From: Phaeosaccion multiseriatum
Taxonomy: Eukaryota > Protista > Ochrophyta, other classes
Reading direction: 5' to 3'
NCBI GenBank assembly: GCA_965112735.1
Contig: OZ218956.1
Span: 248,001-312,000 of the forward strand
DNA: 64,000 bases
A program made the translations under genes and the position numbers. This document shows, one piece after another, positions 1-64,000 of the stretch. The notes under the pieces are model-generated. The model was not told the DNA's origin and ran no database searches. It was given only the letters and a program-made list of their open reading frames with translations. Each line of letters begins with the position of its first letter. Positions within the stretch are counted from its first letter, which is position 1.

Positions 1-3000
1 CGGTAATCGATGGGAAGGTGTCGAGGTTGGCAGCCACAACGAGTGACCTCAAGAGCGACACGAGACCCTGAGTGAGTGAGTCAGGGGAGGCGTGGATGGC
101 AGCAGAGGGAGGGAGGTGAGTGTGCGATGCTCGGCCGTTTCATCGGCAGAGGGGAGGGGCGGACCACTGAATTGATGGAGTCAAGCAGAGGAGAGGGGCA
201 CTGAGCAAGAGGGGAAGGACGTCCACGCGCAATTTGCAGAGCTTCGACTCTTTTTCGGGCAGGTGCAAGCAATCAACTGCGTCGGACCAATCGACCACAC
301 ATAATTGTAGCAATCAGTGACACCAAGTACTGGGCCAGTCAGAGCGGCGATGGTTCCCAATGACAAACAGTAGTGTAACGCATGTAACGTCCGGTAACGT
401 GCGCACTCACCTCCAGCGCGCCAGTCCTGAGCTCCGTTTCCTCCGCCTGTGCCTTCTTGGAGGAGGAGGAGGAGGAGGAGGATCCACCCTCCCCAGGGGG
501 GCGCCCCTTGGCGACTTTGGCCATGGCTGTGAGGATGCGCTTGTACAAGTCAATGGCCTGGCCACAAGCAAGGAGGCAGGGCGCGAGGGTCAGTGCAACA
601 GCAGATGAAACGGCACATGAAGCGGCAGATGAGGGGGGGACACACAAACACGGCCACGGGAAAGAGCCGGGCTGAGCAGAGCAGCGTAGCCCAGGGGATG
701 AGGGAACGAGGGACTCCGAGTCTGACTAGTGCATAGTGAGAAGTGACTAGATGGCCACCCACCCACCCCCCCACCTCGAGGTCGCAGTCGTAGTTGATGA
801 AGGTCTCCACGAGGGCCTGTGGGGCGGCGCATAGATCTCCAAATACCTCCAACACAAGCATCTTCTGCTCGTGCAGCCCGGTGTCGCTCTCCAGCAGGCG
901 CAGGAACACACTGGTGATGAACACCTCCATCTCGCTCTTGAAGTGGTCTCGGTGCTTGCGCATGATGAATACGAAGATGCGCAGGCTGACAGACACTAGA
1001 GGTGTGTAGGTGGAGCTGCAGTTGAGGAGCAGGGAGGAGCAGAGCTCTCGCCGCATCGCGTCTACAAAGGTCATGGAGGCTTTAAAGGCCGGCCCGGAAA
1101 CCTCCAGCAGAGCCAAAATCATCTCCAGAGACAGCTGCTTGCATTGGTTCTCCACGGCCTGCACGGTGCCGCCACCCTGTTGGGAGGAGGACGACAAGTG
1201 GTGGGGGAGGGAGTGACGGGTCATGGTGGGGGAGGGAGGAGATGTGCGACCCGTCCTTCCTTCCTTGCTTAAGTCACGCACGTAAAGCAGAGCAAGCTTC
1301 TCAACTGGGGCAGAGCCCGCGACATGATGAGAGGGGCAAGGGGCCGGCCAGAGTGAGCGATGGCATCCCAGCGCTGCACACTCAATCACACTCACTCACT
1401 GATCCACTCACTCACTCCCCCCCTACCTCAATCACTCACTCAATCACTCGCTCAGTTACTCACGCAGTCACTCACTCATGGATCCATCCACTCACCCACT
1501 CACCAACTCACTCACACATTCACCCACTCACCCGCCCATTCCTTACTCAGTTACTCACTCATAGTCACTCACAGTAACTCACTCACGCATCCACCCACTC
1601 ACCCACTCACTAACTCACTCACTCACTCAGTTACTCACTCACAGTCACTCACTCACCCACCCACCCACCCACCCACTCACTCCCTCACTCACTCACTCCC
1701 TCACTCACTCTCTTACTCACTCACTCACTCATTCACTCCCTCACTCACTCTCTCACTCACTCACTCTCTCACTCACTCACTCACTCACTCACTGACTGAC
1801 CCATCCACCCACTCACTCACTCACTCACTCACTCACTCACTCACTCACTCACTCACTCACTCACTCACTGACCTGCATGGGCAGCTCGAACACGTTTGTA
1901 TCGGCCACTGACACCCTGCACAGCGTGAAGAAGCATTCGTGGGCATCGCGGTGGTGCACTGTTGGAAGCTCCCCCTCGCTCTCCCCCTCGCTCTCCCCCT
2001 CGCCCTCCCCCTCCCCCTCCCCCTCGGTCAACCGCGGACCGACGCCAGCCCCTTCTCGCGCCGCTCCTCCCACAGCAGCAGAAGCAGAAGCAGCAGCAGC
2101 AGAGCCGTCACCAGGGCCCTGGTCACCACTCGTGTCCTGAGGCTTGGCCAGCCCCAATGCTGCGACCACTTGTGGGTACATGCAGTCTTGAGGTGCCGCC
2201 CGCTCTGCATTGGCACTCCCTCTGCTGCTCCCGCTATTCACATTGCTACTTCTACTGCCGCTGCTAGGGCTACTACTACTACCGCTGCCACTTCTGCTTC
2301 TACCATTACTACTACTACTACTACCACCACCACCACCCCCAGCACCATTGCTGGTAGTGGCACTGGCGCTGGCCCCTCCTCCTCCTCCTCCGGTCTGTCC
2401 CCCGCCATCTGCCTGGGAAAGGGGAAGGGCAAGGGAAACGTGCTCGTCGCCATCGCCAAGGTCCCCATTGGCAAAGGCCTTGGCCAGAGAAGCTGGCCCT
2501 GAATCCGCCTCTGCTCCTGCCTCCCCTGTGCCTTGGTCTCCTCCTCCTCCTCCTCCTCCTCCTCCTCCTCCTCCTCCTCCTCCTCCTCCTCCTCCTCCTC
2601 CCCCTCCTTGTCCTGACTCGGAGCCTCTGTTGGGCGCTCCCTCCAAGCCCCTCTGGGCTTCCTCCATCCGCTCGAAAGTCACTCCCAGCAGCTGTTGGAG
2701 GTACGTCCGGCAGTCCGCCTTGAAGGAGATGGCGTGCTTGGCTGTGCTCGTGGTGAATATGTAGTTGCTCATGAGCAGCTTCAAAACCTGCACCAGCTCC
2801 GACCCATGCACCTCCACCCCAGGGCACACTATGCAGCTCATAAGGCAGCGAATTGCCTGCAGCCGCACCTCCTCCGTGAAGCTCGGCTCGCAGCAGCTCA
2901 ACAGCACCGACACGATGAAGTCCGCCACATGCAGGGTCCTCTTGGCCCGCCCCTCCTCCCCTTCAGGCGGATACGCGGCGGCGCTGCTGCTCCTTCTGCG

Positions 3001-3745
3001 GGTGGTGCTGAAGATGCTGCTCCTCTTTGTGCTGCTACTGGAGCTCGGGCTGGTGAGCTCACTCCCATCTCCCCCCCCACCAGCACTAGCATTTGCACTT
3101 GCACTTGCACTGCCACGGCTCTCCTCCGAGTTGCTGCCAGTTGTGGAGGCAGCTGCAGCGGCGGCCTCATCGGGCAACACCCGCGAGGTTTCCACTGTGG
3201 TCTCTGCGGTCACGTGCCCGTCCGCTGAGATGCGACGGGTGGGGGGGGGGGGCAGAGATGGATGGGACTGTGAGCTTCTATACCGATGGCATGGGGGGTG
3301 AGGTGGGTTAAGAGAGAGCATCTTGGTAGTCTTGCCACTAAGACAGACACTCGGTCCATCAGCAAACACACGTTGACAAACAACACATTCGCTGTGCCTG
3401 CCTGTACTTGCCACAACCCCACTTGCTCCAAGCCCTCCCCGTCGCTCCCTGATGAAGGCACCCACCAATGAGCTTGTGCAGCCCTTCCAAGCCAGCTTCG
3501 CACAAGTCCTCGCTGTCTTTGGGGTAGAGAGCGAGGTCGAAGATATCAAAGAAGCTACTGACGATCCCGTTGGTTCCCTTCTGCTGTCGCTTCTCCAAGC
3601 CGATCACTGCAAGATCGCATCGCTGGCGGAGCAGCTTGTGCCGCCTGCTGGACGCAGATCGAATGCGTTTGATGGCATGTAGCAGCAGCTCGTCCAGGGA
3701 GAGGGGCGCCTTGGACTTCCTCCTCGCACCCGAAGGCGGCACCAT
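1..3745 (-). CDS. Large Sec7-family ARF guanine-nucleotide exchange factor (BIG1/2-like), 5' part; continues beyond window start
   Basis: GT-AG exons approx 3745-3466, 3224-1873, 1176-775, 557-411, 67-<1. DCB-like segment (LEGLHKLI...EVRLQAIRCLMS...VHGSELVQVL), Sec7_N region (KQLSLEMILALLEVSGPAF...HFKSEMEVF) and HUS box VETFINYDCDLE. Confidence 0.85.
1380..1870. repeat. (ACTC)n/(GAGT)n degenerate tetranucleotide microsatellite in an ARF-GEF intron
   Basis: About 490 bp of ACTC/ACCC units abutting the minus-strand 5' splice site at 1872. Confidence 0.95.
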
Positions 3746-4080
3746 CTCTCGGTGCCGTCTTCTGCTGCAACTTGCTGTCCTTTTTGAACTATCCTCTCTC
3801 CTCTTTACTTAATCTCTCTCCCTCTCTCCCCCCTCTCTCTTTCTCCCTCTTTCTCTCTCTCCTCTCTCTGTCGTGGGCAATTTCACGTCTCTGCTATTCT
3901 TGCTGCCTGAGCAGCTGCATCCGCAGCACGCACCACCTCCTTACACCATACTACGCGCTTTGCTGCACTCCGTACCGTGAAGGCAGCGCTTCTCTTTTTG
4001 AGTCTTCCATCTTCACGGCGAATGTGCGTCGCACGGCCCGCGCATATCCAATTCCAGTTCATGGGGGAAGGAGGAACATG

Positions 4081-4083
<3 letters not shown>

Positions 4084-4131
<48 letters not shown>
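4084..4131. repeat. (CA)n microsatellite
   Basis: Near-perfect CA run upstream of the ARF-GEF start. Confidence 0.95.
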
Positions 4132-4132
<1 letters not shown>

Positions 4133-4144
4133 GATAATGGACAA

Positions 4145-5180
4145 GATTACGGTGTGGGCCGGCCGTAATCAGTAATCAGCCCCCGGCTGGCGCATAATCA
4201 GTGATCAGGCCGGCTGGTCACCGGCTGATATCAGCAACCAGGCCGGCTGGCGCCGGTCATTTCCTCGCTCGAGCTGGCGCCATAATCTCGAACACACGAT
4301 CCCCCCCACACCGTTCACAGACTATCTGCTACCAGCCGGCGTGCTATCTGCTATCGACCACTTTCTCGATAGCATACTAGTATCGGGCCCTGCGGCCGAT
4401 AGCAGATAGCCCGGCGGCTGACGCTGGCGATAGCAGATGACACGCCGGCCGGCGCTGGCGATAGCAGATAGCAGCCATGCCGTCGACTGGCGCCGCGGCG
4501 ATAGCAGATAGCCGTGGGAGGAGTGTGACCGTGATGTATGGAGGGGAGGGGGAGTCCGAGGTTCAGAGTCTCAGCCAGCCAGTGAAGTGACCGGGAGGGT
4601 AGGAGCGTCTGGACAAGAGGAAAGGCGCGAAGCGCAGTCCAGGCAGAGAGGGGGGAGGGGAGGGGGGGAAACGAAGACAGCAAACACACAGTACGCAGGG
4701 AGGCGTGTAAGGCACCCATTGGCAACGTCTACATTACGAATTAACGGACGGCAGGCTTGTGTAGAGCTGTGTAGATAGCCGTCAATTTGAGGGGGTGTAA
4801 CTGCCCTGGCTGGCCCCTGGCTTCTGGACCGTAGCCCCCTCCTGACTTGGCTTCTGGTGGCCGCAGGCCAGGCGGTCTGGCTTCTGGCTTCTCAGGCTTG
4901 GAGGGGGGGGGTTCGCTACTGTCCTGCTGGCTTCTGAAGCCGCATGCCCAGCCAGCCCTGGCTGGCTCGTTCTTGCTTTCGGTCGCAGGCCGCCTCTGGC
5001 TTCTGCTGCTGGTGTGCGTGCTGGGAAGTTCCTGCTGGCTTCATCCACCCTTTTATCGCAAGCGGGAAACTGATGATGGTGATGGATCTCCCGTCATGAG
5101 GGGGAGAGATGACGCGTGCGTGGTTTGTTATGATTTGTGGTGACTATTGAAACGAAACGTCTCAAACGAAAACGAAACCG
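4145..5180. promoter_or_regulatory. Divergent intergenic region with clustered short repeats (TAATCAG, CCGGCTGG, CGATAGCAGATAGC, CTGGCTTCTG, GAAACG)
   Basis: The repeated words are directly visible between two divergent genes; a regulatory role is inferred only. Confidence 0.4.
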
Positions 5181-5330
5181 TCGCACAATCGCACGACGCG
5201 AGCTGGTTTTGTTGCCAGTATTCCCTGTCGAGTGTGACTGTGCTATGCCATCAGCAAGGGGACATAACGATTAGAGAAGAAGAACAAGGAGCCTGTTTGA
5301 GAGCTGGCAAGCCTGTTCATCGCGCTGGAC

Positions 5331-6622
5331 ATGCTTGATAGAGGACGAGCAGGGGTGCGCCGGGCCAGTGCAAGCATGTGTGTGGGAGTCCATGACGAGG
5401 GGCAGACTAAATTTAGCAGAGGGAAAAGGACACTCTCTGATGGGGCTGTTGGTAGCAGCTGCAAGGACTCCAAGGGCGAGGCCGACCAGCCGAGAGACCG
5501 AGGTAGCCGCAGGCGAATGGTGTTTGGTAGAGCACTTCCTTCTGCGCGGCGAGACCCTCAGGCTTGTGCGCGGCAGAGAAGGCTGTCCTGGCAAGGAGGG
5601 GTAGACAAGGCAGCAGCCATAGCGGGCAAGGTTCTGCAGGCAGCAATGTTTCCAACGCGGAGCAGCAGCTTTGGGGGCGGAGGCCGGGGTGATCGTAGGA
5701 TTAGTTGCACTGGTAGCACGGGCCCAGCAGACGTGAGCCCCTTGGGCAACTGCAGTACCACCACCTTTCCCATCTCCGAACAGGGTGACGTACTCGACGA
5801 GCAAATCGGTTGGGAGGAGGCGCAGGAGGAGGGGACCACGGGGGTGCCCACGGAGGAGGAGATGCGGGTCGCAGCCAAGAGGGCGCTAGCACGACATCGA
5901 CTACGAGTCCTTGTGAAGGCGATGTGGGTAGTTGGCATCTTCCGGCGGGCTGGGCTCGAAAGGACAAGGGCGAGGGAGCTCACGGAAGCGGAAGTCAGGC
6001 GAAGGTACGCGTCTGGCTGTGGCTTGTGTTTTGCTCTTCTCCCCCCCACTCTGGCTCCTTCCGGTCCAAAAGTATGACACTCCCGGCCGGTCTTGTATTT
6101 ACTCTACAACCCTCTTTGCTGCCCTCTTTCTTGTCCATGTCCAGTCTCCGAGTAAGGCGAAATCGTGTGGGAGGAGGAGGAGGGGGAGGCGAAGGAGCAC
6201 CGATGGACATGCCCTTCCTCGTCAAGAACAATAAGCGATTGCAGGACTCGATTCAGCTGGAGCGATTGCGACACCACCTGTCACACCACGACCCGCCGCG
6301 GCACTCGAGGCAAAGCCTCAGCAGCGGCGAGGTACTCGGGAGAGGCCAGGTCTTCCCTGAACAGCGACACCACCGACGACACGTCAGTACTGAACTTGTT
6401 CTGACGCCAGACAAAGCCATTGGAGGGGAAGAAGCGAGAATACTCTCGGGACCAGTCGAGTATGAGGAACAAGGAGAGAGCGGGCTCCGGAAACAACGAG
6501 AGCGGCCGCTGCGACGGCGCCAGCTACGACAACTACGTGGACCGGGAGGCGTCTTCCTCACGCAGCCAGTGGTAGGAATGCCAGTCCGAGGAGAGCGAAG
6601 AAACATGGAGATGGTAGAGTAG
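5331..6622 (+). CDS. Hypothetical protein (2 exons)
   Basis: ORF 5331 joins ORF 5810..6622 in frame through a GT-AG intron at 6005-6144 with a pyrimidine-rich acceptor. It contains a basic amphipathic segment RHRLRVLVKAMWVVGIFRR. Start codon uncertain and no family recognised. Confidence 0.45.
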
Positions 6623-7360
6623 GAGGAGGCGTGGCGGAGGAAATGTACAACATTTATATTATAAATATTATAAATCCCTCTATATAGACATACGCTTCGC
6701 ACTACCTTGCCCTGTACAATAGCAGGGGCACACGAAGCTGTTCTCGTCCTCGAATCATCCCATTGCAAAAGCGCGCGGGGCGTTGCAGCTCCTCTGGCTA
6801 CCAACCCGCCTCTACCTCTATGTGGTAGAGCTCCTGTTCTCCACCTTGAAGCCTACTGGAGAGAGGGAGCCCCCAGAAAAGAAGGGAGGACCCGAAATGA
6901 GATGGTATATTACTGAGAGATTGTAAGTACGCTATCCCCACCCAGAGACGCGGGAAGCTTCCTTGTGTTTAAGCCATGGCTGCTGCAAAGCTGCGGAGCG
7001 AGCTAAGCTCACAGGAAGGTACAGAAGCTTCGGTAGCCAAGCTACGGTAGCTAAGCTGAGTGCTTTACCTTGTCGGCGCTCCCGCTGGCGACCTCCTTGC
7101 CTTTGTCGTCGGAGAAGGCGAGTCCCGGCCGTAACCAGCCAAGTCGGCATGCCCCTGCCTCGAGGGACCTGCAACACACACACAGAGAGAAGAGAGAGAG
7201 AGAGAGAGAGGTGAGCGGCAGGGTAGAAAGCGCACAAACTGATAGGCTTTGTGACTGAGCACTATATCGACACATACTGAGGTCAATATCGATGTATTGG
7301 AAGGAAGGGACGGAAAAAAAAAAAAAAAAAAAAAAAAAACTTACGTAAGCCAACAAAAAA

Positions 7361-7456
7361 AGCTTGAGCACAGGATCGAACTATGGACCTCTTCGTCCCT
7401 CTACAACATGGGTGAGTCGGTACAAGCGAAGCGCTCTGCCACTGAGCTACACAAGC
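7361..7456 (-). tRNA. tRNA-Thr(UGU) with a 24-nt intron (7397-7420)
   Basis: Minus strand: GCTTGTG-TA-GCTCAGTGGCAGAGC-G-CTTCG-CT-TGT-A-[intron]-A-CGAAG-AGGTC-CATAG-TTCGATC-CTGTG-CTCAAGC-T, followed by a T-run (Pol III terminator). A and B boxes are intact; there is one U-U mismatch in the acceptor stem. Confidence 0.88.
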
Positions 7457-7673
7457 ATTGAAAGTTTCGTCCAATTTCCAGGGTTTTTGAACTATTTTCA
7501 TACTGACCAGTTCCTTCCAAGCTAAAGAGCAGCCCCATCCCGCCGTGTTCCGAGTCTGGCAGAGTGCCGCAGCTGGCGCAATAAAACAACCAGCCACTCA
7601 TCGCAACCGCAGCCGAATCAATCGCCAGACCACCCCCCATGTACGCCGCGACTGGCGCTGGTGATTCGGCAGC

Positions 7674-10034
7674 TCAGCTTCCGCGAACGGCAGCGGCCAC
7701 TACTCCGAAGCTCACGACGCTGCCCGCGAGGAGGCCCAAGCTCAGCCAAAAGACCATGAGGATGCCGGCGGCTTCCTTGTCGCTGTCCGAGGCCGTCTGG
7801 GGCAGCAGCTTGGGGCCCTGCATCATGGACAGGCTGGCAATGTACCCGTTTGACAGCCCGAACAGAGCCATGATCAGCACCGGCCACGTGTCGTGCTCCA
7901 GCAGCAGCGGGAGGAGAGAGCCTGGGATAAGAGGAGGAGGAGGAGGAGGAGGAGGAGGGGTGGAGAGAGTACTTTTGTTGACTTGTGTACTGTGGAGGGT
8001 CAGCGGCTCCGACACTACTGAGAATGAAAACCAAGACAATCGCACCTTCCACATTGCACAGCAGAAAGAGAGGCAGGAAGACCACCCTCGCTGCGGAGAG
8101 TCGCAGGAGGTTCCGTGGGCGGAGGGGGATTTCTGCAACACCGGCGGCCTGGGTGGCCTTGCCCCGGCAGTTGGTGATACAGCGGCCCCACCCCCCAGCG
8201 ACCAAAACGCGGCCCACGCCGGGCCCCGTGAGCAGTCTGCCCAGCAGGTCGCAGAGGTTAAAGTTGACGAAGGACAGGAGGACAAAGAGGTCTTGCGACA
8301 GGCGAGACGCCCCGTCCTCACACCAGTGCGCAGACCGCAGCTTGGACGTGACGGCGGGGAACAGCGCCAGTGTCACTGCGTACACCTGAGGGAGGGAGGA
8401 CAAAGGGGAGGGAGCCCAAAATGAGATGTTGGCACAAAGCATAGCAAAGAAGCACCACGGCGTCGTCACTCACCAGAAAGACGGCCGCTGCTGGAGAAGC
8501 CACGACTCTCAACAAGAGCACGTAGGACTGCAGCGAGAAGGGAGCCTCATCCCCGCCGCCCTCCACATGCACTTGCTGGGGCTTTAGCTGCAGAGAAGGC
8601 CTCCGATAAGAGCCCTCCCCACCCGTCAACGTCCCCCCCTCCCGCTCCTTGTCCTCCCCTTCCTCCCCCTCCACCTCAACCTGGTTCATCTCGTGGCCAT
8701 CCGCTGTCTGGCCATTGCGAAGCAGCATGTCCCCACTCAGGAGCAGCGCTTGGGCGTCGTCAGAGCCCAAGAAAGAGGCCCCCCGATCCCCCCCACCCTG
8801 CTCGGAGTCCGAGTCCACGCCGCTGAGGCTGTCGCTGCTGTTGCGCGCCCTCCCTCTGCCCTCCTCCCCCCCTCCGAGCTGCTGTATCACCAACTGCTGC
8901 TGCTGCTGCTGCCCCTGCTGCCTCTGTGCACCCTCCAGCAGTACAAAGCCCGCCACGCACAGGAGCAGCACCACTGCGGCAATGAGAAAGTATGCAAACG
9001 TGCCCACGTCGGTAGAGTACTCAGCGCAGCCTGTGCCGCTGCTCAGTCCCCTGGAGACTGGCGCGGAGGACTCTGCGGTCGACGTGTCCCCAGGGCACAT
9101 GGTGTCGTCGTGCCCCGCCCACACGGTGAGCAAGCCGGCCAGGGCCACCACCAGCCCCGCCAAGGCCTGGCCCGACATCATCGCCTGGTGCACGAGTTGG
9201 AGGGAGAGACAGACACAAAGAAAACGGGGTGGGGACTTGCGCATTCCCCCTCCTCCTCCTCCTCCTCCTCCCCAAGCTCCCTCTCGTACCGTACATACCT
9301 GAGTGTACTTGGGCTCGTATGACCCCGCCAAGCCGAAGAGCCCACTCTGGAAAAACGCCACCGCCACAGCCGACACCGTGACGAACAAGATTGTCACCCC
9401 AAACACAAGTAGCCCCGACGCCGTCTCCACCAGCGTGAGGGCGGCGCACAAGGCGAAGCACAGCACGGTTATAGCAAGAGAGGCGTACACGCGGAGACGG
9501 ATGGATAGCAGCGCTTGGGTGCTCATGCAGAGAAGCAGGCCCGCGATGCCGCCGAAGGTGTACAGAAAGCTAAAGTAGTTCTCAAAGTTGCTGTGGTACG
9601 CTGCGATGAGGAGGAGGAGGAGGATGGTTAGGGGGGGGGGGGGCGTGGTGATTAATAAGCATCCCTTGCTGTCATTGAGCAACACTCTCACAGCCAAGGA
9701 CCTCCTTGCCAAACTTACGTGTGTCACAGAGTCGCACTGTGAAGTAGTCGACGGAGTTGATAAAGGCGTTCCAAGGAAAGAGCTGCCCCACCCCTTGAAG
9801 GAAAAACAGCGACCAGACCAGACCGGGCTGGCGTACAGGATGCGAACCAGCGCTTTCGCCCATTCCGGCCGCAGCAGAACCATCACCAGCACCAGCAGCA
9901 GCAGCACCACCACCACCTAATGCCCCATCCCTCCCTTCACCGACCCCGTCGTCGCTCAAGCTTTCGCCGTCCTTGCTCAGGGACACGTACTTCTCTCCTC
10001 CATCCTGCCCTGCTCTTCGATGCAGGGAGGCCAT
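7674..10034 (-). CDS. Equilibrative nucleoside transporter (ENT/SLC29 family), multi-exon
   Basis: ENT signatures FFLQGVGQLFPWNAFINSVDYF, QSGLFGLAG, AMMSGQALAG, VTLALFPAV, FNLCDLLGR and FGLSNGYIASLSMMQGP...EAAG; many TM segments; GT-AG introns. Confidence 0.92.
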
Positions 10035-10217
10035 TAATTAGAGCTAATCACCCATTGGCATTGCAGTAGCCGCAGCAGCAGCGCCACACCGGCAATGAGT
10101 GATCAGAGAGGGAAAGAGAGGAAGGATTCTCTTAAGTCATTAAATCACTTGGCCAACCGGCTTCCCGGCCTCGGCTTTGGGCTTGGAGAAAACAAACCTG
10201 CGCTCCGATCGACCACC

Positions 10218-13200
10218 ATGGGGGGAGGGGGCTTGCAGCGGCACCGGCAGCGGCAGCGCCGGCAGCCGTTCTCGCTCGGCCCGTGCTGTGTGCTTCTTCT
10301 AGTCTTTGTGCAATGCTGCCGAGCCTTGGTCAGGGACGAAGTGGGGATCATCGACTGGCACAAGCGGAACATTGGGAGGGTGAGCAGGGTAGTGACGGCC
10401 ACAGAGGGGGCCAAGATCTTCGTGGCCACGGACAGATCAGTGGTGGCGAGGCTGCAGCCTGGCAGTGGGGATATAGCGTGGCGGCACGTGATGGGCGGCG
10501 GGAGGGAGAAGGTGGATGCTCTGCTCTCGGTTAAGAAGCATCTCGTGTCCGTCAGTGCCGAGGGAAGGTGAGGAGGGAGGCATTGTAGGGCAGGGCAGAG
10601 CGTAGGAGGAGGGAAGGTCAGAGGCAGAATGAGAATTCCATCACGGGTGGAGGATAAGAGTTGCTGTCTCGAAGGCTTCGTGAACGAAGGTCAGAGAGAA
10701 CTAACACCCACTGCATCACTGCCGCTCCACCTCCCCCCTGTTCCTTGTGTCTATTGCCGACGCAAAGGTTTGTGCGGCTGTGGAACGCTCGCGACGGCAA
10801 CTTGCTGTGGGAGACCGCCCTGGCCACTCCTCTCCTGCCCCTCGGGGGACACATCAGCCTCAGCGCCTCCAGCGACGACTCGGACGTGTTCGTGCTGTGC
10901 TCCAATCAGATACACGTGCTCAGAGCCACCTCGGGCTCGCAGGTGCGTTGTCTGTAGCTCGCCGAGGGGAGGAACATCATAAGCTTGGGCTTGCAGTGGG
11001 CATGCCGGTCCTCAGCCCCGCATGCTTATGTGCTTGTCCCTCCTCCCCCTCGGCCCTTCCCCAATGCTCTTTCTTCTCCCTCCTCCTGCAGTCCTGGGTG
11101 TACAACGCCGACCCCAAGCTGGAGAATGCCCTTGCCAGCTCAGTGGGCAGGGACGCTTCCGTCGTGCCCACAGACATCCTCACGACCCAGGGTCCTGGTG
11201 CAGGCGTGTTTGTAGCGGCCTACACCACCAAGGGCAGCTCCGGCAAGGTGAGGAAATGATACAAAGACAATGACTCGTCGGTGCTCTCTCTACCGCTGTA
11301 TTGGTGGACTCGCGATGCCCTTTGCTCTGCTCCCCCCCTTGGGTTGTGTCTTGTCGCTCATCGATCTGCATGGCACTCCTCCCCCCCTTTGGCTGTTGGC
11401 ATTGGCTCAGTCGGACTCGCTGCTGCTGCTGCGCTTCCCTGCGGTGGCGCCGCGCTCTCCCGAGCTGTCCTCCATGAAAGTGGGCAAGGTTGGGGGCGGG
11501 GGGCTGGACAGCTCTCAGGGGGTCGCGCTGCTGGTCCACCCCAACCCGGAGGCCCTCGCCCCGCTCATCGTGGGTCTGGGTGCGGGCGGCAAGAGCTTGG
11601 TGGTGATGGAGGTGCCTGAAGCCGGCGCCGCTGCCGACCTCTCTGAGTTGGAGCTCCCCGCGGACTTTGTTGGAGCCGACGCCGAGAGTCGAGTCATCTT
11701 TCTGAAGGTGAGGGGTGAGGGACGGGGAGAGAGAGAGAGAGAGAGAGAAAGGGGGTCCCTGTATCGCGTCCGATCGCTCCTTTCTTCTGCCCAGCGCTTC
11801 CTCCACGCCCCCCGTTCGCGTCATTTATCATCCCGCCCTCTGCGCCTTCCCCTCTGCCCTCCTTGCCCACACCCTCTCGCCTGCTCCATGGCATGTGCGG
11901 TGTGCGTGGCTCCTCTGTCTCACACGCTCAACTCCCTTGCCTCCATCTGTGCCGCTTACGTGCGGTGCCATCCCCCCAGGCCGTGGGCGCTTCAGGGGGA
12001 CGGCTCATGCATCTGCGCAACGCTGCCGGAGTGCAGGCCCTGTTTGCGGTGGAATTGGGAGGGGAGGGGGGCAAGCTTGGGCCTCTGCGCCTGAGGGAGG
12101 TGATTCGCTGTGAGGGGGACTGCGCTCTGGGAGCAAGCCTCGACAAGACCGACGACGACAATCATGACAAGGCCCTTAGCGTGTGTAAGGTGCAGAGGGA
12201 GAGCCCCGACCAGGTTTCCGTGCTGATGGTGCTGCTCGAAGAAGGAGGAGGAAGTGAGGGGCGGGTGGATGGACGTTCTGCCGAGGGCGTCGTCATGGTG
12301 GCACACAGTCTCGAGCAGCGTGGGGAGCTCTTGCAGGCCTTCCCCGTGGCGCACCAAGGGGCCGTGTTGGTGGTATGCGCCGACGACAGCGCCGTGCTGC
12401 TGCAAGCAAGCGGAGCAGGCGGAGGAGCGCCAGTGTGGGAGAGGGAGGAGTCACTGTCGAGTGTGCTGAGCGTCGACTTTGTGAACCTTGCCGTGGACGA
12501 GCTTCTGGCGCTGGCCAAGAGGAGCGGCAAGGAGGAGCACGCCATCCCTGACCTCGCCGAGCGCCTGGAGATGCAAAAGGCGGAGGTGCTACGGACGGCC
12601 AAAGGAGCCGTTCGGCGGGTCACCGGAGGGCTCTTGCTGGGGGAGGAGGAGGTGAGCGGGATTGGGGGGTCGCAGCTACCCACTCTGGACGACGCCGCGT
12701 CGAGTTTCGGTTTCAAGAAGCTGGCGGTGTGTGTAACGGCCTCAGGGAAGGTGGTGGGCGTGAACATGGACGGCGGGGGCGTGGTGTGGGCCAGGAGGCT
12801 TCCGGAGAACATCCGAGGCAGGAGTGTGCAGGTGCGTGTGCGTGTGCGTGAGTGGGTGCCTGGGTGCCTTATTACTTTTCTTCTGGCCCAGGGCAGTGGG
12901 GAGGAAGAGGTGGGAAATTGGAATTCGAAATGGGGGTGGGTGGGGGGGCGGCCTGGTGGTGTTGCGCCGTCATGGATAGGTGCCTCTACTCTTCGTCTGT
13001 TGTCTACTGCTCCCTCCAAGAATGCATCTTCTCTCCAACACACACACACACACACACACACACACAGCTAGTGAGTGAGGAAGGAAAGCAGCATAGAGCG
13101 AGCGTCTATGCTCACGTAATGCCCACCCCACCCGACAAACAACACACCCACACACACGCACATGTGCAAGCAGGTGTTCAGCACCCGGCCGTCGGCCATC

Positions 13201-14988
13201 CAGGGCTACGAGCCGGAGTTCGCCTTGGTGGTGTCCGCCGAGGGCTCGGAGGGGGGCGGCAGCGGCCACGGCCTCATCGTGTGGTGCGACGGACTCACAG
13301 GGGCGGAGAAGGAGTCGCTGGAGGTGGTCGGAGGTATCGAGAGGGTGGTGCCGCTCGACTTGCAGGATGGAGAGGACAGGCAGGTGTTGCTCGTGGTCAA
13401 CAGGTGAGTGCACGTGTTGGTTATCTCTATCTTATCTGTGAGGCGTGAGGCGGGAGGCGGGAGTGGGAGGGGGTCTTTCCACAGCTGTTGCTTGCATAGG
13501 GTTCCAGTCCAGTCCGGTCCGTCGGATGTGTTGTTGGGTGTAGCTTCACCGAGGCTCTTCACGCACAAAAAGTACAACTTGTTCTTCGCTTGTCCTGACT
13601 CTACTGCTGAAGCATGCTGCATATACTGGGGCCGACGCTTAATTCGGAAGCACAACCCAAAGGGCTCTGTCTACACCTTGGCCACTGTCCTCCTTAACTT
13701 GGGCCCCTCCAAAACACACAATCCACAACACACACACCCCAGGCAAGGAGAAGTGACGCTGGCGCCCGCCACCCCGGAGACATACGCTCAGCTGGCGACG
13801 CTGGCGGGGAGAGGGGCAGGCTCCCCCGGGGGGGGCAAGGCCGGCAAGGGCCTGTTCTATCACCGCCTCACGCTGGCCGGCAGGGCACAGGACCTACTCA
13901 CCCTCAGCGACGACGACGAGGACGACGCGGGCAGCCGCCAGCAGCCCTTCAGCCAGCTCACCACGTACACAGTGGCCCTCTCGGAGGAGGGGGAGGAGGA
14001 GGCATCAGGGCCCCCCTTCCGCGCCTTTCCCGTTGGGTCGCTTGCCCTCCCTTCGAGCGAGGTGGTGGTGGCTACAGCCTACCCGAGTCGAAAAGAAGTG
14101 GTGCAGACGCCCGCACACGTGCTCGGAGACGCCTCCCTGCTGCTCAAGTACCTCAATCCTCACCTCATGCTCCTGGCCACACTGGACAGCGCCCGGCCCG
14201 CCGCCGACACCTTCTCTGCTGGCGGGGGAAAGGTGGGGCACCGCCTCAGCATCCTCCTGGTGGACAATGTGTCGGCAAGGGTGCTTCATCGGGTGCAGCA
14301 CGAGCACGCTGGTGGCCCCGTGCACGCCGTCTTGTCTGAGAACTGGGCGGTGTACACGTACTGGAATGTCAAGGCCAACCGCCAGGAGGTCGGGGCAGTG
14401 AGTCTGTACGAGGGCATGGTGGAGAAGCGCGGCCTCAGCCCCGTGCAGCGCCCAGACTTTGCGCCCGAGTTCAGCAGCCTCGAGTCTCAACCACCAATCG
14501 CCCTGCAAAAGACCTTCATCTTCCCCCACGCCGTGACTGCCCTGGGCACCACCGTTACCGCACACGGAGTCACGCGCACGGCCGTCCTCTTCGCTTATCG
14601 CGGCGGGCAGATTGTGAGCGTAGACCGCACCTGGCTGGACCCGCGCCGCCCTACTGGCGAGGCCACAAAGGCCGAGAAGGTGGAGCGACTTGTGCAGTAC
14701 TCACCTTTCTTGCCCGTAGCCCCTGGGGCCGTCATCACGCACAGCCGGGTGGTGGAGGGCTTGGCCAAGCTGTACAGCGAGCCCACCGTCGTGGAGAGCA
14801 CCAGCCTAATCCTCGGTGTGGGCCTGGACCTGTTCGGCACTCGCGTGGTGCCCTCGCGCCCCTTCGACCTGCTGTCCTCGGAGTTCAACTACAGCTTCCT
14901 GTGCATTGTCGTGGTGGCCCTTGTGGTGGTGGCGGGCATGGCCGACCGTTTCGTCAAACAGAGGGCCCTGCTCGCGGCCTGGGCGTGA
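10218..14988 (+). CDS. EMC1: ER membrane protein complex subunit 1, multi-exon
   Basis: Signal peptide followed by LVRDEVGIIDWHKRNIG; beta-propeller segments; WEREESL; FGFKKL; C-terminal VLGDASLLLKYLNPH, SENWAVYTYW, LDPRRP, ESTSLILGVGLDLF...PSRPFDLLSSEFNY, then a TM helix and LLAAWA*. Confidence 0.93.
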
Positions 14989-15445
14989 GGGAGGGGCTTT
15001 TGTTCTTCTCTACGAATGCACTACAGCGCTTTGGATAGCGCGGAGGGATTGGCTGCAGTGGCGGGGCAGCTGAGGAGGACGCGAGGGAGGGGATGGGGCT
15101 AACGTGTGGCAAAGCGTTCCAACACTGGGAAATGCCTCTTTCTTTTTAGTTAGAATCAATTAATTTTAAAAAGAGTATGCTAATGCTACGCTGTTTTTAT
15201 AACTTCCTGCTCTGATGTTTGAGCACCTTGCTTGGGTGGCACAACACACCACGGAGCGTGTGCGATCTATCCTCCCTGACCTAACTGCTCTTGAAACTGT
15301 TCCTGAGAACCCCCCCCCCCCCTCCCTTCTTATAGCAATCCAAACCCCACCACCAAGAGGGCGGCCGCAAACTTGCCGAATGAATTGGCACAGTCTTGCT
15401 GAAGGCAAAACTCACCACTCAGGCTCCTCTGTCCTTCGTACTCGC

Positions 15446-17221
15446 TCACGCCTCCCACACGTTACGCTTTACGTAGAGCATAAACTGAACCAGGCTATCA
15501 AAAACGGAAATGGCATGCTGCACATCTCCCGGCACTGTTCCCTCCCTGAGAACATTGCCCTGCGTCTCCCAGCCGAACATGCCCATGTTAAGGTGGCCTT
15601 CCTTGAGAGCGCACACGGGTATGCCGTACTTGTAGCTCTGCGATTCCGCCGCGCCAAGCTTCTTGAGGAAGGGGATGACCATCCGGCCCTTCCCATCGGG
15701 CTGGAGCACGAGGTCCTGGAGCTCTTCGCGCACGGAAGCTTTGGGAAACGCTTGCTTTGTCATCTCGTCCGTCCCCCCGGCATTGGCGGAGACTACTGTC
15801 TTCATGAGCATGACGAAGTCAGCGACGAAGCTCGACATCGCCTTGGTGGCGCCATGCTTGCTGATCTTAATCTTGTTGACCAGGACGGGCAGCAAGACGG
15901 GCGCCTTCTTGAGGACGAAGGGGCCGAGTTCCTTTTGGAACCTGGCTCTTTCTTCGTTGGAGGAGTCCTTCCATTTTTTTCCAAGTGCCTGTTCCAACGA
16001 CGACCACTCCCTCCTCCACTCAAGCCACTTGGGCAGCACGTCGTTGAACATAGTGTGCACGCTCTGGAGGCTGTACCAGTCTGGATCGGCAGGAACTGCA
16101 AATGCACTGGTAGCCATGACGGCCGCCTGGTTCAGGCTGCCCGAGCTCGGACCCACATCCACGATGATGACGTCAAAGGCACCGTACTCGGCGAGGTAGT
16201 CGAACAGCCTGCGAAAGGCGCCGTTCCTGACGATGGCAGTCGTGGGCTCCTTCGAGACCTCCGAGAGCGTCTCAGCGTATTGGATGAGCTTGGGGCTGCC
16301 CGGCAGGATGAAGAGCCGCTCGCCGATGGAGTGCGGGGAGGTGCTCGACTTGATCGGATCAGAGATCCTGTACAGGGACACTCCCTCCGCGAGGAAGGCG
16401 CCCTTATCGCCTTCCATGATGGGCTGCAATACCTTGGCAATGTCGGGCCCGAGGCATCCTCGGTGCGAGCTGGAGATTTGCTCCATATCGAAGTTGCATT
16501 CCGCCTCCGTGTTGAGAGGGATGGAGCGAATCTCCGGTGGACCGTCCTGGACCTGGCCAGTAGCAGCAGCAGGACTGGCAGTGGCCGTGGAAGGCCTGTC
16601 CTCCTCCTCCCCGTCCTCCTCGGGTTCCACATCTTGAATGTCGTCCGCCAAAAGGCCCGTGATGTTGGTCTGCGGGTCCAGGTCCACAATGCACACTCTA
16701 CAGCGGTTGGCCGCGAACTGCCAGGCCAAATTGGCTGTCAGTGTGGAATCGCCATTGAAACAGAAGAGAGAGAGAGTGAGTGGGAACTTAGAATAGGATA
16801 GAGCAGGGCTCGGCAGCAAATGACACTCACTTGTGGTGGTGGACTTCCCTGAGCCACCCTGCGTAGATGCAGTCAGCAGTGGAACAGGCAGGGGCCAGGG
16901 GAGGGGTCAGCAAGGCCAACAAGAAGGGGAGGAGGGGAAGGAAGATCACTCAATCACCTTGAAAGTGTAGTGGGTGAGGACGAAGGCTGGGTGGCGGTGG
17001 CTGGAGGAGACGTGCGCCTTCACCTCCGGCCCCTGTCCACCATTGCGCCCATTCAGATTGGGCAAGTAGTCTGGATCGATGACAACGCACTCGCCCTTGT
17101 TGGACCGGGATCCTTTGCTCTTCTTCCTACTCTTCTGGGGCGTTGGGGCCCGCCGTTTGCCCTTCTTGTTCGACGACCCTCCGGCCCCCTTTCCCTTCTC
17201 GTTGGGAGATCCGCCATCCAT
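15446..17221 (-). CDS. ParA/Soj-family (MinD/ParA deviant Walker A) ATPase, copy 1; 3 exons, ~526 aa
   Basis: Exons 17221-16958, 16858-16831 (28 nt) and 16734-15446 splice to ...HYTFK-GGSGKSTTT-TNLAWQ... Walker A' IVDLDPQTN, Walker B FDVIIVDVGPS and the downstream LNQAAVMATSAFAVPADPDWYSLQSV are all present. Confidence 0.88.
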
Positions 17222-17511
17222 GATGTTTCCTTCTGCCCCCTGCAGCGATGCAGCTGCCCCGGCCCTGTCTGACTTTTTTTGTTTTTTGTTAAATCTTACT
17301 CTTTCCCCTTCCTAGTGGAATTAAAGAGCTCCGGGTCGACAAGGGAAGGGAATGCACGCATTCTAGCAGCTTCCCCTGCTGCCTGCTGGAAAATATAGTT
17401 CGGATTTGAGGAGTCAAGTGCGGGCAAGCGCAGACGGAAGGAGCGAGAACCAGACGAGAAAAAGCCTAATTGCTTACGGAGGAAAGATCTCCTGCTAGGA
17501 AAGAACTATCG

Positions 17512-17714
17512 CACGTGAAGAGGTCAACACGTGCGCACTATGACCACGTAGAGCCTATGGGCAGACGGAGCTCAGTAGCTCCACAGTCATTGCCCCCCCC
17601 TATCGTACAGAATGCTCTGAGCAGACGGAGCTAAGTAAAATAAATAAATAAATAAAACAAACTAACATTAGTATGGGCTAATGATGTGCATTATTAGCCC
17701 CCCATCATTAGCCC
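17512..17714. promoter_or_regulatory. Putative bidirectional ParA/kinase promoter elements
   Basis: CACGTG at 17512 and 17528; direct repeat GCAGACGGAGCT(C/A)AGTA at 17561 and 17621; inverted repeat GGGCTAATGATG (17675) against CATTATTAGCCC (17689) and CATCATTAGCCC (17703). Present in all six units. Confidence 0.35.
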
Positions 17715-18057
17715 CCCTTGCTCATAAGCCCTCCTTGCTCCCACACTCATTCAGAAGGCAGCACCAAAAAAAAATAAAAATCAAAATCGCTCGTTGACTT
17801 ACTATGCCGTCACCGTCGTCGGACAAATTCAAACTAATCTGCTTCCCCAACTGCCTTGTCTGCTTCTTTGCGCACCACCCGCGTTTCTTTATGAGGTGGT
17901 ACAGCTTCTCACTTCGAGACCTCGTCGGTCGAATGAGTTTGAAGCCAGGAGAAGCCACAGCAACGAAAATGTTACCGTAACGGAGCAATTGGAAGGAGCT
18001 TTGGAGGGGAGAAGAAGGAGGAGGACGGGACAGCAATAGTAGTAGCTAATATCGTAT

Positions 18058-19995
18058 ATGAGGGATGTAAACGTTGCAACTCCGCCACTGGACCGCAGAA
18101 GGCTGCGTACACCGGAAGGAAAGCACAGCAAGAGGGACTTCAATACAGCAACTCCTCCACAAGACCGCAGAAGGCTGCGTACACCGGTGCGAGGAGGGCG
18201 CAGCAGGGGGGATATGAAGGCCGCAACACCGCCGGCCAATGGAGGATCCCATGTTGTTCCACCTTCGCCAGAGGAGACAGTGATGCCGTGCTCCCTGGAG
18301 CAGTACCATGTCATCGAGCGCATCGGGGAAGGGTCCTTTGGAAAGGTGTATATATAGAGGGCCGAAGGAAGTACACCGGCCAGACCGTTGCTCTCAAGTT
18401 CATTAGCAAGCACGGCAAGACCGCCAAGGAGATTCGCAGCCTGCGACAAGAGATTTCCATCCTACGCGAGCTTGATCACGAGCACATCATCCTCATGCTC
18501 GACGCCTTCGAGACGGAGCGGGACTTCTGTGTAGTGACGGAGTACGCGCAAGGGGAGCTGTTCGACATCCTCAAGGACGACCTCACCCTCCCGGAGGAAA
18601 AGGTGCAGGTCATCGCCAAGCAACTTGTGCAGGCCCTGCACTACTTGCACAGCAAGCGCGTCATCCACAGAGACATGAAGCCACAGAATATTCTCATCGG
18701 GGCCCACGGAAGGGTCAAGCTCTGCGACTTTGGCTTTGCTCGGTGAGGACGCGACTGACTGACTGACTGACTGGCTGAGTGACTGAGTGACTCACTGACT
18801 CACTGACTCACTGACTCACTGACTCACTGACTGACACCCCATCGCCCCCCCTCGCAGGTCCATGAGCACCGACACTCTCGTCCTGACGAGCATCAAAGGC
18901 ACGCCTCTGTACATGGCCCCTGAGCTTGTGCGGGAGCGCCCCTACGACGAGACGGCGGACCTGTGGTCACTCGGAGTGATCCTCTACGAGCTGGCCGTGG
19001 GGAAGCCGCCCTTCTACACCACCTCGCTCTACAGCCTCATCAATCTCATCGTCAAGGACGATGTTTCCTACCCCGTCTCCCTCGGGGCCGCCTTCAAGTC
19101 CTTCCTGCAGGGGCTGCTGCACAAGGATCCCCGGCGACGGCTCACGTGGCCGACTCTGCTGGACCATCCCTTCGTCTGCGAGCAGGGGGGCAGAGGAGGC
19201 AGGTGAGGGGGAAGAGAAGCAAAGGGGTCGACGAGCGCACTCTGGACTGGGGAAGCTTTTTGTTCCGAAGGACAGGCTAAGGAGGCAAGAGGAGTGCTCG
19301 CCGAAGGTGGTGGTGCTCACAGAAGGTCATGATGATGATGATGACCGTGATGATGAGGGGGAGAAGGAGAACAGAGAGAAGAGAGAGAGCGAGGCCATGA
19401 CGAGTAGTAGAAGGACTGCTCGTGATGATGATTATAGTGGTGATTTTGTTGCTGCTGCACCTAGCAACGCCCCAGCACGTGCTCCTAGGGAGACAGAGGA
19501 GGAGGAGGAAGAGGAAGAGGGCGGAGAGATGTTCGGTGTCCGCTCGGGCCCTGGGGGGGCAGGGCCACTTCCGCAGCCAGCTGAGGCACGTGCTCGAGGG
19601 GCACCAGTTGGTGGTACGTCAGTTGGTGGTACGTCAGTTGGTGGTACGGCAGAGGGGCTGCATGAGGTGCGGCGGGAGGGGGCAGGAGCCGAGTCGGCGG
19701 AAGGAGGAGGGGCGGCGGCACAGGGATATGCATGAGGAAGGTCGTGAGGATTAGGACCACGACAAGGAGGAGCAGGAGGGGGAGGAGGAAGGAGATGTGC
19801 TGCTGCAAGCCCTTCGAACGGCAAGGAGGGTGGCAGGGGCATGCGTCGGGCTTCACAGTTGCAGCGGGCTCGACCGTACCCAAGGGGAGATTCCCCAGGG
19901 AGGCAGCAGCAGCCTCGACCCCGGGGTGAGGGGCGGGGAGGAAGACGAAGACGCTGCTGCCGCCGACCTGTTTGCGTCTTTCAGGGCACTTTTCC
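18058..19995 (+). pseudogene. Truncated, frameshifted Fused/STK36 kinase fragment, copy 1
   Basis: Compared with the intact gene at 43037: TATA and C insertions after GEGSFGKVY create TAG at 18355-18357; an 86-bp deletion with AGAGG microhomology; truncation at the unit junction. Confidence 0.9.
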
Positions 19996-19996
19996 T

Positions 19997-20233
19997 GTGG
20001 AGGGCCTGGCTAAGCTGTACAGCGAGCCCACCGTCGTGGAGAGCACCAGCCTCATCCTCGGTGTGGGCCTGGACCTGTTCGGCACTCGCGTGGTGCCCTC
20101 GCGCCCCTTCGACCTGCTGTCCTCGGAGTTCAACTACAGCTTCCTGTGCATTGTCGTGGTGGCCCTTGTGGTGGTGGCGGGCATGGCCGACCGTTTCGTC
20201 AAACAGAGGGCCCTGCTCGCGGCCTGGGCGTGA
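19997..20233 (+). pseudogene. Duplicated EMC1 3' tail fragment (also at 25242-25478, 30490-30726, 35736-35972, 40983-41219)
   Basis: Last 78 codons of EMC1 (VEGLAKLY...LLAAWA*) with three synonymous differences from the native gene; no promoter or start of its own. Confidence 0.9.
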
Positions 20234-20691
20234 GGGAGGGGCTTTTGTTCTTCTCTACGAATGCACTACAGCGCTTTGGATAGCGCGGAGGGATTGGCTG
20301 CAGTGGCGGGGCAGCTGAGGAGGACGCGAGGGAGGGGATGGGGCTAACGTGTGGCAAAGCGTTCCAACACTGGGAAATGCCTCTTTCTTTTTAGTTAGAA
20401 TCAATTAATTTTAAAAAGAGTATGCTAATGCTACGCTGTTTTTATAACTTCCTGCTCTGATGTTTGAGCACCTTGCTTGGGTGGCACAACACACCACGGA
20501 GCGTGTGCGATCTATCCTCCCTGACCTAACTGCTCTTGAAACTGTTCCTGAGAACCCCCCCCCCCCCCTCCCTTCTTATAGCAATCCAAACCCCACCACC
20601 AAGAGGGCGGCCGCAAACTTGCCGAATGAATTGGCACAGTCTTGCTGAAGGCAAAACTCACCACTCAGGCTCCTCTGTCCTTCGTACTCGC

Positions 20692-22468
20692 TCACGCCTC
20701 CCACACGTTACGCTTTACGTAGAGCATAAACTGAACCAGGCTATCAAAAACGGAAATGGCATGCTGCACATCTCCCGGCACTGTTCCCTCCCTGAGAACA
20801 TTGCCCTGCGTCTCCCAGCCGAACATGCCCATGTTAAGGTGGCCTTCCTTGAGAGCGCACACGGGTATGCCGTACTTGTAGCTCTGCGATTCCGCCGCGC
20901 CAAGCTTCTTGAGGAAGGGGATGACCATCCGGCCCTTCCCATCGGGCTGGAGCACGAGGTCCTGGAGCTCTTCGCGCACGGAAGCTTTGGGAAACGCTTG
21001 CTTTGTCATCTCGTCCGTCCCCCCGGCATTGGCGGAGACTACTGTCTTCATGAGCATGACGAAGTCAGCGACGAAGCTCGACATCGCCTTGGTGGCGCCA
21101 TGCTTGCTGATCTTAATCTTGTTGACCAGGACGGGCAGCAAGACGGGCGCCTTCTTGAGGACGAAGGGGCCGAGTTCCTTTTGGAACCTGGCTCTTTCTT
21201 CGTTGGAGGAGTCCTTCCATTTTTTTCCAAGTGCCTGTTCCAACGACGACCACTCCCTCCTCCACTCAAGCCACTTGGGCAGCACGTCGTTGAACATAGT
21301 GTGCACGCTCTGGAGGCTGTACCAGTCTGGATCGGCAGGAACTGCAAATGCACTGGTAGCCATGACGGCCGCCTGGTTCAGGCTGCCCGAGCTCGGACCC
21401 ACATCCACGATGATGACGTCAAAGGCACCGTACTCGGCGAGGTAGTCGAACAGCCTGCGAAAGGCGCCGTTCCTGACGATGGCAGTCGTGGGCTCCTTCG
21501 AGACCTCCGAGAGCGTCTCAGCGTATTGGATGAGCTTGGGGCTGCCCGGCAGGATGAAGAGCCGCTCGCCGATGGAGTGCGGGGAGGTGCTCGACTTGAT
21601 CGGATCAGAGATCCTGTACAGGGACACTCCCTCCGCGAGGAAGGCGCCCTTATCGCCTTCCATGATGGGCTGCAATACCTTTGGCAATGTCGGGCCCGAG
21701 GCATCCTCGGTGCGAGCTGGAGATTTGCTCCATATCGAAGTTGCATTCCGCCTCCGTGTTGAGAGGGATGGAGCGAATCTCCGGTGGACCGTCCTGGACC
21801 TGGCCAGTAGCAGCAGCAGGACTGGCAGTGGCCGTGGAAGGCCTGTCCTCCTCCTCCCCGTCCTCCTCGGGTTCCACATCTTGAATGTCGTCCGCCAAAA
21901 GGCCCGTGATGTTGGTCTGCGGGTCCAGGTCCACAATGCACACTCTACAGCGGTTGGCCGCGAACTGCCAGGCCAAATTGGCTGTCAGTGTGGAATCGCC
22001 ATTGAAACAGAAGAGAGAGAGAGTGAGTGGGAACTTAGAATAGGATAGAGCAGGGCTCGGCAGCAAATGACACTCACTTGTGGTGGTGGACTTCCCTGAG
22101 CCACCCTGCGTAGATGCAGTCAGCAGTGGAACAGGCAGGGGCCAGGGGAGGGGTCAGCAAGGCCAACAAGAAGGGGAGGAGGGGAAGGAAGATCACTCAA
22201 TCACCTTGAAAGTGTAGTGGGTGAGGACGAAGGCTGGGTGGCGGTGGCTGGAGGAGACGTGCGCCTTCACCTCCGGCCCCTGTCCACCATTGCGCCCATT
22301 CAGATTGGGCAAGTAGTCTGGATCGATGACAACGCACTCGCCCTTGTTGGACCGGGATCCTTTGCTCTTCTTCCTACTCTTCTGGGGCGTTGGGGCCCGC
22401 CGTTTGCCCTTCTTGTTCGACGACCCTCCGGCCCCCTTTCCCTTCTCGTTGGGAGATCCGCCATCCAT
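20692..22468 (-). CDS. ParA-like ATPase, copy 2 (1-nt insertion frameshift near 21681; sequencing error or new pseudogene)
   Basis: Identical to copy 1 except TACCTTTGG versus TACCTTGG, which splits exon 3 into ORFs 21650..22066 and 20692..21936. Confidence 0.7.
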
Positions 22469-23302
22469 GATGTTTCCTTCTGCCCCCTGCAGCGATGCAG
22501 CTGCCCCGGCCCTGTCTGACTTTTTTTGTTTTTTGTTAAATCTTACTCTTTCCCCTTCCTAGTGGAATTAAAGAGCTCCGGGTCGACAAGGGAAGGGAAT
22601 GCACGCATTCTAGCAGCTTCCCCTGCTGCCTGCTGGAAAATATAGTTCGGATTTGAGGAGTCAAGTGCGGGCAAGCGCAGACGGAAGGAGCGAGAACCAG
22701 ACGAGAAAAAGCCTAATTGCTTACGGAGGAAAGATCTCCTGCTAGGAAAGAACTATCGCACGTGAAGAGGTCAACACGTGCGCACTATGACCACGTAGAG
22801 CCTATGGGCAGACGGAGCTCAGTAGCTCCACAGTCATTGCCCCCCTATCGTACAGAATGCTCTGAGCAGACGGAGCTAAGTAAAATAAATAAATAAATAA
22901 AACAAACTAACATTAGTATGGGCTAATGATGTGCATTATTAGCCCCCCATCATTAGCCCCCCTTGCTCATAAGCCCTCCTTGCTCCCACACTCATTCAGA
23001 AGGCAGCACCAAAAAAAAATAAAAATCAAAATCGCTCGTTGACTTACTATGCCGTCACCGTCGTCGGACAAATTCAAACTAATCTGCTTCCCCAACTGCC
23101 TTGTCTGCTTCTTTGCGCACCACCCGCGTTTCTTTATGAGGTGGTACAGCTTCTCACTTCGAGACCTCGTCGGTCGAATGAGTTTGAAGCCAGGAGAAGC
23201 CACAGCAACGAAAATGTTACCGTAACGGAGCAATTGGAAGGAGCTTTGGAGGGGAGAAGAAGGAGGAGGACGGGACAGCAATAGTAGTAGCTAATATCGT
23301 AT

Positions 23303-25240
23303 ATGAGGGATGTAAACGTTGCAACTCCGCCACTGGACCGCAGAAGGCTGCGTACACCGGAAGGAAAGCACAGCAAGAGGGACTTCAATACAGCAACTCC
23401 TCCACAAGACCGCAGAAGGCTGCGTACACCGGTGCGAGGAGGGCGCAGCAGGGGGGATATGAAGGCCGCAACACCGCCGGCCAATGGAGGATCCCATGTT
23501 GTTCCACCTTCGCCAGAGGAGACAGTGATGCCGTGCTCCCTGGAGCAGTACCATGTCATCGAGCGCATCGGGGAAGGGTCCTTTGGAAAGGTGTATATAT
23601 AGAGGGCCGAAGGAAGTACACCGGCCAGACCGTTGCTCTCAAGTTCATTAGCAAGCACGGCAAGACCGCCAAGGAGATTCGCAGCCTGCGACAAGAGATT
23701 TCCATCCTACGCGAGCTTGATCACGAGCACATCATCCTCATGCTCGACGCCTTCGAGACGGAGCGGGACTTCTGTGTAGTGACGGAGTACGCGCAAGGGG
23801 AGCTGTTCGACATCCTCAAGGACGACCTCACCCTCCCGGAGGAAAAGGTGCAGGTCATCGCCAAGCAACTTGTGCAGGCCCTGCACTACTTGCACAGCAA
23901 GCGCGTCATCCACAGAGACATGAAGCCACAGAATATTCTCATCGGGGCCCACGGAAGGGTCAAGCTCTGCGACTTTGGCTTTGCTCGGTGAGGACGCGAC
24001 TGACTGACTGACTGACTGGCTGAGTGACTGAGTGACTCACTGACTCACTGACTCACTGACTCACTGACTCACTGACTGACACCCCATCGCCCCCCCTCGC
24101 AGGTCCATGAGCACCGACACTCTCGTCCTGACGAGCATCAAAGGCACGCCTCTGTACATGGCCCCTGAGCTTGTGCGGGAGCGCCCCTACGACGAGACGG
24201 CGGACCTGTGGTCACTCGGAGTGATCCTCTACGAGCTGGCCGTGGGGAAGCCGCCCTTCTACACCACCTCGCTCTACAGCCTCATCAATCTCATCGTCAA
24301 GGACGATGTTTCCTACCCCGTCTCCCTCGGGGCCGCCTTCAAGTCCTTCCTGCAGGGGCTGCTGCACAAGGATCCCCGGCGACGGCTCACGTGGCCGACT
24401 CTGCTGGACCATCCCTTCGTCTGCGAGCAGGGGGGCAGAGGAGGCAGGTGAGGGGGGAAGAGAAGCAAAGGGGTCGACGAGCGCACTCTGGACTGGGGAA
24501 GCTTTTTGTTCCGAAGGACAGGCTAAGGAGGCAAGAGGAGTGCTCGCCGAAGGTGGTGGTGCTCACAGAAGGTCATGATGATGATGATGACCGTGATGAT
24601 GAGGGGGAGAAGGAGAACAGAGAGAAGAGAGAGAGCGAGGCCATGACGAGTAGTAGAAGGACTGCTCGTGATGATGATTATAGTGGTGATTTTGTTGCTG
24701 CTGCACCTAGCAACGCCCCAGCACGTGCTCCTAGGGAGACAGAGGAGGAGGAGGAAGAGGAAGAGGGCGGAGAGATGTTCGGTGTCCGCTCGGGCCCTGG
24801 GGGGGCAGGGCCACTTCCGCAGCCAGCTGAGGCACGTGCTCGAGGGGCACCAGTTGGTGGTACGTCAGTTGGTGGTACGTCAGTTGGTGGTACGGCAGAG
24901 GGGCTGCATGAGGTGCGGCGGGAGGGGGCAGGAGCCGAGTCGGCGGAAGGAGGAGGGGCGGCGGCACAGGGATATGCATGAGGAAGGTCGTGAGGATTAG
25001 GACCACGACAAGGAGGAGCAGGAGGGGGAGGAGGAAGGAGATGTGCTGCTGCAAGCCCTTCGAACGGCAAGGAGGGTGGCAGGGGCATGCGTCGGGCTTC
25101 ACAGTTGCAGCGGGCTCGACCGTACCCAAGGGGAGATTCCCCAGGGAGGCAGCAGCAGCCTCGACCCCGGGGTGAGGGCGGGGAGGAAGACGAAGACGCT
25201 GCTGCCGCCGACCTGTTTGCGTCTTTCAGGGCACTTTTCC
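23303..25240 (+). pseudogene. Truncated Fused/STK36 kinase fragment, copy 2
   Basis: Same premature TAG (23600-23602) and deletion as copy 1. Confidence 0.9.
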
Positions 25241-25936
25241 TGTGGAGGGCCTGGCTAAGCTGTACAGCGAGCCCACCGTCGTGGAGAGCACCAGCCTCAT
25301 CCTCGGTGTGGGCCTGGACCTGTTCGGCACTCGCGTGGTGCCCTCGCGCCCCTTCGACCTGCTGTCCTCGGAGTTCAACTACAGCTTCCTGTGCATTGTC
25401 GTGGTGGCCCTTGTGGTGGTGGCGGGCATGGCCGACCGTTTCGTCAAACAGAGGGCCCTGCTCGCGGCCTGGGCGTGAGGGAGGGGCTTTTGTTCTTCTC
25501 TACGAATGCACTACAGCGCTTTGGATAGCGCGGAGGGATTGGCTGCAGTGGCGGGGCAGCTGAGGAGGACGCGAGGGAGGGGATGGGGCTAACGTGTGGC
25601 AAAGCGTTCCAACACTGGGAAATGCCTCTTTCTTTTTAGTTAGAATCAATTAATTTTAAAAAGAGTATGCTAATGCTACGCTGTTTTTATAACTTCCTGC
25701 TCTGATGTTTGAGCACCTTGCTTGGGTGGCACAACACACCACGGAGCGTGTGCGATCTATCCTCCCTGACCTAACTGCTCTTGAAACTGTTCCTGAGAAC
25801 CCCCCCCCCCCCCTCCCTTCTTATAGCAATCCAAACCCCACCACCAAGAGGGCGGCCGCAAACTTGCCGAATGAATTGGCACAGTCTTGCTGAAGGCAAA
25901 ACTCACCACTCAGGCTCCTCTGTCCTTCGTACTCGC

Positions 25937-27712
25937 TCACGCCTCCCACACGTTACGCTTTACGTAGAGCATAAACTGAACCAGGCTATCAAAAACGGAA
26001 ATGGCATGCTGCACATCTCCCGGCACTGTTCCCTCCCTGAGAACATTGCCCTGCGTCTCCCAGCCGAACATGCCCATGTTAAGGTGGCCTTCCTTGAGAG
26101 CGCACACGGGTATGCCGTACTTGTAGCTCTGCGATTCCGCCGCGCCAAGCTTCTTGAGGAAGGGGATGACCATCCGGCCCTTCCCATCGGGCTGGAGCAC
26201 GAGGTCCTGGAGCTCTTCGCGCACGGAAGCTTTGGGAAACGCTTGCTTTGTCATCTCGTCCGTCCCCCCGGCATTGGCGGAGACTACTGTCTTCATGAGC
26301 ATGACGAAGTCAGCGACGAAGCTCGACATCGCCTTGGTGGCGCCATGCTTGCTGATCTTAATCTTGTTGACCAGGACGGGCAGCAAGACGGGCGCCTTCT
26401 TGAGGACGAAGGGGCCGAGTTCCTTTTGGAACCTGGCTCTTTCTTCGTTGGAGGAGTCCTTCCATTTTTTTCCAAGTGCCTGTTCCAACGACGACCACTC
26501 CCTCCTCCACTCAAGCCACTTGGGCAGCACGTCGTTGAACATAGTGTGCACGCTCTGGAGGCTGTACCAGTCTGGATCGGCAGGAACTGCAAATGCACTG
26601 GTAGCCATGACGGCCGCCTGGTTCAGGCTGCCCGAGCTCGGACCCACATCCACGATGATGACGTCAAAGGCACCGTACTCGGCGAGGTAGTCGAACAGCC
26701 TGCGAAAGGCGCCGTTCCTGACGATGGCAGTCGTGGGCTCCTTCGAGACCTCCGAGAGCGTCTCAGCGTATTGGATGAGCTTGGGGCTGCCCGGCAGGAT
26801 GAAGAGCCGCTCGCCGATGGAGTGCGGGGAGGTGCTCGACTTGATCGGATCAGAGATCCTGTACAGGGACACTCCCTCCGCGAGGAAGGCGCCCTTATCG
26901 CCTTCCATGATGGGCTGCAATACCTTGGCAATGTCGGGCCCGAGGCATCCTCGGTGCGAGCTGGAGATTTGCTCCATATCGAAGTTGCATTCCGCCTCCG
27001 TGTTGAGAGGGATGGAGCGAATCTCCGGTGGACCGTCCTGGACCTGGCCAGTAGCAGCAGCAGGACTGGCAGTGGCCGTGGAAGGCCTGTCCTCCTCCTC
27101 CCCGTCCTCCTCGGGTTCCACATCTTGAATGTCGTCCGCCAAAAGGCCCGTGATGTTGGTCTGCGGGTCCAGGTCCACAATGCACACTCTACAGCGGTTG
27201 GCCGCGAACTGCCAGGCCAAATTGGCTGTCAGTGTGGAATCGCCATTGAAACAGAAGAGAGAGAGAGTGAGTGGGAACTTAGAATAGGATAGAGCAGGGC
27301 TCGGCAGCAAATGACACTCACTTGTGGTGGTGGACTTCCCTGAGCCACCCTGCGTAGATGCAGTCAGCAGTGGAACAGGCAGGGGCCAGGGGAGGGGTCA
27401 GCAAGGCCAACAAGAAGGGGAGGAGGGGAAGGAAGATCACTCAATCACCTTGAAAGTGTAGTGGGTGAGGACGAAGGCTGGGTGGCGGTGGCTGGAGGAG
27501 ACGTGCGCCTTCACCTCCGGCCCCTGTCCACCATTGCGCCCATTCAGATTGGGCAAGTAGTCTGGATCGATGACAACGCACTCGCCCTTGTTGGACCGGG
27601 ATCCTTTGCTCTTCTTCCTACTCTTCTGGGGCGTTGGGGCCCGCCGTTTGCCCTTCTTGTTCGACGACCCTCCGGCCCCCTTTCCCTTCTCGTTGGGAGA
27701 TCCGCCATCCAT
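25937..27712 (-). CDS. ParA-like ATPase, copy 3 (intact)
   Basis: Same exons and translation as copy 1. Confidence 0.88.
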
Positions 27713-28548
27713 GATGTTTCCTTCTGCCCCCTGCAGCGATGCAGCTGCCCCGGCCCTGTCTGACTTTTTTTGTTTTTTGTTAAATCTTACTCTTTCCCCT
27801 TCCTAGTGGAATTAAAGAGCTCCGGGTCGACAAGGGAAGGGAATGCACGCATTCTAGCAGCTTCCCCTGCTGCCTGCTGGAAAATATAGTTCGGATTTGA
27901 GGAGTCAAGTGCGGGCAAGCGCAGACGGAAGGAGCGAGAACCAGACGAGAAAAAGCCTAATTGCTTACGGAGGAAAGATCTCCTGCTAGGAAAGAACTAT
28001 CGCACGTGAAGAGGTCAACACGTGCGCACTATGACCACGTAGAGCCTATGGGCAGACGGAGCTCAGTAGCTCCACAGTCATTGCCCCCCCCTATCGTACA
28101 GAATGCTCTGAGCAGACGGAGCTAAGTAAAATAAATAAATAAATAAAACAAACTAACATTAGTATGGGCTAATGATGTGCATTATTAGCCCCCCATCATT
28201 AGCCCCCCTTGCTCATAAGCCCTCCTTGCTCCCACACTCATTCAGAAGGCAGCACCAAAAAAAAATAAAAATAAAAATCGCTCGTTGACTTACTATGCCG
28301 TCACCGTCGTCGGACAAATTCAAACTAATCTGCTTCCCCAACTGCCTTGTCTGCTTCTTTGCGCACCACCCGCGTTTCTTTATGAGGTGGTACAGCTTCT
28401 CACTTCGAGACCTCGTCGGTCGAATGAGTTTGAAGCCAGGAGAAGCCACAGCAACGAAAATGTTACCGTAACGGAGCAATTGGAAGGAGCTTTGGAGGGG
28501 AGAAGAAGGAGGAGGACGGGACAGCAATAGTAGTAGCTAATATCGTAT

Positions 28549-30488
28549 ATGAGGGATGTAAACGTTGCAACTCCGCCACTGGACCGCAGAAGGCTGCGTA
28601 CACCGGAAGGAAAGCACAGCAAGAGGGACTTCAATACAGCAACTCCTCCACAAGACCGCAGAAGGCTGCGTACACCGGTGCGAGGAGGGCGCAGCAGGGG
28701 GGATATGAAGGCCGCAACACCGCCGGCCAATGGAGGATCCCATGTTGTTCCACCTTCGCCAGAGGAGACAGTGATGCCGTGCTCCCTGGAGCAGTACCAT
28801 GTCATCGAGCGCATCGGGGAAGGGTCCTTTGGAAAGGTGTATATATAGAGGGCCGAAGGAAGTACACCGGCCAGACCGTTGCTCTCAAGTTCATTAGCAA
28901 GCACGGCAAGACCGCCAAGGAGATTCGCAGCCTGCGACAAGAGATTTCCATCCTACGCGAGCTTGATCACGAGCACATCATCCTCATGCTCGACGCCTTC
29001 GAGACGGAGCGGGACTTCTGTGTAGTGACGGAGTACGCGCAAGGGGAGCTGTTCGACATCCTCAAGGACGACCTCACCCTCCCGGAGGAAAAGGTGCAGG
29101 TCATCGCCAAGCAACTTGTGCAGGCCCTGCACTACTTGCACAGCAAGCGCGTCATCCACAGAGACATGAAGCCACAGAATATTCTCATCGGGGCCCACGG
29201 AAGGGTCAAGCTCTGCGACTTTGGCTTTGCTCGGTGAGGACGCGACTGACTGACTGACTGACTGGCTGAGTGACTGAGTGACTCACTGACTCACTGACTC
29301 ACTGACTCACTGACTCACTGACTGACACCCCATCGCCCCCCCTCGCAGGTCCATGAGCACCGACACTCTCGTCCTGACGAGCATCAAAGGCACGCCTCTG
29401 TACATGGCCCCTGAGCTTGTGCGGGAGCGCCCCTACGACGAGACGGCGGACCTGTGGTCACTCGGAGTGATCCTCTACGAGCTGGCCGTGGGGAAGCCGC
29501 CCTTCTACACCACCTCGCTCTACAGCCTCATCAATCTCATCGTCAAGGACGATGTTTCCTACCCCGTCTCCCTCGGGGCCGCCTTCAAGTCCTTCCTGCA
29601 GGGGCTGCTGCACAAGGATCCCCGGCGACGGCTCACGTGGCCGACTCTGCTGGACCATCCCTTCGTCTGCGAGCAGGGGGGGCAGAGGAGGCAGGTGAGG
29701 GGGGAAGAGAAGCAAAGGGGTCGACGAGCGCACTCTGGACTGGGGAAGCTTTTTGTTCCGAAGGACAGGCTAAGGAGGCAAGAGGAGTGCTCGCCGAAGG
29801 TGGTGGTGCTCACAGAAGGTCATGATGATGATGATGACCGTGATGATGAGGGGGAGAAGGAGAACAGAGAGAAGAGAGAGAGCGAGGCCATGACGAGTAG
29901 TAGAAGGACTGCTCGTGATGATGATTATAGTGGTGATTTTGTTGCTGCTGCACCTAGCAACGCCCCAGCACGTGCTCCTAGGGAGACAGAGGAGGAGGAG
30001 GAAGAGGAAGAGGGCGGAGAGATGTTCGGTGTCCGCTCGGGCCCTGGGGGGGCAGGGCCACTTCCGCAGCCAGCTGAGGCACGTGCTCGAGGGGCACCAG
30101 TTGGTGGTACGTCAGTTGGTGGTACGTCAGTTGGTGGTACGGCAGAGGGGCTGCATGAGGTGCGGCGGGAGGGGGCAGGAGCCGAGTCGGCGGAAGGAGG
30201 AGGGGCGGCGGCACAGGGATATGCATGAGGAAGGTCGTGAGGATTAGGACCACGACAAGGAGGAGCAGGAGGGGGAGGAGGAAGGAGATGTGCTGCTGCA
30301 AGCCCTTCGAACGGCAAGGAGGGTGGCAGGGGCATGCGTCGGGCTTCACAGTTGCAGCGGGCTCGACCGTACCCAAGGGGAGATTCCCCAGGGAGGCAGC
30401 AGCAGCCTCGACCCCGGGGTGAGGGGCGGGGAGGAAGACGAAGACGCTGCTGCCGCCGACCTGTTTGCGTCTTTCAGGGCACTTTTCC
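28549..30488 (+). pseudogene. Truncated Fused/STK36 kinase fragment, copy 3
   Basis: Same premature TAG (28846-28848) and deletion. Confidence 0.9.
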
Positions 30489-31184
30489 TGTGGAGGGCCT
30501 GGCTAAGCTGTACAGCGAGCCCACCGTCGTGGAGAGCACCAGCCTCATCCTCGGTGTGGGCCTGGACCTGTTCGGCACTCGCGTGGTGCCCTCGCGCCCC
30601 TTCGACCTGCTGTCCTCGGAGTTCAACTACAGCTTCCTGTGCATTGTCGTGGTGGCCCTTGTGGTGGTGGCGGGCATGGCCGACCGTTTCGTCAAACAGA
30701 GGGCCCTGCTCGCGGCCTGGGCGTGAGGGAGGGGCTTTTGTTCTTCTCTACGAATGCACTACAGCGCTTTGGATAGCGCGGAGGGATTGGCTGCAGTGGC
30801 GGGGCAGCTGAGGAGGACGCGAGGGAGGGGATGGGGCTAACGTGTGGCAAAGCGTTCCAACACTGGGAAATGCCTCTTTCTTTTTAGTTAGAATCAATTA
30901 ATTTTAAAAAGAGTATGCTAATGCTACGCTGTTTTTATAACTTCCTGCTCTGATGTTTGAGCACCTTGCTTGGGTGGCACAACACACCACGGAGCGTGTG
31001 CGATCTATCCTCCCTGACCTAACTGCTCTTGAAACTGTTCCTGAGAACCCCCCCCCCCCCCTCCCTTCTTATAGCAATCCAAACCCCACCACCAAGAGGG
31101 CGGCCGCAAACTTGCCGAATGAATTGGCACAGTCTTGCTGAAGGCAAAACTCACCACTCAGGCTCCTCTGTCCTTCGTACTCGC

Positions 31185-32960
31185 TCACGCCTCCCACACG
31201 TTACGCTTTACGTAGAGCATAAACTGAACCAGGCTATCAAAAACGGAAATGGCATGCTGCACATCTCCCGGCACTGTTCCCTCCCTGAGAACATTGCCCT
31301 GCGTCTCCCAGCCGAACATGCCCATGTTAAGGTGGCCTTCCTTGAGAGCGCACACGGGTATGCCGTACTTGTAGCTCTGCGATTCCGCCGCGCCAAGCTT
31401 CTTGAGGAAGGGGATGACCATCCGGCCCTTCCCATCGGGCTGGAGCACGAGGTCCTGGAGCTCTTCGCGCACGGAAGCTTTGGGAAACGCTTGCTTTGTC
31501 ATCTCGTCCGTCCCCCCGGCATTGGCGGAGACTACTGTCTTCATGAGCATGACGAAGTCAGCGACGAAGCTCGACATCGCCTTGGTGGCGCCATGCTTGC
31601 TGATCTTAATCTTGTTGACCAGGACGGGCAGCAAGACGGGCGCCTTCTTGAGGACGAAGGGGCCGAGTTCCTTTTGGAACCTGGCTCTTTCTTCGTTGGA
31701 GGAGTCCTTCCATTTTTTTCCAAGTGCCTGTTCCAACGACGACCACTCCCTCCTCCACTCAAGCCACTTGGGCAGCACGTCGTTGAACATAGTGTGCACG
31801 CTCTGGAGGCTGTACCAGTCTGGATCGGCAGGAACTGCAAATGCACTGGTAGCCATGACGGCCGCCTGGTTCAGGCTGCCCGAGCTCGGACCCACATCCA
31901 CGATGATGACGTCAAAGGCACCGTACTCGGCGAGGTAGTCGAACAGCCTGCGAAAGGCGCCGTTCCTGACGATGGCAGTCGTGGGCTCCTTCGAGACCTC
32001 CGAGAGCGTCTCAGCGTATTGGATGAGCTTGGGGCTGCCCGGCAGGATGAAGAGCCGCTCGCCGATGGAGTGCGGGGAGGTGCTCGACTTGATCGGATCA
32101 GAGATCCTGTACAGGGACACTCCCTCCGCGAGGAAGGCGCCCTTATCGCCTTCCATGATGGGCTGCAATACCTTGGCAATGTCGGGCCCGAGGCATCCTC
32201 GGTGCGAGCTGGAGATTTGCTCCATATCGAAGTTGCATTCCGCCTCCGTGTTGAGAGGGATGGAGCGAATCTCCGGTGGACCGTCCTGGACCTGGCCAGT
32301 AGCAGCAGCAGGACTGGCAGTGGCCGTGGAAGGCCTGTCCTCCTCCTCCCCGTCCTCCTCGGGTTCCACATCTTGAATGTCGTCCGCCAAAAGGCCCGTG
32401 ATGTTGGTCTGCGGGTCCAGGTCCACAATGCACACTCTACAGCGGTTGGCCGCGAACTGCCAGGCCAAATTGGCTGTCAGTGTGGAATCGCCATTGAAAC
32501 AGAAGAGAGAGAGAGTGAGTGGGAACTTAGAATAGGATAGAGCAGGGCTCGGCAGCAAATGACACTCACTTGTGGTGGTGGACTTCCCTGAGCCACCCTG
32601 CGTAGATGCAGTCAGCAGTGGAACAGGCAGGGGCCAGGGGAGGGGTCAGCAAGGCCAACAAGAAGGGGAGGAGGGGAAGGAAGATCACTCAATCACCTTG
32701 AAAGTGTAGTGGGTGAGGACGAAGGCTGGGTGGCGGTGGCTGGAGGAGACGTGCGCCTTCACCTCCGGCCCCTGTCCACCATTGCGCCCATTCAGATTGG
32801 GCAAGTAGTCTGGATCGATGACAACGCACTCGCCCTTGTTGGACCGGGATCCTTTGCTCTTCTTCCTACTCTTCTGGGGCGTTGGGGCCCGCCGTTTGCC
32901 CTTCTTGTTCGACGACCCTCCGGCCCCCTTTCCCTTCTCGTTGGGAGATCCGCCATCCAT
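31185..32960 (-). CDS. ParA-like ATPase, copy 4 (intact)
   Basis: Same exons and translation as copy 1. Confidence 0.88.
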
Positions 32961-33796
32961 GATGTTTCCTTCTGCCCCCTGCAGCGATGCAGCTGCCCCG
33001 GCCCTGTCTGACTTTTTTTGTTTTTTGTTAAATCTTACTCTTTCCCCTTCCTAGTGGAATTAAAGAGCTCCGGGTCGACAAGGGAAGGGAATGCACGCAT
33101 TCTAGCAGCTTCCCCTGCTGCCTGCTGGAAAATATAGTTCGGATTTGAGGAGTCAAGTGCGGGCAAGCGCAGACGGAAGGAGCGAGAACCAGACGAGAAA
33201 AAGCCTAATTGCTTACGGAGGAAAGATCTCCTGCTAGGAAAGAACTATCGCACGTGAAGAGGTCAACACGTGCGCACTATGACCACGTAGAGCCTATGGG
33301 CAGACGGAGCTCAGTAGCTCCACAGTCATTGCCCCCCCCTATCGTACAGAATGCTCTGAGCAGACGGAGCTAAGTAAAATAAATAAATAAATAAAACAAA
33401 CTAACATTAGTATGGGCTAATGATGTGCATTATTAGCCCCCCATCATTAGCCCCCCTTGCTCATAAGCCCTCCTTGCTCCCACACTCATTCAGAAGGCAG
33501 CACCAAAAAAAAATAAAAATCAAAATCGCTCGTTGACTTACTATGCCGTCACCGTCGTCGGACAAATTCAAACTAATCTGCTTCCCCAACTGCCTTGTCT
33601 GCTTCTTTGCGCACCACCCGCGTTTCTTTATGAGGTGGTACAGCTTCTCACTTCGAGACCTCGTCGGTCGAATGAGTTTGAAGCCAGGAGAAGCCACAGC
33701 AACGAAAATGTTACCGTAACGGAGCAATTGGAAGGAGCTTTGGAGGGGAGAAGAAGGAGGAGGACGGGACAGCAATAGTAGTAGCTAATATCGTAT

Positions 33797-35734
33797 ATGA
33801 GGGATGTAAACGTTGCAACTCCGCCACTGGACCGCAGAAGGCTGCGTACACCGGAAGGAAAGCACAGCAAGAGGGACTTCAATACAGCAACTCCTCCACA
33901 AGACCGCAGAAGGCTGCGTACACCGGTGCGAGGAGGGCGCAGCAGGGGGGATATGAAGGCCGCAACACCGCCGGCCAATGGAGGATCCCATGTTGTTCCA
34001 CCTTCGCCAGAGGAGACAGTGATGCCGTGCTCCCTGGAGCAGTACCATGTCATCGAGCGCATCGGGGAAGGGTCCTTTGGAAAGGTGTATATATAGAGGG
34101 CCGAAGGAAGTACACCGGCCAGACCGTTGCTCTCAAGTTCATTAGCAAGCACGGCAAGACCGCCAAGGAGATTCGCAGCCTGCGACAAGAGATTTCCATC
34201 CTACGCGAGCTTGATCACGAGCACATCATCCTCATGCTCGACGCCTTCGAGACGGAGCGGGACTTCTGTGTAGTGACGGAGTACGCGCAAGGGGAGCTGT
34301 TCGACATCCTCAAGGACGACCTCACCCTCCCGGAGGAAAAGGTGCAGGTCATCGCCAAGCAACTTGTGCAGGCCCTGCACTACTTGCACAGCAAGCGCGT
34401 CATCCACAGAGACATGAAGCCACAGAATATTCTCATCGGGGCCCACGGAAGGGTCAAGCTCTGCGACTTTGGCTTTGCTCGGTGAGGACGCGACTGACTG
34501 ACTGACTGACTGGCTGAGTGACTGAGTGACTCACTGACTCACTGACTCACTGACTCACTGACTCACTGACTGACACCCCATCGCCCCCCCTCGCAGGTCC
34601 ATGAGCACCGACACTCTCGTCCTGACGAGCATCAAAGGCACGCCTCTGTACATGGCCCCTGAGCTTGTGCGGGAGCGCCCCTACGACGAGACGGCGGACC
34701 TGTGGTCACTCGGAGTGATCCTCTACGAGCTGGCCGTGGGGAAGCCGCCCTTCTACACCACCTCGCTCTACAGCCTCATCAATCTCATCGTCAAGGACGA
34801 TGTTTCCTACCCCGTCTCCCTCGGGGCCGCCTTCAAGTCCTTCCTGCAGGGGCTGCTGCACAAGGATCCCCGGCGACGGCTCACGTGGCCGACTCTGCTG
34901 GACCATCCCTTCGTCTGCGAGCAGGGGGGCAGAGGAGGCAGGTGAGGGGGGAAGAGAAGCAAAGGGGTCGACGAGCGCACTCTGGACTGGGGAAGCTTTT
35001 TGTTCCGAAGGACAGGCTAAGGAGGCAAGAGGAGTGCTCGCCGAAGGTGGTGGTGCTCACAGAAGGTCATGATGATGATGATGACCGTGATGATGAGGGG
35101 GAGAAGGAGAACAGAGAGAAGAGAGAGAGCGAGGCCATGACGAGTAGTAGAAGGACTGCTCGTGATGATGATTATAGTGGTGATTTTGTTGCTGCTGCAC
35201 CTAGCAACGCCCCAGCACGTGCTCCTAGGGAGACAGAGGAGGAGGAGGAAGAGGAAGAGGGCGGAGAGATGTTCGGTGTCCGCTCGGGCCCTGGGGGGCA
35301 GGGCCACTTCCGCAGCCAGCTGAGGCACGTGCTCGAGGGGCACCAGTTGGTGGTACGTCAGTTGGTGGTACGTCAGTTGGTGGTACGGCAGAGGGGCTGC
35401 ATGAGGTGCGGCGGGAGGGGGCAGGAGCCGAGTCGGCGGAAGGAGGAGGGGCGGCGGCACAGGGATATGCATGAGGAAGGTCGTGAGGATTAGGACCACG
35501 ACAAGGAGGAGCAGGAGGGGGAGGAGGAAGGAGATGTGCTGCTGCAAGCCCTTCGAACGGCAAGGAGGGTGGCAGGGGCATGCGTCGGGCTTCACAGTTG
35601 CAGCGGGCTCGACCGTACCCAAGGGGAGATTCCCCAGGGAGGCAGCAGCAGCCTCGACCCCGGGGTGAGGGGCGGGGAGGAAGACGAAGACGCTGCTGCC
35701 GCCGACCTGTTTGCGTCTTTCAGGGCACTTTTCC
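33797..35734 (+). pseudogene. Truncated Fused/STK36 kinase fragment, copy 4
   Basis: Same premature TAG (34094-34096) and deletion. Confidence 0.9.
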
Positions 35735-36430
35735 TGTGGAGGGCCTGGCTAAGCTGTACAGCGAGCCCACCGTCGTGGAGAGCACCAGCCTCATCCTCGG
35801 TGTGGGCCTGGACCTGTTCGGCACTCGCGTGGTGCCCTCGCGCCCCTTCGACCTGCTGTCCTCGGAGTTCAACTACAGCTTCCTGTGCATTGTCGTGGTG
35901 GCCCTTGTGGTGGTGGCGGGCATGGCCGACCGTTTCGTCAAACAGAGGGCCCTGCTCGCGGCCTGGGCGTGAGGGAGGGGCTTTTGTTCTTCTCTACGAA
36001 TGCACTACAGCGCTTTGGATAGCGCGGAGGGATTGGCTGCAGTGGCGGGGCAGCTGAGGAGGACGCGAGGGAGGGGATGGGGCTAACGTGTGGCAAAGCG
36101 TTCCAACACTGGGAAATGCCTCTTTCTTTTTAGTTAGAATCAATTAATTTTAAAAAGAGTATGCTAATGCTACGCTGTTTTTATAACTTCCTGCTCTGAT
36201 GTTTGAGCACCTTGCTTGGGTGGCACAACACACCACGGAGCGTGTGCGATCTATCCTCCCTGACCTAACTGCTCTTGAAACTGTTCCTGAGAACCCCCCC
36301 CCCCCCCTCCCTTCTTATAGCAATCCAAACCCCACCACCAAGAGGGCGGCCGCAAACTTGCCGAATGAATTGGCACAGTCTTGCTGAAGGCAAAACTCAC
36401 CACTCAGGCTCCTCTGTCCTTCGTACTCGC

Positions 36431-38206
36431 TCACGCCTCCCACACGTTACGCTTTACGTAGAGCATAAACTGAACCAGGCTATCAAAAACGGAAATGGCA
36501 TGCTGCACATCTCCCGGCACTGTTCCCTCCCTGAGAACATTGCCCTGCGTCTCCCAGCCGAACATGCCCATGTTAAGGTGGCCTTCCTTGAGAGCGCACA
36601 CGGGTATGCCGTACTTGTAGCTCTGCGATTCCGCCGCGCCAAGCTTCTTGAGGAAGGGGATGACCATCCGGCCCTTCCCATCGGGCTGGAGCACGAGGTC
36701 CTGGAGCTCTTCGCGCACGGAAGCTTTGGGAAACGCTTGCTTTGTCATCTCGTCCGTCCCCCCGGCATTGGCGGAGACTACTGTCTTCATGAGCATGACG
36801 AAGTCAGCGACGAAGCTCGACATCGCCTTGGTGGCGCCATGCTTGCTGATCTTAATCTTGTTGACCAGGACGGGCAGCAAGACGGGCGCCTTCTTGAGGA
36901 CGAAGGGGCCGAGTTCCTTTTGGAACCTGGCTCTTTCTTCGTTGGAGGAGTCCTTCCATTTTTTTCCAAGTGCCTGTTCCAACGACGACCACTCCCTCCT
37001 CCACTCAAGCCACTTGGGCAGCACGTCGTTGAACATAGTGTGCACGCTCTGGAGGCTGTACCAGTCTGGATCGGCAGGAACTGCAAATGCACTGGTAGCC
37101 ATGACGGCCGCCTGGTTCAGGCTGCCCGAGCTCGGACCCACATCCACGATGATGACGTCAAAGGCACCGTACTCGGCGAGGTAGTCGAACAGCCTGCGAA
37201 AGGCGCCGTTCCTGACGATGGCAGTCGTGGGCTCCTTCGAGACCTCCGAGAGCGTCTCAGCGTATTGGATGAGCTTGGGGCTGCCCGGCAGGATGAAGAG
37301 CCGCTCGCCGATGGAGTGCGGGGAGGTGCTCGACTTGATCGGATCAGAGATCCTGTACAGGGACACTCCCTCCGCGAGGAAGGCGCCCTTATCGCCTTCC
37401 ATGATGGGCTGCAATACCTTGGCAATGTCGGGCCCGAGGCATCCTCGGTGCGAGCTGGAGATTTGCTCCATATCGAAGTTGCATTCCGCCTCCGTGTTGA
37501 GAGGGATGGAGCGAATCTCCGGTGGACCGTCCTGGACCTGGCCAGTAGCAGCAGCAGGACTGGCAGTGGCCGTGGAAGGCCTGTCCTCCTCCTCCCCGTC
37601 CTCCTCGGGTTCCACATCTTGAATGTCGTCCGCCAAAAGGCCCGTGATGTTGGTCTGCGGGTCCAGGTCCACAATGCACACTCTACAGCGGTTGGCCGCG
37701 AACTGCCAGGCCAAATTGGCTGTCAGTGTGGAATCGCCATTGAAACAGAAGAGAGAGAGAGTGAGTGGGAACTTAGAATAGGATAGAGCAGGGCTCGGCA
37801 GCAAATGACACTCACTTGTGGTGGTGGACTTCCCTGAGCCACCCTGCGTAGATGCAGTCAGCAGTGGAACAGGCAGGGGCCAGGGGAGGGGTCAGCAAGG
37901 CCAACAAGAAGGGGAGGAGGGGAAGGAAGATCACTCAATCACCTTGAAAGTGTAGTGGGTCAGGACGAAGGCTGGGTGGCGGTGGCTGGAGGAGACGTGC
38001 GCCTTCACCTCCGGCCCCTGTCCACCATTGCGCCCATTCAGATTGGGCAAGTAGTCTGGATCGATGACAACGCACTCGCCCTTGTTGGACCGGGATCCTT
38101 TGCTCTTCTTCCTACTCTTCTGGGGCGTTGGGGCCCGCCGTTTGCCCTTCTTGTTCGACGACCCTCCGGCCCCCTTTCCCTTCTCGTTGGGAGATCCGCC
38201 ATCCAT
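36431..38206 (-). CDS. ParA-like ATPase, copy 5 (intact)
   Basis: Same translation as copy 1; one synonymous SNP at 37961. Confidence 0.88.
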
Positions 38207-39042
38207 GATGTTTCCTTCTGCCCCCTGCAGCGATGCAGCTGCCCCGGCCCTGTCTGACTTTTTTTGTTTTTTGTTAAATCTTACTCTTTCCCCTTCCTAG
38301 TGGAATTAAAGAGCTCCGGGTCGACAAGGGAAGGGAATGCACGCATTCTAGCAGCTTCCCCTGCTGCCTGCTGGAAAATATAGTTCGGATTTGAGGAGTC
38401 AAGTGCGGGCAAGCGCAGACGGAAGGAGCGAGAACCAGACGAGAAAAAGCCTAATTGCTTACGGAGGAAAGATCTCCTGCTAGGAAAGAACTATCGCACG
38501 TGAAGAGGTCAACACGTGCGCACTATGACCACGTAGAGCCTATGGGCAGACGGAGCTCAGTAGCTCCACAGTCATTGCCCCCCCCTATCGTACAGAATGC
38601 TCTGAGCAGACGGAGCTAAGTAAAATAAATAAATAAATAAAACAAACTAACATTAGTATGGGCTAATGATGTGCATTATTAGCCCCCCATCATTAGCCCC
38701 CCTTGCTCATAAGCCCTCCTTGCTCCCACACTCATTCAGAAGGCAGCACCAAAAAAAAATAAAAATAAAAATCGCTCGTTGACTTACTATGCCGTCACCG
38801 TCGTCGGACAAATTCAAACTAATCTGCTTCCCCAACTGCCTTGTCTGCTTCTTTGCGCACCACCCGCGTTTCTTTATGAGGTGGTACAGCTTCTCACTTC
38901 GAGACCTCGTCGGTCGAATGAGTTTGAAGCCAGGAGAAGCCACAGCAACGAAAATGTTACCGTAACGGAGCAATTGGAAGGAGCTTTGGAGGGGAGAAGA
39001 AGGAGGAGGACGGGACAGCAATAGTAGTAGCTAATATCGTAT

Positions 39043-40981
39043 ATGAGGGATGTAAACGTTGCAACTCCGCCACTGGACCGCAGAAGGCTGCGTACACCGG
39101 AAGGAAAGCACAGCAAGAGGGACTTCAATACAGCAACTCCTCCACAAGACCGCAGAAGGCTGCGTACACCGGTGCGAGGAGGGCGCAGCAGGGGGGATAT
39201 GAAGGCCGCAACACCGCCGGCCAATGGAGGATCCCATGTTGTTCCACCTTCGCCAGAGGAGACAGTGATGCCGTGCTCCCTGGAGCAGTACCATGTCATC
39301 GAGCGCATCGGGGAAGGGTCCTTTGGAAAGGTGTATATATAGAGGGCCGAAGGAAGTACACCGGCCAGACCGTTGCTCTCAAGTTCATTAGCAAGCACGG
39401 CAAGACCGCCAAGGAGATTCGCAGCCTGCGACAAGAGATTTCCATCCTACGCGAGCTTGATCACGAGCACATCATCCTCATGCTCGACGCCTTCGAGACG
39501 GAGCGGGACTTCTGTGTAGTGACGGAGTACGCGCAAGGGGAGCTGTTCGACATCCTCAAGGACGACCTCACCCTCCCGGAGGAAAAGGTGCAGGTCATCG
39601 CCAAGCAACTTGTGCAGGCCCTGCACTACTTGCACAGCAAGCGCGTCATCCACAGAGACATGAAGCCACAGAATATTCTCATCGGGGCCCACGGAAGGGT
39701 CAAGCTCTGCGACTTTGGCTTTGCTCGGTGAGGACGCGACTGACTGACTGACTGACTGGCTGAGTGACTGAGTGACTCACTGACTCACTGACTCACTGAC
39801 TCACTGACTCACTGACTGACACCCCATCGCCCCCCCTCGCAGGTCCATGAGCACCGACACTCTCGTCCTGACGAGCATCAAAGGCACGCCTCTGTACATG
39901 GCCCCTGAGCTTGTGCGGGAGCGCCCCTACGACGAGACGGCGGACCTGTGGTCACTCGGAGTGATCCTCTACGAGCTGGCCGTGGGGAAGCCGCCCTTCT
40001 ACACCACCTCGCTCTACAGCCTCATCAATCTCATCGTCAAGGACGATGTTTCCTACCCCGTCTCCCTCGGGGCCGCCTTCAAGTCCTTCCTGCAGGGGCT
40101 GCTGCACAAGGATCCCCGGCGACGGCTCACGTGGCCGACTCTGCTGGACCATCCCTTCGTCTGCGAGCAGGGGGGCAGAGGAGGCAGGTGAGGGGGGAAG
40201 AGAAGCAAAGGGGTCGACGAGCGCACTCTGGACTGGGGAAGCTTTTTGTTCCGAAGGACAGGCTAAGGAGGCAAGAGGAGTGCTCGCCGAAGGTGGTGGT
40301 GCTCACAGAAGGTCATGATGATGATGATGACCGTGATGATGAGGGGGAGAAGGAGAACAGAGAGAAGAGAGAGAGCGAGGCCATGACGAGTAGTAGAAGG
40401 ACTGCTCGTGATGATGATTATAGTGGTGATTTTGTTGCTGCTGCACCTAGCAACGCCCCAGCACGTGCTCCTAGGGAGACAGAGGAGGAGGAGGAAGAGG
40501 AAGAGGGCGGAGAGATGTTCGGTGTCCGCTCGGGCCCTGGGGGGGCAGGGCCACTTCCGCAGCCAGCTGAGGCACGTGCTCGAGGGGCACCAGTTGGTGG
40601 TACGTCAGTTGGTGGTACGTCAGTTGGTGGTACGGCAGAGGGGCTGCATGAGGTGCGGCGGGAGGGGGCAGGAGCCGAGTCGGCGGAAGGAGGAGGGGCG
40701 GCGGCAGAGGGATATGCATGAGGAAGGTCGTGAGGATTAGGACCACGACAAGGAGGAGCAGGAGGGGGAGGAGGAAGGAGATGTGCTGCTGCAAGCCCTT
40801 CGAACGGCAAGGAGGGTGGCAGGGGCATGCGTCGGGCTTCACAGTTGCAGCGGGCTCGACCGTACCCAAGGGGAGATTCCCCAGGGAGGCAGCAGCAGCC
40901 TCGACCCCGGGGTGAGGGGCGGGGAGGAAGACGAAGACGCTGCTGCCGCCGACCTGTTTGCGTCTTTCAGGGCACTTTTCC
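39043..40981 (+). pseudogene. Truncated Fused/STK36 kinase fragment, copy 5
   Basis: Same premature TAG (39340-39342) and deletion. Confidence 0.9.
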
Positions 40982-41603
40982 TGTGGAGGGCCTGGCTAAG
41001 CTGTACAGCGAGCCCACCGTCGTGGAGAGCACCAGCCTCATCCTCGGTGTGGGCCTGGACCTGTTCGGCACTCGCGTGGTGCCCTCGCGCCCCTTCGACC
41101 TGCTGTCCTCGGAGTTCAACTACAGCTTCCTGTGCATTGTCGTGGTGGCCCTTGTGGTGGTGGCGGGCATGGCCGACCGTTTCGTCAAACAGAGGGCCCT
41201 GCTCGCGGCCTGGGCGTGAGGGAGGGGCTTTTGTTCTTCTCTACGAATGCACTACAGCGCTTTGGATAGCGCGGAGGGATTGGCTGCAGTGGCGGGGCAG
41301 CTGAGGAGGACGCGAGGGAGGGGATGGGGCTAACGTGTGGCAAAGCGTACCAACACTGAGAAATGCCTCTTTCTTTTTAGAGTTAGAATCAATTTATTTT
41401 AAAGTATGCTAATGCTACGCTGTTTTTATAACTTACTGCTCTGATGTTTGAACACCTTGCTTGGGTGGCACAACACACCACGGAGGGTGTTCGATCTATC
41501 CTCCCTGACCTAACTGCTCTTGAAACTGTTCCTGAGAACCCCTCCCCCCCCCCTCCCTTCTTATAGCAATCCAAACCCCACCACCAAGAGGGCGGCCGCT
41601 AAT

Positions 41604-42206
41604 CTCGGGTTCCACATCTTGAATGTCGTCCGCCAAAAGGCCCGTGATGTTGGTCTGCGGGTCCAGGTCCACAATGCACACTCAACAGCTGTCGGCCGCG
41701 AACAGCCAGGCCAAATTGGCTGTCAGTGTGGAATCGCCACTGAAATAGAAGAGAGAGTGAGTGAGTGGGAACTTAGAATAGGATAGAGCAGGGCTCGGCA
41801 GCAAATGACACTCACTTGTGGTGGTGCTCTTCACTGGGCCACCCTGCGTAGATGCAGTCAGCAGTGGAACAGGCAGGGGCCAGGGGAGGGGTCAGCAAGG
41901 CCAACAAGAAGGGGAGGAGGGGAAGGAAGATCACTCAATCACCTTGAAATTGTAGTTGGCGACGACGAAGGCTGGGCGGCGGTGGCTGGAAGAGACGTGC
42001 GCCTTCACCTCCGGCCCCTGTCCACCATTGCGCCCATTCAGATTGGGCAAGTAGTCTGGATCGATGACAACGCACTCGCCCTTGTTGGACCGGGATCCTT
42101 TGCTCTTCTTCCTACTCTTCTGGGGCGTTGGGGCCCGCCGTTTGCCCTTCTTGTTCGACGACCCTCCGGCCCCCTTTCCCTTCTCGTTGGGAGATCCGCC
42201 ATCCAT
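41604..42206 (-). pseudogene. ParA-like pseudogene (unit 6)
   Basis: About 1.25 kb of exon 3 deleted (junction ~41603); in-frame TGA at 41682-41684; Walker A degenerated to KGGPVKS. Confidence 0.9.
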
Positions 42207-43036
42207 GATGTTTCCTTCTGCCCCCTGCAGCGATGCAGCTGCCCCGGCCCTGTCTGACTTTTTTTGTTTTTTGTTAAATCTTACTCTTTCCCCTTCCTAG
42301 TGGAATTAAAGAGCTCCGGGTCGACAAGGGAAGGGAATGCACGCATTCTAGCAGCTTCCCCTGCTGCCTGCTGGAAAATATAGTTCGGATTTGAGGAGTC
42401 AAGTGCGGGCAAGCGCAGACGGAAGGAGCGAGAACCAGACGAGAAAAAGCCTAATTGCTTACGGAGGAAAGATCTCCTGCTAGGAAAGAACTATCGCACG
42501 TGAAGAGGTCAACACGTGCGCACTATGACCACGTAGAGCCTATGGGCAGACGGAGCTCAGTAGCTCCACAGTCATTGCCCCCCCCTATCGTACAGAATGC
42601 TCTGAGCAGACGGAGCTAAGTAAAATAAATAAATAAATAAAACAAACTAACATTAGTATGGGCTAATGATGTGCATTATTAGCCCCCCATCATTAGCCCC
42701 CCTTGCTCATAAGCCCTCCTTGCTCCCACACTCATTCAGAAGGCAGCACCAAAAAAAAATAAAAATCAAAATCGCTCGTTGACTTACTATGCCGTCACAG
42801 TCGTCGGACAAATTCAAACTAATCTGCTTCCCCAACTGCCTTGTCTGCTTCTTTGCGCACCACCCGCGTTTCTTTATGAGGTGGTACAGCTTCTCACTTC
42901 GAGACCTCGTCGGTTGAATGCGTGCGATGAACCAGGAGACGCCGCAACAACGAAAATGTTAGCGTAACGGAGCAATTGGAAGGAGCTTTGGAGGGGAGAA
43001 AAAGGAGGAGGACGGGACACCAATAGTACATACGAT

Positions 43037-46000
43037 ATGAGGGATGTAGATATTGCAACGCCGCCACTGGACCGCAGAAGGCTACGTACACCGGAAGGAA
43101 AGCACAGCAGGAGGGACTTCAATACAGCAACTCCTCCACAAGACCGCAGAAGGCTGCGTACACCGGCGGGAGGAGGGCGCAGCAGGGGGGATGTGAAGGC
43201 CGCAACACCGCCACTGGACCGGGCCAATGGAGGATCCCATATTGTCCTACCTTCGCCAGAGGAGACAGTGATGCCGTGCTCCCTGGAGCAGTACCATGTC
43301 ATCGAGCGCATCGGGGAAGGGTCCTTTGGAAAGGTGTATAGAGGGCGAAGGAAGTACACCGGCCAGACCGTTGCTCTCAAGTTCATTAGCAAGCACGGCA
43401 AGACCGCCAAGGACATTCGCAGCCTGCGACAAGAGATTTCCATCCTACGCGAGCTTGATCACGAGCACATCATCCTCATGCTCGACGCCTTCGAGACGGA
43501 GCGGGACTTCTGTGTAGTGACAGAGTACGCGCAAGGGGAGCTGTTCGACATCCTCAAGGACGACGTCACCCTCCCGGAGGACAAGGTTCAGGTCATCGCC
43601 AAGCAACTTGTGCAGGCCCTGCACTACTTGCACAGCAAGCGCGTCATCCACAGAGACATGAAGCCACAAAATATTCTCATCGGGGCCCACGGAAGGGTTA
43701 AGCTCTGCGACTTTGGCTTCGCTCGGTGAGGACGCGACTGACTGACTGACTGACTGACTAACTGGCTGAGTGACTGAGTGACTGAGTGACTCACTGATTC
43801 ACTGACTGACACCCATCGCCCCCCCTCGCAGGTCCATGAGCACCGACACTCTCGTCCTGACGAGCATCAAAGGCACGCCTCTGTACATGGCCCCTGAGCT
43901 TGTGCGGGAGCGCCCCTACGACGAGACGGCGGACCTGTGGTCACTCGGAGTGATCCTCTACGAGCTGGCCGTGGGGAAGCCGCCCTTCTACACCACCTCA
44001 CTCTACAGCCTCATCAATCTCATCGTCAAGGACGATGTTCCCTACCCCGTCTCCCTCGGGGCCGCCTTCAAGTCCTTCCTGCAGGGGCTGCTGCAGAAGG
44101 ATCCCCGGCGACGGCTCACGTGGCCGACTCTGCTGGACCACCCCTTCGTCTGCGAGCAGGGGGGGCAGGGGAGGCAGGTGAGGGGGGAAGAGAAGCAAAG
44201 GGGACGGCGAGCGCACTCTGGACTGGGGAAGCTTTTTGTTCCGAAGGACAGGCTAAGGAGGCAAGAGGAGTGCTCGCCGAAGGTGGTGGTGCTCACAGAA
44301 GGTCATGATGATGATGATGACCGTGATGACGAGGGGGAGAAGGAGAACAGAGAGAAGAGAGAGAGCGAGGCCACCACGAGTAATAGAAGGCCTGCTCGTG
44401 ATGATGATGGTGGTGGTGATTTTGTTGCCGCTGTACCTAGCAACGCCCCAGCACGTGCTCCAAGGGAGACAGAGGAGGAGGAGGAAGAGGAAGAGGAACG
44501 GGAAGGGGAAGGGTGCGAGGCGGAGGCGGTGGTCCGGTCTGTGAGGCGGCGATGGCTGCGGTGGAGGCTCCTCGCGGAGAGGGCGGAGAGATGTTCGGTG
44601 TCCGCTCGGGCCCTGGGGGGGAAGGGCCACTTCCGCAGCCAGCTGAGGCACGTGCTCGAGGGGCACCAGTTGGTGGTACGGCAGTTGGTGGTACGGCAGA
44701 GGGGCTGCAGGAGGTGCGGCGGGAGGGGGCAGGAGCCGAGCCGGCGGAAGGAGGAGGGGCGGCGGCACAGGGATATGCATGAGGAAGGTCGTGAGGATTG
44801 GGACCACGACAAGGAGGAGCAGGAGGGGGAGGAGGAGGGAGCTGTGCTGCTGCAAGCCCTTCGAACGGCAAGGAGGGTGGCAGGGGCATGCGTCGGGCTT
44901 CACAGTTGCAGCGGGCTCGACCCTACCCAAGAGGAGATTCCCCAGGGAGGCAGCAGCAGCCTCGACCCCGGGGTGAGGGGCGGGGAGGAAGACGAAGACG
45001 CTGCTGCCGCCGACCTGTTTGCGTCTTTCAGGGCACTTTTCCCGCTTGTTCTTTCGACGTGCCTTCGTCTCGCTGAAGAGCGCTGCTGTACCACCAACTG
45101 CTGCAGCAGCGCCAGTGAGGGGGAGAGAGAGGAGGTGCGGGGCGGAGCAGTAGATGCAAGTCAGCGAGAGGAGGCAAGCTCTCCACGGGCTGAGCGGCGC
45201 CTCACGGAGGGCCTGGTGGAGGGACTCCGCTTACTCTGCGCTTTGGCCCATATGCCTTTGTGGGCCGAGGAGATTCGCGGTCCTCCTGCTAGGGGACCGG
45301 GAGGGGGAGGAGGGGGAGGAGGGGGTTGGGCTGCTGGAGCGTCGCCAGACGAGGGACTCGATGTTGCGGCCGCGCTTCTGTGGCTTCTCACCTCGGCATT
45401 CGAGGGAGGGCTCAGCGGACAACCAACACGGGTGGGGGCAAGGGCGAGGGCCAACGCAGGCGGGGTGGGGAATGGGGCGTTGGCGTTGACATCGGCGTCG
45501 CTGGCCTGCCTGTCCGCCGTACTGAGGCAGGCAGACGAGGCCGTGGTCGGAGCCGCGCTGTCGGCAGATCTGCCGGAGTTGTTGTGTGCTGCCATCTCCC
45601 TCCCCTTAACGTTACAGAAAGAGGTGCAGGGGCAAGCGGTGCGGCTTCTTGCGGGGCTGGTGCACCCCCTCGGGCCTCAGTGGGCACCTTCTATTTCCTT
45701 ATTTCGGCTGGAGGATGAGCAGCAGCAGCAGCAGCAGCAGCAGCGCCGGAGGAGGAGGGCGCTGCAGCTGAGGGTGCGGACAGCATTTCTGAAGGGGCTT
45801 CTGAAGGACCGCCCCACGATCGGCGGCTCGGTTTCTGCGATCGACGTGTTGTGCGAGCTGTTTTGCTCGCACACTGGGGAGATGAGTGGTGAAGAGGGCC
45901 CGCCACCCTTGACCCACGCAATGGTGCTACCGCTCCTGCAGCTCCTGCTCCGGGCCTGCTCCTGCGGTCCTGTGCTGAGCCGTCGTGTTGCTTGTTATGA

Positions 46001-46135
46001 CCAAGACAGAGAGGAAGGGCAAGGACAAGGGCAAGGGCAAGGGCAAGAGGAACGGGAAGGGCAAGGGGGAGGCGCCGTCGTGAGGGGCATCGTGCGCATT
46101 CTCCTCGCCCCTCAGCGGCGTGGCATGGGCCCTGG

Positions 46136-46173
<38 letters not shown>

Positions 46174-49100
46174 TGGTGATACAGCAGCAGGGCCTGCGGG
46201 GCACGGCGCTGCTGGTGGTGGCCGCTCTGCTGAGGGGAAGGTCCCTCCGCACAGAGCACGCCCTCGAGTGCGTTGAGACGGTGCTGCTGGGCCTGGAGGG
46301 GCAAGGGGGGGGCGCTGGCGACGACGACGAGGGGAGCACCAACGTGTGTAGTGCGGGCTTTCAGGTCCTGCAGGCGGCGCTGGATCTCGGCGGTGGCGAC
46401 ACAGACATAGGAGAGGGAGGAAGACGGCAGGCGGGCGCAGCTGAGGCTGCGGCTGGATCACCAACTGCTTTAGACGTGACCGCGTGGCCGGAGGCGGCGG
46501 CAGAGGTGCTGAGGGCCGTGTCGCGCTCCCCCACCCTGCTCACGGTCATTCGGCACTTCCTCAGGGCGGGGGGCAGCGCTGCAGCAGTTGGTGATACGCC
46601 CCCCCTGGGAGGCTGGCGGTGGGGCCTGTGTGTGCCTGGGACGCTTGACAGCGCTGTGCTGCTGCTGGAGCGCTCTCTGGCGGAGCTGGAGGCGTGGGCA
46701 TCAGTTGGTGATACAGTTGGTGATACACCAGCAGGAGGAGGAGGACGCCAGTGGAGGGGGAGGAGAAGAGTGGACTCTGACGTGCTGGCCATCGCTGGTG
46801 ACGTCAGTGCGGCGCTGTTCGCTCGGCTGGAGGGACTGTCCCCCGGGGGGGCGGAGGGAGGGCTCTCTCTCCGGGGGGTGCTTTCGCCCGAGGGGGTGGT
46901 GGCGGCCTTGCAGGCCATCAAAAGGGCGCAGTTGCTGCTCATGGCGGACGAGGAGCAGCAGTTGGTGATACAGCAGCAGAGACAAAGACAGGGAGCGGCC
47001 CAGCAGGAGCAGGAGCGAGGGGGGCAGAACGTCGACCGCCGAGAGGAGGCTCCCCCCCGTGTGGGGCTCCAAGCGGAGATGTTGGTGTGGCTCATCGGAG
47101 TCCCTCTGCGGCCCTTGCACTTGTCCTCTGTGCTGCACCGTTGCGGCCCCGACACGCACGCACACACGCTCCTCGCCACGCTCGACCTGATCATGGTGAG
47201 GAGAGAGAGAAGAGAGGGGGAGGGAAGGGAAGGGAAGGGAAGGGAAGGGAGGAGAGACAAGAGAGAGGAAGGGGAAGGCATGTGACAGGGCGCAGAGAAG
47301 ACGGGGCAGGACGCGAAGGAGAGAAGACAGGGACAAGGAAGGGGGGGGAGGGGGAACGGAGGAGAGAGTAGGAGAGGGAGGGAGGGAGGGAGGGAGGGAG
47401 GGAGGGAGGGAGGGAGAGAGTAGGAGAGGGAGGGAGGGAGGGAGGGAGGGAGGACGCAGAGAAGAGAGGAGGAGGAAGAGAGAAAAGGGCGGAGCTTTTG
47501 GGCACTGAGGGACAAGGGCAAGGCTCTGTTCTCTGTCTGTGTGTCTGTGGTGGTGCCTCAAGGCTCTCATGCCTGTCTGTGTGTCTGTGGCGGTGCCTCA
47601 AGGCTCTCATGCCTGTCTGTGTGTCTGTGGTGGTGCCTCTAGGCTCTGTTCTCTGTCTGTGTGTCTGTGGTGGTGCCTGCTCTTGACCCATGCGAGAGTC
47701 TCACGTGTTCACTACTCTCCGCCCTTCGTTACTCCCCCCTCCCCACGCACGCCCGCACGCCCGCACCCCTCGCCCCTTCAGCTGACGTTGACGAGCGAGT
47801 CCTCCTCCTCCTCCTTCCTTCCGTATCACCAACGGCTGCAGATGGATGGACGGGCGGTCCTCGAAGTGGCGCATGAGGAGAATCTCGTGAGTGCGCTGCT
47901 CGACGTGCTTCGCGAATTCTCCTCTGTGCTGCTCAAGCCGCCATCGGATGGATCAGGGACAGCAGCAGCAGTTGGTGATACAACGGTAGCACCACGGGCA
48001 GGGACTCGGAGCGTGGAGTTGGTAATGGAGCTTCTGTCTAAGCTGCTGCATCACCACCCCGCCAGCACAAGTCGCTTTCATCTCCACTTCGCGGCGCAGT
48101 TTTTTGCCGCCGATGGGCTGCGTGTGCTCAGAGAGAGCGGTGTGCTGGGCGGAGGCGGAGGCGCAGGGGGCAGTGGTGGAGCAGTTGGTAGTACAGCAGA
48201 AGCACCCCCTGTCGCCAAAACACTTCCTCCTCCCCCTACTGCTGCATCGCCAAGTGCCCACGCCTCCGTCGTGATCGTGAGGGACGCGCTTTCCCTCGTA
48301 AGTCACTTGGCGAGGTCGTCAGAGGCTCAGTGTCGTGCCATCGCAGCCGCCGACCTCTGTCCGGCCTTGTGGTGTGTGCTTGCCCACGGGACTGACGAGG
48401 TCAGGGCCTCCGCATGTGCCCTCCTCGGAAACATGTGCAGACACAGCGACTTTTTCTATCCGGAGCTGTTGGTGGTACAGCAGTCGTCTCCTGTGACGGT
48501 CGGGGAGGGGATGGCACTGGAGGGCACGTTCCTCGGTAGGCTTATGCCCCTGTGTGGAGACCACGCCTCCCCCGCGACGCGCAAGTACGCGTGCTTCGCC
48601 GTGGGCAACGCCGCTTTCCACAGCGCGCTGCTGTACCCCTTCCTGGGGCCTGCGGTTCATCATCTCGTGCGTGCAGTGCGGGCCGATCCCGACCCCAAGA
48701 CGAGGATCAATGCTGCGGGGGCACTGGGGAACTTTCTGCGGAACGGTCCAGAGCTCGGACTGTGCCGAGAAATGGTGAGGACCGGGGCGCCCTCTGCGCT
48801 CTTGGCGGCGGCCGCGGCAGGAGGGGAGAGAGGGTCTCCGCGTCGAGGAGGAGGAGCAGGACAGGCGTCGTCTGGCAGTCAGCAGCAGCGCATTGCCCTG
48901 TTCGCTCTGGGCACTTGTTGCGCCCACCCCGCCTGCCTGCTCGGTCTTGATACGAGGGCGGTGGGGGCCCTCGTTGCCCGGCTGGAGGGGGAGGGAGGGG
49001 GCTGTGAGGACTCGAACGACCAACACGTGCACTTGGGCGGGCAGCAGATTGACGAGCTGCCACCACAGGGGGCAGCACAGTCCGCTCTCAAGAGGAACGC

Positions 49101-49185
49101 AGCCCGGTTGAGGAGAAACCTCGCCAAGGCGCAGCGGGACAGGACAGCTAACGAGTCCACAGGGGCGGGAGCAGATGTAATATAG
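43037..49185 (+). CDS. STK36: Fused/STK36 (TIO-like) serine/threonine kinase with C-terminal ARM/HEAT repeats; exons 43037-43725, 43832-47195, 47782-49185
   Basis: [36 protein letters not shown] and spliced [28 protein letters not shown] are Fused-family signatures. The C-terminus carries [26 protein letters not shown] and [13 protein letters not shown]. Confidence 0.92.
47521..47678. repeat. 40-bp minisatellite x4 in kinase intron 2
   Basis: Units AGGCTCT(GTTCT/CATGC)CTGTCTGTGTGTCTGTGGYGGTGCCTC at 47521, 47561, 47601 and 47641 (ABBA variant pattern). Confidence 0.9.
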
Positions 49186-49553
49186 ATAGACAGATAGAAA
49201 GGCACACACGAAGACAGCGGGGAGAGCGAACCACGCGTTGCTCCGCTGCTCTCGGCCAGAGGCGTGGACGCGCTCTTCTCTTCGAGCCTCTTTCAATCAA
49301 TGGAGGTGAGATGACAATTTTGTACATTGGTGCCGTCCTGTTGGCGCATATGGTGATGTGAGAGCCGACAACACCTCGAGAGAAAGGCTCCATCCACCTC
49401 ACCATTCTCCTCCAAAAGAGCTCCATTCCATTCTTCAAAGGAGCGCCTCGCGTCACCATTGATTCCTCACCTCCAGCCAGAGGCAGTCGGTCTCCCTCCT
49501 CCCTCCCTGTGATGTGACCATCCCATCCCGCCCATCCCCCCTCCTCACGGCCC

Positions 49554-49620
49554 ATCATTCTTGACGGTTTCATTTCACCAACCCAATCATTCTTGACGGT
49601 TTCATTTCACCAACCCAATC
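49554..49620. repeat. 32-bp perfect tandem duplication just downstream of the OMPDC-OPRT stop
   Basis: ATCATTCTTGACGGTTTCATTTCACCAACCCA at 49554 and 49586. Confidence 0.9.
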
Positions 49621-50188
49621 TACACCCCGTACCGATCTCTGTAGGCCTTGACCGCCTCGAGTGTGCCCTCCTCGCCCCCCTGCCCTCCCCCCTGCTGCAA
49701 GAAGGCCATGATCTGATGCAGCCCCACCACGCTCACCACGGGAATGCCATACTCCTCCTCTACCTGCCTCACCGCACTGAGAGAGCTCGTACCGTCCCCC
49801 GCCCCTGTCTTCTCCTGCCTATCCAATGCAATCACCACCCCCGCAGGCTCGGCCCCTGCCTCCACGAGGATGGAAATGGCCTCTCGAACCGCCGTCCCGC
49901 CTGTGATGACATCGTCCACAATCAAAGCCCGCTTCCCCTTCAGCTCGCACCCCACCAGTACTCCGCCCTCCCCGTGGTCTTTCTTCTCCTTCCTGTTGTA
50001 ACAGAACCCCACGTCGCCCCTTCCGTGGCCAACTGCCAGTGTCAGTGCCACCGCCGCCCCTAGAGAAATGCCCTTGTAGGCCGGTCCAAACAGCACGTCG
50101 AAGTTCAGGGCGGGGGAGCTGTTGACAATCGCCTCAGCGTAGCAGTGGCCTAACCGAGCCAGGGCGTCGCCGGAATTGAACAAGCCTA

Positions 50189-50220
<32 letters not shown>

Positions 50221-51963
50221 CGCGCATTTGTGAGTGTGTGTGTGTGGGCGGGGCTACAGTAGGGCGGAGAGGGAGGTATTGGGAGGGGACGAGTCAACAA
50301 AGCACTAGCCTAGAGCACTTGGAGCCTCCTCCCCTCCCCTCCCATCCCCCCGCCGTACGCACCTGCGTTAAAGAAGTAAGGGCTTTGTCTGCCGCTCTTT
50401 AACGTGAAACTGCCGAAGCGAAGCACCTCCTGCCCAATTGAGCAACAGCCCGGAGGGGAGGGGGGTTTAAAAATGGTCAGTCGCAAAGTAACTGCGTCAA
50501 AGCAAGGGAGAGAGGGAGCACGGGGAGAGAGAGAGAGGGAGAAAGGGAGAGGGAGAGAAAGAGAGAGATAGAGAGAGGGAGGTCCGCAGAGAGGGAGGGA
50601 GGAGGGACAGGGAGAGAAGGGTATATAGAGAAAGAGCGCTGTTTCAGCAGCGCAGCTACGGAACATGTTTTCTCGCAGAGTGCAGTCGAAGGAGAAACAG
50701 GGCATCGAGAGCCGAAGGGGGTTGAAGTGTAAGCGTGTGTGTGAACCCCGAGGGGTCGGAGGGGTGGTAGTTTGTATGCGTGTGCGTTTGTGGACTGCGA
50801 GAATGAAAGATAAGATAGAGGGAGAGAAGCATGCAGCGAGAGAGGGGGGGAGAGAGGGAAAGGGAGCACGACAAACATGGGCCGTCACTCACTCACTCAC
50901 TCACTTACTCACTCACTCACTCACTCAGTTACTCACTCAGTCAGTCAGTCAGTCAGTCAGTCACGCACTCACTCACTGACCTGTGCAAGGGAAAACTCGA
51001 TGAACTCCTTTTGATACGGAGCAAGCGCTGCTGTATCACCGCCTGCCGCTACTGCTGCTGCTGCCCGTCCCTCCCCTGTTCCTGCTGCTCGCCCCGCAAC
51101 TGCCTTCCTGGCAGCGTTGATCCGGTCTCTGAAGCCCTTGGCTGCCATCCCCCTGTCCTCCTCCTGACTGATCCCCCTGGAGATGGGCATGAGTAGTCCC
51201 ATGCCAGCCCCGTCTAGCGATAGCCCTGCAGCGCACGCAGCCTCTAAATCGCCCCCCTGGGCCCCGATGCCTATGCGGGAGAGGGGGTTACAGGGGACAA
51301 AGGGATGGCGGCGGTGAGCAAGGAAACAGAGGGACGGCTAAGGACCGCTGATAACCGACAAGGGCAGCTGGGCAGGGGGTGCATGGAATCCGTTGGGGGG
51401 CAATGCTGTAGTAATCAGTCTGCCAATCTGCCAGTCCCCCCCCCCCTGCCTCCCTCCTCCTTCCTCGCCATCGGGGCTCATCTGCCTCGCTCCTCCCCCA
51501 CCCTGCTCATAGTGTGTGTGTGAGTGTGATTCCTGCATATTGTGGCTCAGACTGACGTGCAAATTAGTCGATTCAGCGTCCTCTAAATAGGGGACTCTCG
51601 TTCTTGGTGTCGTGTGTCTCTTCCTTGCCAACATGTGCTCCCTCCTCCCCAAGACTCGCTCTGAGACGCCACATCAACACTTTTAGTTTCAGACTTGGTT
51701 GCTGCTTTGCTTCTCCTTCCTTCTCATCCTTGACGTCAACACTGAGAAAAGTCAACGTCGACCTTTGCCCATACGCCTTCCCCTCGGCCATCCTCACCTG
51801 GGGCAAGTATCCACAGGTCTGGGGCCGCTGCCCTCGCCTTACGTAATGCCTCTGCATCTGTGGCCCCCACCACGAGCCCTACGTTGTTGCTTGTATTCCA
51901 AGATTGGCACAGGCTGGCCACCTGGAGGCGATACACAGCAGTTGGTGATATCGCAGCTGAGTC

Positions 51964-51996
<33 letters not shown>

Positions 51997-52718
51997 CAGC
52001 CCATGCCTGTCCCGCCAAGAGTAGGCACCGCGCTCGATGGATTCCCCTATCAACACACACGCACCTCCTCGAACAGCTGCCTTCCCCCGGCCTGCAAGCG
52101 GAGCGTCTGCAGCTCGTTGGAGGAGGGGTTGGACGTTTTGCACAGCACGAACACGCCCCTCGACGCCTCGGAGAGGAACGGCTGCACAGTGTCAAAGCCT
52201 GGGCGAGACAACAAAGGGAGATCGGGCAGGAGGTCGTGGGTGATGACTGGCTGGGCCGCAAACCCTTGTTCCTCTCTTCTCTCTTTCTTCATCCCTCCCA
52301 GTCCCGTTGCAACCCCTTCTTGCTCACCCATGTACGCGTTGAGTGTGATGGAGTGCGCCCCCAGCTCCTCAAAGGCCGCCGTGGCATAGGCAGCGGCCGT
52401 TGTGCCAATATCCCCCCTCTTGGCATCCAGCAGCACCGGGATGGCGGGCGGCACAAAGGCGATGCACTCCTTCAGCGCCGCCACCCCCTCCGCCCCGAAC
52501 GCCTCGAAGAACGCCGCATTGGGCTTGTATGCCACGGCGTAGTCGGCGGTCGCTGTGATGATGTCCTTGCAGAACTGCAGGGCCCCCTGTGGAGTCTTGT
52601 CGGTGAGCTGCCCCACGTGAGGATCCAGCCCCACGCACAGCAGCGAGTCGATGGCCTTGGCTCTACTGCTCAGCTTGTCGAAGAAGCCAGCCCCGCCCAA
52701 GGACGCGAACTCCGCCAT
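49620..52718 (-). CDS. Bifunctional orotidine-5'-phosphate decarboxylase / orotate phosphoribosyltransferase (UMP synthase, OMPDC-OPRT order), 6 exons
   Basis: N-terminal OMPDC motifs: [59 protein letters not shown]-terminal OPRT motifs: [53 protein letters not shown]. Confidence 0.95.
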
Positions 52719-53065
52719 GCTTTCACACCACTCCCCCCACAAAGAAAGGAAGGGAAGGAGAAAGGAAAACTCGATATTCGATTTCTGAATTTGGGATCAT
52801 GAGAGCTGAAATTTTCAATTTTCGATGCAAATAAAAAATTTCCCCGTTGCCCATTTCCAATTTCCAACCTCATGGCCCCCCGACAAAAGAGATGACAACA
52901 TATCAAATATATACGCGTGGGGCGTGTTCGCTTTGAGGTAATGGTGGACGGACCGGAGAGAGGAGGGCACGGGCCATGAGCGAGCCGCGGGCACTGTTCG
53001 CGCGGCTGCGCATTAGGGGGGGGCGGCGTCAGAGGGGCAGTCCGAGTGTGGCGCGTGGTGAGGAG

Positions 53066-56000
53066 ATGGGGAACCATGGCAGCAGTCAAATACTTCTACG
53101 TCGGAGTAGGAGCAGCAGCAGCAGCAGCGTTGGCAGCAGCATTAGCAACGGCAGCAGCAGTAGTGGGAGCAGCTGTAGCAGTAGTAGTAGCGGCATAGGC
53201 GGGAAGGAGAAGGTGAGCGAGCTGTCCCTCGTCATCGACACGGAGGACTGTTGCCTCGAAGAGGGGGGCTGTGGGCAGCGAGAGGAGGAGCAACGGCAGG
53301 AGCAGCAGCAAAATGCCGAGACGCTGGAGGAGGGCGCCCCTCAGGGGTTTGGGGCCAGTACTGGCACTGGCGGGTCCCGCTCGAGCTGGAGTCCGACCCA
53401 CGATACGCTTCGCTCTTGGCGTTCCGACGGGGGGGACGGGCCACTGGGCTGGATGGACAGCTGGGTGGATGGGTGGATGGGCTCGGCGGGGAATGGGGCA
53501 GGACCGGGGGGCAAAACCGCCGGGACAGAAGGCGCCGGGGAGGCAATTGGCGAGGCACCAGACGGGGGCAACCAGGAAGGGGGGGAAACGAAATGGGGGA
53601 TGGGGGAGGCCCGCCCCACCCACAGGCGCCGGCACACAGACGGACTCACCCCAGTAGACCTACCCCATCGCGAGAGTGAAGGGGGTGGGCAGCATGTCAT
53701 TGGGGGCACTTCGAGCATAGAAGGAGGGGAAGGGAAGCGAGGGAGCGCGGAGAAGAAGGGAAGGAAGGAGGAGACAGACACCCTCATCGCCACGTTTTCC
53801 CCGGAAGACGAGACAAACAGTCAGCGGAGCTGCTTCACGAACCATCAGGAGGAAGGAGGGGAGGAGTGGCGGTCCCAGGTCAGCGGGCGGTCTGAGCTCA
53901 GCGACAGCGGGAGGGGGGGGGGGGGGGAGGAGGATGTGGACAGCGACGAAGAGCAAGAGTGGTGGGAGGCTCTGGCGTGGGACGAGGACTGCAGGGCGGC
54001 GGTAGGAAAACCCGACAAGGTCGACCTCCCTGAGTTCCCAACCATGTCGGAGGCGCCAGGGGCAGAGGAGACGAGCACGAGCCGGGGACATGTGCGATTG
54101 AGCGAGAGAATCTCGCAGGGCTTTACCAGCATGGCCTCTCCCTCGAATCATGCTGCGGCTGCGGCTGCCATGGCTGCTGCCTCTGCCGACAGCTCAGCCA
54201 AGCCGCACCCCTCGCTGCTGCGAGCCAAGAGCGCTGGGTCGGTCTTCTCGTCCCTGAAACGGCGGCCTTCAGGAAACTTGCTACGAAAACGGGAGAATGT
54301 CATCGTACCCCCCGGTTTGTCTCCCTGGCTGGGAGATGACAGCCCCGGCTCGACTTCATCGTCGTTTCTGGCCGAGCTGGGCAGGGCTCGGCTGTGGGGA
54401 GGAGGAGGCGGAGGAGGAGGGGATGCAAGTCGCCGCGGCAGTGGCAGAGGCCTACAGTCTTCTTCACAGGGGGGCAGACGCACCGTCTACAGTGGCAGAG
54501 GCCTACAATCTTCTTCACAGGGGGGCAGACGCACCGTCTACAGTGGCGGAGGCCTACAATCTTCTTCACAGGGGGGCAGACGCACCGTCTACAGTGGCAA
54601 ATCGGGTGCGGCTCTGGAGAGACGGGGCAGCGCACCGGCCGAATTTGCGGCGGGCAAGAGGAGTAGCAGCGGCGGTATTTCCTTCTTCCGCTCCAACAGT
54701 GTCTCCTCCTCCTCCTCCTCCTCCTCCACCACCACCTCCGCCTCCGCCTCAGTCGGCGGCGGGGGCGGGGGGGGGGGCTTGTTCAGCAGCAACAGCAGCA
54801 CCGCTGTGATGAGCAGCCGAGACGGGGCAGGGAGTACCTTTGGCTCCTCCTCCTCCTCCTCCTCCTCCTCCTCCATATCCTCGCGGCGGGGTAGTGTGGA
54901 CACGGGGGAGGCGCGCAACTTGGTGCTGTCGGGCAGGGGCTTGAGGCGCTTCCGGCCTTACTGCGTCTCCAAGTACACAGAGGAGAGCTACGGTGAGTGC
55001 ATGTCTTGTTTGGTATTGGAGAGAGGCACATGGCGGTAAATGGCAGCAGATGGCGGCAGATGGCGACGCAGCAGCAAGCAGCTGGTGGTGCAAACAAGCC
55101 GGCGGAGGGGAAGAGACTTACCACGCGCCTCTTACCTCACCTCACGTCCCTTCCATGTCCATACTCATACCAATCCGGCTTCCTCTCCTCCCCCTCTGCT
55201 ATCCATAAGCATGCTTGCCTAAACGCCCGCCCGCCCCTCCTATACGTATCTCATACATCTCCCTCCCTCCCTCCTCCCAGATTTCATCATCCTGCACCTT
55301 CTCACTAGTCTCCCTCCTCGCCCATATGCCTCCACACCGCCCTCTCCCTCCTCGCCAATATGCCTCCACCCAACCCCCCCCCCCCTCCCTCCCCAGACTT
55401 TATCCTCCACGTGCACGAGGTTCGAACCCTTCAAGTGGAGCGGTGGAGGGCCTTTCCCGCCTCCAAACGCAAGGAGCACGTGATGGCGGTGCTCAGGGCC
55501 TTCCTCGCCATCAAGGCCGTGTACATTGATGAGGACGGACCTAAGGCGGTCAACATTAGCCATCGGGCCAAGGGAAGGTTCCTGGATGCGTTGGGAAGGG
55601 TCACCCGTTTGGCAGAGATGCACGCGGAGGGCTTCCGGAGACTGATGAAGGAGCAGGAGAGGGAGGACAGGGACAGCTGCAGAGAGCAGCAGGCACTCAA
55701 GGAGAAGCGGAAGGCCAACAAGAAGAAGATGTTCAGGGGGAGCAAGAAGAAGAGGGCCAAGCAGAAACAGCAGCAGCAGGAGGAGGAGGAGGAGGCGGTG
55801 GTGGATGGAGAGGATGGCAGTGGATTGGGCGAGGCGAGGGAGGCGGAGGAGGACGACGAGGAGGAGGGGCAGCAGTGGATGCATTGGCTGGAGCGGCAGC
55901 GGCAGAGGGAGCAGGATATGGAGTGCGACATTGAACTGTTCCGCGAGGCGCTCGACTCTCTCGGAGGGGTGGAGAAGGAGGTACTGCTCGTGCTGCTTGG

Positions 56001-56088
56001 CTGCATGCACGAGTGGCAGATGTGGACAGAGCAGCAGCGGAAGGTCGGGGGCAGGAAGGTGCTGCCGCCTCTGAGTGAGGTGGGGTAA
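53066..56088 (+). CDS. RGS (regulator of G-protein signalling) domain protein with a long disordered N-terminus; exons ~53066-54992 and 55397-56088
   Basis: Spliced GLRRFRPYCVSKYTEESY-DFILHVHE...IKAVYIDEDGPKAVNISHRAK...LGGVEKEVLLVL resembles the RGS box (F..F....FSEEN..F......I...FI....P.EVNI). The start MGNHGS fits the N-myristoylation consensus; an upstream in-frame ATG exists at 52976. Confidence 0.7.
54439..54599 (+). repeat. 51-bp coding tandem repeat x3 (SGRGLQSSSQGGRRTVY)
   Basis: Units start at 54439, 54490 and 54541. Confidence 0.95.
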
Positions 56089-56791
56089 GGGGTGGAGGGG
56101 GGAGACTGACCTCACCCAGCCTTTGGGTTGGGTTGGGTTGGTCAAGGTATGTGTTTCGCGTGTACATATCGTGGTAGAGAGAGCGAGGGAGGAAAGGATG
56201 AATAGTATTATAGGTAGGGTGTGGATGGATGAGAGCAGCTCGGACAGAGCGAGCGAGAGAGAGAGAGAGGGGGGGGGCTTGCCTAGTGCGGTGTGGAGGA
56301 GGAGAGAGCTTCGGCCGCCGCCTCTCCACTTCTTCTGTGTGTCTCGCCCGGCACCCCCCTACCCCAGAGGGACAGAGATGTCCGTCCCACCTGTACATGA
56401 GGGATGGGAAACCTCTGCGGGTAGGGAGGGGCCCAGGGATACGCACGGGACGGATTGATTGGGGCGCTGCTGTCCGACGGCGGCAGGGATTGTTCTTCGT
56501 CGTTGAGGCAAAGGTGCGGGTATATGGGTATATGGGTATATGGGTATATGACTACATGAGTCGCTATGTGATGCAAGACAAGCAACACATGGGGTAGGGT
56601 TATTATCCGGGGCCGTTTTTTAGATTGTGTAGCACTTCTAAGTATGTTGAGCGTTTCACCATGGATGTTGTTATGGCGTGATGAAGAGTTCTCGTAGGTC
56701 TTCCACGAGTCGGAAAGAGAGGGGAGGGGAGGGGAGGGGAGGGGATGGAATCGGGGGGGGTGAAAGCAACCCCCCTACACCTGCCTAACCC

Positions 56792-57991
56792 TTAGTTGGT
56801 GGCCTTTGGCGGTCCTTGACGGACGGATGGTCCTTGACGGGCGGCCTCCACCATCCTTCGCATGGCCTCTACGGCGTCTTTCAAGTGGCTGCCCTGCTGA
56901 GCGGACACGGGGATGACCCTGAGAGGGGTGCACGCCCGCAGCCGGGGGAGGTGATGAGCCGCCTCCGGAAGGTCTACCTGACACACATATTCGAGAGAGA
57001 CAGACAGACAGACAGACAGAGAGAGAGAGAGAGACATTAGAGATACAGAGAGACAAAGATTGGACATGGAGTGCTTGATGCGATAATCATGAGAATGATA
57101 CGACTGAAACTCGCCACTCCCACCATCATACACACACACACACAGAGAGAGAGAGCCCAGGAAGGCGGCGCCCTTCTCTTCCTCTTGTTCGAGACTGACC
57201 CCATCATGCCCATATGCTCCGCCCCCCCCCGTCTTGCGGGTAGCGTTCGTGTGAGCGAGCTCTGGAGCGTACGATCTATCGATGTTCGTTCTTCGGCATT
57301 TTTTACAGGCCGACAAACTGAGTTTGACATGTCGTGTCGTTACGTAATCTTTCTTACCTTGTTGGCGATGACCATGGAGGGCAGGCTGGCAACCAGAGGG
57401 TCATACTGCTTGAGCTCCTCGTGAAGGGCGAGAAGGTCCTCACACGGATCCCGCCCCTCCGACCCCGCGGCGTCCACCACGTACAGCAGCGCCTACGTCG
57501 GAACAGTAGTCGGCGGGCAGTTAGACGGACAGCAATCTAGTTTCAGTTTCAGTTCGTCATACCCTCTGATCGCCCTCACGATCCTCACTACTTCTACAAT
57601 TGTATACTACCACCCAGTCTCCACTCATAAATTCGAGGTGTAACCGGTGTATATAACCGGTGTAACCGTACCTTGTTTCTCTCGACATGGCGGAGGAACT
57701 CGTGCCCGAGGCCCTTGTTGAGGTGTGCTCCGGTGATGAGGCCCGGCATGTCCGCCACCACCAGCCGAGTGGCATCCTGACACCCGGTAGGTAGTTGGTA
57801 GAGTGAGTAGTTACCCCAGGGGCACAGGCAGCAGTTTTAGTTTCAGCTCGAGCAAATCGCTATCGATACGCTCCAAGAGCTCGCTGTGCTCAGTGCAAGG
57901 ACCAACCGGCTCAGCAGCATACCAACAAAGCTCCGACCAACTGGAGCAGTCAGTCCGTCAGTCAGTCACACACAAACACACGCACACACAC

Positions 57992-58047
<56 letters not shown>

Positions 58048-59559
58048 CGAGTAGCACACGTGGCCCACCATGGGGCGCATCGTGGTGAAGGCGTAGCTCG
58101 CCACCTTGGGTCTCGCCGCAGAGATGCTACCCAAGAAGGTGGACTTGCCCGCGTTGGGGAAGCCCACGAGCCCCACATCGGCGATGGTCTTGAGCACGAG
58201 GCGCAGCTTGAAGGATTCTCCTGAGGAGCCGGGCAGCGTCAAGGGGCTCATGGGCTTGGAGCCGCGGTTACCCGTGGCTGTGATGGAGTTGCCCAGCCCT
58301 CCCCTGCCCCCCTTGGCCACCAGCACGCGTGCATGGGGCTCGTCGAGGTCCGCCAGCAGCTCGTCGCCATTAACTCCTCTATCCCGGCCAAGCTTCTCCT
58401 CCTCGTCCTCCTCCTCCTCCTCCTCCTCCTCCTCCTCCTGCTCTTCGTCAGCATCCCAGTACTGGCTCCACGGGTCCTCCTGCCGCACTTTGTACACAAG
58501 CGTGCCCGCCGGGACTTGTAGCACCATGTGCTTCCCCGTGCGGCCCTTCATCTTGTCGGCTGAAATAGATACATACGGCAGTTGGTGGTACAGCACGAGT
58601 TGATGCATGTGCATGTTGGTCAGCAACACCAGAGGATGGGGTGAGAGTGGAGTGAAGGGGGGAGGGGGGGTGTGTAGGACTCGACTCCAGTGAAGCGTAG
58701 AGGAGTGGCTGGAACAGCAGAGAGGGGTTAAGCAGAGCGTGGGCACTCAAGGAAGTGACTCCCAATCGCTTGCCCAGGTCACAGGCAGCAGCCAACCCAA
58801 CCCAACCCAACCCAAACCAAACCGCAAGCCCCCCCTCCTTCACCACGTACGTCCTCCATTGGTGCCGTGCCCTCCGTTGTAGTGGTACACATCGAAGGTG
58901 AGGCTCTGCTTGGCGGCCGTCGCCTCTACGTACACGTTTCCCCCGCCTCCCCCATGCCCTCCCGAGGGCTTCTTCGAGCCTGGTCCACCGACTGAAGGCG
59001 GGGAGGGAGGAGGGGGGGGGGGGGCATCAAGACGAGTCGGAGGAGCTGAGTACTGCGAATTAAGATGTGGTGAGTTGATCCGCAACGCCCCTTCCCACAG
59101 AAAAGAAGGAACGACTTGACTCGACTCTCTCTGCACACCAGCCGGTCCCCTTCGAGTTCACGCACGCACACACATGCCCACCCACGTCTGCCCACCCACT
59201 CACCTTGCAGGAAGGCGACGCAGCCCTTCCCGCCCCTCCCCGCGTTGACGTGCACTGTGGTCTGATCGACGAACTGAGGAGGGAGGGGTCGCCAATGGTC
59301 GCGTCGCAAAGAAAGAGAGAGAGAGAAGCATTTGAGCAGAGTTTCAGTAGTATCGAGGGGAGAAGTGGGGGGAGGTAACAGGAGTAAGGTCCAGCCTGAT
59401 GAGCTGAAAAGCTCAGTTGGAAGAGCTATAACAATCCACGTTGCCACCCTTCAACTCCGCCCCCTTATCTCCTCTCTTTAAGCCACACCTTGTATTTGAC
59501 GGCACTCTTTTTCCTCTCGGCAACTCCCTTCCGCTCCTGGTCGTAGAACACGCCCCGCC

Positions 59560-59602
<43 letters not shown>

Positions 59603-59764
59603 AGATCGTGACTGTCGTCGTCCTGTTTGCTGGACAGAGAGCAGAGAGGACCTGCTACCGCTGCTGCTTCTTCTACTGAGGCACCACTCCCGAGTGCATG
59701 GAGGGCAGGTACCGGGGAAGGGCCGCATCCGACAAGAGCGAGGCACTCGGGAAAGCCACAGCAT
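56792..59764 (-). CDS. Obg-family GTPase (ObgE/MTG2-like, probably mitochondrial), multi-exon
   Basis: [57 protein letters not shown] (G1), YAFTT (G2), ADMPGLI (G3), [18 protein letters not shown] (G4), PVSA (G5). Arg/Ser-rich N-terminus; start codon approximate. Confidence 0.9.
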
Positions 59765-60033
59765 GGGGAAATGGGGAAGGAGGAAAATGGAAAATGACAA
59801 ATCCACAAAATCCAAATCCAGCAAGTATGTCAATGATCGAGACTTTGAGTTTAAGTTGTTATGCTCCTCGCTGGCGATTTATTGTGTGTAGGGGAGGAAA
59901 GAAGAAACCACACAACACCAACAGAGTAAGGCTCGGTCGGGGATCTTCATCTCAGATACGCTTCACCGGCAGAAATCGCAAGCCAAGGGACGGAGAGGAA
60001 GGAGAGGGGGGGGGAGAAGGAACGAAGCACCCG

Positions 60034-61581
60034 ATGGCTCTTCCTCGACCAGGCAAAGCCAGCCCGGAAGGACCGGGCTATGGCGAGGCTTTCGATACGG
60101 GAGAGAAGAAGTCGGGTATTGGAAGCTTTCCTCAAGCGCCGCGCGGCGCTGGCAGCAGCTTCCAACCGCCACGCGCGCCTGCAGGCCCAGTGGGGGGCTA
60201 TAGTGGCGGGCAACCGTCACAGCAGCAGCAGGGAGGGAGCATCTACGGCGGGGGTGGTAGTAATGGGGCGGCTCAAGCGCCCACAATCGGCACTTTCCCC
60301 TCTCCGGGGATGGGCTACGGAGGCGGGGGGGGGCAGCAGCAACCGTCGCAACAGCCGCAACGGCAGCAAGTGCCCCAGGCGCCAGCGGGAGGGTGGAACG
60401 AGTGGAGTCCCGCCGCCATGCAGGACCCCGTCAACAAGCAGGTAAGCCTGGCCAGACCTGGGAGGAGAGGGGATCGGGGTGAACGCACCTAGATGCGATG
60501 ATGCTGGCTTGCTGTGGGGGAAGGAGGGTGGTCGTGGACCAGTAGAAGTGTATTTCCATACCGATGGAACAGACCAGGGGGTGTGATGGTGATGTCCTCG
60601 GCCTGTTCTACCTACCCTTGCCCCATGCAATGCACAGATGATGGATATGGGCTCCAGCATGGCGCAGAGTTACATCAGCAACACAATGGCGGCGTACCAG
60701 CCGGGCGTGGCGGGCATGTGGGCCCACCTAAAGTACTACTTTGCCGTGAACAACAGCTACGTGCTCAGGAAGCTCAAGGTAAGAGGCAAGGTAGGCAAGG
60801 CGGAAGGAAGGGCGGTAGGGCGGTAGAAGGAGAAGGGGAGGGGGGCAGAGACCGGGGGTGGGGGCTGTTTGGGGGCTGGACCGATGCCCACATCGGGGTG
60901 CCGAATGTGCCGAATTCGTTCTCACATTCGTACAGGCGACGCCGCCTTCTCTGACCCCTGCCTCACTTACGTACATAATAATACTTATGATGCATCTTTT
61001 GCTTTTGTGACGCCCCCTGCTTGTCAGATCCTCCTCTTGCCCTACCTCCGCAAGAGCTGGGCGCGGCAACAAGCTGCAACCGACGACGGCCAGACCAAGG
61101 TACGGAGGGAGCGGCCTTCCTTCCCTTTCCTCTGTCTATCGCGCCCCTTTTGCTTTTCTCTGGCCCATGCCGCCCCCCCTCTTCCCCCCTCCTCTCTGCA
61201 CCCACCCTCTCCTGCCTTGCCCAATGCTATGTCCCTCCCTCCCCCCTTCCCTGGCCCCTTTTGTGTCTCACGATCTCGATGCATCACATGCCTGCCGCTG
61301 CTACACGCCTAAAATTGGGTCTCTCAGTTCGCCCAAGCATGCGTGGATGACAATGCGCCTGACCTCTACCTGCCCCTCATGAGCTTCATCACCTACATCC
61401 TCATCACTGGCTTTGTCAAAGGGTGAGTCAACGGCCGCGAGAAGACGGGCTCATTTCCTCCAAGCGGCAGGAGAACAAATGGCAGTCAATGGTGTATCCA
61501 CCTAGCGAGAGGACGGGACTCTTCCCCCTCTCGCGCGCCGCTGTTGTGCGGTGTGCCCTTCCTGGTATTGTCCTTTCTCTC

Positions 61582-61625
<44 letters not shown>

Positions 61626-62272
61626 CTCGCCCAACCTCCCCTGACCCACCCCTCCGCCTCTCTCTCTCTCGTTCGCTTGCTTGCCCGCTCGCTCTCCTCG
61701 CACACGCAGCAAAAGCGGCTCCTTCACCCCCGTGGTTCTGAGTGAGGTCATGAGTGCATGCATGGTCACACAGCTGCTGGAGCTGCTGCTCATGAAGCTG
61801 GGGCTGTACCTGCTGGGGGCTCAAACGGCGCTGCTTGACGTCCTTGCCTTCACCTCGTACAAGTACGTGGGCTTGTGCGTGAACATGACGCTCGGAGTCC
61901 TGACGGGGGCTCGAGGGTATTATGTGAGCTTCTTCTGGACATCCTTCGCCATGGCATACTTCATGGTGAGGGAGGGAGGGAGGGAGGGAGGGGAGGGAAG
62001 GAGGAAGGGATACATACGTCGCTGCATACGGGAGAGGCGCGTCTTCAGGAAGTTCTTCAGGAAGTTTGTATGCACCCCGCCCCTTCTCACCTCTGTTGTC
62101 CTGCTGTCGTGTATGTGTGTGTGTGTGTGTGTGTGCGTGCGTGTGTCAGTTCAAGACGATGGCGCACTCCATCCCTGTGGGCGCCGCTTCGAGGGAAATC
62201 TTCGTGCTCGGCTTCGCTCTTCTGCAGCTGTTGGTGATCTGGTGGTTGGGCTACACAGGGGATCTTCAATAG
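60034..62272 (+). CDS. YIF1: YIF1/Hrf1-family ER-Golgi membrane protein, multi-exon
   Basis: LKYYFAVNNSYVLRKLKILLLPY, DNAPDLYLPLMSFITYIL, LLDVLAFTSYKYVG, AYFM-FKTM and a C-terminal TM helix. Confidence 0.9.
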
Positions 62273-63664
62273 CGTAGCATACCTCACTTTCGAGGGGCTG
62301 AGAGGGACTCCGGGGCGTGGTGTTTGCTGACTTCCTCTTCATGACAAGGTGGGCGGGGTGGGCGGTCGTATGGGTGCGGTCTGGGGGCTTGCTTGGAGGA
62401 GAGAGACAAGAGAGAATACATGCCAAAAGGTCAGGTCCATCTCTTGTGTCTGGGCACTGGGTGCACTGTATAGCAGCTGTTCGTCTCGAGCTGCGCACGA
62501 GCCCGCCCCAGGCACAGCACAGCATTGCCGTGGTGCCAACCGCAGCAGGAGTAGCTGCAGCCGGACAAGCAGTGGCAGTGGCAGGAGCAGCAGTTGGTGA
62601 TATAGAAGCATTGGGGGGGGGGGGGGGCGTGCGAAGGAAGCCCGAGAATGGCCCTGAGAGTGGTCTTGGTACAAAAGCCAGCTGCGAGTCCTCGCAAAGG
62701 CAAGTATGGCCGGGGCGAGCCTGCCCCTCTCTGTGGCACTGAAACGGCGGAGCTAAACAGGCACCAAAGGTAACCACTTCTTTCGCGAGTGGTACAATGG
62801 TGGTACTGTGGTGGTACAGGGCAAGCCTAGCGGTAGGACGGAGGGCAACGGTCCAGTGGGGGGCGTGCACAGAAGCGACGGATGAAGAAGCTGGACCGGG
62901 GTGTCCGGACTTGGAAGGGCGCCGAACGTCTTCGATGGGTGGGCAGTGGGTGGGTAGCCCTCCTTCCTTTCTTCCTTCCAGCAGCGGAACAGGGCAAGGC
63001 GAGCTTTGGGCGGGCTGCATGGGGCGTTCTTCTTTTCCACCGTACAGTAGGGACCCTGGAGCCGCTGCAGAGTCGGCAAAGTGAGTGCGGTGGTAGCGCA
63101 AGGGGCCCTCCCTCCGTCCCTCCCCTGTTCCCGAGAGCCCCGTCGACATGTGCAGGGTTGGCAGCAAGCCGTGTCCCGCTTCTTCGCCTCTCGGCGCCAG
63201 GGGGTGAAGTAAGCTACTGCTTCTTGGCCGCTGCACTGTGGCCTTTGTGGCTGCTGGGGTGAGATGTTGTGTCCTGTGTGTTGACTACGAGCAGGGACCA
63301 CCCCACCTCCACCCCCCCCGGCCAAGGGAAGAAGGGGGCACTCTGGGACTGCGCATGCGTCGCGTCCCTGCCCTTGCCCCGGGGGGTCGGACACGCACGC
63401 ACCTACGCTCTTGCTGGGCGTGCTGTGGACCGCCATGGAGGGGCCATGGAGGGCTCTGGATCAAAACAGACAGTGCGTTTGCGTTCAACACATAGAGACA
63501 GAGGTTGGGAGGCTGACCTCCGCTCAGGAAGAATCGAATATCCTTTCAAGTGTCCTTATCGAGATCTGATAGAGGCCCCGGCCCGACCCTCGGCAAGAGT
63601 TAAGACAAAAGATGGTAGCCGAGTAGCACATTAGCGCCCTACGCCTTGCCCCCTCCTCCTCTCC

Positions 63665-64000
63665 TCATAGGTACACCCTGTTGCTGTCTTGCCCCTCGCA
63701 GCCCTCTCGACCCAGCACCCCTTTGGCCGGCACTGCCTGCCCTGGCGCTGCCTCCCCTGCCACTGCTGCCAGGCTGACGTCGCTGCTGATCGGCGACGGT
63801 GCTGCGGTGTGGCCTTCCCCCTCGGCCTGCTCGTTCACCACCTTGTTGCTTGCCTGTTCCAGGGATTGCCCATCCCCCCTCTCCCCGTCCTCCTCCTCCT
63901 CCTCCTCCTCCTCCTCCTCCTCCTCCTCCTCCTCCTCCTCCTCCTCCTCCTCCTCCTCCTCCTCCTCCTCCTCCTCCTCCTCCTCTTCCCCCTCCTCCAC
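63665..64000 (-). other. Possible 3' coding segment of a gene starting beyond the window; (GAG)n poly-Glu tract
   Basis: Open frame with a long Glu run from a (CCT)n repeat at ~63888-64000; no recognisable domain. Confidence 0.3.

Follow-up and report, generated by a model that had tools for sequence, protein, structure and literature searches.

Within the window, that is, the whole stretch of 64,000 nucleotides of Phaeosaccion multiseriatum DNA that was analysed, a gene encoding a ParA-like ATPase is repeated in a tandem array that has the gene for EMC1 at its left edge and a gene for a Fused/STK36-type kinase at its right edge. Self-BLAST of the window gave a unit length of 5,245–5,248 bp and placed the unit starts at 14752, 19997, 25242, 30490, 35736 and 40983. 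A preliminary description of this DNA had reported a five-fold tandem amplification; five near-identical copies are present, but the array comprises six units in all, the sixth being diverged. The features of the locus are as follows:

13408..14988, + strand: EMC1, 3' part of the sole complete gene (Pfam EMC1_C, E 1.7e-62)
14752..41599, no strand: tandem array, 5.1 near-identical 5.25-kb units (self-BLAST 99.6–99.8%)
15446..17221, − strand: ParA-like copy 1, intact (sequence read; AAA_31 match in exon 3)
17222..18282, no strand: intergenic spacer separating the divergently oriented ParA-like and kinase genes, in every unit
18283..19996, + strand: Fused/STK36-type kinase, copy 1, a 5' fragment truncated at the unit end (copies 2–5 alike, positions offset by 3 nt)
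19988..20005, no strand: unit junction, kinase side ..CACTTTTCC / TGTGGAGGGCC.. EMC1 side
19997–20233, 25242–25478, 30490–30726, 35736–35972 and 40983–41219, + strand: EMC1 stubs, repeats of 14752–14988
20692..22468, − strand: ParA-like copy 2, frameshifted by one additional nucleotide at 21680 (TT to TTT on the + strand)
25937..27712, − strand: ParA-like copy 3, intact (100% protein identity)
31185..32960, − strand: ParA-like copy 4, intact (sequence comparison of copies)
36431..38206, − strand: ParA-like copy 5, intact (a single synonymous change, located in exon 1)
40983–45043, no strand: sixth, older unit, 2.6–2.7% diverged with patchy differences
41602..42206, − strand: ParA-like copy 6, pseudogene (P-loop GGPVKSTTT, in-frame TGA early in exon 3, remaining exon 3 deleted)
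43271..49185, + strand: intact Fused-type kinase, starting in copy 6 (exons modelled up to 44150)

Structure and formation of the tandem array

Each unit starts with the final 237 nt of EMC1 (14752–14988), and the native EMC1 end is distinguished from all of the stubs by three synonymous differences. The kinase fragments of copies 1–5 carry a frameshift at the TATATATAG site that leads to a TAG stop (18355–18357 in copy 1 coordinates). The kinase at the right edge is intact, with an intron at 43729–43835 and HEAT/ARM repeats downstream, so that EMC1 and the kinase each survive in one complete copy. The units had been said to hold an EMC1 stub and a nonsense-mutated kinase beside ParA as the only intact gene. 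As regards the kinase, this description fits copies 1–5, in which it is frameshifted and truncated, but fails for copy 6, in which it is intact. Only the ParA-like gene was multiplied because it is the sole gene lying wholly within the unit, and its standing as the only intact gene is explained by this geometry, since both neighbours are intact at the array ends. Apart from these genes, the intergenic region (17222..18282) shows short direct repeats only and is presumed to be a shared promoter, and no RNA genes were found in the unit.

Four of the ParA-like copies are intact (1, 3, 4 and 5); these encode an identical protein, each with full 5' and 3' flanks. In copy 2 the frameshift brings a stop after exon 3 residue 109, which may reflect either a true mutation or a fault in the assembly. 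Unit alignment revealed 14 variable sites in total among the five near-identical copies, with a substitution divergence of 0–0.11%. The sixth unit lacks 1.25 kb (the counterpart of unit positions 15372–16617) and yet has zero differences across the stretches matching 14752–15117 and 17007–17781, and these identical stretches suggest gene-conversion tracts.

Eight of the 14 inter-copy differences are indels of 1–2 nt, mostly in short homopolymer runs; such differences are typical of long-read error and may be sequencing errors, so some of the copy structure could be a product of assembly. The real array would then hold fewer units, perhaps two (one intact and one diverged), or some other number. 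We consider this decidedly unlikely. Some variants are common to subsets of copies, namely, A at 17782 (copies 3 and 5) and an extra G at 19184 (copies 3 and 6), and this pattern speaks for separate templates. Long reads can cope with a 26-kb array of 5-kb units, and the diverged sixth unit independently shows at least one duplication to be real.

The junction sequence is the same at units 1/2 and 5/6, the two junctions that were printed, and the remaining junctions have no variable sites in the unit alignment; microhomology is at most about 2 nt. Identical junctions with little microhomology fit a founding non-homologous duplication followed by unequal crossing-over. The founding event would have joined a point within the Fused-kinase gene to a point within the last EMC1 exon. 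Unequal crossing-over may then have multiplied the 5.25-kb unit and homogenised it, giving five near-identical copies; the terminal unit, at the array margin, would have drifted. The locus is probably a young nuclear tandem segmental duplication of neutral origin, which multiplied a ParA-type ATPase gene of an old eukaryotic clade.

The preliminary description held that ParA alone gains in dosage and took this as a sign of selection or selfish drive. The positions of the duplication breakpoints account for the pattern, and both dosage selection and drive are unsupported. An adaptive amplification, in which selection for more ParA-like protein drove and maintains five copies, nevertheless has arguments on its side: the identity and full flanks of the four intact copies, the disabled passenger kinase fragments, and a near-identity among copies that fits a recent sweep or ongoing homogenisation. 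We regard it as unlikely: no gene other than the ParA-like one is wholly contained in the unit, a frameshift has already struck one of the five copies, and the older copy has fully decayed.

The ParA-like gene and its product

The gene model was established for copy 1, in which exon 1 (17221–16958, 88 codons), a micro-exon (16858–16831, 28 nt) and exon 3 (16734–15446, with the stop) are separated by introns of 99 and 96 nt, both GT..AG. The splicing is a prediction from homology and splice consensus, and reading of the sequence led to the same model of two introns around a 28-nt micro-exon that had been proposed before. The micro-exon encodes the Walker A loop, GGSGKSTTT, which falls precisely where exon 1 would meet exon 3, and the joined predicted product reads ..YTFK-GGSGKSTTT-TNLAW..VDLDPQ..IIVDVGP. 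It thereby restores the KGGxGK[ST] motif that is near-invariant in the relatives, between 'Y-x-F-K' and 'NLA'.

The predicted protein is a ParA/Soj-type ATPase with a deviant Walker A motif, which bears out the superfamily assignment (ParA/Soj/MinD) made from the motifs at the outset. Exon 3 alone matched Pfam AAA_31 with E 1.3e-10 and 42 bits (cut-off 27) and contains switch I/Walker A' (VDLDPQ) and Walker B (VIIVDVGP). The deviant Walker A with its signature lysine (..YTF-K/GGSGKST..) lies across exon 1 and the micro-exon and depends on the predicted splice. Residues D17, D19, Q21 and D192 occupy alignment columns that are invariant or nearly so. Next to the P-loop, the intact copies carry T and S at positions where more than 90% of the relatives have N and V. 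The AF2 model had a pLDDT of 86.4, and in the fold search 3PG5 ranked at the top, followed by McdA, Soj and ParA; the top 31 PDB matches (E up to 0.001) were these and other ParA-family ATPases. The best PDB match by sequence was also 3PG5 (E 5e-9, exon 3 alone). As in other ParA-type ATPases, the protein probably forms an ATP-sandwich dimer that would serve as a nucleotide-dependent switch.

Identity as NBP35/Mrp, Get3/ArsA or MinD was rejected. Exon 3 had no match to PF10609, PF02374 or the MinD-type Pfam models; among the relatives, AAA_31 outscored the NBP35/Get3/MinD-type models by at least 15 orders of magnitude; and MinD was 41st in the fold search, with NBP35 and Get3 absent from the top 50. 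The gene is thus not the ordinary eukaryotic NBP35/MinD/GET3 gene that the preliminary description had named as the outcome that would overturn its reading. What the protein shares with MinD, NBP35/Cfd1/Ind1 and Get3/ArsA is membership of the wider class of deviant Walker A P-loop ATPases.

Exon 1 is rich in K and R and fits the bipartite NLS pattern K19K20-X11-RKKSK, in agreement with the resemblance first noticed, and similar basic N-termini recur in some relatives. To judge from this composition, the N-terminal tail probably targets the protein to the nucleus or attaches it to DNA or chromatin. Known eukaryotic ParA/MinD-type proteins act mostly in organelles, and most of the named relatives are from plastid-bearing algae, which would favour an organelle protein instead, for example a MinD-like factor acting on the DNA or the division of plastids or mitochondria. 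Import into secondary plastids requires a hydrophobic signal peptide, whereas the N-terminus here lacks one and has acidic residues together with the NLS-like K/R cluster. Hondaea, a labyrinthulid that is not known to be photosynthetic, has a member of the family as well, and MinD itself ranks low among the fold matches. An organellar role is therefore very unlikely, and a nuclear or chromatin-associated location is the one that we favour.

Relatives and evolutionary origin

An exhaustive search returned 582 relatives. The best were eukaryotic (Hanusia phi, Cymbomonas, Chlorella, Chlamydomonas euryale, Hondaea, Tisochrysis and Mesostigma), the closest being about 35% identical over the matched stretches; at this distance no orthologue was found for testing purifying selection. 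The best bacterial match was about 30% identical, and the bacterial matches were spread across many phyla with no donor. The window protein scored 252 bits with the eukaryote-side profile, as against 127 bits with the bacterial one, a gap of 125 bits. In the tree, the split between the bacteria and the long clade had a support of 100/99, and the window protein was placed on the eukaryote side within a set of 60 rows (support 90/97), the rows of this 'eukaryotic' clade being mostly unlabelled metagenome proteins. Its branch is long (1.26), and the AU test did not reject a basal position beside the bacterial clade (p 0.39). Introns were mapped in the Chlorella and Cymbomonas homologues, and the gene span of the Hondaea homologue exceeds its coding length. 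All three lie on nuclear contigs, and those of Chlorella and Hondaea are flanked by ordinary genes. The window protein belongs to an old, uncharacterised eukaryotic clade that extends over green algae, cryptophytes, haptophytes and stramenopiles (including a labyrinthulid), and its sister group is the bacterial branch exemplified by DIP2308 (PDB 3PG5).

The gene had been called horizontally acquired. In any recent sense this does not hold, in view of the GC3 of 0.77, equal to that of the adjacent host genes, the low bacterial identity, the profile scores and the position in the tree. A recent acquisition from bacteria, or an origin as a selfish or mobile element with its own partition ATPase, could be read into the bacterial-type fold and motifs, into a relative (P0024) fused to a Ulp1-type protease and into another relative that sits between LTR retroelements. 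We consider such an origin extremely improbable. The two predicted spliceosomal introns, the host-like codon GC, the site between EMC1 and the Fused-type kinase and the eukaryotic grouping all argue against a recent transfer; the unit ends fall within host genes without terminal repeats, and no relatives were found in viral contigs.

Significance and comparison with known systems

Bacterial ParA-type ATPases organise DNA and large cargos. For the intron-bearing ParA-like branch of algae and protists, no published function was found in the literature searched. The locus provides a clean gene model for this conserved, intron-bearing and probably nuclear branch of algal and protist lineages, and the array offers a natural dosage series (zero to five copies) that is usable for probing the role of the ParA-like protein. 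At the level of the genome, the array is a young segmental amplification of an ordinary kind, and its two edge genes each survive in a single complete copy. It is conceivable, though unlikely as a whole, that algae and other protists retain a nuclear ParA-type family which is associated with chromatin or DNA and is sister to the AlbA_2-linked bacterial branch; this family would carry out ATP-driven positioning or switching without a counterpart in animals, fungi or plants, and in this alga its copy number at this locus would be actively changing under selection.

Soj/ParA of the ParABS systems, which partition chromosomes and plasmids (for example PDB 2BEK, 6IUB and 8RAY), share the signature lysine, DxDPQ, the Walker B aspartate and the core fold with the window protein, which, unlike them, has an extra C-terminal domain of about 170 residues. 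A canonical ParABS partition ParA was considered and rejected: the ParA-like gene stands alone between EMC1 and the kinase, no ParB domain was found among the window ORFs scanned, as the preliminary description had noted, and exon 3 scored far below the NCBIfam cut-offs (ParA_partition 23.7 bits, cut-off 180; partition_RepA 22.8 bits, cut-off 348). ParABS partition, initially taken as the reference function, is hence not the appropriate one, because the nearest bacterial branch is of the uncharacterised DIP2308/3PG5 type with an AlbA_2-HATPase_c_4 partner and not ParB. McdA (PDB 6NOP and 6NON), the second-best structural neighbour, is a ParA-type ATPase that positions a non-DNA cargo, the carboxysome; it is 14% identical to the window protein, no McdB-like partner is known here, and the present family also occurs in a labyrinthulid that is not known to be photosynthetic.

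DIP2308 of Corynebacterium diphtheriae, a member of a bacterial ParA-like family of about 335 aa, is the best PDB match by both sequence and fold. It is colinear with the algal protein from end to end, through VDxGPxxGxxN and into the C-terminal extension past the core ParA fold. Identity between this family and the algal protein is only 22–30%, and the latter differs in having a disordered acidic insert after DLDPQ, more inserts and the 88-residue K/R-rich N-terminal exon. An AlbA_2-HATPase_c_4 gene lies directly upstream of the bacterial DIP2308-type genes in 68 of 80 loci and overlaps the ParA-like gene by 4 nt in three of the four loci read, a link which suggests a partner to seek in eukaryotes. 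A search for a similar partner in the window and in two eukaryotic contigs gave none, and no paper was found on the function of the bacterial family.

The eukaryotic homologues of the same clade, as judged by tree and profile score, are annotated but unstudied. They include Hondaea fermentalgiana GBG30230.1 ('ParA'), Chlorella vulgaris KAL4856330.1 ('Soj'), Cymbomonas tetramitiformis KAK3236596.1, KAK3284245.1 and KAK3235361.1, Hanusia phi EP00960_P063448, Mesostigma viride Mesvir1 Mv00956-RA and Chlamydomonas euryale EP00955_P077682. They are at most about 35% identical to the window protein, and none is an orthologue. Some relatives are tandem two-domain proteins (Hanusia), whereas a P-loop on a 28-nt micro-exon and a five-fold tandem gene array were seen in the window gene only and not in the homologues compared. 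The motifs Y-N-[YF]-KGG, LLPGS, VDxGPS, LPFLV and MVxPF are common to these homologues and the window protein, and several of them have K/R-rich N-termini like its own.

Organisation of the tandem array and state of its genes

A direct repeat of 5,245–5,248 bp was revealed by self-comparison of the window, running from 14752 to 41599 (5.1 units, 99.6–99.8% identity). A diverged sixth copy reaches approximately 45043, matches unit positions 16619–19995 at 95–96% identity (BLAST, gaps counted) and is without approximately 1.25 kb of the unit. The amplification, reported as five-fold in the preliminary description, was confirmed in the assembled sequence, but the array comprises six units and four intact copies of the ParA-like gene, as listed below.

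State of the ParA-like gene and of the Fused-type kinase gene by copy
ParA-like gene, copies 1, 3, 4 and 5: intact, encoding an identical protein; one synonymous change in copy 5
ParA-like gene, copy 2: an extra T at 21680, with a frameshift beyond exon 3 residue 109
ParA-like gene, copy 6: P-loop GGPVK, an in-frame TGA and deletion of the remainder of exon 3
Fused-type kinase, copies 1–5: 5′ fragment only
Fused-type kinase, copy 6: intact, continuing into HEAT/ARM repeats

Alignment of the units showed 14 variable sites in all across the five young copies, eight of which are 1–2-nt indels, mostly within short C or G runs. Substitution divergence was 0–0.11% among copies 1–5 and 2.6–2.7% when each of these was compared with copy 6. 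Some variants are common to more than one copy but not to all, such as that at 17782 (copies 3 and 5) and that at 19184 (copies 3 and 6). This partial sharing argues that each copy is a separate stretch of DNA. The junctions between units 1/2 and 5/6 are identical in sequence with microhomology of at most approximately 2 nt, and the remaining junctions carry no variable site in the unit alignment. The array fits one founding non-homologous duplication that would have been followed by unequal crossing-over. It is not a mobile element, since the unit ends inside host genes and has no terminal repeats. An RNA gene as the real cargo of the amplification was ruled out, given that tRNA and Rfam scans of the unit yielded no match. 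Shortly before the kinase start codon, every unit also contains a 56-nt direct repeat (18060–18187) whose two copies share 82% identity and are separated by 72 nt.

The only complete EMC1 gene lies left of unit 1 (EMC1_C, E 1.7e-62), and its last 237 nt are repeated as stubs in the other units. The kinase, previously described as nonsense-mutated, is so in copies 1–5 but intact in unit 6. In the former, the fragment reads GKVY-I-stop at the TATATATAG site (18346–18357; TAG at 18355–18357) and is truncated where the unit ends; the intact gene reads TATAGAGGG at the matching site (43336–43345), and a few extra bases at the TATATATAG run (aligned as a 5-nt gap and three substitutions) cause the frameshift and stop. 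The kinase intron of every unit (18746–18859) consists almost wholly of CTGA- and CACTGA-type short repeats between GTGAGG and CGCAG. Elsewhere in the window, the flanking genes are ordinary-looking, with fragments of a nucleoside transporter, a phosphoribosyltransferase and an Obg-type GTPase (8318–9916, 49620–50300, 57958–58746), and simple repeats (1389–1869, 47519–47678, 54439–54599, 63888–63998) comprise (CACT)n with 120 units, 40-nt and 51-nt minisatellites and (TCC)37 at the window end.

The ParA-like gene had been singled out as the only intact gene, amplified under dosage selection or selfish drive. It alone is multiplied, but this follows from the limits of the unit: it is the only gene lying wholly within them, EMC1 and the kinase are intact at the array edges, and each of the three genes retains at least one good copy. 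Among the young copies, one ParA-like gene (copy 2) has already been disrupted, and the old copy 6 has decayed. Dosage selection or drive is unsupported, and nothing tells selection from neutral unequal crossing-over.

Gene model, protein family and fold

The unit 1 sequence reads as previously claimed, with two introns of 99 and 96 nt around a 28-nt micro-exon.

Predicted structure of the ParA-like gene in unit 1
17221–16958, minus strand: exon 1, from the ATG at 17221, 88 codons
99 nt, minus strand: intron 1, GTGATT..GCAG
16858–16831, minus strand: micro-exon, 28 nt, encoding GGSGKSTTT
96 nt, minus strand: intron 2, GTGAGT..ACAG
16734–15446, minus strand: exon 3, 428 residues

The predicted join reads ..YTFK-GGSGKSTTT-TNLAW... 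Because the alignment of relatives shows N-x-K-G-G-V-x-K, shortly before the NLA motif, at 90% conservation or more, the micro-exon is exactly the piece that homology demands, and this fit lends strong indirect support to the predicted splice. In a homologue from Cymbomonas (locus L092:6001–8139), a phase 1 intron falls within the first glycine codon of KGG; it lies 1 nt away from intron 1 of the window gene (between K and G, phase 0), and both begin with GTGATT. Neither the Chlorella nor the Hondaea gene is interrupted by an intron near the P-loop.

Differences between copy 6 and the young copies (41684–41991 versus 16699–17006) cluster in the coding bases around the P-loop. In this region, which was picked post hoc, 15 of 113 exon bases and 3 of 195 intron bases differ (Fisher p 4e-5); the same excess over the whole comparable 5′ part was not significant (p 0.2). 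Nearly all of these coding differences change an amino acid. The conserved N of the family before [YF]-K is kept in copy 6, and the intact copies have T.

Exon 3 alone (428 residues) was used as the query in the searches and the structure model, with the P-loop outside it. The assignment to the ParA/Soj-type ATPases held up: exon 3 matched Pfam AAA_31 (E 1.3e-10, 42 bits, cut-off 27), and the top structure by both sequence and fold was 3PG5, the uncharacterised protein DIP2308 of Corynebacterium diphtheriae. By sequence, 3PG5 scored E 5e-9, with Soj and ParA next at E > 0.01. The AlphaFold model of exon 3 (89-row alignment) was confident (pLDDT 86.4, pTM 0.85), with a disordered insert at approximately residues 30–60, and Foldseek ranked 3PG5 first, then McdA, Soj and ParA. 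An ordinary eukaryotic NBP35, MinD or GET3 gene was ruled out, as exon 3 matched none of the NBP35, Get3 and MinD models in Pfam, MinD appeared only at Foldseek rank 41, and NBP35 and Get3 were absent from the 50 Foldseek matches listed. Exon 3 scored far under the cut-offs of the NCBIfam partition equivalogs. None of the PADLOC defence-system models matched exon 3, and the bacterial relatives drew only non-specific P-loop hits.

Eukaryotic relatives, the bacterial sister branch and origin

A word-based protein search with exon 3 returned solely bacterial proteins of approximately 335 residues at 23–30% identity, and its profile version was swamped by bacterial P-loop words. The eukaryotic relatives surfaced only through an exhaustive HMMER search, which yielded 582 relatives, the best being longer proteins at 33–35% identity. 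The named eukaryotes were the cryptophyte Hanusia phi, Cymbomonas tetramitiformis (three genes), Chlorella vulgaris (labelled 'Soj'), Chlamydomonas euryale, Mesostigma viride, the haptophyte Tisochrysis lutea and the labyrinthulid Hondaea fermentalgiana (labelled 'ParA'). The Chlorella, Cymbomonas and Hondaea genes all lie in nuclear contigs, those of Chlorella and Hondaea with ordinary genes on either side. Introns are present in the Chlorella and Cymbomonas genes, and the Hondaea gene is longer than its coding length. Another relative sits between LTR retroelements. Literature searches found no paper on a eukaryotic ParA-like family.

In the maximum-likelihood tree of 91 rows, a bacterial branch was split from a long clade (support 100/99) containing the window protein and all the named eukaryotes. 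The window protein falls within a 60-row set (support 90/97) on a long branch (1.26), with its placement inside the set not resolved; the AU test did not reject a basal placement adjacent to the bacterial clade (p 0.39). An earlier quick tree was discarded after the AU test showed that its search had been poor, the constrained tree being better by 40 lnL units. Exon 3 scored 252 bits against the eukaryote-side profile, from which the window protein was left out, versus 127 bits against the bacterial-side profile. The gene has the same GC3 as its neighbours (0.77). The bacterial relatives span many phyla at 22–43% identity (best aligned segment) with no close donor, and no relative was found in viral contigs. 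The proposed horizontal acquisition is unsupported in any recent sense, given the tree position, the profile scores, the host-like GC3 and the want of a close donor; the gene is a resident eukaryotic gene and a member of an old family. The family may plausibly descend from bacteria, but any such ancestry would be old.

In four unrelated contigs, the gene of the bacterial sister branch directly follows, and overlaps the end of, a gene with AlbA_2 (Schlafen-type) and HATPase_c_4 domains, the overlap being 4 nt in three of these cases. With a profile of this neighbour, it was detected ahead of the ATPase gene in 68 of 80 genome loci spanning many phyla, for the most part in the same orientation. 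At one locus (L056), the partner and the ParA-type ATPase are apparently fused. Literature searches found no paper on an AlbA_2 + ParA operon or on the function of DIP2308/3PG5. This branch is not a partition system; the absence of ParB among the ORFs scanned in the window, which stands as first noted, is therefore expected and says little. A search for anything resembling the AlbA_2/HATPase_c_4 gene came up empty both in the window and in two eukaryotic contigs. Overall, the preliminary observation was confirmed with corrections, and its interpretation was partly supported.

Proposed mechanism and localisation

Exon 1 carries 14 K/R within residues 9–42 and fits the classical bipartite NLS pattern (K19K20-X11-RKKSK), with acidic residues present; no hydrophobic signal peptide was read from its sequence. 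The suggested nuclear location is plausible on this pattern. Basic N-termini also occur in Hondaea, Cymbomonas, Mesostigma and several unlabelled relatives, and not in all. One protein of the eukaryote-side clade (P0024) carries a fused Ulp1/SUMO-protease (Peptidase_C48) domain, which hints weakly at a nuclear role or a mobile-element link.

With the predicted splice, the protein would possess all catalytic motifs of an ATP-sandwich dimer, namely, the signature lysine, the P-loop lysine, the switch I DxD and the Walker B aspartate. We favour a nuclear or DNA-associated ATP-switched dimer in view of these motifs, the NLS-like basic exon 1 and the two-domain relatives. The latter are tandem chains of two ParA-like domains (proteins P0011, P0012, P0013, P0015 and P0044, including that of Hanusia phi), as a protein working as a dimer would lead one to expect. 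P0044 retains both Walker A motifs; in at least the Hanusia protein the first is degenerate (KGGVYKS), a two-domain arrangement that recalls the pseudo-dimer design of ArsA/Get3.
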